Source of the DNA: Candidatus Binatia bacterium
GTDB taxonomy: Bacteria; Desulfobacterota; Binatia; Bin18
Length of the DNA: 64,000 nucleotides
Reading direction: 5' to 3'
Assembly (NCBI GenBank): GCA_963666315.2
Contig: CAXXHG010000014.1
Span: forward strand, 32,001-96,000
The notes beneath the pieces are model-generated. The model searched no databases. It was not told the origin of the DNA and saw only the letters and a list, made by a program, of their open reading frames with translations. Of the stretch, positions 1-64,000 are shown one piece after another (within the stretch, counting starts at the first letter, position 1; each line of letters opens with the position of its first letter). The position numbers were made by a program, and so were the translations under genes.

Positions 1-126
1 GCCCAAGGCGGCCAAGATGATCCGCTCGCGAACGGGCTGCGGGTATGGGGCCAAAACCTCTTCACGAAAGCACACCGCCCGACTTGTCCCGCCGCGCATA
101 AAGACCGCGGGGATCTTTGTTTGCAT
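1..126 (-). CDS. PrpF-family isomerase, N-terminal part (runs off window)
   Basis: Manual translation from ATG at 126: MQTKIPAVFMRGGTSRAVCF...IILAALG. MRGGTS is the PrpF N-terminal signature. Confidence 0.85.
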   Translation of the reverse strand, partial: MQTKIPAVFMRGGTSRAVCFREEVLAPYPQPVRERIILAALG

Positions 127-132
127 CAGCTT

Positions 133-1113
133 CTACGCCCCACGGACCGCAGGCATGACTTCTTTCGCAAAACGGTGCAGGGCTTTCCGGTCGTAGTCCG
201 GGAACATAGACACGATGAAATATCGTACCCCGGCGTCGGTATACGCCTGTATCAAGGCGTGGACTTTATCTGGGGATAGCTTGAGCTGCGCGGGGCTGAG
301 AGAAGTGGATTTCTGTACTTCAGCGGGATCGCGCCCGACCTCTTTACAGATCGCATCGAATCTGGTGGCGATCTTTTTGACGGCCTCCGCTCCACCCTTG
401 CGCACAAAGAAATGCCAGATGTTCGCATGCCGCGCCGCGAGCGGCTGAATCACCTTGGGCCCCATACCGCCGATCAGAATAGGCGGATGCGGTTTCTGAA
501 GGGGTTTGGGCTCAAACGGCGCGTCTTTGATTTGGTAGTATTTGCCGTCGTAGGTCGTCTTGTCTTGGGTAAAAAGCATCTTGATCAACTCGACCGCTTC
601 CACCAGCCGCCGCGCTCGGCCCCCAGGTGTATAATACGGAATCCCATACGCCTGATGCTCTAATTCAAACCACCCCGCACCCATGCCCAGGATCAACCGG
701 CCGCCACTCACATGGTCAACCGTGGCCGCCATTTTGGCCAGCACGACGGGATTGCGGTAGGTATTGCCGGTCACAAGCAAACCGACCTTCAGCCGTTTCG
801 TCTGGGCAGCTAAGGCGGCTAGTAGCGTCCAGCCTTCGAAACAGGGACCGCTCGGATCGGAAAGAATGGGCATAAAATGGTCAAACGCAAAGGCACTATC
901 AAAGCCGAGGGCATCCGCCTCCAACCACACCTCTTGGATTTGACTATAGGACACATTCTGCGGAGGCGTCTGTACTCCAAAACTCAGGCCGCTTGGAGAA
1001 GAAGCCGCATAGCTCAATTGAGGAATAGAGAAATTTTGCGCGAGAGTGGCTGCGGTAACAACTGCGCTCGTATTCTTAAGAAAAGTCCGACGTGAGATCT
1101 GTTCTTTTGGCAT
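133..1113 (-). CDS. LLM-class (probably F420-dependent) oxidoreductase with Tat signal peptide
   Basis: DHF, EGWTLLAALAAQT, YRNPVVLAKMAATVDHVSGGRLILGMGAGW and KPLQKPHPPILIGG motifs; N-terminal SRRTFLK followed by a hydrophobic stretch. Confidence 0.9.
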   Translation of the reverse strand: MPKEQISRRTFLKNTSAVVTAATLAQNFSIPQLSYAASSPSGLSFGVQTPPQNVSYSQIQEVWLEADALGFDSAFAFDHFMPILSDPSGPCFEGWTLLAALAAQTKRLKVGLLVTGNTYRNPVVLAKMAATVDHVSGGRLILGMGAGWFELEHQAYGIPYYTPGGRARRLVEAVELIKMLFTQDKTTYDGKYYQIKDAPFEPKPLQKPHPPILIGGMGPKVIQPLAARHANIWHFFVRKGGAEAVKKIATRFDAICKEVGRDPAEVQKSTSLSPAQLKLSPDKVHALIQAYTDAGVRYFIVSMFPDYDRKALHRFAKEVMPAVRGA

Positions 1114-1196
1114 ATGAAATCCTCTAGATGATCCTTTATTTGCTCTGTATTGGGCACACCGCCGTGCGCCCTGACACTAGACATCTTAAGCCGCCT

Positions 1197-2084
1197 TCAC
1201 ACTTTCGCCATAACCTCTTCCGCAAACCGTTCCATCTCAGGATACAGATCGGTTTGAAACTTCCTGCGCGGCACCCAGCCAGGGGCAAACACAAACAGGC
1301 GGTGCACCCCGGCGTCTTCAAACTGTTTGACCGTATCGATACTCAGCGCCATCCTAGGCTCCAAGCCGACGGTAATCTCAAACTGGGAAAAATCTCGACC
1401 AGCTTGCCGCGTGAGATCTTTGAGCTGAGACACATACGGTTGCACACTCTGCGGGGTATACCGAATACCACACCAGCCGTCGGCTAAGTCGGCCGCGCGC
1501 TTGAGTGCCGCCCGACTTTCCCCACCGAAGATAACCGGCGGATGTGGATTTTGAACCGGCTTGGGATTAAATCCAACTGGCTTAAAGTGGTGGAATTTTC
1601 CTGAGAACTGCGGAGTCTCTTCCGTCCACAGGGCACGCATAACCTTGACAGCCTCACGCGTACGCGCCGCCCGATCACGAAACGACATCCCGACCGCATC
1701 GAATTCTTCTTCACACCAACCCACACCAATGCCGAACAGTACTCGGCCGTGCGACAACACATCCAGACTTGCTACCGCTTTGGCAACCGACAACGTATTC
1801 CGTAGTGGCAAAACAAAGACACCCGTCCCCAACTTGATCGTCTTGGTATGCGCGGCAACAAAGGCCAGGGCCACAAATGGATCGTGCAGATTCACCCCCG
1901 GCCCGCCCGGAAATTTTCCATCTGCAGAGCCGGGATAACGTGCTTGCATGTCAACCGGCACGGCCAAATGTTCAGGAATCCAGACCGATTCGTAGCCGAG
2001 CGCTTCCGCCTTCTGGGCCACTTCAGTCAAGGGTTCAGGTCGGATAGTCGAGCCACTGCCGACTCCGATCAATGCAAATTTCAT
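1197..2084 (-). CDS. LLM-class F420-dependent oxidoreductase (Rv2161c-like)
   Basis: GYESVWIPEH, DPFVALAFVAA, LGTGVFVLPLR and PKPVQNPHPPVIFGG motifs. Confidence 0.9.
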   Translation of the reverse strand: MKFALIGVGSGSTIRPEPLTEVAQKAEALGYESVWIPEHLAVPVDMQARYPGSADGKFPGGPGVNLHDPFVALAFVAAHTKTIKLGTGVFVLPLRNTLSVAKAVASLDVLSHGRVLFGIGVGWCEEEFDAVGMSFRDRAARTREAVKVMRALWTEETPQFSGKFHHFKPVGFNPKPVQNPHPPVIFGGESRAALKRAADLADGWCGIRYTPQSVQPYVSQLKDLTRQAGRDFSQFEITVGLEPRMALSIDTVKQFEDAGVHRLFVFAPGWVPRRKFQTDLYPEMERFAEEVMAKV

Positions 2085-2354
2085 ACAGACTTCCCCTTTC
2101 TATGCTGCCTTTATCGGTCCCGTCCTTCCTCCTTAACGCATATTCTCCGCATTCGACACCAGCGAGCTTAGAGCGTGGACTAGCGTAGATTTGGGAAAGG
2201 CCATTTTAGAAACCTGTAGTCATACCGATTTCCTTCTCCATAGGGATTGTGTGCATATCGTCCCCACACAAGGGAAAAAGTGAAACCGTTCGCAGCATGT
2301 AGAAAGAGGCCGGCTGAGCTGCCCGCGCCTTCGCCCCGGTAGCTCCAACGCGCC

Positions 2355-3812
2355 TTGGCTGAAGACGGTCGGCTCTTGGGCTTTATTGATCGCATTGAAG
2401 CAGTGTGGGTCAACCTCCAAAAGGAGGGAAGAATTACCCCGCCTGTGCTCGACCTCTCAGCCCTGCTGTTTGAGCACGCAGCCTCCCTTGTCCCTATTGA
2501 ACTAGCAGCCCTGTATCGTGTTGATCCAGACACGCAGGAATTTTTCTTTGAGCGGAGCGCCCCGTCTAGCCTGGCTGACGACCTTCAGGCCGAAGGCCAG
2601 GCGCAAATTAAACACGGGGCTTTTGCCTTGACGTTGAAGCGCTGCCGCCCGACTGTGGCTGCGAGTCACCTGCTGCACCGTGATTATCCACGCAAAGAGG
2701 GCCAACGGCATATGGCAGAGGGGAATTTTGCACGAACGCTCAGACGCAATCGGCCCACGGTATGTGACAGCATCAGCCTGCATCATGCGTACACCCGAGT
2801 ACGGACGGTTGTTCTGGTTCCACTGACGACTTTGCAAGCCGTACATGGCATGGTCTTACTCGCTGTTGAGCGATCCGAAAAAGATATGACCCCGCCTGAG
2901 CTCACGCTCCTCTCCACCCTGGCCGTGCAAACCGCATTGGCCTTGGAAAGTGAACAGCACGCACACGCTCTCCGGGAGCAGCAGGTGCGGATTGAACGAG
3001 AGGTGCAACAACGGACTGCAGAGCTGGAACAGGCCAATCGAGCCACGCAAAATCTCAATCAAGAACTCGAAACCAAGCTCGCCCAACTGCAGCAACTCAA
3101 TGGCAGCCTGACCATGGTTGACCGAGTACGGGACGGTTTTCTGGCGACAGCGTCCCACGAGCTGCGTACGCTGTTGAGTGCGATTCTCAGTTCATTGGAT
3201 ATCATTCGGGAAGAGTGGAACGACCGTTTGCCTGCGCAAGGACAACATTTGCTGGAAATTTGCGAGCGTAACAGCACTCTCCTCATGTCGCTGGTATCCG
3301 ACCTCTTAGATATGGCCGCCTTACGCAGCGGTCGAGCGCAATTCAACCGGCAGAAAGTCCCGCTGTCGCCTCTGGTACAACAGATCTTTAGTACGGTCTC
3401 TCCCCTGGCCCGTAGTAAAAACGTCAAGCTCTTGAACACCGTCCTGCCCCACGTTGAAGTGTACGCCGATGCCCAGCGTCTTCAGCAAGTTCTACTCAAC
3501 CTGGTTGGCAACGCTATCAAGTTCTCAAAAAAGGACTCGGCGAGTGTGCGGATCAGCGCAGAACAGGAGGCGGAGCGAGTCATCGTGAGCGTGACGGACG
3601 ACGGCGTCGGCATTCCACCGGGCGAGGTCGAACATATTTTCGAGCCCTTCGTACAGGTCGATAACGCCCCGCATGGTTCGGCCAAGGGGACGGGCTTGGG
3701 TCTGGCAATCTGTCAATCCATGGTCGAACAGCACGGCGGCTCGATCTGGGTTGAGAGTGAAGAAGGCGTGGGGAGCCGGTTTTCTTTCTCCCTGCCTTGT
3801 GCCGGCAGCTAA
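2355..3812 (+). CDS. GAF-domain sensor histidine kinase
   Basis: GAF-like N-terminus, coiled coil, H-box SHELRT, N-box NLVGNAIKF, G1 DDGVGI, F-box and G2 GTGLGL. Start uncertain. Confidence 0.88.
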   Translation: MAEDGRLLGFIDRIEAVWVNLQKEGRITPPVLDLSALLFEHAASLVPIELAALYRVDPDTQEFFFERSAPSSLADDLQAEGQAQIKHGAFALTLKRCRPTVAASHLLHRDYPRKEGQRHMAEGNFARTLRRNRPTVCDSISLHHAYTRVRTVVLVPLTTLQAVHGMVLLAVERSEKDMTPPELTLLSTLAVQTALALESEQHAHALREQQVRIEREVQQRTAELEQANRATQNLNQELETKLAQLQQLNGSLTMVDRVRDGFLATASHELRTLLSAILSSLDIIREEWNDRLPAQGQHLLEICERNSTLLMSLVSDLLDMAALRSGRAQFNRQKVPLSPLVQQIFSTVSPLARSKNVKLLNTVLPHVEVYADAQRLQQVLLNLVGNAIKFSKKDSASVRISAEQEAERVIVSVTDDGVGIPPGEVEHIFEPFVQVDNAPHGSAKGTGLGLAICQSMVEQHGGSIWVESEEGVGSRFSFSLPCAGS

Positions 3813-3827
3813 GCCGTGCGGCCCGCG

Positions 3828-5019
3828 CTACTCGTCGGTCTCACACAATCTTCGGACCACGCCAAGAATCGTATCCGTCCCATTCTCAAACGTTTCCCGC
3901 CGAATACTCTCATTCGGCTTATGGGCTTGGTCTAAATCCCCAGGTCCACAAATCAGCGATGCAATACCGCCAGAGGCAAACTGACAGCCGTCAGTCGCAA
4001 AGGGTGCGCCGCCGCTGGTGTCCTGATCCAGCACCTCGAACAGCGCGCCTTCCAGCGGGGTTCCGCGTGGCGAAAAAAGTGGCGGCACGATAAGCGGCTC
4101 GGTCAGCTCAACGCTCGCCCGGTGCTGTGAGCCACTGTAATCGACCAGGTCGAGCGCACGCACACGCCGGGCAATCTCGTGATAGCAGGCCAGCGGATCG
4201 GCTTTGGGTAAGGGTCGGTAGCTGACCTGGATCGTGCACTGCTCGGCAATCATATTCCCCGCAGTGCCACCTCGCAGCAGCCCGAAATTCAGCGTGGGAT
4301 ACGGAGACTCAGGGAAAAGTTCAGCAAAAGTGGGAGAAGGCCGTGCGTGCAGTTCGGCTTGATACTGTCCAATTGTATCAATGACCTTGCCTGCTACCGC
4401 AATCGCATTCACCCCATGTTCAGGCGTACTGCTGTGGCCGCCGAGGCCATGGATAGTGATAGAAAAAACGGCGACCCCCTTATGGGCGTGAAAAACCTGA
4501 TACGAGGTAGGTTCACCGATCCAAGCCAGTCGGGGTTGTGGGATATCACCGAGCAGGTCTGACAGCGCAGGCATGAGCCGCGCAGCGCCCAAACACCCGA
4601 CTTCCTCATCTGCAGTAAACAGAAAAACCACGGGTCGTTTGAGTGCTGCCCAGGTCCAGAGATGCTGCGGCATCGACACATTGGGCCAAGAACACTTTCA
4701 TATCGGATGTCCCCCGCCCATAGACACGATCATCTTCCACGCCAAGAGCGAGAGGATCGCGTGTCCAACCCGGCTGATCGAGAAACGGCACAGTATCCAC
4801 ATGGCCGGAGAGAATCAGGCCATCCGGCTCCGGGGGACCAGCGAGTGCGACCAGATTCGCTTTGGGCACCCCGGCAACGTCTGTTTGCTGCAAGGCAACG
4901 CGAAAACCCGCGGCGTCCAAGTGGTTGCCCAGATATTCCATCGCTTCAACATTGCTCTTTTGGCTCACCGTGTTATGGGCAACCAAACGGCCTGCAACTT
5001 CCTGGAGATAAGTACTCAT
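3828..5019 (-). CDS. argE: Acetylornithine deacetylase / M20 peptidase (frameshift near 4650)
   Basis: SGHVDTVP and GRGTSDMK in ORF 4606-5058; ADEEVGC, IGEPT, GGHSS and GPGDLDQAH in ORF 3828-4679. One extra base joins them. Confidence 0.85.
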
Positions 5020-5183
5020 ATCCGACCTCTTCGATCCAATATCTCTTCCAGCTCTCACTTAGGGAGAGATATTGACCTTTCCATTAGCCCTGAGAAGACA
5101 TACTACTAAAAAAACGATGTGGGAACAACACCCGACTATGCTGACCCTGACAATCACTCCGTATCTCTGCACTGCGGCTGCTC

Positions 5184-5939
5184 ATGATTAAACTCAGCGT
5201 AAACGTGAATAAAATCGCCACGCTGCGTAATGCGCGGGGCGGCGACCAGCCCAATGTTGTTCACGCTGCCCAGACGTGTATTCATGCGGGCTGTCACGGC
5301 ATTACCGCACACCCACGTCCGGATGCGCGTCACATTCGCTACCAGGACGTATTCGACCTTACGGCCCTATTGGCAGATGAGGCAAGCGTCGAGTTCAATA
5401 TCGAGGGCTATCCTTCGCCCGCATTCCTGGACCTGGTCTGCCAAGTACAGCCAACCCAGTGTACGCTCGTTCCTGATCCGCCCGACGTCCTGACCTCGAA
5501 TGCAGGCTGGGATTTGCGGGGCGATGTCACCTGGCTCAGCGATATTCTCCAGCGCTTGCACGATCAAGGCATTCGGACCAGTCTTTTTCTTGATCCGGAT
5601 GTGGACCAAGTGCAGCGGGCAAAGGACATCGGCACGGATCGGATTGAACTGTACACAGAACAGTATGCGCGCATGTTTGGCACTGCCGAGCAAGCTCAGA
5701 TTTTCGAACCGTATCATCAAGCGGCACGGTCGGCGCAAGAAGTCGGCCTGGGCCTGAATGCCGGGCATGATCTGAATTTGGACAACCTACCTTACTTTGT
5801 AGAACGTATGCCCGGCTTACTGGAAGTTTCCATCGGCCATGCCCTGATTTGTGACGCCCTGTACATGGGACTCGTCCCAACCGTAAAAGCATATCTCACA
5901 GCGCTGGGGTATGCGGGAGAGGAAAGCCGAGAGAGATAA
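5184..5939 (+). CDS. pdxJ: Pyridoxine 5'-phosphate synthase
   Basis: LSVNVNKIATLRNARG, HPRPDARHI, IELYT, NAGHDL and EVSIGHALI motifs. Confidence 0.96.
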   Translation: MIKLSVNVNKIATLRNARGGDQPNVVHAAQTCIHAGCHGITAHPRPDARHIRYQDVFDLTALLADEASVEFNIEGYPSPAFLDLVCQVQPTQCTLVPDPPDVLTSNAGWDLRGDVTWLSDILQRLHDQGIRTSLFLDPDVDQVQRAKDIGTDRIELYTEQYARMFGTAEQAQIFEPYHQAARSAQEVGLGLNAGHDLNLDNLPYFVERMPGLLEVSIGHALICDALYMGLVPTVKAYLTALGYAGEESRER

Positions 5940-5965
5940 TCATACACTGTATGAGGAGTTTTCTT

Positions 5966-6936
5966 ATGGGCATGTTGATTGACGGTCAGTGGACGACAGA
6001 AAATAACAAACCAGATGCAGCAGGCCGGTTTGTCCGACCCCAGACCCAGTTTCGCGATTGGATTACAGCCGACGGATCATCAGGTTTTGCTGCCGAAGTA
6101 GGCCGGTATCAGCTGTATGTCGCCATGGCCTGTCCGTGGGCGCATCGCACCCTCATTCTTCGTCAGCTCAAACAATTAGATACCATGGTCAGCCTGTCGA
6201 TTGTTGATCCGTTTATGGCAGAGGACGGCTGGGTTTTCAGCCAGGCGCCGGGCTGTATTCCTGACCCTATCCATCAGGCGACTTTCCTGCATGAGATTTA
6301 TGCGCATGCCCGGTCCGACTTCACTGGTCGTGTCACTGTTCCTGTCCTGTGGGATAAGCAAACGCGGACAATTGTGAATAATGAATCTGCGGAGATCATT
6401 CGTATGTTTGATACCGCGTGTGATGCGCTGGGAGATTCCAGCCTCAACTTCTACCCCACACCTTTGCAGCCAGCAAATCGATTCCACGATTCAAGATCTC
6501 TACCACCGGGTGAACAACGGCGTCTATCGCGCAGGCTTTGCCCGCAGCCAAGAATCGTACGATGAAGCGGTGACCGACGTGTTTGCCGCCCTTGACCACT
6601 ACGAAGCCGTGCTCTCCACACAACGCTACGTATGTGGCTCGGTGCTGACCGAGGCTGACTGGTGTTTCTTTCCGACATTGATTCGCTTTGACCTGGTGTA
6701 TCATGGCCATTTTAAGTGCAACCTGCGACGCATTACCGATTATCCAAACCTGTGGAACTACCTCAAGAGACTTGTATCAAGTACCTGGTGTGGCCGAGAC
6801 GTGCAATTTTGCCCATACCAAGCAGCACTATTATCAAAGTCACGAAAGCATTAACCCGACCCGTATTGTGCCGAGTGGCCCGGAGATCGACTTCAACGCG
6901 CTGCATAATCGACGATTCAAGGTCGATGATCGATGA
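5966..6936 (+). CDS. Glutathionyl-hydroquinone reductase (YqjG/ECM4, GST family), two frameshifts (~6469, ~6768)
   Basis: CPWAHR, RVTVPVLWD and NNESAEII; then NNGVYRAGFA, RFDLVYHGHFKCN and HYYQSHESINPTRIVP across three frames. Confidence 0.88.
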
Positions 6937-7014
6937 CCGGATGACCCGAGGATCCGATGACCGGATGGCCCGAGCATCGGCAGCGGTTCGAGGACAGAGG
7001 TGAGGAGAACGCCC

Positions 7015-8023
7015 ATGGCAAGAGCATAAGATTTTTTCGTTAGGTGATTTTTCTCTTGAATGTGGTCTCGTACTGCGTAAAGCCCAGCTCGTTTATCAGG
7101 TGTATGGCAAGCTCAATCGCCGTAAGACCAATGCCATTATGCTGTGCTCCTGGTATTCGGGCGATCATACCGGCTATGAGTTTTTGATCAAAAAAGACCG
7201 ATGCTTTGATCCAAGCAAGCATTGTGTGATTACGGTGAATATGTTCGCCAACGGACTGTCTTCTTCTCCCAGCAACACGCCCGTTCCAATGAACGGTCCG
7301 CACTTCCCCACAACGACTATTCGTGACAACGTCCGAGCCCAGCACGAACTCGTCCAGAGTCTTGGCATTAAATCGCTTCGCATGGTCGCCGGCTATTCCA
7401 TGGGCGCCCAGCAAGCATTTCAGTGGGCCGTTAGTTATCCGGACATGGTCGAACGTATTGCCCCCTGGTGTGGGGCGGCCCATACCACCCCACATACACA
7501 TGTGTTCATCGAGGGGTTCACTGGTGCGTTGAGGGCCGATGCGGCCTGGAATGGCGGCCATTACACCGATCCGCCGTCCAAAGGGGTTCGGGCCATGGCT
7601 CGGGTATACGCGGGCTGGGGATTATCCCAGGCGTGGTACCGTGAAGAACTCTATCAACAGCTTGGCCACCCCAGCATTGAGGATTTTTTGGTCTATTTTT
7701 GGGAGAATTTTTTCCTACAGTGCGATGCCAATAATCTGCTCGCTCAAGCCAAGACATGGCAGGATCACAATGTCGGCGATACGCCGGGGTTTGATGGAGA
7801 TTGGAAGAAAGCGCTCGCCTCAGTCTCAGCACGGGTGACGCTCATGCCGTGCCAAACCGACCTGTATTTCCCACCGGAGGACAACGAAGCAGAGGTCGCC
7901 TGCCTGTCGAACGCTGTTCTTAACCCAATTCCATCAATCTGGGGTCATTTAGCTGGAATTGGCATGAACCCGGTGGACAATGATTTTCTTGATACGGCGA
8001 TCAAGGAATGTTTGGCGTCGTAG
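7015..8023 (+). CDS. Homoserine O-acetyltransferase-like (MetX family) alpha/beta hydrolase
   Basis: GYSMG nucleophile elbow, DLYFPP and IWGH. ATG 7015 with GAGGAG RBS joins the ORF after removing one A at ~7021 (MAEHKIFSLGDFSLECG). Confidence 0.8.
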
Positions 8024-8050
8024 GAGAGAGATTTTTTCACGCCTTTATTC

Positions 8051-8097
8051 GTAGGGGTGACATATGCATCGCACGGGCGAGGAAACCTCGCCCCTAC
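8051..8097. repeat. GTAG-type REP-like palindromic doublet
   Basis: GTAGGGG...CCCCTAC ends with internal hairpin GGGCGAGG-AAA-CCTCGCCC, between convergent genes. Confidence 0.7.
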
Positions 8098-8104
8098 TCG
8101 CACC

Positions 8105-8554
8105 TTAGACAACCACATCCGCCTTCTGGGCTAAGGAGGCATAGCTCACCCCGTCACCGTTGTTGGCATTCACCGGTAGGCCCGCCTCTTGCCAGCCTGG
8201 CACGGCTTGGCCCGTTTGGTCTTGCCCGCCGCCAAAACCACCCATCATATTTGAGACACCGCTGTATCCCGCCTGCTGCATGATTTCTGCGGCACGTTGA
8301 GATCGCCCGCCGGCTTGGCAGCCGACGACCACGGTTGCCTCTTTCGGGATAGTCGCTTCAACAACGGTCAGAAAGTTCTGATTGGGAACCGGGCGGCCAG
8401 TTGCTTGATCGAAAAACATCACTGGAATATTGATTGCCCGCTCAGGGTGTCCGGCCTGGAACTCGGCTTCGGTTCTCACATCCAGATACACCATTGCGGC
8501 ATCTTGGCTAAGCGTTTCATGTACTTCCGGTGGGGTTGTTTGTGTAATCGCCAT
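8105..8554 (-). CDS. Rhodanese-like domain protein
   Basis: LDVRTEAEFQAGHP, active-site loop CQAGGRS and GGF motif; RBS AGGGAGG before ATG 8554. Confidence 0.9.
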   Translation of the reverse strand: MAITQTTPPEVHETLSQDAAMVYLDVRTEAEFQAGHPERAINIPVMFFDQATGRPVPNQNFLTVVEATIPKEATVVVGCQAGGRSQRAAEIMQQAGYSGVSNMMGGFGGGQDQTGQAVPGWQEAGLPVNANNGDGVSYASLAQKADVVV

Positions 8555-8697
8555 GACGTCGGCCTCCCTTTCGTTCTCGCTGCTGGGTCTGATATGGAAA
8601 CAGTCCACAGAACACCCAACATATTCTTGTATCCTGAGAAACCAGTCAAGACAGGCGAGACAGGCGAGTCACGGGTCAGGCAAACCAGGAGGAACAC

Positions 8698-9489
8698 ATG
8701 GAAGAAGCAGTCTATTGGAGTCGTGAAGGCAGCGTAGCCACAATTACACTGAATCGCCCGGCGCAGTTCAACGTTATGAACACCGAACTCTCAGCAGGCT
8801 TACGCAAGGCGCTGATGGAATGCTGGGACGATGATGAGGTCCGGGCGATTATTCTAACCGGCAACGGCAAGGCTTTTAGTGGCGGTGGTGATATTAAATT
8901 CTTTATTGAGGAGCTGGGGCAGCAGCGCATCATACCCAGCCTTGAGAAAATGATGCCGATCCTGCACGCCGCGATTGCCATGGTCCGGGAGATTCCTAAA
9001 CCGGTCATTGCCGCGCTGAACGGAGTTGCCGCCGGTGGAGGATTTGGTTTGGCTCTGGCGTGTGACTTCCGGATTGCTTCACCTCAGGTCAATTTGCTGA
9101 CCGCCTTTCTGGGCATTGGCGCAAGCCCGGACTCCAGTTCGACCTTTTTCTTACCGCGTCACGTGGGCTTGGCAAAAGCAACAGAGATGTTTCTACGAAA
9201 CAAACCCGTGTCAGCAGAAGAGGCATTAAACCTCGGCCTTGTGACCGCAGTGGTCGAGCCAGATAACGTCATGGACGAAGCCAAGAAGCTGGCTGAGGAG
9301 TTGGCCCAGGGCCCGACCGCCGCCTTTGGCCGTACCAAGTTGCTGCTCAATCAAAGTCTAGGTAGCTCCCTGCACGAACAGCTCCAGAGCGAAGCGCGCT
9401 CTATCACACTGTCGATGGGCACGCCTGATTTCGCAGAAGGCATCACGGCATTTACGGAGAAACGCAAGGCCAACTTTAAAGGTAAATAG
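8698..9489 (+). CDS. Enoyl-CoA hydratase/isomerase (PaaG-like)
   Basis: ITLNRP, FSGGGD, PKPVIAALNGVAAGGG and EGITAFTEKRKANFKG. Confidence 0.92.
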   Translation: MEEAVYWSREGSVATITLNRPAQFNVMNTELSAGLRKALMECWDDDEVRAIILTGNGKAFSGGGDIKFFIEELGQQRIIPSLEKMMPILHAAIAMVREIPKPVIAALNGVAAGGGFGLALACDFRIASPQVNLLTAFLGIGASPDSSSTFFLPRHVGLAKATEMFLRNKPVSAEEALNLGLVTAVVEPDNVMDEAKKLAEELAQGPTAAFGRTKLLLNQSLGSSLHEQLQSEARSITLSMGTPDFAEGITAFTEKRKANFKGK

Positions 9490-9532
9490 CTGAGTATTCA
9501 AAAATAAGAAGAGTCTCACCGCCAATGAACAT

Positions 9533-9643
9533 ATCCCCTCTTGAGAGGGGTGCCGCGTAGCGGCGGGGTGTGTTTTTCTCGACCAGGGAACCCACCCCGG
9601 CCGCCGACCTTTGGTCGGACGGTCACCCCTCCGAGGAGGGGAT
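9533..9643. repeat. Intergenic multi-hairpin palindromic element
   Basis: Hairpins CCCCTCT-TG-AGAGGGG, GCCGC-GTA-GCGGC, CCGACC-TTT-GGTCGG and CCCCTCC-GA-GGAGGGG; the whole is an imperfect inverted repeat. Confidence 0.7.
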
Positions 9644-9662
9644 CAGATAAGGAATCTAATCT

Positions 9663-10643
9663 ATGCAAGCTATCACCTTTGAGACCCCAGGCGGACCGGA
9701 AGTCCTCAAACTCGCCCAAGCTCCCGACCCCACGCCAACCCCGGAACAGGTCCTAGTCCGAGTACACGCTAGCGCGTTGAACCGAGCTGATACGCTCCAG
9801 CGCCAAGGCCTGTACCCTCCACCGCCGGGCGAGTCTGCAATTCTGGGACTTGAACTCGCCGGAGAGGTGGAAGCGCTAGGCTCAGCAGTGACCAATATTG
9901 CGATAGGTGCCCGAGTCTTTGGGCTAGTCGGTAGTGGCGGTTATGCGGAAAAAGCTGTTATTGACGCGCGCATGGCCATGCCGATTCCCGATGGCTGGAG
10001 TTTTACCGAGGCAGCCGCGGTGCCGGAAGTGTACTTCACAGCGCAAGAAACCATTTTTACTCTCGGTAGTTTAAAGCACGCTGAAACAATTTTGATCCAC
10101 GCTGGCGCGAGTGGAGTCGGCACGGCGGGTATTCAGATGGCTCGCGAAACAGGCGCACGCATATTCGTCACAGCCGGCTCAGCAGACAAGATACAGCGCT
10201 GTGTCGAGTTGGGCGCGACTGCGGGCTGCAATTACAAAGAGCAGGACTTCGCCGAGTGGGTCAAAGACGTGACAGACGGAAAAGGCGTAGACGTTATCGA
10301 AGACTTTATTGGTGCGGCGTATTGGGACAAGAATCTCCAAAGCCTCAAAATCGGCGGACGGCTTGTTCTTGTCGGCCTCATGGGTGGGGTCAAGGCCGAG
10401 ACCAACCTGGGATTGATTTTGACCAAGCGGCTCCAGGTTTTTGGCTCAGTCCTACGCAGCCGACCGCTTGCTGAGAAAATCGACATCACCCGACGCTTTC
10501 AAAAAAACTGGCTGCCGCTCTTAACCGCGGGCACGATCAAGCCCATCATCGATCGGTCTTTTCCGTTAGCACAGGCGGGCGATGCGCATCAGTATATGGA
10601 GGACAATAAAAATTTCGGCAAGATTATTCTCGAAGTCGCCTAG
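9663..10643 (+). CDS. NAD(P)H-quinone oxidoreductase, PIG3 family
   Basis: NRADTLQRQGLYPPPPG, LGLELAG and IHAGASGVG. Confidence 0.92.
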   Translation: MQAITFETPGGPEVLKLAQAPDPTPTPEQVLVRVHASALNRADTLQRQGLYPPPPGESAILGLELAGEVEALGSAVTNIAIGARVFGLVGSGGYAEKAVIDARMAMPIPDGWSFTEAAAVPEVYFTAQETIFTLGSLKHAETILIHAGASGVGTAGIQMARETGARIFVTAGSADKIQRCVELGATAGCNYKEQDFAEWVKDVTDGKGVDVIEDFIGAAYWDKNLQSLKIGGRLVLVGLMGGVKAETNLGLILTKRLQVFGSVLRSRPLAEKIDITRRFQKNWLPLLTAGTIKPIIDRSFPLAQAGDAHQYMEDNKNFGKIILEVA

Positions 10644-10666
10644 TCTCTCAGACTGTACTGTTTCCC

Positions 10667-10698
10667 AAGCCGTTTGGAATTTCCAGGCGGCTTTTTTT
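10667..10698 (+). terminator. Rho-independent terminator
   Basis: AAGCCGTTTGGAA/TTCCAGGCGGCTT stem plus T-tract, 24 nt after the stop. Confidence 0.8.
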
Positions 10699-10810
10699 CG
10701 TTCCAGCCGGATTCAGTAGGGAAAATTTTTCCCCCGATTGGATTATATTTCCCCTATTTTCGTCCGATGACAATAACAGTGGTCGGGTAGTGTCACAGGA
10801 GGCAAAAAAG

Positions 10811-11021
10811 ATGGGGGTGGACAACGTGGAAGGACGGAAAGCTTATCGTGAATCTCAGTGGCAATGTTCATCCGGCCCTCGTCACCCAAGCCATGCTCCT
10901 CGCTCTGATTGCACTGGATTTTGGCGAACGTAATCCCCTCCCCATCTCAGACCCGGAGAAATGGGAACCCCTCACTGCTGCCACCTTGTGGGAAAAGCAG
11001 TGGTGCGTGTCGGGGAATTGA
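10811..11021 (+). CDS. Putative 69-aa small protein hidden by a +1 G in a G5 run
   Basis: AGGAGG 8 nt before ATG 10811; removing one G gives MGWTTWKDGKLIVNLSG...WEKQWCVSGN-stop. Confidence 0.45.
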
Positions 11022-11042
11022 AGACTCTTAGCCCTCAGCCCT

Positions 11043-11127
11043 GTAGTGTCGGGTTACGCTACGCTGACCCGCCCTTTGTCAGCGGGTCACGACCCGCTGA
11101 CAAAGGGGTGGACCTTTGGTCCACCCC
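11043..11127. repeat. Cluster of REP-like hairpins
   Basis: GTAGTGTCGGGTTACGCTACGCTGACCCG, then a perfect 17-bp IR at 11072-11107 and a 10-bp IR at 11105-11127. Confidence 0.7.
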
Positions 11128-11168
11128 GCCAATGCTGGCGACTCGAAGAAAGCCAAGCCTGCACCCCA

Positions 11169-12766
11169 TCAGGTCCGTTTCAGCGTCAACACACTGCCCT
11201 CACCATCGGCAGTAATATAGACGGTTCCATCACTGCCAACGGCAAGACCGGAAAATGACGTAAGCGGACCTTGGATCAGGCCAGCAATGCCCATCAGCGG
11301 CTGCGGCGTAACGCCGGGTTGAGGCACCGACCGGCAAGTTCGACGACTAGCGTTTGACGTTGTTTTGTTCCAAGCGAAACAGCTATGAGCTCTTTGCTGC
11401 CTGAGTCCACAATCAGCAGTTGATCGCCGAGCAAGGCCAGCCCTTGCGGCGACGATAATCCTTCAATCAAAGTTGAGGTTCCACGCATCCACATGTGAGA
11501 CTCGGCCTTTGTCCGGTTCGCTGACATAATACGATCCGTCGCCAGCCACGACAACGCCATTCGGTCGACCAAGACCGCGAGCTAAGACCGTCACATCGCC
11601 ATTTCCTGAGATCTTGAGGAGCCGCCCTTCTCCGCCCTCGGCCACAACAACGGCGCCATCTGACGTTTGCGCAAGACCGTACAGTTCGTTGAGTTCGTTT
11701 ACCAAAATCTGCGGTTCACGTGTGTTGAAGTTATACAACACAACCTCGCCGGCCGAGGTGGTCACGTATACACTAGCCGCCGGACCAGAGGCGATACCGC
11801 GTATGAATCCAGGGTAGCCTTCCTGAGTGAACATCGTCGGTCGACTCACCTGACCGTCCGGACTGACAGCCACCAGGCTCATACCATCAGCAGCGTACAC
11901 CGTTCCGTCACTCGTAACAGTGATTCCAAATGGTCCCAAAAGACCAGCCGGCACGAGGACTCGCTCCTGCCCATTCGCCAATATTTCAGCCACGCCACCG
12001 TCTACAAAATGAGAAATAAACAGCCGATTGTCATCCGCTATGGCCAGATTATCGATGCCCGGTCGCACGTTTGCGATAATCGTCTTTTCACCGCTCTGGA
12101 TATCGATCTTGGTCACTTCGCCACTTGCGGCTTGGGTCGTAGTGAGGAGTCCATTTTGATCGAACTTGACCGCAGTCGGCACCGCCAGCCCGTCCATAAA
12201 ACGCTCGGGTGCCCCGCCTTCGAGCGGACAACGCCAAATCTCACCCGCTCCTATCTGAGGAAAGTAGAGATTTCCGTCAGGACCAACGGATAGCGCGTTG
12301 GGCAGCGGCAGGTTCTCGGCTATAACACGCGGCTCTCGACCGTCTGGATACAACTCAAACAGCCGTCCACTCAGGACGACATTCGTCCATAAACAGCCGG
12401 TCCTGGTAGGCGGTAATGCCGTTGGCAGCGGGAACATTGTCTGCGATTACCCGTACTTCGCCCTTCGGCGTGCGCGCGCTAACCCGAGCACTCATCACCT
12501 CAGTGACATACATGACGTCGTGTGAATCAAAGGCGATGTCATCCGGTGCGACAATGGGACCACCAACCGGCGAGACCGTTTGACATGCACCACTCCCGAT
12601 ATCAACCGCACTCACCTGACTGCCAAAGGCTTGGACGACATACAATTTTCCATCCGATCCCATGCGCATGCCGTTCGCCCCAAATAGGCCAGCTCGGCGA
12701 AGACAAGTGAGCAAGCTGCCACCCCGCCGCCGCTTGTGGTTGCGTATTTTCTGCGTACCGATTCAT
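11169..12766 (-). CDS. SMP-30/gluconolactonase-like beta-propeller protein (at least four frameshifts)
   Basis: GANGMRMG, PDDIAFD, ANGIT, PNALSVGPDG and PFGITV blades across ORFs 12355-12714, 11463-12437 and 11294-11572; ends ADGEGSVLTLKRT-stop. Confidence 0.78.
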
Positions 12767-12802
12767 ATGCTCTCTCCTTTAGTCGTGTTCGCTCGATATC
12801 TC

Positions 12803-12974
12803 CTACCCTTTTGAATACGGGTTTTTACCTCTCCCGCCAAGCCTGAGGGGCTTCATGGCTATCTTCTGTCTGGCCAACTCACATGAATCGATATGTATCT
12901 GTCTGAACAGCTTCTTTAAGCGAAGCGATATCGAGCCCTTTATTAAGCGACTCTTTCGCCATGCGCACGGCAAA
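12803..12974 (-). pseudogene. C-terminal remnant of an enoyl-CoA hydratase
   Basis: FAVRMAKESLNKGLDIASLKEAVQTDTYRFM*VGQTEDSHEAPQAWRER*KPVFK: crotonase C-terminal pattern with two stops. Confidence 0.65.
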
Positions 12975-12984
12975 TCTGAAAGTG

Positions 12985-13015
12985 AAAGGCGAGAGCTATT
13001 CTCTCGCCTTTTTTT
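12985..13015 (+). terminator. Rho-independent terminator-like hairpin
   Basis: AAAGGCGAGAG-CTATT-CTCTCGCCTTT plus T-tract. Confidence 0.65.
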
Positions 13016-13281
13016 CACGCTTCAAGTGCGGGAGTGAAGATTGGAGGAATTTTTCTGGATGACAGACTGGAATACTTAGGTACCTTCAAGTCGCTTCAAC
13101 TCGTCGGCAACAGTCTCGCGAAGCGGTTCCAATTCATGCTGACTCGTAGACCACACGAGTGCATCATCACCCTGTCCGCCCGCAGAAAGACGGGCGCAGC
13201 ATGTAGCACCCTTATGCAAGTGTCGTGTCCAGAGACCCGAGAGAGAAACGAGAAGTACTACTCTTCTCTCTGAGTTTCAGA

Positions 13282-14342
13282 TCAGGCGTAATGGCTGCGC
13301 CGCTTGACGGCCATCTCACGCTCTAAGTAGAAGATCTCCATCTTGTCCCAATCGTAACATCTTTGGGGATGAATTTGTGGCCACGCAGGATGGTCTCGAC
13401 AATGCCCAGATCGGGCCGATTGGGATAGTCGCGCTTGCCCGTTATTTCAGTCGCCGCAAAAACCGTATCTCCCACAAAAACAGGACCGGTGTGGCGACCG
13501 ATTAGGTAGCACACATCGCCGACCGCATTATCTCCTACATCCGGACACGACAAGCCCAGGCACAGGTTCAACGGGATGCCGCCGTAGACAATGAGTTGAC
13601 CGCCGATATAGCGCGTGGGGTTCCGGTCTATCATGTATTGGTTGGAATGGACTTGGGAGGTGTTGTCCAGCATGGCGGTCCATTCCATATGCGCAGTCGT
13701 GACTGTTCGTCCGCGTGAATGTTCAATCGTCTCCCCAACGTTGAAGTCTTCAAAATAGGTGTCGTCATTTGCCAGATGGGCAAGTTCTTTGTAGTGTCGG
13801 CTCTCGTCATACGCCGGTAGAGCTAATGCGCACGGAATGGTCTGGACATCCGAGAGCGCCACTTCTTCGACCTGGGCTGCATTATTACCCTTCCAGATTT
13901 GTACTTTCCTTTGCAATGTCAGGACGATTTCACCATTCTGGTTGCGTCCTGTGGTCTGGACATGGACTACGCCCCGATCCTGGTCTCGTGAGGAAGGCTT
14001 AACGCCGAGGATCGTTGTTTCAACCTCAATCGTATCGCCTATATAAACAGGAGCGCCAAAACGCATATCGCGGTATTCGAGATTCGCCCGCGCATTTTCT
14101 GAAATGTCCTCAACACTCTGGCTGAAGACGATATTCATAACTAAGCCTGGAGGGGCGACAAGACCACGGAAGCCATAGCGTTCGGCGTAGCGCAGGTTTT
14201 TCGACAACGGGTTGGTCGTCATGCCGAACTCGGTAAAGGCGTTGAACAACCCTTCGGTGACGGTCTTGCCGACCTTATGCCGGAAGAGCTGGCCGAGAGT
14301 AAAGTCTTCGAGAAAATTGCCGCGTTTTTTCCGGATGCGCAC
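13282..14342 (-). CDS. Double MaoC (hot-dog) dehydratase, mesaconyl-CoA hydratase-like (frameshift ~13355)
   Basis: Two MaoC repeats (GNFLEDF..., TYFEDFNVGETIEH...). Probable true C-terminus DKMEIFYLEREMAVKRRSHYA-stop is in another frame. Confidence 0.8.
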
Positions 14343-14380
14343 TGGAATTCCTTCTCCCCCGCCCGCCTCGACTATTCCCG

Positions 14381-15064
14381 CTATCCCATAGCGGCTAAGA
14401 ATTCTTGCCGACTCTTCGTACTGAGATGGAGATACATATTGTGCTGTTTCTGTTCGCCGAGTGTGTCAAAAGGCTGAGATGCATAGTTATGGCCAGGGTA
14501 TAAAACCGTTTCGTCAGCCAGTTTGGATAAGGTCCGCAAGCTGGAGTACAGGTCTTCCGGGCTGCTGCCAGGCAGATCCACTCGTCCACACGAGTTGATA
14601 AACAGCGTATCGCCGGCCACTAGACGGTTTTCTATTAAAAAGCATTGCGAGCCTGGTGTATGTCCTGGAGTGTGAATGAACTTGACGTTGATATCACCCA
14701 CAGCTGTCGTGTCACCGCCCTCGACCTTGACCACATCCGAAACAGATAGGCCAACTAAACGGGTCAGAAACTCAGACTCTGCCTTGTGGATGTATACCTT
14801 GGCCTTCACCTGCTCTAGCAGTTCAACAACGCCTTGGATGTGGGTACCAAACAAGTCCCCGCCAAGATGATCCTGATGGTAGTGGGTCACCAGAGCCTGC
14901 GTAATAGTGTATCCGTCTTGTTCAGCGGTTAGGAGAATCTTGGGGATATCCCAGGCAGCATCAATCACGATGGCCTCGTGGGTGGCAGTATCCCCAATCA
15001 GATAAGCGAAGTTCTGCATGGGCCCAATTTCAATCTGCTTGAAATACAACGAGGACTCTGCCAT
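14381..15064 (-). CDS. MBL-fold metallo-hydrolase (glyoxalase II-like)
   Basis: THYHQDH, TPGHTPG, GDTLF and YPGH. Confidence 0.92.
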   Translation of the reverse strand: MAESSLYFKQIEIGPMQNFAYLIGDTATHEAIVIDAAWDIPKILLTAEQDGYTITQALVTHYHQDHLGGDLFGTHIQGVVELLEQVKAKVYIHKAESEFLTRLVGLSVSDVVKVEGGDTTAVGDINVKFIHTPGHTPGSQCFLIENRLVAGDTLFINSCGRVDLPGSSPEDLYSSLRTLSKLADETVLYPGHNYASQPFDTLGEQKQHNMYLHLSTKSRQEFLAAMG

Positions 15065-15732
15065 CACGCACCTTTCTTTCGTACTGAGCGTTTTTTTGCA
15101 GCCTCTTTTCCCTTACTCGGCTTGCTGGCCTTTTTCCTACTTCCTCGTAGTCCACGCTCCCAGAGATATTCAGGCTCGCCCAGTTTTTTGCTTACCCAAC
15201 GCGACAACACAAACAGCAAGTCGCTTAGCCGGTTAACATATTTGAGTGGCCAGGGACCCACCTCTTCTTCACGCGAGAGGCGTAGAATATCTCGCTCTAC
15301 CCGGCGACAGACCGTTCGCGCTTGGTGCAGAAACCCGCCAACTTTTCCGCCACCGGGCAGGATAAAAGAGTTCAGTGGCTCAAGGTCTTCCTGGCAGGTA
15401 TCAATGATCCGTTCGAGAGCCTTCACCTCAGGATCGCCAATCCGAAACATGCCTTCGTATGAGAAGTCCGGTGGGGTGGCGAGCTCACTGCCGAGATCGA
15501 ACAGTTCATTCTGAAGACGGCGGAAAATATCGTCGAGCTGCTTCGAGGCTGGCAGCTTGCCTTTCAGATCGTCATTAAAGACGCGGGCCAGACCCAGGAC
15601 GGAATTCAGCTCGTCTATGGTCCCGTAGGCCTCAATACGGGCCGCGTCCTTGGCGACTTTCTTACCACCGACAAGCCTGGTCGAGCCTGTGTCGCCCGTA
15701 CGGGTATAGACTTTTGTAATGCGGATGGCCAT
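15064..15732 (-). CDS. pduO: ATP:cob(I)alamin adenosyltransferase, PduO type
   Basis: KVYTRTGDTGST, AYGTIDELNS, FILPGG, RTVCRRVER and NRLSDLLF. Confidence 0.93.
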   Translation of the reverse strand: MAIRITKVYTRTGDTGSTRLVGGKKVAKDAARIEAYGTIDELNSVLGLARVFNDDLKGKLPASKQLDDIFRRLQNELFDLGSELATPPDFSYEGMFRIGDPEVKALERIIDTCQEDLEPLNSFILPGGGKVGGFLHQARTVCRRVERDILRLSREEEVGPWPLKYVNRLSDLLFVLSRWVSKKLGEPEYLWERGLRGSRKKASKPSKGKEAAKKRSVRKKGA

Positions 15733-15809
15733 GGCAACTTAGGATCTGGGGATTAGGGGTTAGAGAAAAATATTCTGCGACACCCCAACCCCCATCACCG
15801 AGTCCCTTT

Positions 15810-17555
15810 TTAGGCTTTCAATCGTTTATCCAGGGCCGCGTTTTCTTGCCACAGTTCTTGTGGCAGTCGGTCCCCAAACTGCTCGAAGAACTCCCGCTGG
15901 CCGGCCGCCGCCTTGAGCCAGCCCTCGCGATCTACGCTGAGGAGTTCATGCATCACCGCAGGCGACACATCGATGCCGGTGGTATCAATATCTTTCGGAT
16001 ACGGCAGATAGCCGATTTCCGATTCCCGGGCGTCAGTCTCGCCATGGACCCGAGAAATCACCCAGCGCAATGCGCGCAGGTTTTCCCCAAAGCCGGGCCA
16101 GAGGTATTTACCGTCGGCATTCAGGCGGAACCAATTGACACGAAAGATTTTCGGTGGGTTCGCGATATTTTTGCCCATATTGAGCCAATGGCCAAAATAG
16201 TCGCCCATGTTGTAGCCACAGAACGGCAACATGGCCATAGGGTCGCGACGGACAATGCCGACTTGCCCAGTCGCTGCAGCCGTCGTTTCAGACGCCATAG
16301 TCGTACCAAGCGAGACGCCGTGCTGCCAGTTGAAAGACTGGTACACGAGGGGAATCAAACCAGCACGGCGTCCACCAAAGAGCATGGCCGAAATCGGCAC
16401 GCCTTGGGGGGAGTCCCATTCCGGCGACATGGCCGGACACTGCCGGGCCGGCGTGGTAAAACGCGAGTTGGGATGAGCCGCTTTCCCTTCGGACTGTGGC
16501 GTCCAAGGCTTGCCCTGCCAGTCTATGGCCTCAGCCGGAGGGTCGCCGTCCATGCCTTCCCAATACGGTATCCCCTCTGGAGTCAGGGCCACATTCGTAA
16601 AAATTGAATTCTTCGAGATAGTCGACATGACATTCGGGTTAGTATGGGAGTTGGTCCCTGGAGCGACCCCAAAAAAGCCCGCTTCCGGATTGATTGCCCA
16701 GAGCCGTCCGTCCGGACCGGGGTGCATCCAAGCAATATCATCTCCCACTGTCCAGACTTTATAGCCCTTTTGACTCTCCGGCGGGATCAGCATGGCCAGG
16801 TTCGTTTTACCACAGGCGCTAGGAAATGCCGCGGCAATATAGGTCGTGCGGCCGCTGGGCTCTTCGACTCCGATGATGAGCATGTGCTCGGCCAACCAGC
16901 CTTCCTCACGGGCCATATAGCTGCCAATCCGCAGGGCAAAACATTTTTTCCCGAGCAGGGCATTGCCACCGTAACCGGAGCCAATAGACCAGATCGCGCG
17001 CTCTTCAGGATAATGCATGATAAAGCGGCGGTCCGGACTGAGATCTCCGAGCGAATGAAGACCCTTTACATACTTGTCAGACGAACCAAGTCGATCGAGC
17101 GCGGCCTGGCCCATGCGGGTCATGATCCGCATGCTGGCCGCCACATACGCACTATCCGTAATTTCCACCCCGACCTGGCTATACGGGGAAGTCTCCGGTC
17201 CCATGATATAGGGCACCACATACAAGGTGCGGTCCTGCATTGAGCCTTTGAAGAGCCCGCCGACTTTTTCCTTGGCCCCGGCCGGGAGCATCCAATTATT
17301 ATTCGGGCCGGCATCATCTTTTTCCTTGGTGCACACGAAGGTGAGGTGCTCTGTGCGAGCGACGTCTTTCGGATCGCTTCGGTGCAGATAACAATTCGGG
17401 TATTTCTCCTGATTCAGGGCCAGCAGCGTCCCGTCGTCGAGCATGCCTTCTATCAGGCCTTGATTCTCGGATTCCGATCCGTCACACCAATGAATATCCT
17501 TCGGCTTCGTCAGTCGGGCGGTTTCTTCTACCCATTGTTCGAGTGGGGTGGGCAT
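15810..17555 (-). CDS. pckG: Phosphoenolpyruvate carboxykinase (GTP)
   Basis: GSGYGGNALLGKKC, FPSACGKTN, GDDIAW and INPEAGFFGVAPG. Confidence 0.97.
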   Translation of the reverse strand: MPTPLEQWVEETARLTKPKDIHWCDGSESENQGLIEGMLDDGTLLALNQEKYPNCYLHRSDPKDVARTEHLTFVCTKEKDDAGPNNNWMLPAGAKEKVGGLFKGSMQDRTLYVVPYIMGPETSPYSQVGVEITDSAYVAASMRIMTRMGQAALDRLGSSDKYVKGLHSLGDLSPDRRFIMHYPEERAIWSIGSGYGGNALLGKKCFALRIGSYMAREEGWLAEHMLIIGVEEPSGRTTYIAAAFPSACGKTNLAMLIPPESQKGYKVWTVGDDIAWMHPGPDGRLWAINPEAGFFGVAPGTNSHTNPNVMSTISKNSIFTNVALTPEGIPYWEGMDGDPPAEAIDWQGKPWTPQSEGKAAHPNSRFTTPARQCPAMSPEWDSPQGVPISAMLFGGRRAGLIPLVYQSFNWQHGVSLGTTMASETTAAATGQVGIVRRDPMAMLPFCGYNMGDYFGHWLNMGKNIANPPKIFRVNWFRLNADGKYLWPGFGENLRALRWVISRVHGETDARESEIGYLPYPKDIDTTGIDVSPAVMHELLSVDREGWLKAAAGQREFFEQFGDRLPQELWQENAALDKRLKA

Positions 17556-17790
17556 AGAAATAATGATCTCCTTCGAATAGCAGTGGGCTTTAATACTGAG
17601 GACAGCATATGATTAGCTTTCTTCATACCTTGCGTCTGGTTGAACGTCAAGAATGTTTTCCGTTTATAAGACATAGGGGCTATGGGGAAGGGTCAGGAAG
17701 TAGCCTTTGGAGCACAGTCGGGTCTGGAGAGATGCCACACAGCTTTATCGTAGACACCCGCAGTCTGACTTTCTCACTTGCGCGCAGTCC

Positions 17791-19257
17791 CTATGATTTA
17801 CACAGTTTAAGGATCGTTTCCTTGAGACGGTCGGGATCAACGGGTTTCTTAAACAGGACATTCTCCAGTCCTTCCAGGCGACTGCGTTTGATCACGTGGT
17901 CTTTGTCATAAAAATATGCGGTCATGAGTACAAACGGGAGATCCGGATAGCGTTCTTTGGCCTCCATGTAGAGATCGTACCCATCCAGATCGGGCATCAC
18001 CACATCACTCAGCACCATATGAAAGGGTTCCGGACCAGGAATCTTCTGATCAAGAATCTTGAGCGCCTCAATACCATTGGTCGCTACTTCGACCGCACAT
18101 CCTTCTTCCGTCAACAAATCGCGCAGCGAATAACACACGCCGAGGTCGTCATCGACCACCAAGAGGCGCAGTCCGGACAGCGCTTGTGTTGCCGGCCGCA
18201 CCCTCAGGGGATGGGGGGCTACCACCTCGTCACGACCCAAGTCGGCCATGCGAGAGCCACGCAGATACTCGGTCGTGTCATACCGTTCTCCGTGGGCCAT
18301 TTCATCAACACGAGAGACCATTGCTCGAATCTTGGCCAGTTCACGTTGGATCGACTCCACCCGCTCTTCCTGAACGATATATTCCTCGTCCGAAAGACCC
18401 TGCGCCATGTGTTTCGCTAAGATATCCAGATTATTAAAAATGACTTCGAGCGGGTTATTCACACGATGGGCCAAGCCAACGGCCAATTCCCCCAGGGTTG
18501 CCAACTGATCGCGACGACGAATGTCTCGCAAGTCTTTTAAAAAACCAATCGACCCACTCTCTTGCCCCCTCTCATCATAAATAATGGAGGCAGAAATCGC
18601 TGCCGGGATACGCTCTCCGCTTTTGGCAACGAGCGTAGTCTCGAAATTCTTGATCTTGCCCTGCTCCCCAATCTCCTCGCTACGCATCGCCTCCATCACC
18701 CGCCGCGCTTCTTCCATGCCCGGATAGACGGAAGCCCAGACCGGCTTGCCGTGGATCTCTTGTGAGGTATAGCCAAGAGTCTTATGTGCCCCATCATTGT
18801 AAAAAATAACTTGGCCCTTGTGGTCGAGCGCAATAACGATGTCGAGCGAACTTTCAAGCAACCGCTCAAAATACCCCGGCGGCAAACGGATCTCACGCAG
18901 ATCTCGGAAAAAGCCGATCGAGCCGATTTCTGCCCCGTTTTCGTCGTAGATAATGGACCCGGAAAAGGAGACCGGAATCTGATCTCCGTTTTTTGCGACG
19001 AGCGTCGTCTCAAAATTCTTGACTTTTCCCTTCTCCCCGACCTCTTCGCTCCGCATCACCTTCATCATCCGCCGGGCCTCTTCGATGCTCGGGTAGATAA
19101 TGCCCCGTTTCCCTCGGACCTCCTCTCGGGTGTAGCCCAAGGTCTTGCGCGCCCCGTCATTGTAAAAGATGATTTGTCCTCGATGATCGACGGCAATCAC
19201 AATGTCAAGGGAATTTTCGAGCAGACGCTCAAAATAGATGGAAGGAAGTTGGAACAT
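17791..19257 (-). CDS. PAS-PAS-HisKA-receiver signalling protein without HATPase domain
   Basis: Two similar PAS/PAC repeats, AHRVNNPL H-box, then REC (VVDDD, SDVVMP, MTAY, KP). Confidence 0.85.
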   Translation of the reverse strand: MFQLPSIYFERLLENSLDIVIAVDHRGQIIFYNDGARKTLGYTREEVRGKRGIIYPSIEEARRMMKVMRSEEVGEKGKVKNFETTLVAKNGDQIPVSFSGSIIYDENGAEIGSIGFFRDLREIRLPPGYFERLLESSLDIVIALDHKGQVIFYNDGAHKTLGYTSQEIHGKPVWASVYPGMEEARRVMEAMRSEEIGEQGKIKNFETTLVAKSGERIPAAISASIIYDERGQESGSIGFLKDLRDIRRRDQLATLGELAVGLAHRVNNPLEVIFNNLDILAKHMAQGLSDEEYIVQEERVESIQRELAKIRAMVSRVDEMAHGERYDTTEYLRGSRMADLGRDEVVAPHPLRVRPATQALSGLRLLVVDDDLGVCYSLRDLLTEEGCAVEVATNGIEALKILDQKIPGPEPFHMVLSDVVMPDLDGYDLYMEAKERYPDLPFVLMTAYFYDKDHVIKRSRLEGLENVLFKKPVDPDRLKETILKLCKS

Positions 19258-19339
19258 GGAAGATCACCTACTTGTTCACCCCTCCTCGAAAGGCTCCCTC
19301 TCGGTGGGGAACCGTGACCATAAACGCTCTTCCTTTATC

Positions 19340-19819
19340 ATGGTAGGCTCCCGGTTTCGTGATCGTCAAGCCCGGCCCCGCCGGCGGAAACGCACGGGGC
19401 AAAGAGTTGCGCTCTGCAGCCTTGTTCTCCTGTGTAGTCTGGGAGGATGTTATTGGATCAAGTATGAGAAACTCATGCACACGCATGTCGAACTGCTGCT
19501 CGCCATGACAGACAAGATGGGCCGCTTAGTAGAGGACACCGAAACGATGACTCCGACAATGATGACCGAGTTTCTCTACCCACTTGAGCGTGCCCGAGAC
19601 TTTGTTCGTATCGTCGCCCAACGCTACCCAGATCGCCAGTCCCTCGCCATCTTTAGCCAGTTCCTCGATATCTATGAGAGCATCGTCAACGAAACTGATC
19701 GGCTGCGCATTATCTCGGGAGACCTGAGTACTTTTCGAACCCACGTCCAAATCCTGCAACAGTTCGCTCCACGCATTGAGGTAGCTCTGAGAGAAGAACA
19801 ACACGAACGAGGTGTTTGA
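19340..19819 (+). CDS. Hypothetical lipoprotein
   Basis: Basic N-region, hydrophobic stretch and LGGC lipobox. Start uncertain. Confidence 0.6.
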   Translation: MVGSRFRDRQARPRRRKRTGQRVALCSLVLLCSLGGCYWIKYEKLMHTHVELLLAMTDKMGRLVEDTETMTPTMMTEFLYPLERARDFVRIVAQRYPDRQSLAIFSQFLDIYESIVNETDRLRIISGDLSTFRTHVQILQQFAPRIEVALREEQHERGV

Positions 19820-19856
19820 CCACAATCCCAAGCGTAGGAGGTTTGACACCAGCTTC

Positions 19857-20360
19857 TTAGCCGTTTGGCCGCAAGAGAACGACCCGTTTGTCATCTTTCA
19901 CAGCGGCAAGTAATTGAGAGATAGTTGATCCAAGGTGAGGGTGAGTAAGCTGGGGGGCAAGTTCGGACAGAGGCAAAAGGACAAAGCGGCGTTGATGCAT
20001 TTCAGGATGGGGAATCTTGAGCTTTTCGTCGTCTACAACATAATTGTCAAAAAGTAAGATATCGAGGTCGATCTTGCGGGAGGCCAATTTTTTTGTTTGG
20101 GCAGTTTTCTTGCGCCCCATCGTTTGCTCAATCCGCTGCAGCCGGCTCAGTAGCTTGTGTGGATCAAAATCCGTCTCAAGCTCGACCGCCCCATTGAGAT
20201 ACCAGTTCTTGACATCCCCGATGGGTTCACTTTCGTACAAAGAGGAGCACTTCGCGATATGCGTATTAGGCAAGTCCTCCATCAGATCTAACGCCTTCTG
20301 ATAATGCTCTCGGCGCTTGCCCAGATTAGACCCAATACCAATAAAAACTCGACTGAACAT
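19857..20360 (-). CDS. folK: 2-amino-4-hydroxy-6-hydroxymethyldihydropteridine diphosphokinase
   Basis: IGIGSNLG, RKIDLDIL and IPHPEMHQRRFVL. Confidence 0.95.
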   Translation of the reverse strand: MFSRVFIGIGSNLGKRREHYQKALDLMEDLPNTHIAKCSSLYESEPIGDVKNWYLNGAVELETDFDPHKLLSRLQRIEQTMGRKKTAQTKKLASRKIDLDILLFDNYVVDDEKLKIPHPEMHQRRFVLLPLSELAPQLTHPHLGSTISQLLAAVKDDKRVVLLRPNG

Positions 20361-20654
20361 CTACCATTTTCCCCCGAGCCGGTGATGGCGGACTCGCACC
20401 CCAGACTGCACTATTGCACGAACAAAAAGGTTTCCAACGCTTCCCATGGTGCTGACTCGCAAGCGATTGTATCTATTGTTCTTTTTTTGGGCGGAGAGGG
20501 AGCGGAGGGTCTTCGTGAAACGAGCGGGAGGGATGAGGAGTATGAACATCAGTTCCTGTCAGCACGTGTATACTAGCCGGTTTATTCATTTTTGACAAAT
20601 TCTGTCTCTACTGCCGCATGCTGCTCCTTATGATGATCCTTCTCTTGGGGCCTG

Positions 20655-21869
20655 CTATATGTTCCAAGAAAAGGCCTGAGCAGCTCGCTTGACAAGGTGC
20701 CGTCCGATAGCAAGAGAGGCCGTTGCGCCAGGCGAAGGAGCATTCAGGACATGCATAGCACGGGGCGAATCGGTAATCACAAAGTCGTCGACCAGCGCCC
20801 CGCTGGTCGAGACAGCCTGGGCCCGGACTCCGCTTCCGCCAGGAAGTAAATCATCTGCCGTGAGTTCGGGCACCAAGCGCTGCAGGGCGCGAAGGAAAGC
20901 CCTTTTATTGAAAGAGCGGTAGATTTCTCCAAGACCCGTCTGCCAGTATTTTCGCGCTATCGTCCGAAATCCGGGGAAACGCAGTGTTTCCCACAGCTCT
21001 TGGGGAACCATGTCTACCCACTGGTACCCTTCCCGGGCAAAAGCCAGGACGGCGTTGGGACCGGCTTCCATTGCCCCACTCATTGTCCGCGTAAAGTGCA
21101 CGCCCAGGAAGGGAAAGGCCGGATCGGGAACCGGGTAGATCAGATTGTTGACCAGATAGTGTTTATGCGCTGCGATAGTATAGTACTCGCCTCGGAACGG
21201 AACAATTTGGAGTTCCGGATCAACGCCTGCCATCCGTGCGAGACGGTCACACTGCAGGCCGCCACAATTAATCACAGCATGGGTATGCACTGCTCCGGCT
21301 GAAGTCTCTAGTACAAGATGACCGTCGGCAGACACAATCCGCTGTACGGTATGTGCAAGCTTTATTTCCCCTTCACCTTCTTGAATCAATTCGGCATACA
21401 TTTCCGTCACACGGACAAAGTCGATAATCCCCGTTTTCGGGACATACAGCGCTTGTATGCCGGCCGCGTGGGGCTCGCGTTCTCGCAGCCGCTCGGGCCC
21501 GATCATTTCCAGTCCCTCAACGCCGTTGGCCGTGCCACGCCGATGGAGTTCTTCAAGGCGCGGCAGTTCGTCTTGTGACGTTGCGACCGCTACTTTCCCA
21601 CACTGTTCATAAGGGATACCGTGTCTGTCACAAAATTCGGTCAGCAGTTTCGCCCCCGTGACACAGGTCCGGGCCTTGAGTGACCCGGGCTTATAATAAA
21701 TGCCGGAATGAAGAACGCCGCTGTTATGGCCGGTTTGGTGAGCGGCCAAGCCCGCTTCTTTTTCTAAGACCCCCAGTTTAACCTTTGGATATTGGCGTGT
21801 GACTTCCAGAGCGGTGGCAAGTCCGATGATCCCACCGCCAATAATAATAAGGTCAAACTGGTCTGCCAT
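20655..21869 (-). CDS. lhgO: L-2-hydroxyglutarate oxidase
   Basis: GGGIIG, HQTGHNSGVLHSGIYY, PFRGEY, PFLGVHFT and NAPSPGATASL. Confidence 0.93.
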   Translation of the reverse strand: MADQFDLIIIGGGIIGLATALEVTRQYPKVKLGVLEKEAGLAAHQTGHNSGVLHSGIYYKPGSLKARTCVTGAKLLTEFCDRHGIPYEQCGKVAVATSQDELPRLEELHRRGTANGVEGLEMIGPERLREREPHAAGIQALYVPKTGIIDFVRVTEMYAELIQEGEGEIKLAHTVQRIVSADGHLVLETSAGAVHTHAVINCGGLQCDRLARMAGVDPELQIVPFRGEYYTIAAHKHYLVNNLIYPVPDPAFPFLGVHFTRTMSGAMEAGPNAVLAFAREGYQWVDMVPQELWETLRFPGFRTIARKYWQTGLGEIYRSFNKRAFLRALQRLVPELTADDLLPGGSGVRAQAVSTSGALVDDFVITDSPRAMHVLNAPSPGATASLAIGRHLVKRAAQAFSWNI

Positions 21870-21946
21870 AAAAGTGTTCACCTCATAGAGAAATTGCACT
21901 CCCATCTGCGTATACAAAACAGCTCCTGACTGCAAACAGTACGTTT

Positions 21947-23365
21947 ATGTTTTCCCCCACTCGATCCGGACTCAGCGAAATTCTCCAGCTGGCCTTGCCG
22001 ATTATCATGTCGATGGCCTCGTTCACGGTCATCGGCTTTGTTGACACTTGGATGGTTGCGCGGGTGGGGACGGCTGAAATGGCCGCAGCCATGCCTGCCG
22101 GAGTCATCGCCTATACACTGACGGCCCTCCCGCTGGGCATTACGCAGTGTGTCAGCACCTTCGCCGCACAAGCGTTAGGCCGTGGTAAGTCTGACGAAGG
22201 TTCAGCCTTTGCCTGGCAGGGGCTCTACTTGAGTCTCGTCGTTGGTGTGCTGGCCTTCTCACTGTGGCCGCTGGCGCCGCACTTTTTTTCGCGGTTCGGC
22301 CATGAGCCAGACATTGTAGATCTCGAGGTCATCTACTTCCGCGTTCGCCTGTGGGGCATAGGCTTTTCGGTTGCGATAGGTGCGTTGAGTGGATTCTTTT
22401 ACGGGCTGCATAAGCCCAAGGTCCCGCTAGTCGCCGCGGTTATTGCCAATATTGCCAACGTTATTTCCGCCTACGCTTTGATCTTTGGAAAATTCGGCGC
22501 CCCGGCCTTGGGCCTCAAGGGTGCCGCTCTGGCTATGGTATTGAGCTTCATCATACAGTTTGCCGTGCTCTTGCGTGTGTTTCTGTCCCAGACGTATGCT
22601 GCCCGGTTTGCTACGCGAGCGACCTGGCAACCGCTCTGGACACGCACCCGCCAGCTGCTCCACATCGGCTGGCCGGCCGGCATGCAAATGGCCCTCGACA
22701 TCTTAGGCTGGGGGGTATTAATCATCCTTATGGTTGGTCAGTTCGGTCGGCAACAACTGGCCGCTAGCAATATAACCATCCAGTATATGACCATCTCGTT
22801 CATGCCCGCCCTTGGGCTCGGCCAGGCGCTGACCGCGCTTGTGGGGCGCTATATTGGTGAGGGCAAACGCGAACTCGCCGTGCAGCGCGTCTACGAAGCG
22901 GTCTTTCTGGCTATGGCATATATGGCCCTCATGGGCACGATCTATCTCCTCTTTCGGTTCTCCTTTGTCGGCTTTTTCAGCCAAGACGCCGCGGTTATCC
23001 AGATCGGCAGTACCTTACTACTCTGTGCCGCTCTCCTACAGATCTTTGACGGCATGGGGATAGTGTTTGCCGCAGCCCTGCGCGGCGCTGGCGATACGCA
23101 TTGGGTTGCCGGCCTGACCATTACGCTTTTGGTGTGCGTGTTTACCCCACTGAGCTTGGGTTCCGTGGTGTTTACCAATCTCGAATCCTTGGGGCCATGG
23201 ATTGCCGGAACCATAAACGTGGCACTCTTCGGCCTGGGTTTATGGTGGCGTTTCTCCCAAGGAAAATGGCGAGACATCAATATTTTCGCGACGCAAAAAG
23301 AGCAGCAAGGAAAACAGGAGCAAACCGCAGCTGTGCCGCCACCGATTCGAGCAGCAAACCGATGA
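21947..23365 (+). CDS. MATE family efflux transporter
   Basis: About 12 hydrophobic segments; LALPII, VDTWMV, PALGLKGAALA and LRGAGDT. Confidence 0.92.
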   Translation: MFSPTRSGLSEILQLALPIIMSMASFTVIGFVDTWMVARVGTAEMAAAMPAGVIAYTLTALPLGITQCVSTFAAQALGRGKSDEGSAFAWQGLYLSLVVGVLAFSLWPLAPHFFSRFGHEPDIVDLEVIYFRVRLWGIGFSVAIGALSGFFYGLHKPKVPLVAAVIANIANVISAYALIFGKFGAPALGLKGAALAMVLSFIIQFAVLLRVFLSQTYAARFATRATWQPLWTRTRQLLHIGWPAGMQMALDILGWGVLIILMVGQFGRQQLAASNITIQYMTISFMPALGLGQALTALVGRYIGEGKRELAVQRVYEAVFLAMAYMALMGTIYLLFRFSFVGFFSQDAAVIQIGSTLLLCAALLQIFDGMGIVFAAALRGAGDTHWVAGLTITLLVCVFTPLSLGSVVFTNLESLGPWIAGTINVALFGLGLWWRFSQGKWRDINIFATQKEQQGKQEQTAAVPPPIRAANR

Positions 23366-23375
23366 AAGCTGAACC

Positions 23376-24298
23376 TTGTATGCGCCGTTTCCCCCTCCGC
23401 CCGATTACGCCCCATTTCAACCCGGCCCGTTTCGGCTCTCGATGGGGCTTATGCCGCTTGATCTCAAAGACTGGATAGAGCCGGATAAAAATCTCGCAGT
23501 TGAACTGCACGAGAAAGAGCGTTTACTGAGCCAACATGACGCTGGCGTCTTTGCCGCTCTGCCTCAAGCAGCAGCGGGTTCGGCTGAAGTACTGGAGCTT
23601 CCTATCGACCATCTTCCAACCAGATTCCCGGAGCTGTACACACGAGCAGGAGATCAGTTCAACAATCTGGCAACGGACCAACGCTGGAATATCACACAGC
23701 CTACGCTCCACCTGCTCGATCTGGCCGGACGGCTTGTCCAAGAAGACCTCTGCCTCATGCAGAGGGATGCCGCCACCATGGTCTACCATCTCATTGCGGC
23801 CTCGCTGTGCTTTCCCACTCGGTGGCGCTTGGCCGACAAAATAGGCAAACGGCTCAATACCATTCATGCCCCGATTCCGGGCTACGAGGAACAGATAGCC
23901 TCGACCATCGACAAATTTTTTGACCGGCTGAAAGTCGACAAGCCCGTCTGGCGACTCAATTGGAGCCTCATCGACGACCCCACTCTTTTTCAGCCGACCG
24001 GACCTGATAGGACAAAGGCCAATGTGGATATCACTGCAGAGAATGCCGGGAAAGACCCTGGCTGCGCATGGAACGACAGACGCTCCGGCGGCTGCCGCGA
24101 ACAAAAGACATCCTCTTCACCATCCGCGTCCACGTCAAACCGCTCGCCCAGCTCGCCACACAACCAGAACGCGCCGCGCTGCTTGCCGCGGCGGTGCGAG
24201 CGTTGCCGCAGCCTGTTCGGCTATACAAAAGCCTCCCGCCTTTTATTAATGCCGCACTGGCATGGCTGGATAGAGTAGAAGCTGAGGCGAGGAGATAG
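23376..24298 (+). CDS. DUF3445 / heme-dependent oxidative N-demethylase alpha-like protein (frameshift ~24058)
   Basis: LVQEDLC, CFPTRW, IHAPIP and RLNWS; then ERQTLRRLP..ILFTIR in the next frame. Confidence 0.85.
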
Positions 24299-24458
24299 AC
24301 CATTCCCGCGCCCCTTCGGAGACAGGCCTCGACACGCTGCTCATAAACATAGTTGTGAGTCCAGTATGGAATAGTGTAGGTCAGGTTAGTGTATCCTGAC
24401 ATCCCGCAAAAATTCGCGGGCTAGCCAGGCTAAGGAATGGTGTCTCTTCGTTCTGGCC

Positions 24459-25290
24459 CTACCAATCCTTCAATCTCAACTCCCGAATCTTCCGCTGGAG
24501 CAACTGGCGGCGCAGACCGATTTCCGTTGCCGCATGCGTAATATTGCTCTTGTGCTGACGCAGCGCACGGATAATAAAGCCGCGCTCGAAGGTCTCAACC
24601 ATATGCTGTTTAGCTTCTTTGCAGGTGCCCGAGGCCACCCCGTTAGAAGAAGCCCCCGGACGGCCAAGACGTAAGTCGTCGGCTTGAATTTCATCTCCGG
24701 CCGAGAGCACCAGCGCGGCTTCGACCTCGTTTTTGAGTTCGCGCACATTGCCCGGCCAGCAATGATGTAACACAGAGTGATAAACTTCAGCAGACAGCGG
24801 TTTGGGAGCCCGCCCATTGCGCTTCGCTGCCTGTTCCAAAAAATGCGCGGCGAGCCGCAGAATATCCTCCGGCGGGTCCCGCAAAGGTGGAACCAGCAGC
24901 GAGATCGTATTGAGGCGCTAAAACGAATCCTCACGAAAGGTCCTCGTCTGGACCATTGCGGGCAGATCTTTATTGGTCGCAGCAAGAATGCGGACGTCAA
25001 CACGAATCGTGTGATTCCCACCTGCACGCTCAAACTCTTTTTCTTGCAGGATGCGCAGGATCTTGCCCTGAGTCTCCGGGCTCATATCCCCGATTTCATC
25101 CGGCAGTAGCGTACCACCATCGGCTGCGCTATACTTGACGTCGCCCGTGGTGGTCGCGCCGGTAAACGCGGCCTTTTTACGACCAAACGGCTCGGACTCC
25201 ACCAATTTTCGCGTCAACACCGCACAGTTGATCTTAATAAATGGGGCAGACTGACGTGGGCTATTCTGATGCAACGCATTGGCGGTCAAC
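24459..25290 (-). pseudogene. Decayed sigma-54-dependent activator (AAA+ plus Fis HTH)
   Basis: INCA, AAFTGA (GAFTGA variant), DEIGDM, AATNKDL, in-frame TAG at 24918-24920, WPGNVREL and HTH. No Walker A motif. Confidence 0.85.
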
Positions 25291-25476
25291 GTCGGGTTTT
25301 CCACTGCTTGGTAGAAACCGAACAGAAACCAACTCACGAACAAAAGACCTGAGGCGATAAGGATGATCTCGGTCATACTCTCTTGTGTCTTCCTTCCAAG
25401 GGCGAGGGGCGTCCGAATCGTCGTTTTAGACATCGGATGTGTCCTCCTTCTTGTAACATTCTTGAAGAACATAGAG

Positions 25477-25493
25477 AGCAACCTGAATGCCAA
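25477..25493 (-). promoter_or_regulatory. Sigma-54 (-24/-12) promoter
   Basis: TTGGCATTCAGGTTGCT matches YTGGCACGRNNNTTGCW with GG-N10-GC spacing; AGGAGG and ATG 25433 follow. Confidence 0.7.
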
Positions 25494-25567
25494 CTCTGGC
25501 ACTCCTGGAAAAGCCTGATTTTTCAGGGTTCTGAATCAGAACGGCAGTGGAAATACGCAAGACCAAT

Positions 25568-25597
25568 GTTGCAGCAGCGCAATGAAATTGCTGCAAC
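25568..25597. promoter_or_regulatory. Putative enhancer (UAS) inverted repeat
   Basis: GTTGCAGCA-N12-TGCTGCAAC, 75-105 bp upstream of the sigma-54 promoter. Confidence 0.45.
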
Positions 25598-25643
25598 CTC
25601 GCAACTTGTCTTTCTCCAGGAGTCGAGTCTGGGTTCCCTCTAA

Positions 25644-26537
25644 TCAGCCAACCGCGGCCCGAAGGACGGCGTACGACGGGAAGCCTAATGCCGGGGTAAT
25701 CTCTTCCCGCCAGACGGCATCTAATGCTTCGCTGATATCTTGCGGCAACTCTTTGTTATGGTCCCCAACATTGCCCGTTCTGACTTTCGACGAATCACCT
25801 CCAGGCGGAAGACCACAGCCTGCATCACGCGTCTGACGGAGTAAATGATCGTCGAATTGGTGTTTATGCGCGCGCATGAATCCAACAGAAGACTGATGCA
25901 CTACGATGTCCAGCAGCTCAGCATCGAGCGGACACTCGATGAATGCGGCAATACGTTGGACGGTCCCCTCAAGGTCTTCTTTCATATCTTCGTAACAGAG
26001 GAATAATACGTCCGAATCGTTTCGATGTGGCCACCACGAAGCGACGTGTGGCCAGTAGCCGTGTGACCGCCCCGCGTTGATGTATTGCGCACGCGTAAAA
26101 TCTGCCAAAGAGATCGAGCCGGACTCAAAAAACCAGCCTTCCATGAAGTAGTACGCCGAGACCACGGCGTCCTTTGGATCCCGAATAACGTAAATATAGC
26201 GACCGCCTTTCGGGATGAGATCCCAGCTGAAGTGACTCTTAAAAACACTGGGCATACTGACTTGAGGCATTTCCAGGTCAACCCTCATGTCATGGGCGAG
26301 TTCTAACCACGGCACAACAGCCGTGATCTCATCAAAGGCCATAGAGCCTCGGGTCCGCAGGCCATGCACAATCTGTTGCACCCAGGTCGTGCCACATTTT
26401 GAGTAGGGAGAAATTAGCACATCCGTGGGCTGCGGCTTGAAGGCGAGCGCACGCCGGATACTTTCTTGAGTAACAAAGCGCTTCTGACATTCATGAAGTT
26501 CTTCGATGGTTGTTGGTCGAACAAGATTCTGGGGCAT
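25644..26537 (-). CDS. PAPS-dependent sulfotransferase
   Basis: YSKCGTTW (5'-PSB), KSH, IRDPKDAVVS (3'-PB), YEDM and RTGNVGD. Confidence 0.9.
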   Translation of the reverse strand: MPQNLVRPTTIEELHECQKRFVTQESIRRALAFKPQPTDVLISPYSKCGTTWVQQIVHGLRTRGSMAFDEITAVVPWLELAHDMRVDLEMPQVSMPSVFKSHFSWDLIPKGGRYIYVIRDPKDAVVSAYYFMEGWFFESGSISLADFTRAQYINAGRSHGYWPHVASWWPHRNDSDVLFLCYEDMKEDLEGTVQRIAAFIECPLDAELLDIVVHQSSVGFMRAHKHQFDDHLLRQTRDAGCGLPPGGDSSKVRTGNVGDHNKELPQDISEALDAVWREEITPALGFPSYAVLRAAVG

Positions 26538-26914
26538 AGTTGCATCTCCTAGATCAATTAGATCATTGTCGGAGTAGTTCCACTCTGAGGAATTTTTGTA
26601 TATCAGTCTGAACCATCTTGATTATCGGATTTTGTTGTTGTCTTCTAGAAACCCACATTGTGAGTTTCGCAACCCCCTGAAAGTAGGCAAAACCCTTAAT
26701 TCTATGGGGGTTACGGGACATGCAACCTACTCTCCATTCCCCGCGAATCACCGTGAAAGTCCCGCGAATTTTCACAACAGGTTGGACCCGAGGAGTCGAG
26801 TGAGCGTGCGTCCTGCAATACGCTACCCGGTGGCCGATTGAAGCGTATCTTAACGTATTAAAGAGTGGGCTACGAGGTCGTGTCAATTGGCGTGTCAATA
26901 ATAAAGCGGCGCAG

Positions 26915-27142
26915 TTGAGAAAAGAGAGGAATGCCACTCTCGTTGAAGGGAAACCGGTCACGCCTGATGTCTGTGAGGAGAACACGAGAGATCGATATGG
27001 ACATACACTGGCGTACGTTATTGTCGGCGCAACTGTTGTTAATGAAGTGCTCCTGCGCGAAGGACACGCCTCCCCTCTCCATATTCCACCCTGTGGAAAT
27101 GACACTGCAACATGTTATGAGGCGCTCGCGGTGGGGTTCTAG
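26915..27142 (+). pseudogene. Thermonuclease (SNase) family fragment
   Basis: RDRYGHTLAYV...VNEVLLREGHA matches the SNase DxYGRxLA / VNxxLVxxGLA pattern. Confidence 0.7.
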
Positions 27143-27339
27143 TCTCGCACGGGACCTGGCGTGCCAATGAGGTCTTCCGGAACTGGCTCGCCCCAGACCT
27201 CTAGCCATCCAATCTCAGTTTCGTGTCGAGGCCCGTACCCGTAACAGGTAACGCCTTGTCGATCATAATCCTGTCGCGCCTTCTCTTGCTGCGCGACGTA
27301 GTGTTTACGTGGCATGATCTGTTCCCCCGTGGAACGCAA

Positions 27340-27800
27340 GACGCCGCGTGTAGATTCCGCATTCAGCAAGACCGGAAAGTCTCAAACCGTGCCACCCGGG
27401 CCACGATTGCAAGCCGTGCTGGAAGAGGCATTATCCTGCCGAGGTGAAGCCCCCGTGGTCTTTGTGACGAAGGCAGGCGGAGCCCCGGACAGCCGATGGG
27501 TTTACAATGGCCCTAAGATACCATAGCAAGCGTATAATTGACCCAATTGACCCAATTGACCCAATTGACCCAATTGACCCAATTGACCCAATTGACCCGC
27601 ATATATTACGACACACGTTTGGTTCGCGCTGCGTTATGAGCGGAGTGGACGTTCCCACGACGCAAGAACTCATGGGACATGCTGATTTCAGTATGACATT
27701 GCGGTATAGTCACCTGTCGCCAGACCATAAGGGAGAGGCAATGGACGTGATGAAAAGCCACTTTTCGGCAAAAAGTACCGTGAATTTTCACAACTTCCCT
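27340..27800 (+). pseudogene. Tyrosine integrase C-terminal remnant
   Basis: SKTGKSQTVP, then PHILRHTF, ELMGH and MTLRYSHL; stop/frameshift between the parts; N-terminus absent. Confidence 0.85.
27536..27598. repeat. Tandem repeat (AATTGACCC)x7
   Basis: Seven perfect 9-bp copies counted directly. Confidence 0.97.
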
Positions 27801-27916
27801 CTAGGAGCGGTTGGGGGCCAGACGAGAAGGTCGCGGCTATTCACTGAGTTAGAGAGCTTACTGGGCATTGATAGAGAGCGTTGTTGTTGTCTTCCAGAAA
27901 CAACGGAGGAGAAGAT

Positions 27917-28408
27917 ATGAGCAACCTTACATCCCTGGGGCAGAGTGTTGGCGAGCTGCTCAAGACACACAAGCAGACTATTGCGGTCGCGGAGTCTTCC
28001 GCGGGGGGTTTGATCTCGGCCGCTCTACTCGCAGTTTCCGGTGCATCGGCATATTTTTTGGGCGGCGGCGTGATCTATACACATGAAGCGCGGCGGTCTC
28101 TTCTGGCCATGCCAGATGAGGCACTCGAAGGCGTGCGCGCCAGTACTGAGGAATATGCCCGACGTCTGGCCCATCAAGTGCGCGTCCGTTTTGAGACCAC
28201 ATGGGGGCTGAGTGAAACCGGAGCAACCGGCCCAACCGGCAATCGCTACGGCGATGCAGCCGGACATGCCTGTATTGCCCTTGTGGGCCCGGTGGAAGAG
28301 ACGCTAACCCTAGAGACCGGAAGCGCGGATCGGGAAGCCAATATGTGGACATTCACCCAGACTGCCCTAGAGTTATTGGCGAAGGCCATCGAGAAAAACG
28401 TCACATAA
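27917..28408 (+). CDS. CinA C-terminal domain / PncC (NMN deamidase) family
   Basis: AVAESSAGGLI, SGASAYFLGG and ETGATGPTG. Confidence 0.88.
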   Translation: MSNLTSLGQSVGELLKTHKQTIAVAESSAGGLISAALLAVSGASAYFLGGGVIYTHEARRSLLAMPDEALEGVRASTEEYARRLAHQVRVRFETTWGLSETGATGPTGNRYGDAAGHACIALVGPVEETLTLETGSADREANMWTFTQTALELLAKAIEKNVT

Positions 28409-28419
28409 AAGAGGTCACC

Positions 28420-28893
28420 ATGACGCATTGTGTCACCCAGGCTCTAAAAGTTTTACTTCTACTCATCTGCTGTCTCACGCTGCTGCCAGCATCCTTCGCC
28501 GATGCCCAGGGCGGCGCCGGTGTGGGAGGCGATCGCCCCTCAGCTAAGACGCGTCGCTTCCCGTTTAAAGTCATCCTGACCGGCTTCCTCAACACCGATC
28601 CCGCACCAGAGGCACTCGCGGTTATGCAACTCGGACTGACCGGTTATCGGGGTCAGTACCAGCTGGAAGTCACCAGTGTGAAAGCACCGAATGCACCCGG
28701 ACTGACCCCGCGACAAATTCTCCTGCATCGGCTCGGGAAGCGCTTGTCGGATCTGGATGTCACCGGCCCACGCAACACGCTGGAAAAGATTGCCCAATCC
28801 CAGCCCGGCACGCCACTGGAACTGACCGGCTGGTATGCTCAACGCGACGGGGAGTTTCGGCTCGAAAAGGTCAGAATTGTTGGGTTTGAGTAA
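28420..28893 (+). CDS. Hypothetical secreted protein
   Basis: RBS, signal peptide ending ASFA/ADA, co-oriented with the cinA-like gene. Confidence 0.65.
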   Translation: MTHCVTQALKVLLLLICCLTLLPASFADAQGGAGVGGDRPSAKTRRFPFKVILTGFLNTDPAPEALAVMQLGLTGYRGQYQLEVTSVKAPNAPGLTPRQILLHRLGKRLSDLDVTGPRNTLEKIAQSQPGTPLELTGWYAQRDGEFRLEKVRIVGFE

Positions 28894-28899
28894 GCCCTG

Positions 28900-29679
28900 C
28901 TACAAATCAATCGGCAGTTCGAGATATTCGTGGTAAACCATGTCGCGGTGTGCCAGCAAGATCGGATTTACCGCGGCTTGCACAACTGGGTCAGTATTGG
29001 TGTACATAGTCCGAAAAGCATCTGGCATTGGACACAGATCGTGTGGCAGCGGTTGGATGAGGGCAGCAAACGTTGCCCAATAAATGTCCAGTGCGGACAA
29101 CTGGCTGCCGATAAAGAACTTACTGCCCTTTTCTCGTTGTTGCTCCAGACGGGTACTTAGAGTTTTCAGAATATTCGCCACCCGAGCTGGCGCGGCCACC
29201 ACCTCTTCTCGATTGTAGCCATATTTCTTTCCCATATGGGAGGCGAAGGCACGCGCTGACTCTTTCGCGTCTGCGTCGGTCAACACGGGATGGAGGAGCA
29301 TCAGACGCTTTGACCAACCAAAGCCATGCTGGCCACACAGCTCATTACAATATCCAAACATCAGCATCCGCTCTTCTATATTCTCTGGGATCAGCGCCAG
29401 AGTCGGCTGGAGGCGCTCTGCTAAAAAGAGCTGCTCTATCCAGGTTGAGCGGGGCGGTTCGTCATTCCAGATCGCAACCGGCGCCGTCGCCTGTGCGGTC
29501 CATTCGGTGAGTTCTCGATTCTCTTCACCAATCTCCTGACGTACGCGGACGTAAGAAATACCTTTAACATGCAAAATTCCCTTGGCAGCCTCGCTCCATG
29601 GACCAGGCACGCCGAGCGAGAGCACGAGTCGGAGCCCGGATGGGGTTCTTGCTTGTGCAACATCAATATAGTCAGCCAC
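28900..29679 (-). CDS. Glutathione S-transferase-like protein
   Basis: PGPWSEAAK N-terminus and FFIGSQLSALDIYWA GST C-terminal motif. Confidence 0.7.
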   Translation of the reverse strand: MADYIDVAQARTPSGLRLVLSLGVPGPWSEAAKGILHVKGISYVRVRQEIGEENRELTEWTAQATAPVAIWNDEPPRSTWIEQLFLAERLQPTLALIPENIEERMLMFGYCNELCGQHGFGWSKRLMLLHPVLTDADAKESARAFASHMGKKYGYNREEVVAAPARVANILKTLSTRLEQQREKGSKFFIGSQLSALDIYWATFAALIQPLPHDLCPMPDAFRTMYTNTDPVVQAAVNPILLAHRDMVYHEYLELPIDL

Positions 29680-29712
29680 GACCTGCCTCCTTATTGTCTC
29701 GCTATTCTGGTC

Positions 29713-30178
29713 TCACCATTCTTGCGAGTGACCGGGCGTATACCGATAAAAGACGGTAATGGTCCGATCTTTCAAAAACCACGGTCCTTTTTCTTTGATG
29801 AGTGTGTCATCATACCGACCAACAATAACCTGGATCGTCCCATCTTCCACCGAGTCAACATCAAAATAGGCCGCCGCAACGGCCGTCTTTTTATTAAGCG
29901 AGATAACTGGTTCGAAGAGCCTATGCCGGACATGCTGAACGTCGCAGGGGCGCGATTCAAAAAAGTGTGTGTACCAGGCTTGGATGTCTTCGCGACCGGC
30001 GGATTGCTTCGTAATCGCTGGAGGAGGTCGTCTGTCTGACCCCAGATGGACGAGATGAGACGGATGGGACAGAAGGGGCTGCTCGCCGGACTGTTTGCGA
30101 CTGCCGTGTGACTTTCTTTGGCCCGACTTTCGGCTTTTGTTTGGGACCGGATTTCTTTGCCGCCCGTTGTCTTGCCAT
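29713..30178 (-). pseudogene. SnoaL/NTF2-like protein, internally deleted or frameshifted
   Basis: Basic N-terminus to SDYEAIRR; a third frame gives VRHRLFEPVISLNKKTAVAAAYFDV...GRYDDTLIKEKGPWFLKDRTI. Confidence 0.6.
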
Positions 30179-30980
30179 ACGCCCTCCCGCCGTCTGCATC
30201 ATCGTTCTCGAACAATTTTTCAGCAGGTATCCGATTCTGCAACTCGTCGCCTTCCTTTGTCAAGCATAGAAGAAGGTTGCAGAAAGAGAAGGAAAGGCTG
30301 GTTGAGGCAGGTATCACTTACCCTGAGAGCGTATGCAAAAAGCCCCTTCTAGGCGTCGCCCAGAGACTTCTTAGACTCGCCCTCAGGAGTGTAGTGGGCA
30401 AATTCAGACCTGGTGAATCAGGTCCTCTTTGACCATGAGTAGAGTCTCTTCATGTTTTGAGATGTAGTTTTCCTTGTATTGCATGCGCAGCATTCAGGGT
30501 ACGCTTCCACGCATCTAGGTCCGTATCAATATCATCTACGATGACCGTTCCATCCTCGTCGGGTTGCACCTCGGTACTCCCCGGGTTCTCCGCTCCCAGT
30601 TCATGTAGCGTGTTCGTACGAAGGGGCGGAAGGACTTGAACTTGTTCCTGAGTTGGCTCTTGCTCGCTCACGCGCTGGCCCAGTCCACCGGCAATCGCCT
30701 GGGTCAATTCTCCATCTTCACACGGCTTGGACAGTAATCGATGCCATGCCTCATCATGTATTGCACCCCAAGGACGATCACGCCTCTGGTTTTGAAAATG
30801 TCTTCATGTTGCTGACATTGGTTTGAGCCTTTTCCCATGGGTCAGGTGTGCTTTCTGTCCATCTCGGGCCTTCTGTGACTATTATGGGGACCCTCTATAG
30901 CTCCTGGAACCGTGAAAAAATTTAGTTTTCAGGCTGCTTCCCAATCTATTATTTCTGATCGATAGGAGGCAATGCGGCAC

Positions 30981-31012
30981 AAAAAAAGCCGGGCGCAACC
31001 AGCGCCCGGCTT
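30981..31012 (-). terminator. Rho-independent terminator
   Basis: AAGCCGGGCGC/GCGCCCGGCTT stem with an A7 tract on +, downstream of the minus-strand gene at 31051. Confidence 0.85.
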
Positions 31013-31050
31013 CGGAGAGAACAAAAGGGACAGAGATAGGCAGCCGGTGT

Positions 31051-32040
31051 TTATGCTGCTGCTTGTTCGTGTGGCTGCGGAGCGCTAATGCCCATTGCGC
31101 TCAGTTTCCCAATCGTCCGGTCACTCAGAAGGCCAACTTTCCCCATATTACTCCAGAGCGCGGCGTGAAAATCTTTTTTAAAGAAGGTGCGGAATGCCAC
31201 GTACTCATTATTCTTTGCGACTTTATGACGCATGGTCCGGATGTCTTCGATCTCTGCTGTCGTAAAACCAACCGCCTCATACGCCTCTTTGGGAAACTGT
31301 CCCTGCAAGAGCCCGCCAGTTGCCTCACACGCGAAATCTTCCACCTCTTGCAGTTCTTGCTCTGATAGCTCCTTCATCTGGTCAGGCAGACTCAGCATCC
31401 CAAAACCCATATGACGCGATTCATCAGAAAGAATACGCTGGCAGATCTGGCCGATTAATGGATCTGGACTGTGGTCCGCCAGCATGCGGAACAGCGACAC
31501 CGCCAGCGTTTCTGCCACGAGCTGGGTGCCTACGGTCTTGAGATACCACTGTGGCGTTTCCAGGACGTGATCGAACATTTTCTTTAAGTTGGCAGTCAAC
31601 GGGTACGTCACTCCGACCTTTTCGTATAGATAGCGCGCCAACACTTCAGAATGTCTTGCTTCATCAACCACCTGGGTTGCCATAAAAAACTTCGAGTCGA
31701 TATCAGAAACGCTATTAGCAATTTGGCCGCATACCATCAGTGCAAACTGTTCCCCATACATCAACTGACTGATCCGCCAAGCGGAAAAGTGTCGATTGAG
31801 TGCAAGCCGCTTCTTGTCGTCAAGTTTGTCCCAATACTTCGTCTCGTAGATATCAATCAAACCGTCGGGCAAGATGCCACAATCAGGGTCGCCGCCCTTG
31901 TCCCAGTCGATATCAGTTGATGCGTTCCACTGATCGCGCTTCGCCTTCTCATAGAGATTGCGCATGTCTTGATTTTGGACATCGAGCAGTTGCGTGAAGA
32001 CTACCGAGGCAGTGGCGTTCACGGTATGCGTCTGTGCCAT
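31051..32040 (-). CDS. Ferritin-like diiron protein (AurF-like)
   Basis: GEQ...DEARH and AE...DESRH paired ExxH motifs. Confidence 0.85.
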   Translation of the reverse strand: MAQTHTVNATASVVFTQLLDVQNQDMRNLYEKAKRDQWNASTDIDWDKGGDPDCGILPDGLIDIYETKYWDKLDDKKRLALNRHFSAWRISQLMYGEQFALMVCGQIANSVSDIDSKFFMATQVVDEARHSEVLARYLYEKVGVTYPLTANLKKMFDHVLETPQWYLKTVGTQLVAETLAVSLFRMLADHSPDPLIGQICQRILSDESRHMGFGMLSLPDQMKELSEQELQEVEDFACEATGGLLQGQFPKEAYEAVGFTTAEIEDIRTMRHKVAKNNEYVAFRTFFKKDFHAALWSNMGKVGLLSDRTIGKLSAMGISAPQPHEQAAA

Positions 32041-32185
32041 GCGAGACTCCCTCATTAAAATGTTACTGAAATGTTTCAATACTGAACGGCTGAGTCTATT
32101 CCTAACGAGTTCCCTCTTGCATGTCAATCAAAAAAGCGTCACATACACACAAATAAGAATTTTGGAAAGAGTTTCGGAGGGCAGC

Positions 32186-32458
32186 ATGCACATACGCCTC
32201 GGTCGAGGAATCCTCGTCGTTCGACGAACGCTCGTCGCCTTCCTCACTGCCAGCCTGTTAAGTCTCCTGACAATGAGTTGCAGTCAGCCTGAGGAAAAGT
32301 CGGACACCGGCCCTGCCGAACAGCTCGGACGTCAGATTGATAAAGGCATACTCGGTGCGGTGGATAAAGCAAAAGAGATGCGGAACACACTTGGCGAAAA
32401 GCTCGAGCAGCTTGAGAAAACGATGCAGGAAACAATGCAGAACGATCAAGACGAGTAA
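32186..32458 (+). CDS. Small hypothetical lipoprotein
   Basis: GGAGG RBS, hydrophobic stretch, LTMSC lipobox-like motif and GPAEQLGRQID. Confidence 0.6.
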   Translation: MHIRLGRGILVVRRTLVAFLTASLLSLLTMSCSQPEEKSDTGPAEQLGRQIDKGILGAVDKAKEMRNTLGEKLEQLEKTMQETMQNDQDE

Positions 32459-32461
32459 ACG

Positions 32462-33349
32462 TCAGGACCGCCGCTTGAGCGCACCACAACGCGCGAGGGC
32501 GTCAATCACTGCGCGCATGGTCCAGTCTTGCTCTCCATATTCAGGAAAACGTTCGGTCAGTCTGAGCCGGCCGATCTCAGCCAGCGTGTGCTGCGTTCCG
32601 CGTGCCATGACAGAAGACGAATGCAGGTGCTCTAGGGTCTCGGCCAGCTCGCGCATCTCCTCAGCCCTACGGGCGGCATGAAACGGATAGGTTGGCAGCA
32701 GCCATTCCAAAGCCTGCATAATTCCAGGAAAAAGATCCTGGTAACAGGCAAGCAGGTCATCCAGAAAATCATACTCTTGAGCTGCTACCGTGAGCTCACT
32801 CAATACGGACACTAAACCTTTATTCAGTCCGGAGAATAACATCTTAAAGGCAGATGCCTGCCCAATCTGATCTCCCAGAATATGCGTCCGTAACGATTTG
32901 CCCAGATCGCCCTCAAACCGCTGCGCCTCAGGGCCACTTACATAAAATGTACAGCGTCCACGCACGTCACGAGCCGGACCAATAATACACGCGTCAAGAA
33001 AAGCGCACCCAGCAGCAGTAATAGTCCCGCCCACGTCTTTGACCGTCATGGGCGAGATCGCATTGGCATCGATAAACAGCGGCGTTCGATTGACCTGCCG
33101 AACCGCATCGGCAAAATCACGCGCGACCGCCTGGGCCGCAGTGGGTGGAATGATCGACAGGATAATATCGGCCTTTTCGACAACGGCCGGCGTTGAATCG
33201 AGCTCGGTAATCGTCGCCTGGGTACTCAACTGTCGGGTCCGTTCACTCCGGCCGACCAAGGCTGTAACGACCGGAAACCCATCTTCACGGAGCGCGCGTC
33301 CGACACTATGTCCCATATCACCGGGATACAATATTCCTATCGTCTGCAT
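32462..33349 (-). CDS. NAD(P)-dependent oxidoreductase (3-hydroxyisobutyrate/6PGD-like, DUF1932)
   Basis: GILYPGDMG, DANAISP, IGQASAFKM and HAARRAEEM. Confidence 0.85.
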   Translation of the reverse strand: MQTIGILYPGDMGHSVGRALREDGFPVVTALVGRSERTRQLSTQATITELDSTPAVVEKADIILSIIPPTAAQAVARDFADAVRQVNRTPLFIDANAISPMTVKDVGGTITAAGCAFLDACIIGPARDVRGRCTFYVSGPEAQRFEGDLGKSLRTHILGDQIGQASAFKMLFSGLNKGLVSVLSELTVAAQEYDFLDDLLACYQDLFPGIMQALEWLLPTYPFHAARRAEEMRELAETLEHLHSSSVMARGTQHTLAEIGRLRLTERFPEYGEQDWTMRAVIDALARCGALKRRS

Positions 33350-33547
33350 ATAGTCTCACTCGTCTTGGCACAGAACAGCCTGCGGCAAAACAGCCTGCGG
33401 ATTGTCGCGCCCAGCCTCCTGCCTGTCAAGCTGCTCGCGCAAATTGGGCAAGGTGAGAAAGAGAGCAAACGGCGCGTCTGCATCAGGCCTGCATCGCGCC
33501 TGCATTCCGTATTCCACATTCCTCGCGCCTCGCGTATGATAGGGCGC

Positions 33548-34108
33548 ATGAAAAGCCTGAGAGCGATTGTCATTTTCGTCCTGATCATTGCCGCAGGCGC
33601 CTATGCGTGGACGCAAACGCCTTCCTACTCGGTCTACCGTATCCAACAATCTCTCAACACCCGCGACTATGCAACCTTTACTCAGTATGTCGACGTTGAC
33701 AGCGTTGTCGGGCATGCGCTTGAGGAACTGGGACACGGCAAGGCTGGCACCCCGCAACAAAAACCCGCCCCATCCCAGAACCCGTTAGCCGATCTGGTGC
33801 GTAAAGGTCTGCAAAGCCTTATGCGCAATGTCCAAGATATCGCCAAGGCCGGGGCGGAATTTGCCGTGCAGCAAGCATTCACCAATCAAGACCAGGAGCT
33901 GCCGCAGATCCCCACTGCGGCCATAGTCGGCGCGTTAGTGGGCGGAGAAACACGCGAGGACATTCGCTACTTTCCTGTTCCGCTTAAACACGGTGAAGAG
34001 CTTGAAATTGGATTACGCTACACTTCCGACGGCATATGGCGCGTCGTGCAGGTCACGAATGTCCGTGCGCTCATTGACGAGGTCCAAAGACGACACCAAA
34101 GGTCCTGA
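33548..34108 (+). CDS. DUF2939-like membrane-anchored protein
   Basis: N-terminal TM, TPSYSVYRI...YVDVDSV and WRVV. Confidence 0.65.
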   Translation: MKSLRAIVIFVLIIAAGAYAWTQTPSYSVYRIQQSLNTRDYATFTQYVDVDSVVGHALEELGHGKAGTPQQKPAPSQNPLADLVRKGLQSLMRNVQDIAKAGAEFAVQQAFTNQDQELPQIPTAAIVGALVGGETREDIRYFPVPLKHGEELEIGLRYTSDGIWRVVQVTNVRALIDEVQRRHQRS

Positions 34109-34131
34109 TCCTTGTAAAGAAAGAAGAACTC

Positions 34132-35154
34132 ATGACACAAACGACTCCAAAACTACGCTTCGGCCTGTGGTATGCCTTCCGCAATCCGCCCCAGTGGCAT
34201 CAGCCATATCAAGATCTATACGCCGAGGTCCTCGAACAAATTGTATGGGCTGAGCAGATTGGTTACGACGACGTGTGGCTGACTGAGCATCATTTTGCCG
34301 AAGACGGACATGCACCCTCGCCTTTGCCACAAGCGGCCGCCATTGCGGTTAAAACCAAAACTATGCGCATAGGCACCGGCGTTATGTTGCTGCCGCTCTA
34401 CCATCCCGTCCGTGTCGCAGAAGATGCAGCCACCATCGACATTTTGTCCAACGGCCGGTTTGAGCTCGGCATCGGCGTTGGCTACCGCGTTGAAGAGTTT
34501 GCCGGCCTGGGCATTTCGCGCAACCAGCGTGGTCGACGTGCAAACGAAAGCCTCGAAATCATTCGTCGCCTGTGGGCAGGCGAAACCGTTACCTATAACG
34601 GCAAGTATTTCCAGATTGAGAATATCCGGCTCACGCCGGGGCCGGTTCAACAACCTCACCCGCCCATCTGGGTAGGCGGCTTCTCACCCGCCGCGGTCAA
34701 ACGTGCCGCTCGTCTCGGGGATGGCTATATCGGCACAGGCGATATGGCAGAGATGGCCAAGCTGTATTGCGACGAACTACGCGCACTAGGCAAAGATGCG
34801 GATAATCCAAAATTGGCCGGCGGACATTTTTGGTTGATCGTGGCCAACGACCCGGACAAGGCGTGGAGTGAAATCGGCCCGCACGTCTTGTATCAGATCA
34901 ATGTGTACGCCGAGTGGCTCAAAAAAGCCGGTCAAGATTTATTTCCACATCTGGAAGACGAGGCTGCGCTCAAAGTCAGTGGCATTCTGAATATCGTCAC
35001 GCCGGAAACCGCGGTACAGATGATCAAGGACTATATAGCCGCCGTGCCCCTCCAACGCTTTTACACCTGGACCATCCCGCCCGGCTATCCGGTCTCGAAA
35101 ATGAACGGGCACCTCGAACTCTTTGCCACGAAGGTCATGCCGCATTTTCGGTAA
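34132..35154 (+). CDS. LLM-class flavin-dependent oxidoreductase
   Basis: WLTEHHF, HPVRVAEDAATIDILSNGR and PVQQPHPPIWVGG. Confidence 0.92.
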   Translation: MTQTTPKLRFGLWYAFRNPPQWHQPYQDLYAEVLEQIVWAEQIGYDDVWLTEHHFAEDGHAPSPLPQAAAIAVKTKTMRIGTGVMLLPLYHPVRVAEDAATIDILSNGRFELGIGVGYRVEEFAGLGISRNQRGRRANESLEIIRRLWAGETVTYNGKYFQIENIRLTPGPVQQPHPPIWVGGFSPAAVKRAARLGDGYIGTGDMAEMAKLYCDELRALGKDADNPKLAGGHFWLIVANDPDKAWSEIGPHVLYQINVYAEWLKKAGQDLFPHLEDEAALKVSGILNIVTPETAVQMIKDYIAAVPLQRFYTWTIPPGYPVSKMNGHLELFATKVMPHFR

Positions 35155-35192
35155 TACTACCAAGAACGAGGAACAGGCGGCGGCTGACTACT

Positions 35193-36098
35193 ATGCAAGC
35201 CTTTACCTCTGCGTGTTATACCGTACCCATGGGGAATCATTCCTACCCCATGGATAAATATCACTTGATTCCGGAGCGGCTGCTGGCAGAGAGAGTACTC
35301 AGTCCAGACGAAATCAGTGAGCCCGAACCCATCGCACTCGACGACATCCTGCGCGTGCATACGCCTGAATATGTGCGCGCCTTTACCAACGGCACCTTGG
35401 AACGAAAGGCCCTACTGCGGCTCGGTCTGCCGTGGTCCCAAGAACTGGTCCAGCGGGCTTTTGCCGTGATAGGTGGAACGCTGGGAGCGGCGCGGGCAGC
35501 ACTCAGAGACGGCGTGGGCGTGAATCTCGCCGGCGGCACGCATCACGCGTTTGCCGCTCATGGCGAAGGCTATTGTATTTTCAATGACCTCGTCATCGTC
35601 CTGCGCCGTCTACGCCAAGACGGTTGCGCCCAGCGCTTCCTCATTATTGACCTCGACGTGCATCAGGGCAATGGAACTGCGGCATTGTGCCGGACCGATC
35701 CAGATACTTTTACTTTTTCGATGCACGCACAGAATAATTATCCGGGCCAGAAGGAAAAGAGCTCATGGGATATCGCCTTACCTGACGGCACAACAGATGC
35801 GCAGTATCTGCATGCGCTCAGCAAGGCGCTTCCCCAACTTCTCGACCAGACCACGCCGGACATGATGCTCTACCAAGCAGGCGTTGACGTACTTGGCGGA
35901 GATCGTTTCGGCAAGCTCGCGCTTTCGATGGCGGGGGTTGGCGAACGGGATCGGCTGGTGGCTGCATCTGCCCGGCGGGCAGGTATCCCGCTTGTTGTGA
36001 CGTTAGGTGGAGGCTATGCGCGCGATATCAACACAATTGTTGAGACACACTGTCAGACAGTCAAGGCGATAAAACGAGAGGCGTGTATCACGCCGTGA
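35193..36098 (+). CDS. Histone deacetylase family protein
   Basis: GGTHHA, GYCIFND, DLDVHQGNGT, AGVD and LGGGY. Confidence 0.92.
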   Translation: MQAFTSACYTVPMGNHSYPMDKYHLIPERLLAERVLSPDEISEPEPIALDDILRVHTPEYVRAFTNGTLERKALLRLGLPWSQELVQRAFAVIGGTLGAARAALRDGVGVNLAGGTHHAFAAHGEGYCIFNDLVIVLRRLRQDGCAQRFLIIDLDVHQGNGTAALCRTDPDTFTFSMHAQNNYPGQKEKSSWDIALPDGTTDAQYLHALSKALPQLLDQTTPDMMLYQAGVDVLGGDRFGKLALSMAGVGERDRLVAASARRAGIPLVVTLGGGYARDINTIVETHCQTVKAIKREACITP

Positions 36099-36206
36099 GT
36101 GTCGAGTGCCCCGTAGGCCTTCACAACAGGCGAAAGAAAGGGCCCGGCTCCGATAGTCTACAGCATCCTCCACAGTGCTCTTTAAGTGTTTCCACAGCAG
36201 CCCTCT

Positions 36207-37670
36207 CTACCCCACCAGTGGCAGCTCTTCCCCTTGTGCGAGGCGAGTCAGAAAAGCGCGTAGATCATTGTTTGAGAGGCCAGGGGTATCAGGCGCAGCA
36301 AAGAGGAGCGCGACATTTTGGTCGGAGCGCGATAGACTCGCCAATTGAGCCTGCGCGCGGCTGCGAATGAATGGGCCTATGAGTCGGGCTAATTCAGAAA
36401 TAAACTGCGAGGCAAGTAAAAGTTTTTCTCCAGCACTGTTCGCCTGGCTCTGCATTTCCCGGTAGACGGCGACCATCCCCACATGCAGAACAAGTTCGTT
36501 ATCCGTGAGAGCCCACAACTCTTTTCGCACCGTCCCCCACACCAGCGTCAGTTCATCTATCACCGGCCAGAGTGCCGTGTGCAGGAGTGAGGTAGTTTCC
36601 GCCGCGATGAGACGGACGAGCGCGGCCTTCCAATCCGGAGAGAGTAAAGGGTCTCCGCGCATGGAACGCCGCTTCGGGTCGGGCAGCCGTTCGAGAATCT
36701 CTCCTTTTTCATCAAGGATAAGATGATCTTCGAGCGCATGTCCCAGGATGGTCAGACTGGCCACATAGCGCCGCTGTCCATCTTCAGCCTGGAGCACACG
36801 CAGTCGATGCGCTTCAGCCACAAGATCCGCTCGGTAATATGTATGGCCGTGATCATAGACTTTTTCGACTCCATCGCGCAGCTGTACACATGTATGCGCG
36901 GCAGGATAAAAGCGTTCATGCGGTGCAGGCTGCCAGTCTATCGCCGCCTCAACCATGGTCATATGGATGGCGGCTTCCTCCGCCCCGTGTGTAAAACGTT
37001 CACGATTTGCGCCAACGTCTCCGCCACATCGAAACGACTCTCGCAACGTAGAAAAGAGTTGGCCGCTGGGATACGGACCGCGATAGCGAAGCGCTGCTTT
37101 CTCCTGGTCTTGCCCCAGCAATGCGATCACATTGAGTACGGTCGAACCGCCACCATGCGGCAGACGGACAGGGTCATCTAGGGGCGGCAGCGCATCCAGA
37201 TTCTCATAGCTAACTGCACGGAACAGCGTCAGAGAACGGCTCGGTTCAAACCCGCCCTCTCCCTCTAACGCCCAAATGACATCCGAAGCGCCCCAACCAA
37301 GATGCGACGCCGCTGCCCGCACAACGCCCAGAAAACGGCCATCCAGGTTGCGCACCTTAAACTTTTGCAGCCTGCCATCAGCCGCATAGGAGACCAGCAG
37401 GAGCAACCGCCCATGCCGATCAAAAGTTGCTAACCGACACGGCCCGGAAACAGAAACAGACGGCGGCATAAAGAATGTCAGCGTCCCGTGGACGGTGTGT
37501 TCAATACAGACGTGTTCATTCACGTACCAGCTGGACCGGCCAGATTCAGACACCGGATCAGTAGCCCTCAGCGCTGAGCGAAAAGCTGCGATCCTCTCTG
37601 TTTTGATAGCTTCGGCTTCTAAGGTCTGTAGTGCGAGTGCGAGTGTCTCGGAGGAGAGCGGTTCAGTCAT
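36207..37670 (-). CDS. Hypothetical protein
   Basis: 487-aa ORF starting 16 nt after the helicase stop; no family recognised. Confidence 0.75.
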   Translation of the reverse strand: MTEPLSSETLALALQTLEAEAIKTERIAAFRSALRATDPVSESGRSSWYVNEHVCIEHTVHGTLTFFMPPSVSVSGPCRLATFDRHGRLLLLVSYAADGRLQKFKVRNLDGRFLGVVRAAASHLGWGASDVIWALEGEGGFEPSRSLTLFRAVSYENLDALPPLDDPVRLPHGGGSTVLNVIALLGQDQEKAALRYRGPYPSGQLFSTLRESFRCGGDVGANRERFTHGAEEAAIHMTMVEAAIDWQPAPHERFYPAAHTCVQLRDGVEKVYDHGHTYYRADLVAEAHRLRVLQAEDGQRRYVASLTILGHALEDHLILDEKGEILERLPDPKRRSMRGDPLLSPDWKAALVRLIAAETTSLLHTALWPVIDELTLVWGTVRKELWALTDNELVLHVGMVAVYREMQSQANSAGEKLLLASQFISELARLIGPFIRSRAQAQLASLSRSDQNVALLFAAPDTPGLSNNDLRAFLTRLAQGEELPLVG

Positions 37671-37685
37671 ACATGCTTGCGTTTT

Positions 37686-39887
37686 TCAGGCTGTTTGCAG
37701 CGCAGCAATCTGGCTGGTCGATAAATATTCGGCAAGGACTGCCGGCTCAGCTTCACGCACAGCATCAGGCGAATCAAATCCTGCGGCAACCAGGGTCTTT
37801 ACTTCTTCTCGGTTGAGACCGGGCAGATTGGCACGCGCGAGCGCCAACCCCTGTGTATCGACTCCGAACCGTGCCCGCTCAGCCAACTCGGCGAGTTGCT
37901 TGGCCGGTGCCCAGCCCATGACTTCGGCAATATCGGCTGCCGCATTCACCAGCCAACTGATTTCATCTGTCAGGGTCAGAATGGTTCCAGCGTAGCACTG
38001 GCAGCGGTTTTCTAAGGAAGACAGCGCATCGCCATTAATCCAACCCATAAGCAGCAGAGAGAGTTTGGCTGCCCGAGCCTCTTGTGTCGTCGGCAGCATG
38101 CGTGCGTTCAGCAATTTCTGCAACTCGTGACCGGGCTCATGTCCTCGTTCGTGCACCCACTCACTGACTTTGCTCTCATACCCCCGGCCACGATGTTCAG
38201 CAGGCGACAGCGGGACGTGCATTCTTTGGCCGTCTTCGGTCAGGCTTAACTCATAGAAAAGTTCCAGCTCCGGCACCTCGCGTCCCTGAGCAGTTTCAAA
38301 AAACCGCGCCAATTTCACAGCTGTGGCAGCACGGATGCCTTTCCGCGCAGCAACCTCGCCTAAGGTTGAGGCTTCCAGTCGTCCATCTTCAGTCAGATTC
38401 ACGAGTTGCGCGTGGGTCAAAACATCGAGGGTATTATTCGCCTCGGCAGACAGGTTGGCATCTTTGCCGTGTTGCTGAAATCCGAGATAGGTCAGGTTTA
38501 AAAAGGCGTGCAGTTCATCTTTAGATATGCAGACTTTGGAAGCGACCAGATTGAGCACCCGGTCTGCTAACCCGGTCTGGCCAGGTGCCGGAGTGAACTG
38601 TTCCTGCTCGCCCATCACATAACCACGCCACAATAGGTCAGCCTGGAACTGATTGGTGGCGATCAATACCGACCGACCGAACTCCACACCGAGCCCTAGT
38701 CGTCCGGCACGCCCGGAGATGTTTTCATATTCAGCCCATGACAGCGGCACTTCGATAGCAGTCCCCGTCCGCTTGTCCATATCCCATTTGACCGCTTCGA
38801 TGAATACGGTAGAAGCGGGCAAGTTGACGCCAAAAGCCAGCGTTGTGGTACACGCAATGACGCGTACCTCACCTCGTCGGTAGGCCGACTCCACAATAGC
38901 CCGCTCAGCCGAGGTCAGATCCGCATGATGGAAGGCGACTCCACCGCTCAAGGCGTCACGAAGTTGCGCCTTCAGTGACGTTTCTTCAAGTGGTTCGAGT
39001 GCGGCGAGAGCGTCTTTTGCCGGCGACAGCTGTGCGGCTTCTGCCAGTTCGAGGGCGCACTGGACCGTATCCCGCTTGCCTTTCAGAAAAATGAGCACCT
39101 GCTCGTCTTTCTGGGTAAAATGCTTCACATTGGCAAACAGAATCTCGTGCGGGTCATCGGATTCGATCGCAGCAAGCTGTTCTTCGCCTTCTTCCCCAGT
39201 ATTATACGCGCGGTAGCGAAAGCGCTCGCCGAGCACGACTCCGCGATAGAGTTCAACCGGACGCTCGTCCTGCAGGAGGAGATCCGCGTTCAGCCATTCA
39301 GCGACTTGGTCAGCCTCGCGCAAGACCGCCGACAACCCCAAAAGTTGAGGCCGAGGCTCTGAGCTGAGGAGTTTGGTCAGGGTCAGTTCGAGTCCAGACC
39401 CCCGTTCCGGATCTCCGAGCATCTGGAGTTCATCGACCACGACAAGGGCGACACTGTGCAATAAATGTGGATGACGAACGAGCATTTGCGCCAGCTTTTC
39501 ATACACCAGGACAGCGAGATGGAAGTCGCCTTGCTCAATGTCTTGGTCAAACTCGCGCCGGTCCCGCGTGGCGACAACCACCTTGACTCCATACGTACCG
39601 TACCGAGCGCGGAACGTCTCATATTTTTCTTCTGCTAAGGCACGCAGCGGCGTCAAATACAGCACCCGTTTCCCGGCAAAAGCTGAACGCATGGCCGCCA
39701 TTTCGCCTACAAAAGTTTTTCCCGAGGAGGTCGGAGACGAGACAACAAGGCTCTGGCCTTCCAAAAGCCCGTAGCGTTGAACCGCGACTTCTTGCACGGG
39801 CAGGAGAAATTCGCCCTGCTGCTGTTCCCAAATATCGAGCAAAGAGTCGGGCAACTCGTATTTACGCAGGTCCCGAATACGCCGCAT
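37686..39887 (-). CDS. Ski2/Hel308-like SF2 helicase
   Basis: PTSSGKT, PLRALAEEK, DELQ, LSA, GVAFHHADL, TTTLAFGVNLPA and SGRAGR; winged-helix/ratchet/HhH-like C-terminus. Confidence 0.9.
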   Translation of the reverse strand: MRRIRDLRKYELPDSLLDIWEQQQGEFLLPVQEVAVQRYGLLEGQSLVVSSPTSSGKTFVGEMAAMRSAFAGKRVLYLTPLRALAEEKYETFRARYGTYGVKVVVATRDRREFDQDIEQGDFHLAVLVYEKLAQMLVRHPHLLHSVALVVVDELQMLGDPERGSGLELTLTKLLSSEPRPQLLGLSAVLREADQVAEWLNADLLLQDERPVELYRGVVLGERFRYRAYNTGEEGEEQLAAIESDDPHEILFANVKHFTQKDEQVLIFLKGKRDTVQCALELAEAAQLSPAKDALAALEPLEETSLKAQLRDALSGGVAFHHADLTSAERAIVESAYRRGEVRVIACTTTLAFGVNLPASTVFIEAVKWDMDKRTGTAIEVPLSWAEYENISGRAGRLGLGVEFGRSVLIATNQFQADLLWRGYVMGEQEQFTPAPGQTGLADRVLNLVASKVCISKDELHAFLNLTYLGFQQHGKDANLSAEANNTLDVLTHAQLVNLTEDGRLEASTLGEVAARKGIRAATAVKLARFFETAQGREVPELELFYELSLTEDGQRMHVPLSPAEHRGRGYESKVSEWVHERGHEPGHELQKLLNARMLPTTQEARAAKLSLLLMGWINGDALSSLENRCQCYAGTILTLTDEISWLVNAAADIAEVMGWAPAKQLAELAERARFGVDTQGLALARANLPGLNREEVKTLVAAGFDSPDAVREAEPAVLAEYLSTSQIAALQTA

Positions 39888-39976
39888 GTCACTAGCCCTC
39901 GTGTGAGCCTATGCTACCAGTCAAGATAGGCAGGGAAAAGGGAGAATGTGGCAAGGGAGCAGGTAGCCTGTTCGCC

Positions 39977-40000
39977 CGGGCGAGGCGGCCTCGCCCCTAC
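39977..40000. repeat. GTAG-type REP-like palindrome
   Basis: CGGGCGAGG-CGG-CCTCGCCCCTAC, identical to 8074-8097 except the 3-nt loop. Confidence 0.75.
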
Positions 40001-40524
40001 GTGTGCACTGAGGAGGCCGCCGATTGCTGTTCCGCCTGCCGCGCCCGCACATAGCCTTCCATCCCGCCACAGGCCAGAATTTCAATATACAGGTCAGACA
40101 AGTCGCGAATCGGATAGCGCGTGCCGGCACTCAGGGCTTTCACTACCCGACTATTCACGTCGATCCGCAATCGGTCCCCGGTCCGAATTTCACCCGCTTC
40201 CCACAGGGTAAGCGGCGGCAGCCCGATGTTGAGACACAGCCGGAAGAACGGCCGCGAAAAGGCTGGGGCAATAATACCAACGACATCATTCCGTTTGAGG
40301 GCCTCAGCCGCCTGAATGCAGGGCTCGCCTGCTCCTATCTTCCCGGTCGTTAAGAGCATGATCCCAGACGAGCCGTAGGTTCCTTCGGCAACGCCAGCCA
40401 CAATGGCATCGCTAGACAGCGCACCCTGCACGGCCTGTACGCGGGCCGTTAGAATGAGTTGGTCAACGTCCACACCTTGTCCTCAGACTGGAATAACGGC
40501 CTTTCTTTGTATAGAGAGCGGCAT
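39997..40524 (-). CDS. LeuD/aconitase swivel-domain small-subunit-like protein
   Basis: DVDQLI, IIAPAFSRPFFRLCLNIGLP, GDRLRID and ILACGGM. The RBS-linked ATG 40524 has an in-frame TGA at codon 14; the open frame resumes at GTG 40473. Confidence 0.75.
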
Positions 40525-40579
40525 GCTAGTCGTGCCCTCCTTCGGATGCTTGATGCCTAACCCTTGTCTACCTATCCAA

Positions 40580-41296
40580 CTAGACAACTCGCTGCATACG
40601 CGGAATGCGATCCGTCTGAAACTGATCCAATGTATCAGGACTCAGACGGGCCAGCGTCTGCCCACACACCTCAAGGCCAGCAATAAAATCCCGCAATTCA
40701 ATACCAAGAAACACAGGCGAGTGTGGGATGATTTTGAGTAAGCCTTCGTGCAGCAATGAGCGGGCGCCGTCCAGGTTGCGTCGCCCGAGATGATAGAACG
40801 CCACAGCGATCTGGATCAGCCCCTGCAGGAAACTTTTCACGTCACCGTATTCTTGCATCCATTCAGGCTCTAATACCTCATGCACTTCAAAGAAAAGCTT
40901 ATGGTTAAAAAGCACAATACCTTTGCGTAAAACGACATCGAGGCGAGACAGTTCGCTTCCTGCGGACCAGTCGTCTAATGCGGTTGCGTACTGGGTGAGC
41001 GTGGGTCGGATCTCTCGCCACTCAGATACGAACGTAGAGGCAAGGTTCACCTGCCCGGCTTCCTGTTCGTCCGAAGACAGCAACGCGCACTCCTGAAGTC
41101 GTTGTCGTATGAGTTCCTTATCAGCAAGCTCAAAGGGTTCGGCAGACAGCAACAACTCATCAACGACTCGTGTATGAGGCTCGGATTCACAGGCCTGTCC
41201 GTATGCCGCAAGACAGCGCACAACGGCGGCTGTAACAGGATCGTCCAACGCCTCAACCAGCAGTCCTGCTAACACATCGCGGGTGGAGACTCTCAT
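40580..41296 (-). CDS. DUF309 domain protein
   Basis: LFNHKLFFEVHEVLEPEW and LQGLIQIAVAFYH. Confidence 0.88.
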   Translation of the reverse strand: MRVSTRDVLAGLLVEALDDPVTAAVVRCLAAYGQACESEPHTRVVDELLLSAEPFELADKELIRQRLQECALLSSDEQEAGQVNLASTFVSEWREIRPTLTQYATALDDWSAGSELSRLDVVLRKGIVLFNHKLFFEVHEVLEPEWMQEYGDVKSFLQGLIQIAVAFYHLGRRNLDGARSLLHEGLLKIIPHSPVFLGIELRDFIAGLEVCGQTLARLSPDTLDQFQTDRIPRMQRVV

Positions 41297-43641
41297 GCCG
41301 TCAGTTCTACCACGGTTGCACCACTGCCGCCCTCATGCCGGGGCGCTTCATTAAAGGCCGCACAATACGGCGAATCCGATAAATACTCTCGCACTGCCCG
41401 TCTGAGGGCGCCTGTGCCCATGCCATGGACAATGCGAACGGCGGATTGGTTATTGAGAATAGCCTGGTCTAAGAAGGTTTCCAAACGTGGCAGGGCCTCA
41501 TGCACACGCAGGCCGAGCAAATTGATCTCAGGCCTGCCCGCCGCTTTTCGTTCCACCGCGACCTGAACAACCGGAGCCTCTTTTTTCTTAGCGGAGCGAC
41601 GGATCTGGGCCACAGGGACTTCAAATGTCGTCCCTCCGCGGCGAATCCGGGCTTTATTTCCATTCAGCGTCATCAAAATACCTTGGATTCTTCCTTTCCG
41701 GATCTCGACCTCGTCTCCAATTTGCGGCAGCGGCGCGTCAATAACCGGCTCGGTTCGAAACGTTCGCTCTCTCTCTTTGATGACCTGTTCTTGCTCATGC
41801 AGGAATTGCGAGAGTTCACTCCGCGCCCGGCCCGGCGAGGTATGCGGCTCACGCAGATTCTTACGCAGTTGCGCGATGGCCTCTCGGCCTTCTTCCCGCA
41901 GCCGACGAATCAGGAGTTTGGCTTCGCTCACCTCTTCCTGCCACACCTGACGACGTTTTTCCTCAGCTTCTGCGAGTAAGTCTTGCTGGCGGATACGCAG
42001 GGCGGCGGCCTGTTCACGTTCCGCACTGACCTGAGTCCGTTCATGCTCAAGTCTGACATAGGATTCTTCCAGCCGAGCGACGGCCTCGGAAAACTGGCGG
42101 GACTCAACGGATAGTGTGGCTTCAGCCGCCACACACACCTCTTCGGGTAAGCCCAGTCGGCGGGCTATGGGCAGGCCCAGACTTTGACCCATCACGTTGT
42201 ATTGCAACTGATACTGAGGCTTGAGTGTTTCCAGGTCCAAGGCTACGGCGGCAATCTGATAGCCGCCGTCTGCCATGGCGAAAAGCTTCACCGGACTCAG
42301 GTGTGTGGAAATAGCAAGGGAAACATGACGCTCTTTGAGAAAGGTCAGTAGTCCGCAGGCTAATGCTCCGCCTTCTGCCGGGTCTGTACCACCACCAGGC
42401 TCGTCGAACAGGACTAAGGCGGGTTCCGAAAGAGTAGCCAAGATGTCACTCACGTTCGCAATATAGGCCGAGAAGGTTGAGAGGCTGTGCTGCAAGGACT
42501 GAGCATCTCCGATATCAGCAAACACACTCCGAAAAATGGGGATTTCGTTTGCTTCATCTACCGGAATCAATAATCCCGTCTGAGCCATGAGACACATAAG
42601 CCCTAGGGTTTTGAGGGCGACCGTTTTTCCACCCGTATTCGGGCCGGTGATGATAAGGCCGCATTTGGCCTCCGGGAGGATGAGGTCTATGGGCACAACG
42701 GTCTTAGCCGCTGCCATGAGCAATGGGTGCTGAGCCGACTGCAGCCGGATCGTCGCACCAAAGTGCGGTTTGGCCGCTCCGTATTTCCGAGCAAAGGCGA
42801 CTTTTGCGTGCAACACGTCAATTTCAGTCAGCGTTGTAAAAGCCTGAGCCAGCGGGTCAAGCTCCTCACGCACCAAGTCGGTCAGCCACACGAAGAGCCG
42901 GTGCTCCTCGGCCGTAACCTCTTTTTGGGTGAGGAGTAAACGGTTGTTGAGTTCAACGGCAAACAGCGGCTCGATAAACACCGTCTCACCGGACCCGGAG
43001 CGGTCCTGCACAATGCCGGGCAGACGAGCCTGAAAATTCGGCCGGACGGGAATCACGAAACGATTATTCCGGATGGTGACATAGGTATCGGTCACAACAT
43101 CCTTGGCCTCGCTTGAGCGGAGCGTACGGTGCAGGCGCCGTTCGATCTCCTCGCCCACTGTTCGCACCTGACGGCGCAGCGAACGCAACGTCGGGCTTGC
43201 CGTATCTTTGAGTTTGCCGTTTTCGTCCAAGCAACGACGCAGTGCGGCCTCCAGGTCAGGAAAGGTCGGGAGGCGCACGGCGTATCCCTTGAGCAAATCC
43301 TTTTCTGCCACCTCTCGACGGAAGAACGCGGCAAGGGTTCGGGACAGCGTTACGACCTCAAGAATGTCGAGCAGCGGCTGTCCCTCCAGTGCCGCGCCGC
43401 CATGATCCGCCCATGCAAACGTCGGACGGATATCGGGAAAGGACTGTATGGGCAGGTGTAAACGTTCTTCGAGCAGACGGAAGCACTGCCACGTGCGCTC
43501 GCTGTCTTCTTTCACCACAGACTCGGCAATCTGCGGCCGTAAGTCTAAGCAGGCTTCATGTCCGGCAGCAGAAAGCGCGTAGTTGGCGAGCAACTGCAGC
43601 ACTTTGTCGAACTCTAGAGCGAGCAGGTCTCGTTCACGCAT
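41293..43641 (-). CDS. mutS2: Endonuclease MutS2
   Basis: LEFDKV, SGSGETVFIEP, TGPNTGGKT, SLSTFS, DEPGGGTDP and Smr domain (IVHGMGTGAL, GGSGAT). Confidence 0.95.
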   Translation of the reverse strand: MRERDLLALEFDKVLQLLANYALSAAGHEACLDLRPQIAESVVKEDSERTWQCFRLLEERLHLPIQSFPDIRPTFAWADHGGAALEGQPLLDILEVVTLSRTLAAFFRREVAEKDLLKGYAVRLPTFPDLEAALRRCLDENGKLKDTASPTLRSLRRQVRTVGEEIERRLHRTLRSSEAKDVVTDTYVTIRNNRFVIPVRPNFQARLPGIVQDRSGSGETVFIEPLFAVELNNRLLLTQKEVTAEEHRLFVWLTDLVREELDPLAQAFTTLTEIDVLHAKVAFARKYGAAKPHFGATIRLQSAQHPLLMAAAKTVVPIDLILPEAKCGLIITGPNTGGKTVALKTLGLMCLMAQTGLLIPVDEANEIPIFRSVFADIGDAQSLQHSLSTFSAYIANVSDILATLSEPALVLFDEPGGGTDPAEGGALACGLLTFLKERHVSLAISTHLSPVKLFAMADGGYQIAAVALDLETLKPQYQLQYNVMGQSLGLPIARRLGLPEEVCVAAEATLSVESRQFSEAVARLEESYVRLEHERTQVSAEREQAAALRIRQQDLLAEAEEKRRQVWQEEVSEAKLLIRRLREEGREAIAQLRKNLREPHTSPGRARSELSQFLHEQEQVIKERERTFRTEPVIDAPLPQIGDEVEIRKGRIQGILMTLNGNKARIRRGGTTFEVPVAQIRRSAKKKEAPVVQVAVERKAAGRPEINLLGLRVHEALPRLETFLDQAILNNQSAVRIVHGMGTGALRRAVREYLSDSPYCAAFNEAPRHEGGSGATVVELTA

Positions 43642-43767
43642 AGAACTTATAGTGGCACATCCGAAAGGTGCATATTTTTATAAAATATAAAATCACACTA
43701 CGAACTCATACTTGCAGCCGCTAGCGCCCTATGCTAGCGAGGCAGAAGCATATCAAAAGGAGGACGT

Positions 43768-44154
43768 ATGAGCGCCGAACATGAACAATTCGTGACTGAA
43801 TTTTGCCACTCATTGACCAGTGGAGATATGAGCAAGGTGGTGTCCTATCTGTCAGAAGATGTTTTTTATCATAACATGCCCTGGGCTCCGGTGACTGGTC
43901 ATGCGGGAGTCCATGAAGTACTTGATCCTTTCGTCAACGCGAACTTGCTGGAAAAAATGGAAATCAAACATACGGCCTCGTCGGGCGATGTCGTCACAAA
44001 CGAACGACTCGAAGCCTGGATCAAGGGCGATGTCCGCGTTCTACTCCCTGTCCTTGGCGTATTCACTATCACCGACGGCAAAATAACCAAATGGTGCGAC
44101 TATTTTGATAGCGCCACCATTGCACCATTGATGGAAACCATTCAGCAGTCCTAG
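43768..44154 (+). CDS. Limonene-1,2-epoxide hydrolase family protein
   Basis: YHNMP, TNERL, PVLGVF and WCDYFD. Confidence 0.85.
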   Translation: MSAEHEQFVTEFCHSLTSGDMSKVVSYLSEDVFYHNMPWAPVTGHAGVHEVLDPFVNANLLEKMEIKHTASSGDVVTNERLEAWIKGDVRVLLPVLGVFTITDGKITKWCDYFDSATIAPLMETIQQS

Positions 44155-44182
44155 GGAAAATATTGCTTCACTGCGGCGGCGG

Positions 44183-44200
44183 TCACGGTACAAACGATAC
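44183..44200. repeat. att core, left copy
   Basis: Duplicates the last codons (VSFVP-stop) of gene 62113-63312. Confidence 0.9.
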
Positions 44201-44375
44201 AAACCGTGTCATTACTACCGAGCGATACAGTCTGTGATAGAGGCTGATACAGTGCGCTAAACCTAGGCGAAAGGCATTCCTCCTTCATGTCTGTATCTCT
44301 CGGTGACACACGATAGCACCAAGTCCCACACGCGAATAGCTACCATTTGTATCGCCAGTTGATTGAACAACATTC

Positions 44376-44427
44376 CTCTCCATTCCCCCCGAATCCCTGT
44401 GAAAGTCCCGCGAATTTTCACAACAGG
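44376..44427. repeat. 52-bp copy of the left-end motif of the 26632-27901 element
   Basis: 49/52 identical to 26730-26781. Confidence 0.92.
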
Positions 44428-44840
44428 CGCGAGAGTGAAGGAATCAGGGATTGACTGTAGCTAGGAACACTTATCACTCTTGTCTTTCCATCTCGGCGAG
44501 ACCGATATCAATGTCAAGAAGCCGCATGCGACGTTTATGCACTGCTACACGGTCAAGAAAAAATACTCACCCGGCCGTGCGAAGCAAGTGTTCTCGCTGC
44601 GGAACATGGCCAGTGGTCGCCGCTAATCCCCAAAACGTAGGGGAAGGTGGTGACGCAGCAGTGGGAGACAAAGGCTATTAATCTCCGCGCCGATGGAAGC
44701 CGGAACTTCTAGGTAGAAGAGTATGACCTGGCTACGTGGTCCAAAACGGGGACAGTTTACGCCTCGGACTAGCGCCAACGAAGAAAAGGAAAAAGGAGCG
44801 CATCATGGCGGACGGACGGCCACCATGGCGTCTTCAGCGG

Positions 44841-46345
44841 TCACATGTTTTTGTTGTGGAGAAAGAGCCAATCAATAACCAGGGACGGGAATCGCGCGTT
44901 TAAAACGGGAGAGTGAGTCGCCCCGCGCATTCGCCAAAGCGCGAAGGTTGTAGCTTCAACACATCCATCAGAAAACACTGTGACAGTGGTCTCGCCACCT
45001 TCTATAGTCGCTACTAGATCCAATGCGGCGCCGGGTTTGCTCGCCGTCAAGTCACATTCCGCGATTGTTGCCCAGCGCGAGACAGTTTCGAATGCACCCG
45101 GGTAAGTGGAGAAGCCGATAGATCCTCCGCCGAAGCGTATGGTGGTATCTGCGTCGCCGTGTATGTGCAACACGCTAACGGGTGTAACTGCCGCGCACGA
45201 TATTTCCCGTTCATAGGTTGTTCCCGCGACAGACACGATGGCTGCAATATCCGCCGGGCGCTCGCAGGCCAGCGTATGGGCCATGAAAGCACCATTGGAG
45301 TAACCCACCAGGTAGACTCGGCCCGCATCGACGTTATATGCCTCCTTGGCGAAAGCGATGAGACTCCCCAGGTAGGCGACATCGTCCACTGCACTGCCGT
45401 AAAAGTTGCAGCAGCCACCGGGTATAGCGTTCCAGAAGCGATACTCGTTCGCAGAGTTCTCGGGTGTCCCATTAGGGAGCATCAGAACAAAGCGACGAGC
45501 ATCAACAATGTCGGATAGTCTGAAGTATTGATCCTGCCACTTCCCATTCATCGTATATCCGTGGAGCAAGATGACGAGAGGCAACTGTTCGTCGATTCGA
45601 ATCCCGGCGGGCAGTTGGACCAAGGCAAGCCGCTCGCCGTCAGAGAGATACGCCCGGTTCTTTATGGACGATACTGTAAACGCCTGCAGTGCAGTATCCC
45701 ATTTAAGACGGATCTCCACATCCGTGCCGTCCACGCGGACACCATCAATGACCACTTCGTCATTGTCCATGCGCGTCGTCGCCTCTGACATATCAACACC
45801 TGGAATAAATTCTAGATCCCCGAGTTTGGCCACCACGATGTCCCTGTCGGTGGAGCGCATCACTTCGCCATTTTTTGTCGTCACCTGGTCGTCACCTGAA
45901 TGGAGACTGTATGTCGTCCCTCGGTCAAAATTCCCCAGTTTATTTTGGTGCTGAAGCCACTACCAGCAGCTTGTTCATTTTCGGGATACGCTGTTGCTAC
46001 ATCTAGTCGTTCGGAGCAGCATGGGACGGTCCCTGCCTCGACCCCATCAATGGAGAAAGTGACCCTGGCCACGGGGTCAGACGCATCCGTTGAAAACGCC
46101 CATCCATCAATCTGGCCGATTCCCGAAACTACGCCACCAGCAGGATTTTCCAAACTAGCCACAACCTGTGCCTGCGCAATACCTCTGGCTAAACAAAGGA
46201 TCAAATATATAACACAGCAAACAGCGAGCGCTCGAACGGACCCGGAAGTCTTAGCCTTCATCAGGGAACACGCTGACGTTTTACCGAGCGGTGCCTCAGG
46301 AGTGGGTTCCGCGTCGCCCACGTGGACTTTCTTCCATGCTTTCAT
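44841..46345 (-). pseudogene. Secreted Ig-like domain plus PHB-depolymerase/LpqC-type esterase, frameshifted by an 11-bp duplication
   Basis: Signal peptide, LLHGY, GYSNG, IHGDAD and GATH; GTCGTCACCTG is doubled at 45877-45898. Confidence 0.8.
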
Positions 46346-46371
46346 ACCCGGAAATATACTGGACTCTACGT

Positions 46372-46553
46372 GGTATTGTCAAGTTATGGCAGGGAGAGCA
46401 AAAAGTTGCACTCGAAGTGGGAGGAATAGATCCCCCAGAAGTGCTTTTTCTGTCCGCGGTGGGATGTACAGCCTCTGCACAGCCAATAACACGCCACGAA
46501 TCTGGCATCAGGTGGGAGAGTCGAAAATGCTTGTTCTATAACTTGACAGTACC
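46372..46553. mobile_element. 182-bp MITE with IS6-type ends
   Basis: GGTATTGTCAAGTTAT ... ATAACTTGACAGTACC; right end identical to 57808-57823; no transposase. Confidence 0.85.
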
Positions 46554-47193
46554 CGCGCGCGGCCTCCGTGCACTCGTCCTGCTAATCAACGGCCCCCTTA
46601 CACTTTCGGGCGTGCCAACGCACGACTTCCCAATGTTTGTCATTCCTCCAAGGATGATAATAGACCCGGTTCCATCAAGACCGAGACGGTCCATGCTATT
46701 CACTTTGAAAATGCTTAGTCGCAGTAGACAATCTCATTGCTAGCCTGATTGAGAACGCCGGCAACCCCAAAAAGGGCAGTAGGTTCGCATCGGAGTCGCC
46801 CAAACGGGCCGTTCCGTTTTTCAGCTCTTGCGCGCAAGTGATTACAACGCCGGTGTCTAAAATTTCAACATGGCTTTACCCCCGAGGGTCCTCCTGGACA
46901 GCTTCACCAGCTCGTATGGACTGACCGCCATATTCAGCCTGTGCGGCACGATCCCGGCTTGGCCCATACTAAGGCCCTCGCTGGATCGGTGTTTGTTCAT
47001 CTGCCCAGCAGCGCGTAAGCCGTGCCGGCATGGGGGAGGAAAATTGTCTTGTCCCGTTTCATTGAGCGAGTGAGTCCTGGCCCCACCAAGAAAGGGGACA
47101 GTAATGTGACGGGTGGGTCGGAGCGATTATCCGGGAGGCGAAGTTGACAATGGCCGCGTTGGTGGACCACGCCACTGGAGATTGATCGTAAGC

Positions 47194-47781
47194 TTACCCA
47201 ACCCGTTCCTCACCGGCGGTTGCAGCGATGCTACTGAGCACTTTCCGCCCCTCACGCAGCAGCGCATCGAAACGGGCCTCCAACGCTGGGCTACTGCCCC
47301 TGCATCCGGCCACAACTTGACCCGCCCAACGCAAATATTCCCGCCGCCGGTCGAGTGACCATTTAACAGGTGGATGCTTGATGACGTCGTCGATATTGCA
47401 AATTTTGTCCGCGAGTTTGATCGATTTTGCTTCGCGTGAGAGCTTTGGCGCGTGTTCGATCTGCGATTTTTTGCGCTCGTCTTTTGGCAGATCCTTGTCG
47501 TCGCTGACCTCCTCAACGAGCTTGCACACGGCGAGGCCGAAGGCGTCTTCCAGTTCCTCTAGCGTCGTCCCCGTATCTTCAACCGTATCGTGGAGAAGCG
47601 CCGCACTTAAAATGTCAATGTCCGTCACCCCCCCTACTTCGCTAAGCGTTTCGGCCACGGCCAAGGGGTGATTAATATAGGGGGTGGCGTCCGCCCCCTT
47701 GCGGCGTTGATCCCGATGTTTCTTGGCGGCGAAACTTGCGGCGGCCAACAAGCGCGCGGAGTCTGAACCGTGTTCTGGCAT
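47194..47781 (-). CDS. HD-domain small alarmone hydrolase (Mesh1/SpoT-like)
   Basis: HRDQRRK, PYINHP, AALLHDTVEDT and IKLADKICN. Confidence 0.9.
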   Translation of the reverse strand: MPEHGSDSARLLAAASFAAKKHRDQRRKGADATPYINHPLAVAETLSEVGGVTDIDILSAALLHDTVEDTGTTLEELEDAFGLAVCKLVEEVSDDKDLPKDERKKSQIEHAPKLSREAKSIKLADKICNIDDVIKHPPVKWSLDRRREYLRWAGQVVAGCRGSSPALEARFDALLREGRKVLSSIAATAGEERVG

Positions 47782-47873
47782 GGGTAGCTCCTACTGTAAC
47801 TATTCTTGAAAGGGAGTAGCGGAGGGAGACACCCTTAATTTAAGACTGCTACGCGGAGAGTCAACAAAAGCGA

Positions 47874-47903
47874 CGCAGGGCGCACCTATGTGTGCGCCCT
47901 GCG
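47874..47903. repeat. Perfect 12-bp hairpin, REP-like
   Basis: CGCAGGGCGCAC-CTATGT-GTGCGCCCTGCG in a divergent intergenic region. Confidence 0.65.
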
Positions 47904-47950
47904 GGATGAGTAGACATATTGGTTTGTCCCTACAACGAGAAGGAGGAATT

Positions 47951-48427
47951 ATGCCAAGCGGACAAGACGGTATGAGCACGAGTATTGCTCGGTTTGAGGA
48001 TCTCAAGCCGATTGACTACGCGAGCTTTATCAAGAACTACGAACCTGACGGGATGCGGGGCTACGCATTGATCGGGAGGGCGGGCAAGACTGTTCCTGCT
48101 ATCGCAGGAAACCATGGTTTTACCATGGTGATTAACAAGGTAAGCCCGGGCAAGGGAGCCCCGCTGCATAGCCACCCCAAACCAGAAGTCTTCGTGGTGC
48201 TGTCTGGAAAATGCGCTTTCTTCTGGGGAGACGACGGCAAGAACGAGGTCGTGCTGGAACAATGGGATACGATTTCCTTTCCAGCTGGAACACCAGAAGG
48301 CTTTCGGAATATTGGGGCTGAGGAGACGAATCTCTTAGTCATTTTGAGTGGTTCGGCAGTGGGCGAGGTGACGTTCACGAAACAGCGAGATGAGGCGGAA
48401 GCGGCAGGGGTAGAGGCAGAGCGATAA
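47951..48427 (+). CDS. Cupin domain protein
   Basis: GAPLHSHPKPEVFVVLSG and DTISFPAG; AGGAGG RBS. Confidence 0.88.
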   Translation: MPSGQDGMSTSIARFEDLKPIDYASFIKNYEPDGMRGYALIGRAGKTVPAIAGNHGFTMVINKVSPGKGAPLHSHPKPEVFVVLSGKCAFFWGDDGKNEVVLEQWDTISFPAGTPEGFRNIGAEETNLLVILSGSAVGEVTFTKQRDEAEAAGVEAER

Positions 48428-48461
48428 TCAAAGCACGGGAGGGGTGAAAGGAGGACTTTGT

Positions 48462-49370
48462 ATGGCAACATTTTCTGTTGATCAGGTTGAGATTTTTGGC
48501 AAAGGCGTACTGCAAGCCGAGGGTGTGGTGGTTGATAAGGAGGGCAACGTTTTTGGCGGTGGGCGTAACGGCATCATGTATAAGGTCACACAAGATGGCA
48601 CTGTGAGTGAGCTGGTCACACTTCCCGAGGGGTCTATTCCGAATGGCGTTACGATGGACCGGAATGGCGATCTGGTGTACTGCGACCTGGGCAAGCAGGC
48701 GATGATGCGCGTCACCCAGAGTGGCGAAGTGTCGCTGATTGCGGATCAGGTTGGCTCGCTGAAACTGACACTGCCGAACTTTGCCAGCTACGATGCTGAG
48801 GGCAATTTATACATCTCGAATTCGAGTACGTCGACTATTGAGAACGTACTCGCCGAATTGGCTACGCCCTCGGCCAAAGGGGCGCTCGTCGTCATCCGTC
48901 CGAACGGCAAGAGCGAAATTGTGGCCGAGGGCATTTATCTGGCTAACGGCACAGCTATCGATCCCAAAGAAGACGCGGTCTACGTGCTGGAAAGCACCCG
49001 GAATGACTGTCTGCGTATCCAGATCAATAAGGATGGTACGTTTGGCAAGCCTGAGATCTACTCCAAAGATTTTCCGTCTTTGCCGGATGGAATGGCCTTT
49101 GATGTGGACGGCAATATGTATGTGACTCTGCCGGCGGTGGTGAAGGGTGGAGAAATGGTCCCGGCCCATCAAGTCATCGCCGTTGACACCAACGGCAATT
49201 GGCGCATGCTTATTGATGATTCTGCCGAAGGCAAGAAGCTGAACTTTCCGACCAACTGTGCCTTTGGTGGGCCGGACTTGCAGACACTGTACATCGCCAA
49301 TCTCGAAGGCGATCACTTCAGTTGTCTCAAGACTCCCTACAAAGGCCATCCGCTGTACCATCAGCGCTAA
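48462..49370 (+). CDS. SMP-30/gluconolactonase family protein
   Basis: AEG, PNG, ANG, PDGMAFD and PTNCAFGG. Confidence 0.92.
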   Translation: MATFSVDQVEIFGKGVLQAEGVVVDKEGNVFGGGRNGIMYKVTQDGTVSELVTLPEGSIPNGVTMDRNGDLVYCDLGKQAMMRVTQSGEVSLIADQVGSLKLTLPNFASYDAEGNLYISNSSTSTIENVLAELATPSAKGALVVIRPNGKSEIVAEGIYLANGTAIDPKEDAVYVLESTRNDCLRIQINKDGTFGKPEIYSKDFPSLPDGMAFDVDGNMYVTLPAVVKGGEMVPAHQVIAVDTNGNWRMLIDDSAEGKKLNFPTNCAFGGPDLQTLYIANLEGDHFSCLKTPYKGHPLYHQR

Positions 49371-49386
49371 TAGAGGGAGGCGGCCT

Positions 49387-50352
49387 ATGAAGGCAATGCG
49401 AGCGCATCAACCCGGAGGACCAGAGCAGCTCCGGTATGAAGATGCCCCCGACCCTGAGTTGGGAGCCGGACAGGTCCTCATTCGGGTCCAGGCTATTGGC
49501 ATTAATCCTGCCGATTTGGTGCGGCTGTCCGGCAAACTTGCACCGCTGAAACTCCCCTATATCACTGGCACGGATGTATGTGGTGAGGTCGAAGCCGTGA
49601 GTCCAGGCGCCACTCAGGTCAAGGTAGGCGACCGCGTATTTGGCCGCGCGATTAGCGCCGGCTATGCGGAAAAGACGTGTCTGCTCGCCCGCGAGGCAAT
49701 ACCCCTACCCTCCGCACTCTCTTTTGCTGAGGGGGCGGCGATTCCGATACCGTTTTATACGGCCTACTATGCCTTGCATCACAAAGCAGGACTGCAGGCG
49801 GAAGAAACGGTCCTGATTTCTGCCGGCGGCGGTGGCGTTGGCGTTGCAGCCATCCAGCTTGCCAAAGCCGCAGGAGCTCGGGTGATCACCACGGTCGGGT
49901 CACAGGAAAAAGTGGAACGGACACGCGAGCTGGGTGCTGACGTGGCGCTGAATTACAAACAGCAAGATTTTGCGGCAGAGGTTCTCAAGCTCACCGATGG
50001 CAAAGGGGTGGATGTCATCATTGAAAACGTCGCTTCAGATAACTTGGCTGCCGACTGCTCAGCCATTGCCAAGTCCGGCCGCATTGTCTTGATTGGTACG
50101 GGCACCGGCAAGGCTCCAGACGCTACGTTTGGCGTGTTGCCCGCGCTCATCAAAGATATCACCTTCTATGGCATGAGCCTTATTAATGCTGACCAGGTCA
50201 TCCCAGAGATGGCGGGTACGCTCACCCCGCTGTTTGCCGAGGGGAAGCTCAAAGCGCCGGTGAGCAAGACGTATCCGTTGTCTGAGGCCGCCCAGGCTCT
50301 GAATGACCTGCTTGCGAGTAAAGTTTTTGGCAAGCTGGTTCTGACACCATAA
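49387..50352 (+). CDS. NADPH:quinone reductase (MDR family)
   Basis: GINPAD, GTDVCG, SAGGGGVG and GKLVL. Confidence 0.9.
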   Translation: MKAMRAHQPGGPEQLRYEDAPDPELGAGQVLIRVQAIGINPADLVRLSGKLAPLKLPYITGTDVCGEVEAVSPGATQVKVGDRVFGRAISAGYAEKTCLLAREAIPLPSALSFAEGAAIPIPFYTAYYALHHKAGLQAEETVLISAGGGGVGVAAIQLAKAAGARVITTVGSQEKVERTRELGADVALNYKQQDFAAEVLKLTDGKGVDVIIENVASDNLAADCSAIAKSGRIVLIGTGTGKAPDATFGVLPALIKDITFYGMSLINADQVIPEMAGTLTPLFAEGKLKAPVSKTYPLSEAAQALNDLLASKVFGKLVLTP

Positions 50353-50384
50353 AAAGTCCACTCAGCAAGGAGGAAAGGAAGACT

Positions 50385-50795
50385 ATGGCAATCACACTAG
50401 CGCTCGCGGAACAGTTTATTACTGCAGCCAAAGAAAAGGCTCAGGAAAAAGGCTGGGATATGAGTTTTGCTGTGACTGATTCCGCCGGAAACTTGGTGGC
50501 ACTGGCCCGCATGGATAATGCTCGCTGGCTGACGACTGGCGTTGCCCAGAGCAAGGCGTTTACCGCTGCGACTTTCCGTCGGACCTCACGCGAGGTTGCC
50601 GAACTGGCGGAATCACGCTCGCAGTTGTTTAGCAGCGTTGCAGACATCATCGGACGGCCGTTGCTGTTGGCCGGAGGCGGTTTACCGCTGGCCGTCCATG
50701 GCGAGTTTCTTGGTGGCGTGGGTGCCAGCGGCGGGACGGAGGATGAAGATATTGAATGCGCCCGTGCGGCGCTTGACGCAATCGGAGCTGAGTAA
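50385..50795 (+). CDS. GlcG/HbpS (DUF336) heme-binding protein
   Basis: VTDSAGNLVALARMD, KAFTA, GGLP and GVGASGG. Confidence 0.9.
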   Translation: MAITLALAEQFITAAKEKAQEKGWDMSFAVTDSAGNLVALARMDNARWLTTGVAQSKAFTAATFRRTSREVAELAESRSQLFSSVADIIGRPLLLAGGGLPLAVHGEFLGGVGASGGTEDEDIECARAALDAIGAE

Positions 50796-50815
50796 GTAGC
50801 CCGACCGCAATCTGA

Positions 50816-51884
50816 ATGGCCCAACCTCTCAACATCCTGCTCCTCGGTGCGGTGGGCGACTCTGTCATCAAGAAGATTGAGGCTATTGATCCTCGCACTC
50901 AGGTTGTGGATGCACGCGGGAAATTCGAGGTCGAGTATGCCGAAAACCTGGCCGGCAGAATCCGTTCGTCGCTATGTGCCGCGATCACTCGTAGCGGCAA
51001 ACACCTCGACCCGCGCCGAGCGAGACGCACTGCTAGCCGAAGCCGACGTCATCTGCATTCGGTTTCCTTTTCCGCTCGACTTACGTGCTCGAGCGCCGCG
51101 TCTCAAGTGGCTACACCAAACACCGGCGGGTGCCTCAAACTTGCGCATGGGCGACATGTGGGGCAGCGACGTCGTAGTCACAACGTCGCGTGGGCTGAAT
51201 AACCCTTTGCCTATCGCGGAATATGTTCTGTCCATGATCTTCCTCTTTGCAAAATCTTTGCCTCAAGCGTTCCGTGATCAGAACAATCAGGCATTCGAAC
51301 GCCGAGAATATCGTCCCATACTGGTACAGGGAAAAACCGTAGGCATTATCGGCCTGGGTGGCATTGGTTGTGCTGTTGCGCGTCTCGCCAAAGCAGTTGG
51401 GATGTCTGTTGTGGCGACACGGCGATCAGCAACAACTACACACACGAAGACCCAAAACGTTGACGAACTGCTCCCACCATCAGCGCTGTCTACTCTGCTT
51501 AAACAGAGTGATTTTGTTCTATTGAGTACCCAATGGACACCGGAAACGGACGGGCTTATTGGTGAAGCTGAACTGCGTCAGATGAAATCGATCGCGTATC
51601 TTATTAACGTTGCTCGGGGTGAACTGATTGACCAATCGGCCTTAACCAAGGCGTTACGTGAGGGTTGGATTGCTGGGGCGGGCCTAGATGTCTACAGCGG
51701 AGAATTCGCCGGTCCGCCACCAGAGGAAATCTGGCAACTGCCCAATGTCGTGATTACTCCGCATACATCAGGTGGAACTGATGTCCAGCAAGCAAAAGGC
51801 ATAGAGTTATTTTGCGAAAATTTGCAGCGCTATATAACAGGCCAATCCCTCTTGAATGTATTGGACTGGGCGCGGGGTTACTGA
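50816..51884 (+). CDS. D-2-hydroxyacid dehydrogenase (frameshift in A-run ~50944)
   Basis: GLGGIG, INVARG, GLDV and ITPH; N-terminus in the adjacent frame. Confidence 0.87.
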
Positions 51885-52095
51885 AGCCGCGCAACGGGAA
51901 ATCGGCCATTTCCCGCTGAATTGCATTTTCAATTACCTGCTCCGCTACGGTAGGCTGCGCGAAAAGTACACCCTACCACGAAGAAGCTCACCGATTTTGT
52001 CTTGTCTATACAATCCTGCCCCACGAACTGGAGGAGACGTAAAGACATTGCTTTTTCCTTGTCCTGTCTTTATGCTCCCACCGTCTTGAACTGAT

Positions 52096-52533
52096 TTGAA
52101 AGGAAAAGAGACCAGCATCGTGTGTGGCCGGTATTCCTCACGTCTGCTCCACCTTGTGACCCTCGGGACTTTCCTGACCTACTTGTTATCGGGAGCGAGC
52201 TTTGCCTTGCCCGCAGTAGAGCATTGTGAGCGGTGCTCTAGAGGGAAGCAGGTGAGCGCAATCCGGTCTGGCGCATCGTGCCCATTGTCTGCGCGTGGCC
52301 CTCACTGTCATACCGCCCATCTACACACTGCGGGCAAAATTAGCATGTGTCCTGATGGGTGCTTGCACCATGAGCAGGGGGGAGAAGTCTCCAGCATCGC
52401 GAAGTTTGTTTTCCTCAATGCCGCGCATACCGCGTCCGGACTCCCCATCAGTCCGCCGGTCGGCGAACGACAAGGACTGTTACCCGATGGGTATCTGACC
52501 CCGCCGACGCAGCCGCCACAGGCAGCCCTCTAG
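52096..52533 (+). CDS. Cys/His-rich DUF2946-like protein
   Basis: N-terminal TM, CERC, CPL, HCH, CPDGC and Pro-rich C-terminus PPTQPPQ. Start uncertain. Confidence 0.55.
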   Translation: MKGKETSIVCGRYSSRLLHLVTLGTFLTYLLSGASFALPAVEHCERCSRGKQVSAIRSGASCPLSARGPHCHTAHLHTAGKISMCPDGCLHHEQGGEVSSIAKFVFLNAAHTASGLPISPPVGERQGLLPDGYLTPPTQPPQAAL

Positions 52534-52692
52534 GCTGCCTGCATAACGTCTAATCGCTCCGTGAACTGCCCCTGTCGGATCAGAAGAGGTGCGTCCGCGT
52601 GGGACCGCCTGTTTCTGATTTGTCCAGCGTTGCTAAACGTACTCTGCCGGGAGAGGCCTCTCTGTGTCTCCACCAGGGTGAGAAAAAAATCA

Positions 52693-53589
52693 ATGCGTTA
52701 CAAATGTCTCCAGTGGCTCGTCATGTGTGGAATTTTCGTCTGTCTCAGTTCTTCGTTTGTCGCGGCTCATGGGGTCGTGGGGAAGCGGAAATTTATCGAG
52801 CCCTTTGTGGCCGAAGATGCCAATCCCAAAGATGAATTCGTGTTGGCGAAACCCGGCCACCTGAATCTTAAGGAAGGGAACACGTTTTCCATGGGGTATA
52901 TTCTGGAAAAACGGTTCTCTGACAATTTCAGCCTCGCCCTCGAAAATGAGTGGGTGACGCATAGACAAGGAGGCGAGAAGAATACTTCGGGCTTTCAGAA
53001 TCTCGGCGTGCTGCTCAAATACGCCATGTGCCGCAGTGAAGCCCATGAATTTATTCTCTCGTCGGGCTTTGAAGTCGAGGTCCCCATCGGAGAGGAAGAT
53101 ATCGGCGCTGAACAAGACGTCGCGCTTGCCCCTTTACTCCTTTATGCCAAAGGCTTTGGAGACCTTCCCTGGCGCGTGGGGTTTTTGCGGCCTTTTGCCC
53201 TGATGGGCGAGGCTGGGTTTGATATCCTACTGAACAACGAGGAAACGGAATTCTTCTACGACTTTGTTCTCATGTATGACTTCCAATATCTTCAAGATCA
53301 CGTGAAGGATGTGGGGCTGCCGTGGCCTTTGAACCGACTCGTTCCTGTAGTGGAGTTTAACTTTGCGACGGTGGTTAACGGCCCGGAGCGGATCACTGAG
53401 GCGTTCATTACCCCGGGGTTGGTATATCGAGGCAAGTATGTCCAACTCGGCATAGCAGGCCAATTCCCGCTCAATTCCACCACCAATCGGGAGTTTGACA
53501 GTGGAATCTTGTTCAGCATCGACTTATTTTATGACGATATAGTCTCCGCGCTTGGATGGGCGCCCTTTTTGGGGTTACAGTATTCCTAG
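52693..53589 (+). CDS. Putative outer-membrane beta-barrel (possible metal uptake)
   Basis: Signal peptide ending AA-H, mature N-terminus HGVVGKRKF, amphipathic beta-strand pattern. Confidence 0.65.
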   Translation: MRYKCLQWLVMCGIFVCLSSSFVAAHGVVGKRKFIEPFVAEDANPKDEFVLAKPGHLNLKEGNTFSMGYILEKRFSDNFSLALENEWVTHRQGGEKNTSGFQNLGVLLKYAMCRSEAHEFILSSGFEVEVPIGEEDIGAEQDVALAPLLLYAKGFGDLPWRVGFLRPFALMGEAGFDILLNNEETEFFYDFVLMYDFQYLQDHVKDVGLPWPLNRLVPVVEFNFATVVNGPERITEAFITPGLVYRGKYVQLGIAGQFPLNSTTNREFDSGILFSIDLFYDDIVSALGWAPFLGLQYS

Positions 53590-54055
53590 CGAATTGCTGC
53601 ACTGGCAAAGCTAAACGGTAAGATTGAGAGGTCACAAAAGGTTCGATGCCATCATCGAAGATAGTATTCGTCGCGTTCGGCATCCCTTTTGGGATGTTCT
53701 GACCAGGACCCAACGCTGAAGGGTGTCGACGAGTATAAGGAGGTGGAGAAGGCCATCGCCGTCTACACCGCCGAGCTGGATCAGAGTGCGCCGTACAGTT
53801 AGGCCTGCTCTATGTAACGATCGCGACTTCTGCCTGGGGGAAGATGGACGCTAGCCGAGCCTCTCCTTCTATAACGGTGAGACTCTTTCCTCGCCTTGTC
53901 GGATGAAGTCCTTCCTCAGACTCTGTGTTCACCTGGCTTCTCCCCGGTTGTCGCAAGTAAGATTGTACCGGTCAAGACGTTGGTGGAGAGGAAGAACGAC
54001 ATGGCGGGTAACTTAACTCTAAGAGTTGAGTCTGCACTCAGAAGGAGGGATAGTA

Positions 54056-55006
54056 ATGCATGGTAGGGAGGGGATCTATGGTCTCATCCTCAGCATCAGC
54101 TTCGCCGTGTCAGCGCAAGCATTCGGGTTAGCAGACTGCACGCTCGACGACTCAGCGGCAGAAGAGAGCCGTATTGAGCACCTGTATGGAGGCGCGCCGG
54201 ACGATGCGGAGATACATGCCCGTCGGGCATACGTGTTTGCCTATAATGGCGCATTCAAAGTGCCCCAGTGGGCGGCGTGGTCGGCAACAAAAGAATTCCG
54301 AGACACCCCCAAGCGAAAAAAGCGCTGGAAGACACTTCGAACCGATCCCCTGCTTCCCGATGTGAAGGCTCGAGACTACCGGGGCTGGTTTGATACCACG
54401 GAAAACTATGCCAGAGGCCATATTGTACCGTATTTTATTTCAGGCGGAGACCGGGATAACGATGGCATGGATGCCGAGTTCGAGGAGAATCTCCGGGTTG
54501 AAGACGAAGACGACGCCTGTACGGTCTTCGAGATCAACGCCATGAGCAATATCGCGCCGCAGTTCCACACCCGGTTCAATGGGCAACCCGGCGTGTGGTG
54601 GCTCCTGGAAACGCACGTGCGTTCCATGCTTGACCACGGGCGCGAATTTCAGCTCTTTGCCGGGACGATTTTTCTTGATGACGTACAAGTGAGGAAGATT
54701 GGCCGAAAAGATGCCCCCGAGACGTGGGATATCGGTGTGCCACATGGGTTCTTCAAAATTGTTATTGATCCGGCTCGAGAACAGGCTATTGGGTTCCTGT
54801 TCGATCACGCAGGCGACCTGGCCAGCGGCTGCAATATTGACGATGCAAGTGTAGCTGGGCCAGCCCATTGTATTAGGGACATCAATCAGATTGAGGCCGC
54901 TACAGGCCTGAAATTCTTTGCCGCATTTTCAAATGCAAAGAGACAAAGGCTCCTCAAGGGAAGTACGCCAGCGACATGGTCAACCTGGATTGGTAGGGAA
55001 GACTAA
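54056..55006 (+). CDS. Secreted DNA/RNA non-specific endonuclease (NucA/EndG family)
   Basis: Signal peptide, ARGHIVP, MSNIAPQ..FN, W..LE and VPHGFFKIV. Confidence 0.9.
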   Translation: MHGREGIYGLILSISFAVSAQAFGLADCTLDDSAAEESRIEHLYGGAPDDAEIHARRAYVFAYNGAFKVPQWAAWSATKEFRDTPKRKKRWKTLRTDPLLPDVKARDYRGWFDTTENYARGHIVPYFISGGDRDNDGMDAEFEENLRVEDEDDACTVFEINAMSNIAPQFHTRFNGQPGVWWLLETHVRSMLDHGREFQLFAGTIFLDDVQVRKIGRKDAPETWDIGVPHGFFKIVIDPAREQAIGFLFDHAGDLASGCNIDDASVAGPAHCIRDINQIEAATGLKFFAAFSNAKRQRLLKGSTPATWSTWIGRED

Positions 55007-55309
55007 AGTTCAAGGTGTTCGCGAGCGTCCACCCGAGAATACCCCCAGGATGCCGTTAAGAAGAGCTCAATATTGATCCCCAATCAAGAACGACTTTGTA
55101 CAAGCAATAGGGTACCGAACGAAAAAATACACGTACTGCTTACTCTTACTGAAATACGCCCGCTGTTTGGCGTAATAGACGGCAACGTGATTGTTCGCTT
55201 TTTCTCACCCCGTGCCGCGACGGCCAGGGAGTATCAAATGTAGGCTGCTTGCACAGTCGATGTGTCGTAGATGACGACTTGATTGCCCTCCTATGCTACT
55301 TACGGCTCT

Positions 55310-56032
55310 ATGCAGGAGAATCCTTTCATATCTGTGGTGGTTCCTGTCTACAACGAGGCTCTAACTATAGAGACGACCATCAATCGCATAGAGGCCGAAC
55401 GATATAGGAAAGAGATTATCCTAGTGGATGATGGATCCAACGACGGAACAACGGAGCTGTTGCAGAATCGAACAGAATCCACTAACCAGGATTGCTCTAT
55501 TCAGGTTCTACTTCACAGAACAAATTTGGGTAAAGGCGCAGCTGTTCGCACTGGTTTCCGTCACGTAACGGGCGATATTGTCATAATTCAGGACGCGGAC
55601 TTGGAGTATCACCCCTCAGACTATTCGAAGCTGTTGGGACCCTTTATCAACGGAGAGGCAGACGTGGTCTACGGCTCTAGGTTCTTAAATACGGAGAGTT
55701 CCATGAGCTTACACTTTCTAGGAAACAAAGTGCTGACCATGCTTTCGAACCTTTGTACAGGGTTTCATCTGACCGACATGGAAACAGGGTGCAAGGCTTT
55801 CCGATCCGAATTTCTCAGTCGAATCTCCTTGTGCGAAGATGGATTTGGATTTGAGCCGGAAATTACAGCAAAACTTGCAGGGTTACAGGCGAGGATGGTG
55901 GAAGTGCCCATATCCTATAGCAGACGCGGGTACAGTGCTGGAAAGAAACTCAAATGGAAAGACGGGGTAGCCGCACCTTTCTTCATACTCCGCTATAATT
56001 TGGCGCGGTGTTTGCGCCTTTCACGCCCGTAG
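55310..56032 (+). CDS. GT2 glycosyltransferase (DPM1/GtrB-like)
   Basis: VVPVYNE, VDDGSNDGT, GKGAA, QDADLEY, GSRF and TDMETG. Confidence 0.92.
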   Translation: MQENPFISVVVPVYNEALTIETTINRIEAERYRKEIILVDDGSNDGTTELLQNRTESTNQDCSIQVLLHRTNLGKGAAVRTGFRHVTGDIVIIQDADLEYHPSDYSKLLGPFINGEADVVYGSRFLNTESSMSLHFLGNKVLTMLSNLCTGFHLTDMETGCKAFRSEFLSRISLCEDGFGFEPEITAKLAGLQARMVEVPISYSRRGYSAGKKLKWKDGVAAPFFILRYNLARCLRLSRP

Positions 56033-56043
56033 CACATTCCAAT

Positions 56044-56280
56044 ATGGTCCACAGGCCACCTTTCGGTAAGCCACAAACAAAAGCCCTCGCCCTTGTTGCG
56101 GGGCTCTTAGTGGCGGGGTTTGTCCTTCGATTTGCGTTTATCAATTCACAGAGCCTGGGGCACGACGAAATCTATACGCTAGGGTTCTTGAGCGGGTACG
56201 ACGCATATCTTTTCCCAGGGGCGAACCTCCAGCCCTTTGTGGCAGACGGGCCATGGCTCAACCACGCCCGACCTGCATCG
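56044..56280 (+). pseudogene. N-terminal fragment of a GT-C (PMT-like) membrane glycosyltransferase
   Basis: TM helix then LRF..NSQSLGHDE motif; similarity lost after ~60 aa. Confidence 0.5.
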
Positions 56281-56438
56281 CAGAACATAATGCTTGAACA
56301 AAGCGTGGACTTGAACAGCGTCAATGTTTGGTGGGTTCGTATGAGACATCTCCCCGTTTCTGACAGTATTAAGCGCACGACCAACGCATTCATGCTGGTC
56401 TGGATTCTGTGCTTGGGGTTGGTTTGCGGACGCATGGT

Positions 56439-56983
56439 ATGTCTATTACGCTGAACAGATATGCGCTAATCATCGTACTTCTGGGCGCCCTCGTCCGCCT
56501 AACTGTTTGGTATGCTAATCCGCCGAACAATGCCTATGACGATCATCTCGAAGTCATTGCACACGTCGCCCGCAGTTTTGAACGGCCTACGATCGACAAC
56601 TGCTTTCAGTGTTACCATCCGCCCTTGTATTACTTTGTTCAAGCAATGGTCCTGCGAGGCACGCACGCAATCACTGGAAGTTTTTGGACCGCGTGGAGAA
56701 CCGTCCAACTGAGTAGTGTTCTCTTTTCGATCTTTCATCTCCTGGTTTGTTGGAAAATATTGAGCAGTGTAACCAAGCCACATCTTCCGTCGCAACTCTG
56801 TGCGCTGGCAGTTCTCACATTCCTCCCCAGAGATATTTATACGTCCGCCTTTATCGCGAACGATACTGCAGTGATACTTTTGGGAGCGATTGCGATCTTG
56901 ATCTATACAAGAGGCTTTGCGAGTGAAGTCTCACATCGACCTCTTATAGCCCTGGTCATCCCCATCATTCTGGCTGCCTGGAC
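56439..56983 (+). pseudogene. GT-C (ArnT/PMT-like) membrane glycosyltransferase truncated by IS6
   Basis: YDDH, YHPPLYY and IAND motifs with TMs; the frame runs into the IS6 terminal repeat. Confidence 0.72.
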
Positions 56984-57823
56984 CGTACTGTCAAGTTATC
57001 GGGGCAGGGTACGAAAATCACGTAGTGTGAGGTAAGATGAGGGGCATCCTTACGCCACTTCCAGCCCCATTGTCACGTCTCGCCAGGTCGTAAAGGCCCG
57101 CTCTCGAAACAACCGATAGTGAGCTGCCTTCATCAAGTGCCGTCCAATCCGAAAGAGATTGTTGATGGGACTGTGGACGGACAGAAACCGCTGTACGTGT
57201 CGTAAAGATTTGAAGCGGCGCATGTGGCGTTCGCGTTGCCGGGTGGGTTGGTGAGAGACCTCAGCCCGGTTGTTAGCGTACTGCCTGGTGTAGTGAGTCA
57301 CGGACGGCATGGTAATCCGACGAGCAGCCCCATAGCTGCGCAGTTTATCAGTGACCAGCCGATTGGGAACGTAGCGCAGCCCCTTCAACAACTTGCGAAA
57401 GAACCGTGTGGCCGCGCCTGTATTCCGGCGTTTCTGCACCAGAATATCAAGCGTGTCTCCATCCTGATCTACTGCCCGCCACAAGTAATAGCGCTTGCCC
57501 CTGATGCGGATGAATAGCTCATCCAGATGCCAGGTGTCGCCTGGTCGTCCCCGTCGTCGGCGTAGTTTCTTGGCGAAGGCTTGCCCAAACTTGAAACACC
57601 ACTGCCGCACCGCTTCATGGCTGACGATCACGCCGCGCTCGGCCAAGAGCTCCTCGACTTCGCGGAAACTGAGGCTAAAGCGATGATAGAGCCACACTGC
57701 ATGGGCAATGATTTCCGGCGGAAAGCGATGATTCTTATATAGGTCTGTGGTAGGTAAGGGCATGCCTCAATTACGGCCTGCAGAGTCACTGCTGTACAAG
57801 GGCCTCGATAACTTGACAGTACC
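56984..57823 (-). mobile_element. IS6-family insertion sequence (~840 bp)
   Basis: 17-bp IR GTACTGTCAAGTTATCG at 56985-57001 and 57806-57822; no target duplication. Confidence 0.93.
57050..57763 (-). CDS. IS6-family DDE transposase
   Basis: HRFPPEII, WHLDE, YLWRAVD, TDK and NNRAEVSH. Confidence 0.95.
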   Translation of the reverse strand: MPLPTTDLYKNHRFPPEIIAHAVWLYHRFSLSFREVEELLAERGVIVSHEAVRQWCFKFGQAFAKKLRRRRGRPGDTWHLDELFIRIRGKRYYLWRAVDQDGDTLDILVQKRRNTGAATRFFRKLLKGLRYVPNRLVTDKLRSYGAARRITMPSVTHYTRQYANNRAEVSHQPTRQRERHMRRFKSLRHVQRFLSVHSPINNLFRIGRHLMKAAHYRLFRERAFTTWRDVTMGLEVA

Positions 57824-59143
57824 TTCTTCACAATACTTCCACAGCGCCAACGCCGCCTGGATATGATCCCGGCGGATAGTGACTGACAAATCAAGCAACG
57901 CATAGGCAACACTCAGACGGAGAACTTGGGCTTCCGCCCGTGACAAAACCGCACCAAGCAGCCCCTGCTGGCCGGCACTCAAGTCCGCGTACACTTCATG
58001 CCATAGCGCACTTGCACACTCGTCCCGTGTTAGGGCATTAGTCTTCCGTGCAAACTCGATTGTCTTGCGGAGCTGGTCGATTAGTGGTTCGAGTATGTGA
58101 TCCGGGATTGGTGGGGCGTCGGGTAATAATTTTGACCGCTCAACCCACACCCACAGGAAGCGGTTGGCAAACCCATTCGCTTTACTCGTATCGTCCAGGC
58201 GAGCAAGCAGCTCATCTTTGGTGATATGGCCGACTATAGAAATATGGGGATTGGTGGCCGCAAGCGGGTTATTGCGGACGAGAGTTGAAAGCGTTCCCCC
58301 ATCCCAGCCTTGCCGGATAACGGGCGAGAGGGTATTACCAACTCGATTCATGACGTTCAGGACGGAGGCAAACTCCTCTTCGATGATCATGAGTCGTTTG
58401 TCTTCGACCGCTTCCTCTTTAAGAACTTGCTGATAGCCTTCTACCTTGCCTTTGTGTCCTTTGATGGGTTCTTGCTTGTACAGCGCGTCCCGGACCACAT
58501 AGATGACGCCTTCACCGGAACTCAGTCCTGTTTTAATACGGTCCTTGGCCCATCCGGGATCGACTGTTGAAAAAATGTGTCGGATAGGACTCCATCCCGT
58601 TCCTTTTCGACCTTTGCTCGATACGCCGACCTGTACAATAAACAACCGGGCCGGATGGTTACTGTGTAGAACTATGGCGTGAGGCGCCGCGTTGATACAG
58701 TTCCCGAAGGCGGTAAGAAAGTTGGTCAAGGTAGCAGCAGGATCGGCTTCGGTGTATGGATCGATTCCCTTCACGATCCTGCCAGCAAGACCGTGGAGTG
58801 CGGCATCATCCAAGCGCGGCCCCGTCCGTCCCAAACCTTGGTCCTTGTTCCGCTGTGCCTGACCGTTTGTGTCGGTAGAGTGGCGATCCGCCGCCTCCAC
58901 ATCTTCCATAATCGCTTCCTGCTCTTCCGGTGACAGGGCGTCCCAGGAAGGCTCGGCTTCATTCTCGGCTGCATTGCCGTTATCGAGGTCGTCTTTGGAA
59001 GTGGGGTCGGCATCCGATGGGGGCAAGTCGTCCGGCTCATCGAAATCGTTTCTCTCCTGTTCTGCCATCTCGCGGTTCTCGTAATCGTCTCGCACCAGGC
59101 GCTCAATCGTAGTAAAATCATCATCCATTCCCGCGTGCCCCAT
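57824..59143 (-). pseudogene. DUF3987 (YfjI-like, helicase-related) protein truncated by IS6
   Basis: GVSSKGRKG, SSGEG, EEEF, WDG and NGFANRFL; after YCEE the frame reads into the IS6 end (GTVKLS). Confidence 0.8.
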
Positions 59144-59559
59144 GTCCGCTCCCTTCTCCTAATGCTTTGTCGTCAATCCCGCGTATGCGGCGCATCAAGG
59201 CAACTACGCCTGCCCGTGGTATAGAACTCATCGACGAAATCTCTCTCGGGCCGGCGGCGGCAAGAATCTGAACTTCTTCCTTGATGTCCTCCAGGGCGCG
59301 GCGGTAGGGCTTGGACAGTTCTTTGCCCGTCCGCTTGGGCGCGCCGCGAAAGCTGAGGCCGTGATATTTGCGCAGAAATTCGATGGCGTCGCCGTCCGCC
59401 CGCAGCCGAAACAGTGGTAGCGCGGGGGTCTTCCTGGTGGAAGACATAAAACGAAGGTGTTTTTTCTGCGTGAAACGGGCAGAAATCTACCAGGCGGATG
59501 CCAGCGCGTTTGGGTGCTACTCCGATGGCCTCCGCGATCTCTACCAGGGTTTTACTCAT
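59121..59559 (-). pseudogene. CHC2 zinc-finger (primase-type) protein, frameshifted
   Basis: CPFHAEKTPSF, YHCFGCG and DGDAIEF lie in three different frames. Confidence 0.8.
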
Positions 59560-59618
59560 TGGCGGTAATTCCGCAGGTCTTTGGGCAGGCAATTTCCACA
59601 CACCGCCAACGGGATTGG

Positions 59619-59831
59619 TCACCCCGCATCGTCATGCGCAGTGTTTGTCTTTTGCCTCGCCTTCTGTTTTCTTTCATCCAACCTCTTTAGGTATCCCCGT
59701 ACCGCGCCTACATCGTAGAATCGCAAACGTCCGACCGGCTCATAGGGCATCCCAAATCGTGTGTGTTTACGAACAAAGGCTTCGCTACAACCGAGAGCTT
59801 CTGCTAAACCCTTCGCGTTGACTGTTTGCAT
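59619..59831 (-). CDS. Small HTH protein (excisionase/Nu1-like)
   Basis: LAEALGCSEAFVRK..GMP..GRLRFYD; GGAGG RBS. Confidence 0.75.
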   Translation of the reverse strand: MQTVNAKGLAEALGCSEAFVRKHTRFGMPYEPVGRLRFYDVGAVRGYLKRLDERKQKARQKTNTAHDDAG

Positions 59832-59948
59832 AATTAATCCTCCATTAGCCGAATTTAGAGTTCAGTGTAGCTGCACGGCACTGGACATTCAATACGATAG
59901 AATGTATCATTAGCGTGGTACAGAAGATTTTCCACTTAGAGTACTTTT

Positions 59949-60911
59949 ATGAGAAAAATTTTCGGCTTTGAGAATGTCGTAACAGAGGCTGGATATAACT
60001 GGATGGAGACCTTCGCATTGGACCCCGCGACGGGGAAAAAGCAAGGCAAGCGCGACTGGTTCCTCACCAACGGAATGAGTGCCGGTACGTCATTTCATAC
60101 GCGCGCTGTTGATCCTCTCCAGCATAATACCGCGCCGTATCGGGAGTTTATAAAACTTCCCGACCGCAATGCAATGAAAGCTTTTGCTTGCAAGTATGGC
60201 CTATTAGGTGAGCCTGCTCGGCGAGAGGTCAGTAGAAAAATACTTCTTCCCCCAAAGGGCGAAGGGGTAGGCGAGTCTTTCTTTGATTGGACGTTTGAAA
60301 TTGAGTGTATGGCGCAGGTCGTAAGTCTCTGGGATATGATCACGCAAGAGGACGCCAAGGGGTTGTCTCGGCACATCATATGGAACGAGGAAAATGACCA
60401 GGTGCGTTTCGTTAGTGGCTGGTCGGGGGTAGGTTATAGCAGCGTTAATATCATTGCCGATAGAAATAATGTCCCGGAGCTGATGGAACACTTCCACCTT
60501 GGCGATGTACTAGAACCTGCCTTATATCATGTACGCCGGGTAGTCGGTGACCGATTAAAAGACCGGCTTGTCCCTCGCCTAGAGCCCGCTGAGCCACCTA
60601 AGCGATTACGGCTATCTTTTGTGGCTGAAAGCCTTATTGGCTTGTTGTGGTTGCAATGCGCTCAGGCCATTGATGGCAATAAGGATTATCGAGCATGTGA
60701 GCATTGCGGAACGATTTTCGAGATTGCTCCGAAAGCGGCTCGGAAGAGTCGGCTATATTGCGCAGATGCTTGTCGCTTTCGGGCGTATCGAGCGAAACAG
60801 GTCCAAGCACAGAAACTTCATGCTAGTGGAGTCAACATTCGAGACATTGCCAAGCAACTCAAAACGGATGCTAAGACCGCAAAAGGATGGGTGAAGAAGA
60901 AGAGTGCTTAG
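59949..60911 (+). CDS. CGNR-type zinc-finger regulator with C-terminal HTH
   Basis: CEHC...RLYCADACRFRAYR, then IRDIAKQL..TAKGW; divergent from the HTH gene. Confidence 0.72.
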   Translation: MRKIFGFENVVTEAGYNWMETFALDPATGKKQGKRDWFLTNGMSAGTSFHTRAVDPLQHNTAPYREFIKLPDRNAMKAFACKYGLLGEPARREVSRKILLPPKGEGVGESFFDWTFEIECMAQVVSLWDMITQEDAKGLSRHIIWNEENDQVRFVSGWSGVGYSSVNIIADRNNVPELMEHFHLGDVLEPALYHVRRVVGDRLKDRLVPRLEPAEPPKRLRLSFVAESLIGLLWLQCAQAIDGNKDYRACEHCGTIFEIAPKAARKSRLYCADACRFRAYRAKQVQAQKLHASGVNIRDIAKQLKTDAKTAKGWVKKKSA

Positions 60912-60993
60912 CATCGAATCAGGTTGCATGACTAAACAGAAAAAATTCATAGAGCATGGCGAAGTTGCGGATACGCAGAAAGGAGCGAGGTAG

Positions 60994-62088
60994 ATGCCAA
61001 AGTATCGTCGGGGCTGTGGCAGTGTCTATACGAAGCGCGGCTGGTGCTACATCAAATATCATGTGAATCGCGAACCCGTCACGGAATCAACAGGCACAAA
61101 GGACAAGGCAGAAGCCCGGCGCCTCCTACAGGTCCGCCTTGGTCAGGTGGCGGAAGGCCGCTTTGTCGGGCTAACGGCTGAAAGACTTACGTTTGAGGAC
61201 TTGGCCAAGGGTCTGTTGGACGACTACCGGGCTAACGACAGGAAGACTGTCTCATGGGTCGAGCGCCGTATTCACTTACACTTGGCTCCGTTCTTTCGTG
61301 GCCGAAAGGCCAAAGAAATCGCCACCCCAACCGTCACGGAGTACATTGCACGACGCCAACACGCTGGCGCGAAGAATGGCACTATCAATCTTGAACTTGC
61401 CGCCCTCAAGCGCATGTTCAGCTTAGCCGTCCAGGCCGACTATCTCGCCAAACGGCCCTACATTCCCCACCTACTGGAGAACAATGTCAGGCAGGGGTTC
61501 TTTGAGCAGCAGGAGTTTAACGCGGTTTTGGCGCATCTCCCGATGTATCTGCGACCAGTGATGACCTTAGCCTACCAGTTGGGCTGGCGTGCAAGGAGCG
61601 AAATTTTACCCCTTACCTGGGAACAGATAGATATCCAACTTGGCGCTGTGAGGTTGGAAGTCGGCAGCACCAAGAACAGAGACGGGCGCTTGATTTACTT
61701 GCCCCAATACTCGCGCAGTGTCATTGAAGACCAGTGGCGTCAGCATCAGGACTTGCATCCAGAATGCCCCTATGTCTTCCAGCGCGACGGCAACCGAATT
61801 CGTGCCTACCAACGGGCCTGGACCAAAGCGCGCCGTGAGACAGGTCTTTTAGGCAAGGTTCCCCATGACTTCGGACGGACGGCGGTGAGAAATATGGTAC
61901 GAGCAGGAATCCCTGAACGGGTGGCGATGCAGATATCCGGCCACAAGACACGGGCCATTTTTGATCGCTATCACGTCGTGTCTGACCAGGACCTAAAGGA
62001 GGCTGCGCAGAGGCTGGATCGAATGATGATCGAACCAACAGCTACCACTTTAGCTACCATCGTGCACAGCGAGCAGCTAACGCATTGA
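60994..62088 (+). CDS. Tyrosine recombinase/integrase
   Basis: GWR, TKN, HDFGRT (HxxR Arg replaced), SGHKT and DRY; N-terminal arm-binding region. Confidence 0.93.
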   Translation: MPKYRRGCGSVYTKRGWCYIKYHVNREPVTESTGTKDKAEARRLLQVRLGQVAEGRFVGLTAERLTFEDLAKGLLDDYRANDRKTVSWVERRIHLHLAPFFRGRKAKEIATPTVTEYIARRQHAGAKNGTINLELAALKRMFSLAVQADYLAKRPYIPHLLENNVRQGFFEQQEFNAVLAHLPMYLRPVMTLAYQLGWRARSEILPLTWEQIDIQLGAVRLEVGSTKNRDGRLIYLPQYSRSVIEDQWRQHQDLHPECPYVFQRDGNRIRAYQRAWTKARRETGLLGKVPHDFGRTAVRNMVRAGIPERVAMQISGHKTRAIFDRYHVVSDQDLKEAAQRLDRMMIEPTATTLATIVHSEQLTH

Positions 62089-62112
62089 TTTTATGAAAGT
62101 CTGATCCGGCGT

Positions 62113-62130
62113 TCACGGTACAAACGATAC
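62113..62130. repeat. att core, right copy
   Basis: Identical to 44183-44200. Confidence 0.9.
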
Positions 62131-63312
62131 CTTGACCGCTCCCGAAGTCTTCTTACTCGCCGCTTCGGTCAACGCCTGCCGATACTGCTCAAGCGGATAT
62201 TTGCGAGGCCGGATCACCCTTAAATCTGCCCGCCGACGAGCAATCAAATCAACCGCTCGGACAAATGTATCCTGCCGTTTGCCCCGAAACATCTCAGCTC
62301 CATACGTCAGACTCCCAACAATGGAAATTTCTTTCATCCAAGTTGGGGTCCAATCCACGCCTTCCGGCATAGCGGCTAAACCGAGAGCGATAACACGCCC
62401 TTTGCCTTGCACCATACGAAGCGCCTGATTCAAGGTCACTGAGTTGGTGATGGTATCGTACACGAGCCGGACACCGCCAGCTAAGACCGCACCCCCGCTT
62501 GAGAGCGGGTAGACTTTGGTTTGCGCTAGGTCGCCAACCTGCGCCATGACATCATGCTTTTGGGCATCGATAGTGTGACCAGCACCAAGTCTGCGCGCGA
62601 GCCTGGCCTGAAACGGATACTTGGCCACGCATGCCACCCGACACGACGGCTCAACGGCTTTGAGCGCGGCGATATTCATGAGGCCGATAGTCCCAGCACC
62701 GATGACAACGACGAGCTCGTTACGCCGAGGTAGGTTATTCAGGACAGCACGGAGACACACAGCAAAGGGTTCAATGAGAGAGGCCTCGTCGTCATCAATC
62801 GTATCCGGCAAGGGAGTCAGCCGATGCGCAGGAGCAACAAAGTATTCCCCCCAGCCCCCGCCAGTGTCGGGACAGATGCCGATTAACAGTCCAGGGCGGA
62901 GCGTGCCCTCAGCAATATGTTCGCAGATTCCCGGATTGCCGTTGCGACATTGGAGGCAGAGTTTTCGAAAGCCACGCTCACGGCAGCCGAGCGTGGGGTC
63001 GATGGTCACCCGCTGGCCGACATAGAGCCCGTGCACGCGCTTCCCGACTGCCTCTACCTCTCCGAACAACTCATGCCCAGGAGTCATAGGCAGCTCGAAA
63101 TACGGCTCTGCCGCCTGCATGGGTTTCCATTGTAGGAAGCCAAGATCGCTCCCGCAGATGCCGGAAATTTTACTCTTGACGACCACCCAACGCTCGTTCG
63201 GCAGATCCGGCGTTGGCACATCGCGCAACTGTAGATGGGATAGACCAGGCAAAAAATCAGGCGCCGGAGGGGCACCTGTGTATGGCTTGTTAGCAAAGAC
63301 GAGTGCTTTCAT
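62113..63312 (-). CDS. Zinc-dependent alcohol dehydrogenase family protein (integration target)
   Basis: GICGSD, GHE, structural-zinc Cys cluster and GAGTIG. Confidence 0.92.
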   Translation of the reverse strand: MKALVFANKPYTGAPPAPDFLPGLSHLQLRDVPTPDLPNERWVVVKSKISGICGSDLGFLQWKPMQAAEPYFELPMTPGHELFGEVEAVGKRVHGLYVGQRVTIDPTLGCRERGFRKLCLQCRNGNPGICEHIAEGTLRPGLLIGICPDTGGGWGEYFVAPAHRLTPLPDTIDDDEASLIEPFAVCLRAVLNNLPRRNELVVVIGAGTIGLMNIAALKAVEPSCRVACVAKYPFQARLARRLGAGHTIDAQKHDVMAQVGDLAQTKVYPLSSGGAVLAGGVRLVYDTITNSVTLNQALRMVQGKGRVIALGLAAMPEGVDWTPTWMKEISIVGSLTYGAEMFRGKRQDTFVRAVDLIARRRADLRVIRPRKYPLEQYRQALTEAASKKTSGAVKVSFVP

Positions 63313-63317
63313 ACGTT

Positions 63318-63989
63318 CTACACTGTCTGCAAAAGCTGGCAGATCGCGTCAGTCTTCCGTACTCGGCCAAAGGCCAGGCTAAACGCTTGGAGGGCGGAAC
63401 GATGCAGGTCCGGGCTAAAAGCGCTACACCCATCTTCAGCAATAATGACCTGAAATCCACGGTCAGCCGCATCCCGTGCGGTGGTTTCCACACATACGTC
63501 GGTAGTCACGCCACTGACGATCAACGAGTCGATACCCATATTGCGCAGGGTTTGGTCGAGCATCGTAGAATTGAACGCCCCACTCGACGTTTTGTTAATC
63601 ACCAGTTCATCCGGAAGAGGGGCCAGGCTCTCATCGATCTGCCAGCTTTCCTCATCCACGGTCGGGAACATGCGGTGGCCCAGAACGTCTACGCTGAGCT
63701 GATCGAGCGCTTTCCATATCGCATTGAGATCCTGTCCGTCTTTGAGACACGAGCCTATGGCCGTGTATATGATAGGCAGCTTTTGTGCCCGGAAGCATTC
63801 CTGAAGTCGTTTGATATTTGGGATAACGGTTGCATTCACTCGCTCGCAATAGCCTGTCGTTACACCTGGAACAAGTTTCTCAAACGTCTGCATCAATGGA
63901 TAATGCGGGCTCACAAAATAGCGCTGCATATCAATAACCAGCAACGCAGTCTTGGACGGGTCCAGCGTGATTGGTACCTGGTCTTTCAA
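63318..63989 (-). CDS. Isochorismatase-family cysteine hydrolase
   Basis: IDMQ, NK..SGAF and GVTTDVCVETTARDA. Confidence 0.92.
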   Translation of the reverse strand: MKDQVPITLDPSKTALLVIDMQRYFVSPHYPLMQTFEKLVPGVTTGYCERVNATVIPNIKRLQECFRAQKLPIIYTAIGSCLKDGQDLNAIWKALDQLSVDVLGHRMFPTVDEESWQIDESLAPLPDELVINKTSSGAFNSTMLDQTLRNMGIDSLIVSGVTTDVCVETTARDAADRGFQVIIAEDGCSAFSPDLHRSALQAFSLAFGRVRKTDAICQLLQTV

Positions 63990-64000
63990 TCGGATAATCT

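Follow-up and report, generated by a model that had tools for sequence, protein, structure and literature searches.

An integrative element of 17.9 kb lies between a limonene-1,2-epoxide hydrolase-family (LEH) gene and a Zn-dehydrogenase gene in the window, a 64-kb stretch of a Candidatus Binatia genome, and was inserted site-specifically, with the 3′ end of the metabolic gene as attB. Its 18 kb are those of an accreted island rather than the mobile element's native size, since only ~4.4 kb has a satellite layout and ~12.8 kb is IS-bracketed host-derived cargo. We consider it probable (about 75%) that a small integrative element entered the dehydrogenase 3′ end and afterwards decayed and grew by taking up host-like cargo. 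As a genomic island of a marine bacterium it is genuine but rather ordinary.

Insertion at the 3′ end of a Zn-dehydrogenase gene

The element is bounded by exact direct copies of the 18-mer TCACGGTACAAACGATAC (Table 1), and the integrase stop lies 24 nt from the right copy. A pattern search of the 4,986,022-bp genome allowing up to 2 mismatches located the 18-mer in only these 2 places; a reversed control pattern gave 0 occurrences, and simple arithmetic puts the chance expectation of exact 18-mer pairs in the 64-kb window at about 0.03. With 44201-62130 taken out, the LEH and dehydrogenase genes are convergent with their stops 28 nt apart, exactly as in the two closest empty sites, those in G020 and G024, which have the same 28-nt spacer. 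The two genes were adjacent and convergent, with an empty site, in 18 of 19 relatives' loci, so the genes at 44.2-62.1 kb are not syntenic core here, and the target dehydrogenase was found in all 24 other genus genomes searched. Site-specific insertion is thus supported by the empty sites together with an 18-mer unique to both ends. These results bear out the initial annotation, which had read the repeat as the last dehydrogenase codons with the integrase beside the right copy, had noted the convergent 28-nt arrangement on removal of the element and had proposed a metabolic gene as attB. Contigs of other runs showed neither an attB nor an attP junction, although assembled contigs cannot reveal rare forms.

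Both junctions are also present in G009, the nearest relative, where the insertion is known from its ends, the element interior being unassembled. On the right, attR and the adjoining 121 nt of element sequence are followed by a different IS6 copy; on the left, attL is followed by about 145 nt of left arm, which is conserved with G009 contig C410 up to about 44345, beyond which the two genomes diverge. The insertion is probably old enough to be common to this sister species; the present (G000) and G009 insertions could in principle be two independent events.

Table 1. Features of the element and its flanks (window positions).
Feature	Position	Strand	Details
Left flank host gene, LEH/SnoaL-like, 128 aa	43768..44154	+	Pfam PF07858 E=1e-19
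attL core	44177..44200		exact 18-bp repeat 44183-44200; 23/24 identical to 62107-62130 when widened
Surviving left arm	44201..44346	+	one candidate arm-type AGCTACC, 44338-44344
Dispersed ~50-70-nt repeat copy	44371..44439	+	26-nt core 44402-44427
Cargo module A	44487..46371	-	IS-end-like fragment 44487-44625; esterase/PHB-depolymerase-like 44841-45884(-); unknown ORF 45881-46345(-)
182-bp miniature IS6-family derivative	46372..46553		both inverted repeats (46372-46387, 46538-46553), matching IS6 ends; without transposase
~295-bp dispersed repeat	46851..47142		two C38 sites match at 93-95% identity
HD-domain phosphohydrolase, cargo	47194..47781	-	Pfam HD_4 E=3.2e-20
Second copy of genus-wide operon, cargo	47888..51884	+	Pfam
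Operon: cupin	47888..48427	+
Operon: SMP-30/gluconolactonase-like	48444..49370	+
Operon: Zn-dehydrogenase	49258..50352	+
Operon: HbpS/GlcG-like	50385..50795	+
Operon: D-2-hydroxyacid dehydrogenase	50847..51884	+
Two unknown-function ORFs, 145 and 342 aa, cargo	52096..53589	+
DNA/RNA non-specific endonuclease, cargo	54026..55006	+	Pfam PF01223 E=8.9e-20
GT2 glycosyltransferase and unknown ORFs	55283..57035	+	GT2 55283-56032 (Pfam PF00535 E=5.3e-35; PHROG GtrB-like); ORFs 56008-56454, 56409-57035
IS6-family insertion sequence	56985..57822	-	transposase 57050-57763(-), 21-nt inverted repeats; Pfam DDE_Tnp_IS240 E=1.6e-37
DUF3987/YfjI-family helicase-like replication gene	57824..59143	-	Pfam PF13148 E=1.1e-13; 3′-truncated by IS6
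CHC2 (DnaG-type) zinc-finger primase remnant	59173..59622	-	frameshifted; Pfam PF01807 E=4.9e-6
Small HTH ORF, 70 aa, candidate AlpA/excisionase-type factor	59619..59831	-	translation
Zinc-finger (CGNR/DUF1470-like) and C-terminal HTH gene, 320 aa	59949..60911	+	contiguous with integrase
Tyrosine integrase, 364 aa, full length	60994..62088	+	Pfam PF00589; PHROG_1 E=4.9e-45
Candidate arm-type integrase sites, right arm	62040..62058	+	AGCTACC-N5-AGCTACC; putative function
attR core	62107..62130		exact repeat 62113-62130 = dehydrogenase stop codon and last 5 codons
Target gene, Zn-dependent alcohol-dehydrogenase family	62113..63312	-	Pfam ADH_N and ADH_zinc_N; reading frame intact

The integrase and candidate arm sites

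The integrase is covered 94-100% by its homologues, in whose alignment R199, K227, H291, H317 and Y326 occupy invariant columns and R294 a nearly invariant one. It appears to be a retargeted member of a clade whose usual targets are tRNA genes, because a tRNA gene lies within 400 nt downstream in 62 of 76 evaluable homologue loci, and a Zn-dehydrogenase abuts the homologue in none of 80. The arrangement that the initial annotation had suggested looking for, close homologues beside Zn-dehydrogenase 3′ ends, thus occurred in none of these loci. The genome's own integrase paralogues adjoin tRNA-Leu and tRNA-Arg.

The 10-mer TAGCTACCAT, correctly placed near both ends in that annotation, occurs exactly at 44337-44346 and 62051-62060, its only two places in the window. 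Alone it is weak evidence for arm sites, a 10-mer in common with the left arm being present in 11.4% of random 300-nt windows. More weight comes from AGCTACC-N5-AGCTACC, a candidate pair of arm-type integrase sites, which is found in the right arm and, with equal spacing, in the G009 left arm.

A mobile core of about 4.4 kb

The mobile core is 57824-62112, which with 146 bp at the left end makes about 4.4 kb, and its gene set comprises the intact integrase, the zinc-finger/HTH gene, the small HTH ORF, a broken CHC2 gene and an IS6-cut DUF3987 gene. The 320-aa protein belongs to a large unannotated family (4,072 representatives at E≤1e-3). Its AlphaFold2 model (pLDDT 91.9) has 3h0n as best solved match (Foldseek E=0.042; VIA Z 6.2), HTH matches cover residues 274-320, and its zinc finger aligns with the integrase-adjacent gene of locus L208 at an hhalign probability of 90%. 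Assignment of the 70-aa ORF as an AlpA/excisionase-type factor is weak: it occupies the position of the HTH_17 genes in L208, L154, L167 and G024 contig C37, and its language-model neighbours include HTH_17 clusters (0.92), but it matches Pfam HTH_17/AlpA at sub-threshold level only, a word-index search gave 0 homologues and the predicted fold is of low confidence (pLDDT 61.5).

Both replication genes are broken. The CPFH and CFGC halves of the CHC2 remnant lie in different frames, and a seawater-metagenome contig carries an extra G after 59423. Relatives of the DUF3987 protein are longer by about 76 aa at the C-terminus, a part that is absent from the whole genome. In G024, C37 holds a 99.2% identical DUF3987 segment, within a roughly 5-kb element, that continues uninterrupted past the point of the IS6 junction. 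A contig of run X1, from a seawater population, extends 260 nt beyond this junction.

The L208 element is intact and inserted in tRNA-Phe, with bounding 50-bp tRNA-Phe repeats 7,076 bp apart. Its gene order is the one seen here: integrase (55% identical), zinc finger, HTH_17, CHC2, DUF3987 (57% identical) and a small ORF. The initial description of an 18-kb satellite-like element is therefore supported in part: the integrase/HTH/DUF3987-primase layout of minimal satellites is confined to ~4.4 kb, in which the replication genes are broken, a further ~12.8 kb is host-derived cargo, and Pfam, PHROG and PADLOC detected no capsid, packaging or interference/piracy gene in 44.2-62.1 kb.

The core could instead be the stump of a temperate prophage, in which the integrase and replication module were left when an IS6 event deleted the structural genes and host DNA took their place. 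DNA past the DUF3987 gene is indeed missing here, and DUF3987 relatives (45-54% identical) in the IMG/VR contigs L229 and L241 adjoin genes for large terminase, capsid, portal and protease, and those in L239 and L234 have a small terminase and tail-fibre genes, respectively, close by; L118 has a relative (51%) with a terminase fragment and HNH upstream of an integrase homologue. We regard this origin as improbable, as the two closest comparators, the G024 C37 element (99% identical DUF3987) and L208 (same order, mapped att), both end within ~2-3 kb of DUF3987 with no structural gene, and no structural phage gene or fragment was detected in 44.2-62.1 kb by Pfam or PHROG.

IS6 elements and the origin of the cargo

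The IS6 element has at least 9 further genome copies (75-90% identity). Its 8-bp flanks differ, so it lacks the target duplication that would speak for a simple transposition; the part that IS6 may have played in building the island is read from the end sequences. The miniature derivative has a 95.8% identical copy in another context on G009 contig C108. The repeat at 44371-44439 has 10 genome copies at ≤3 mismatches, with 58-69-nt matches on C46, C27, C24, C14 and C19, and also stands at the end of the G024 C37 element.

The cargo segments are 85.7-99.7% identical to contig C32 of the same genome and 94-97% to contigs from the chromosomes of G009, G020 and G024, and are bounded by IS6 ends, the IS6-derived miniature element and the IS-end fragment. 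Module A matches G024 contig C39 at 95.2% over 1,897 nt, in a different variable region there, and 44495-44625 is 72.5% identical to a C32 repeat. The operon recurs at 81-85% identity over ~3.9 kb in at least 14 places among the matches listed, in 13 other genus genomes. Against C32, identity reaches 99.72% for 47939-49369 (4 mismatches in 1,431) but 85.7% for 50392-51897; the resident C32 operon is without the Zn-dehydrogenase that the element copy has. Gene conversion in either direction could account for the 99.72% block. The 145- and 342-aa ORFs, without Pfam, PHROG or PADLOC match, are 94.1% identical to G009 contig C327, where they lie directly 3′ of a resident C32-type operon, and the endonuclease gene is 96.7% identical to G020 contig C145, with a partial 91.5% copy on C32. 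The cargo thus reads as an IS6-bracketed mosaic of same-genus chromosomal DNA that includes a second core-operon copy.

Given an intact integrase and two intact att cores, the whole 17.9 kb could still be excised, with everything between the cores. This would suit a coherent cargo-carrying island in the style of a tycheposon or classical genomic island that moves as a unit under selection for a metabolic payload. Marine cargo elements with integrase and primase/helicase have been described (bioRxiv 10.1101/2020.12.28.424599), and the allele type of the element operon, with its Zn-dehydrogenase, differs from the resident one, which fits import from another strain. Such an island is nevertheless unlikely: backbone and cargo meet at an IS6 element that cuts off part of a backbone gene and shows no target duplication, the cargo blocks stand apart from one another in G009, G020 and G024, at 94-97% identity and in unrelated contexts, the closest intact or near relatives measure 5-7 kb, and the block occurs as a unit in no other genus genome among the 28 searched.

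A chimera of the metagenome-assembled genome, joined via repeats, is very improbable, even though the assembly is in 47 contigs (92% complete), shares the 1,431-nt block with another contig and has several dispersed repeats inside the element. Contigs of runs X17, X18 and X19, which may include the source sample, reproduce the att junctions, both IS6 junctions and the left miniature-element junction with 0-4 differences; an X17 contig bridges attL over 43770-44428 with 0 differences, and attR is bridged in all three runs. In 18 relatives the two host flanks adjoin each other, which requires a single insertion between them here, and both junctions are found independently in G009. With 4 differences between them, the C14 and C32 copies are not a collapsed repeat.

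Proposed history of the element

In the favoured reading of a small element that decayed and grew, an ancestor of about 5-7 kb with a tyrosine integrase would have integrated by recombination between its attP and an 18-24-bp core at the very 3′ terminus of the Zn-dehydrogenase gene, duplicating the core and leaving the dehydrogenase intact. Its native backbone would have consisted of the integrase with the contiguous zinc-finger/HTH gene and, divergently, the small HTH (excisionase/AlpA-like), CHC2 and DUF3987 genes, the integrase having switched from the tRNA genes of its clade to a protein-coding target. Such a layout is found in minimal phage satellites (PICMI) and also in many small islands carried at tRNA genes. 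Insertion probably preceded the split from the sister species. Since then, CHC2 would have been frameshifted and the DUF3987 3′ end lost to IS6, and IS6-family activity with homologous recombination may have imported same-genus chromosomal segments until the element reached 17.9 kb. In this reading the cargo would have arrived after integration rather than before.

Comparison with known systems

E. coli CP4-57 YfjI and P4-like cryptic elements, which we take to be small integrated elements in which a DUF3987 protein adjoins the integrase, share this pairing with the present element (the name 'YfjI family protein' comes from a database source), but psu, delta, sid and alpha-type genes were not detected here by Pfam or PHROG. 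In IMG/VR, single-protein queries with the DUF3987 and integrase-adjacent proteins turned up close relatives of neither.

Virion-encapsidated integrative mobile elements (VEIMEs) of seawater are likewise small marine integrase/AlpA/primase-helicase elements, thought to ride phage capsids (PNAS 2022, PMC9618062). They are defined there by presence in virus particles, and the PICMI discussed below are described as phage-inducible, whereas the present element is known from sequence alone. Tycheposons of Prochlorococcus and other marine bacteria, as described, also combine a tyrosine recombinase with primase/helicase genes, include cargo-carrying and PICI-like forms, and build islands at the att site from degenerate elements and leftover DNA (bioRxiv 10.1101/2020.12.28.424599); the likeness is one of description, and their reported targets are seven tRNA/tmRNA genes, used by a distinct recombinase group, not a protein-coding gene as here. 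SGI1-type integrative mobilisable elements, tyrosine-integrase islands with 18-bp att sites that preserve the trmE gene into whose 3′ end they insert, similarly gather IS-mediated accessory DNA (Front Microbiol 2022, PMC9035990), but their integrase clade and target differ, and relaxase, oriT and SGI1 backbone genes were not found here.

The core has the gene order of phage-inducible chromosomal minimalist islands (PICMI), a minimal phage satellite type described from marine Vibrionaceae (Nat Commun 2024, PMC10803314). The present element differs in its target (Zn-dehydrogenase, not fis), its host outside Vibrionaceae (Binatia), an HTH gene below the AlpA/HTH_17 model, broken primase/helicase genes and 12.8 kb of extra cargo. 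As PICMI are presented there, both are marine and share an integrase, a contiguous gene (iolg/icg in PICMI, likened by position), an HTH gene (alpA in PICMI), a DUF3987-type 'primase' and a roughly 6-7-kb backbone, and both lie at a protein-coding gene end with a short direct repeat, of 17 bp at fis and 18 bp here.

A protein-gene attachment site delimits the element

The 18-mer TCACGGTACAAACGATAC occurs at 44183-44200 and 62113-62130, and these two copies, one at each element end, are the only ones in the 4.99-Mb, 47-contig source genome with up to two mismatches allowed (a reversed control pattern gave none). The repeat widens to 23/24 identity, starting at 44177 and 62107. Its right copy comprises the stop codon and five final codons of the Zn-dehydrogenase ORF, and the integrase ORF stops 24 nt short of it. 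The coordinates agree with the initial annotation, which had described an exact 18-bp direct repeat equal to the dehydrogenase 3′ end with the integrase beside the right copy; the 18-mer is not scattered over unrelated loci, an outcome it had named as counting against an element. No tRNA or tmRNA genes were found within the 64-kb window, and a scan of 43.0-63.5 kb gave no Rfam family at E ≤ 0.1. tRNA mimicry by the att core was considered and rejected, the best match to the genome's tRNA genes (16/24) lying within the range of shuffled cores (13-18). Base composition gives no clear boundary signal at the element edges (GC of 0.48-0.58 in the element versus 0.54-0.58 in the flanks).

All 24 other genomes searched within the genus contain the dehydrogenase region. 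Empty sites were compared at 19 loci from these relatives, with genomes G001, G003, G010, G013 and G016, in which matches are present, outside that set. At 18 of the 19 (L005-L022), the flank bearing the MutS2-type and limonene-1,2-epoxide hydrolase (LEH) genes (window 43000-44182) directly adjoins the 3′ end of the dehydrogenase gene. The two closest empty sites (genomes G020 and G024, ~83% identity) have the same 18-bp core as the element ends, and 28 nt separate their convergent stop codons, exactly the spacing predicted from removal of the element; in more distant species the core carries 3-4 mismatches. The anticipated empty site is thus seen, and the proposal that a metabolic gene served as attB holds: the core is the Zn-dehydrogenase 3′ end and the flanks meet without the element. 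The integrative element is real, its limits are clear and its attB lies in a protein-coding gene; it displays the marks of a genomic island, namely a terminal site-specific recombinase gene, target-matching direct repeats and an unoccupied site in relatives. The MutS2-type gene (MutS_V and Smr), directly upstream of LEH, is in genus-wide synteny and is ordinary flanking core.

The site is occupied in G009, the nearest relative and a sister species, whose flank is ~95% identical to the window. On one G009 contig (C83), the dehydrogenase and core are joined to the terminal 121 nt of the element, after which the contig runs into a different IS6 copy and stops; on another (C410), LEH is followed by the core, which has one substitution, and by ~145 nt of the left arm before the sequence diverges from the window. 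Because this site is also occupied, sequence comparison indicates that the insertion probably predates the divergence of these two species. No integrase orthologue was found in the 81% complete G009 assembly, the best match being 52% identical. The integrase remnant in G009 is cut by a different IS6 copy.

Part of the backbone, the mobile core at 57824-62112 that runs from the integrase to the DUF3987 gene, is present in 22 public sequencing runs; those with uncoded labels (six are coded) are seawater or marine metagenomes and one cold-seep metagenome. With 0-4 differences, contigs from runs X17, X18 and X19 span attL (43770-44428), the left end of the miniature element, both IS6 junctions (53448-57041 and 57794-62219) and attR; the source sample may be among these runs. 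No alternative joints were reported among contigs of the runs compared. The assembled contigs of four runs, which are blind to rare forms, held no attB or attP joints.

Features of the island, its flanks and the integrase paralogues in the source genome
Feature	Position	Strand	Remarks
MutS2-type gene	41293-43641		Left flank
Esterase and unknown ORF	44487-46383		95.2% identical to G024:C39, another variable region beside an IS-like repeat
Miniature element, 182 bp	46372-46553		IS6 inverted repeats
Second operon copy	47888-51884		Cupin, SMP-30-like lactonase, Zn-dehydrogenase, HbpS-like, 2-hydroxyacid dehydrogenase
Segment directly 3′ of resident-type operon in G009	52098-53848		94.1% identical to G009:C327
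Endonuclease segment	53921-55034		96.7% identical to G020:C145
IS6-family element, 838 bp	56985-57822
DUF3987 (YfjI-family) gene	57824-59143	-	PF13148, E=1.1e-13
CHC2 DnaG-type zinc-finger ORF	59173-59622	-
70-aa helix-turn-helix ORF	59619-59831	-	Divergent from 320-aa gene
320-aa gene	59949-60911	+	82 nt upstream of integrase
Tyrosine integrase	60994-62088	+	Pfam/PHROG
Zn-dehydrogenase (target gene)	62113-63312	-
Integrase paralogue	C24:30761-31966		58% identical
Integrase paralogue	C43:396641-397812		Broken by stop codon
Integrase paralogues	C37:32643-41827		Full integrase, ~8 kb on an integrase fragment beside tRNA-Leu

The integrase appears retargeted from tRNA genes

The integrase (PF00589, E=6.8e-16, with PHROG_1 matches) is full length, its homologues spanning 94-100% of it. 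A 27-sequence alignment has invariant columns at R199, K227, H291, H317 and Y326 and a nearly invariant one at R294. Among one-per-species genomes, homologues of 36-63% identity were found at 80 loci, and a tRNA gene, mainly Leu, Arg or Phe, lies within 400 nt downstream of the integrase in 62 of the 76 that could be evaluated. The suggestion that close homologues might sit beside Zn-dehydrogenase 3′ ends was not borne out, as no Zn-dehydrogenase abuts the integrase homologue at any of the 80 loci. At one locus, L101, a dehydrogenase-like ORF lies ~3 kb from the integrase homologue, behind a tRNA-Leu gene. The neighbours at the 14 tRNA-less loci are mostly other mobile or defence genes (three integrases, Fic, GmrSD, PLD, AbiEi-like and others), with no dehydrogenase among them.

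The source genome itself encodes paralogous integrases (49-58% identical) beside tRNA-Leu and tRNA-Arg genes in further islands (Table). Because most homologues and these paralogues adjoin tRNA genes, and the att core is no more tRNA-like than shuffled cores, the integrase is a retargeted member of a tRNA-using clade. A cleanly mapped protein-gene attB for an otherwise tRNA-using clade is useful to island-mapping tools and for the study of shifts in integrase specificity. The integrase island on contig C37 resembles a tandem array.

Candidate arm sites with the dyad AGCTACC-N5-AGCTACC are present in the right arm (62040-62058) and in the G009 left arm; the window left arm keeps one AGCTACC copy, after which it diverges from that of G009. 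The 10-mer reported in the initial annotation as common to both element ends is a real match, but alone it is not significant, having an 11.4% probability of arising by chance.

Backbone genes and their decay

The backbone gene order (Table) was derived from Pfam and PHROG scans, six-frame reading and comparison with relatives. Full-length relatives of the DUF3987 protein (P0133 and P0124) run ~76 residues further than the window's protein, whose ORF enters an IS6-family inverted repeat at 57823/57824. The missing part was not found anywhere in the genome, a 99.2% identical copy on G024 contig C37 continues uninterrupted past the window's IS6 junction, and the 8-bp flanks of the backbone-side IS6 differ; for these reasons the IS6 copy appears to be tied to a deletion or rearrangement rather than to a simple insertion. 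A 1,603-nt contig from run X1 aligns to the window only over 57824-59166, and since 260 nt of it run past the IS6 junction, it is consistent with an uninterrupted DUF3987 gene in that population.

In the CHC2 gene, which is disrupted, the CPFH and CFGC halves lie in separate frames. At the site of the first shift, a seawater-metagenome contig from X1 has one extra G after 59423, where X17, X18 and X19 match the window; therefore, a less-decayed backbone variant exists in nature. Reading the frames against the DnaG finger motif suggested a second frameshift just past CFGCG.

The 70-aa ORF drew only a weak Pfam match (HTH_11, E=0.093) and no homologues in a word-index search. HTH_17 clusters, at 0.92, are among its language-model neighbours, and its single-sequence fold (pLDDT 61.5) is too poor for structure search. 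The 320-aa protein adjoining the integrase matches no Pfam family above threshold but belongs to a large family, with 4,072 representatives at E ≤ 1e-3 and 210 at 1e-30, and a 60-sequence alignment reveals four invariant cysteines. Its AlphaFold2 model, built from that alignment (pLDDT 91.9), comes closest among solved structures to the DUF1470 protein 3h0n (Foldseek E=0.042; VIA Z 6.2, rmsd 5.7, 144 aligned residues), and residues 274-320 match helix-turn-helix domains of the DeoR, TrpR and resolvase types (Z 4.6-5.9). Beyond this DUF1470-like (CGNR-like) core and the generic helix-turn-helix, no strong solved or viral match to the fold was found. The model suggests that the protein is probably a DNA-binding regulator; its gene position hints at a possible role in excision.

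Intact relatives and comparison with known satellites

An integrase was also detected by tblastn, in most cases next to a tRNA gene, on 18 of the 80 metagenome contigs with DUF3987 relatives. One of these loci, L208:6753-13878, is an intact 7,076-bp element with 50-bp direct repeats corresponding to the tRNA-Phe 3′ half. Its gene order is that of the window backbone: an integrase (55% identical), a 220-aa gene, HTH_17, CHC2, DUF3987 (57% identical) and a small TubC_N-like ORF. The zinc finger of the 220-aa product matches the 320-aa family (hhalign probability 90%), and an ankyrin-repeat gene is also present on the element, which makes a good reference for the backbone family. The related element on G024 contig C37 is only ~5 kb, without structural genes, and its 449-aa and 81-aa ORFs have no detectable kinship to the window's 320-aa and 70-aa ORFs. 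Querying IMG/VR with the DUF3987 and 320-aa proteins as single sequences gave no matches, and profile scans gave 22 and 2 loci, respectively.

DUF3987 relatives at greater distance (45-54% identity) occur in genuine phage contigs beside terminase, capsid, portal and protease genes, as might be expected were the backbone the residue of a temperate prophage. However, no virion structural or lysis gene in the element was matched by Pfam or PHROG, and we regard a prophage stump as improbable. Likewise, Pfam and PHROG scans of the 26 ORFs in 44.4-62.1 kb matched none of the genes of P4-like, PICI, cfPICI or PLE satellites (sid/psu/delta, terS, ppi, capsid), the original element being partly deleted, and matched no relaxase or T4SS families that would mark a mobilisable or conjugative element.

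The SatelliteFinder PICMI model comprises an integrase (PF00589, PF00239 or PF07508), AlpA (PF05930 or PF12728) and a primase (DUF3987, PF13148, or DUF5906), and PICMI integrate downstream of fis and undergo excision, replication and packaging induced by a helper phage (PMC10803314). The window backbone has a PF00589 integrase and a 3′-truncated PF13148 primase gene; the 70-aa ORF, with its weak HTH_11 and HTH_17 signals and low-confidence fold, is a candidate for AlpA by its position. Unlike in PICMI, the target is the Zn-dehydrogenase 3′ end and not fis. An 18-bp site at a gene 3′ end recalls SGI1-type islands (PMC9035990). Ecology and module content recall tycheposons (bioRxiv 10.1101/2020.12.28.424599) and VEIMEs (PMC9618062). 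In the literature searched, DUF3987, integrase and satellite occur together in the PICMI paper (PMC10803314), its preprint and a PrimPol study. A limited term search, which cannot show the element to be undescribed, found no literature on such elements in Binatia.

The description of the locus as an 18-kb satellite-like element therefore stands in part: the architecture is partly satellite-like, but the replication genes are decayed and the size derives from host-derived, IS-bracketed DNA. A fuller reading, to which as a whole we assign a probability of roughly one in four, would place the backbone in a PICMI-like family of minimal satellites outside the Vibrionaceae. Members of this family would measure ~7 kb, encode an integrase, a CGNR-type zinc-finger/HTH protein, an HTH protein, a CHC2 finger and a DUF3987 helicase, and occur across uncultured phyla of marine and soil habitats (Binatia, Acidobacteriota, 'Deltaproteobacteria'). 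Its 320-aa zinc-finger proteins would serve in excision or activation, taking the part that iolg/icg play in PICMI. The window copy would be a fossil that had exchanged a tRNA att for one in a protein gene and become a domesticated landing pad for host genes. The compact 7-kb element family and the integrase-tied, unannotated zinc-finger/HTH family are candidates for marine phage satellites. Current concepts are unchanged by the island findings.

Mosaic cargo and the IS6 family

The cargo at 44347-56984 is a mosaic, with segments resembling different places in the genus (Table). PADLOC recognised no defence systems, its sole match being a 17-bit zinc finger on the CHC2 ORF. The cargo operon occurs elsewhere in the genus at 81-85% identity, in at least 14 places in 13 other genomes, and lies ~100-130 kb from the dehydrogenase locus wherever one contig carries both. 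The source genome has a resident copy on contig C32, without the Zn-dehydrogenase. Island positions 47939-49369 match C32:108525-109955 as a sharp-edged block of 99.72% identity (4 mismatches in 1,431 nt), whereas island 50392-51897 is only 85.7% identical to the resident operon; this difference suggests recent gene conversion between the two copies. A ~295-bp repeat at 46851-47142 has two copies on C38, 93-95% identical.

The cargo is bracketed by the miniature element and the full IS6-family element, which have common inverted repeats. Two other hallmarks of an IS6 pseudo-compound transposon, a pair of full IS copies and an 8-bp target duplication, are lacking, as only one copy bears a transposase and the flanking 8-mers differ. 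At least nine further copies of the IS6-family element, 75-90% identical, are found in the genome (on contigs C8, C15, C21, C22 and C43), which points to an active IS6 family that may be remodelling islands in this lineage. In a little-known lineage, the locus records how a small replicative integrative element became a larger island, with IS6 activity and recombination involving chromosomal paralogues as the probable means.

At ≤3 mismatches, the genome contains 10 copies of a dispersed ~50-70-nt repeat built around an invariant 26-nt core, with cores at 44402-44427 and 26756-26781 in the window and others on C19, C21, C24, C27 and C46. It often occurs in same-strand pairs 4-18 kb apart within variable regions (C27, 49137 and 62223; C24, 113326 and 117507; C19, 41529 and 49422). 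Possible identities for the repeat are the end of a mobile element, a regulatory site and a REP-like element; a copy also ends the element on G024 contig C37.
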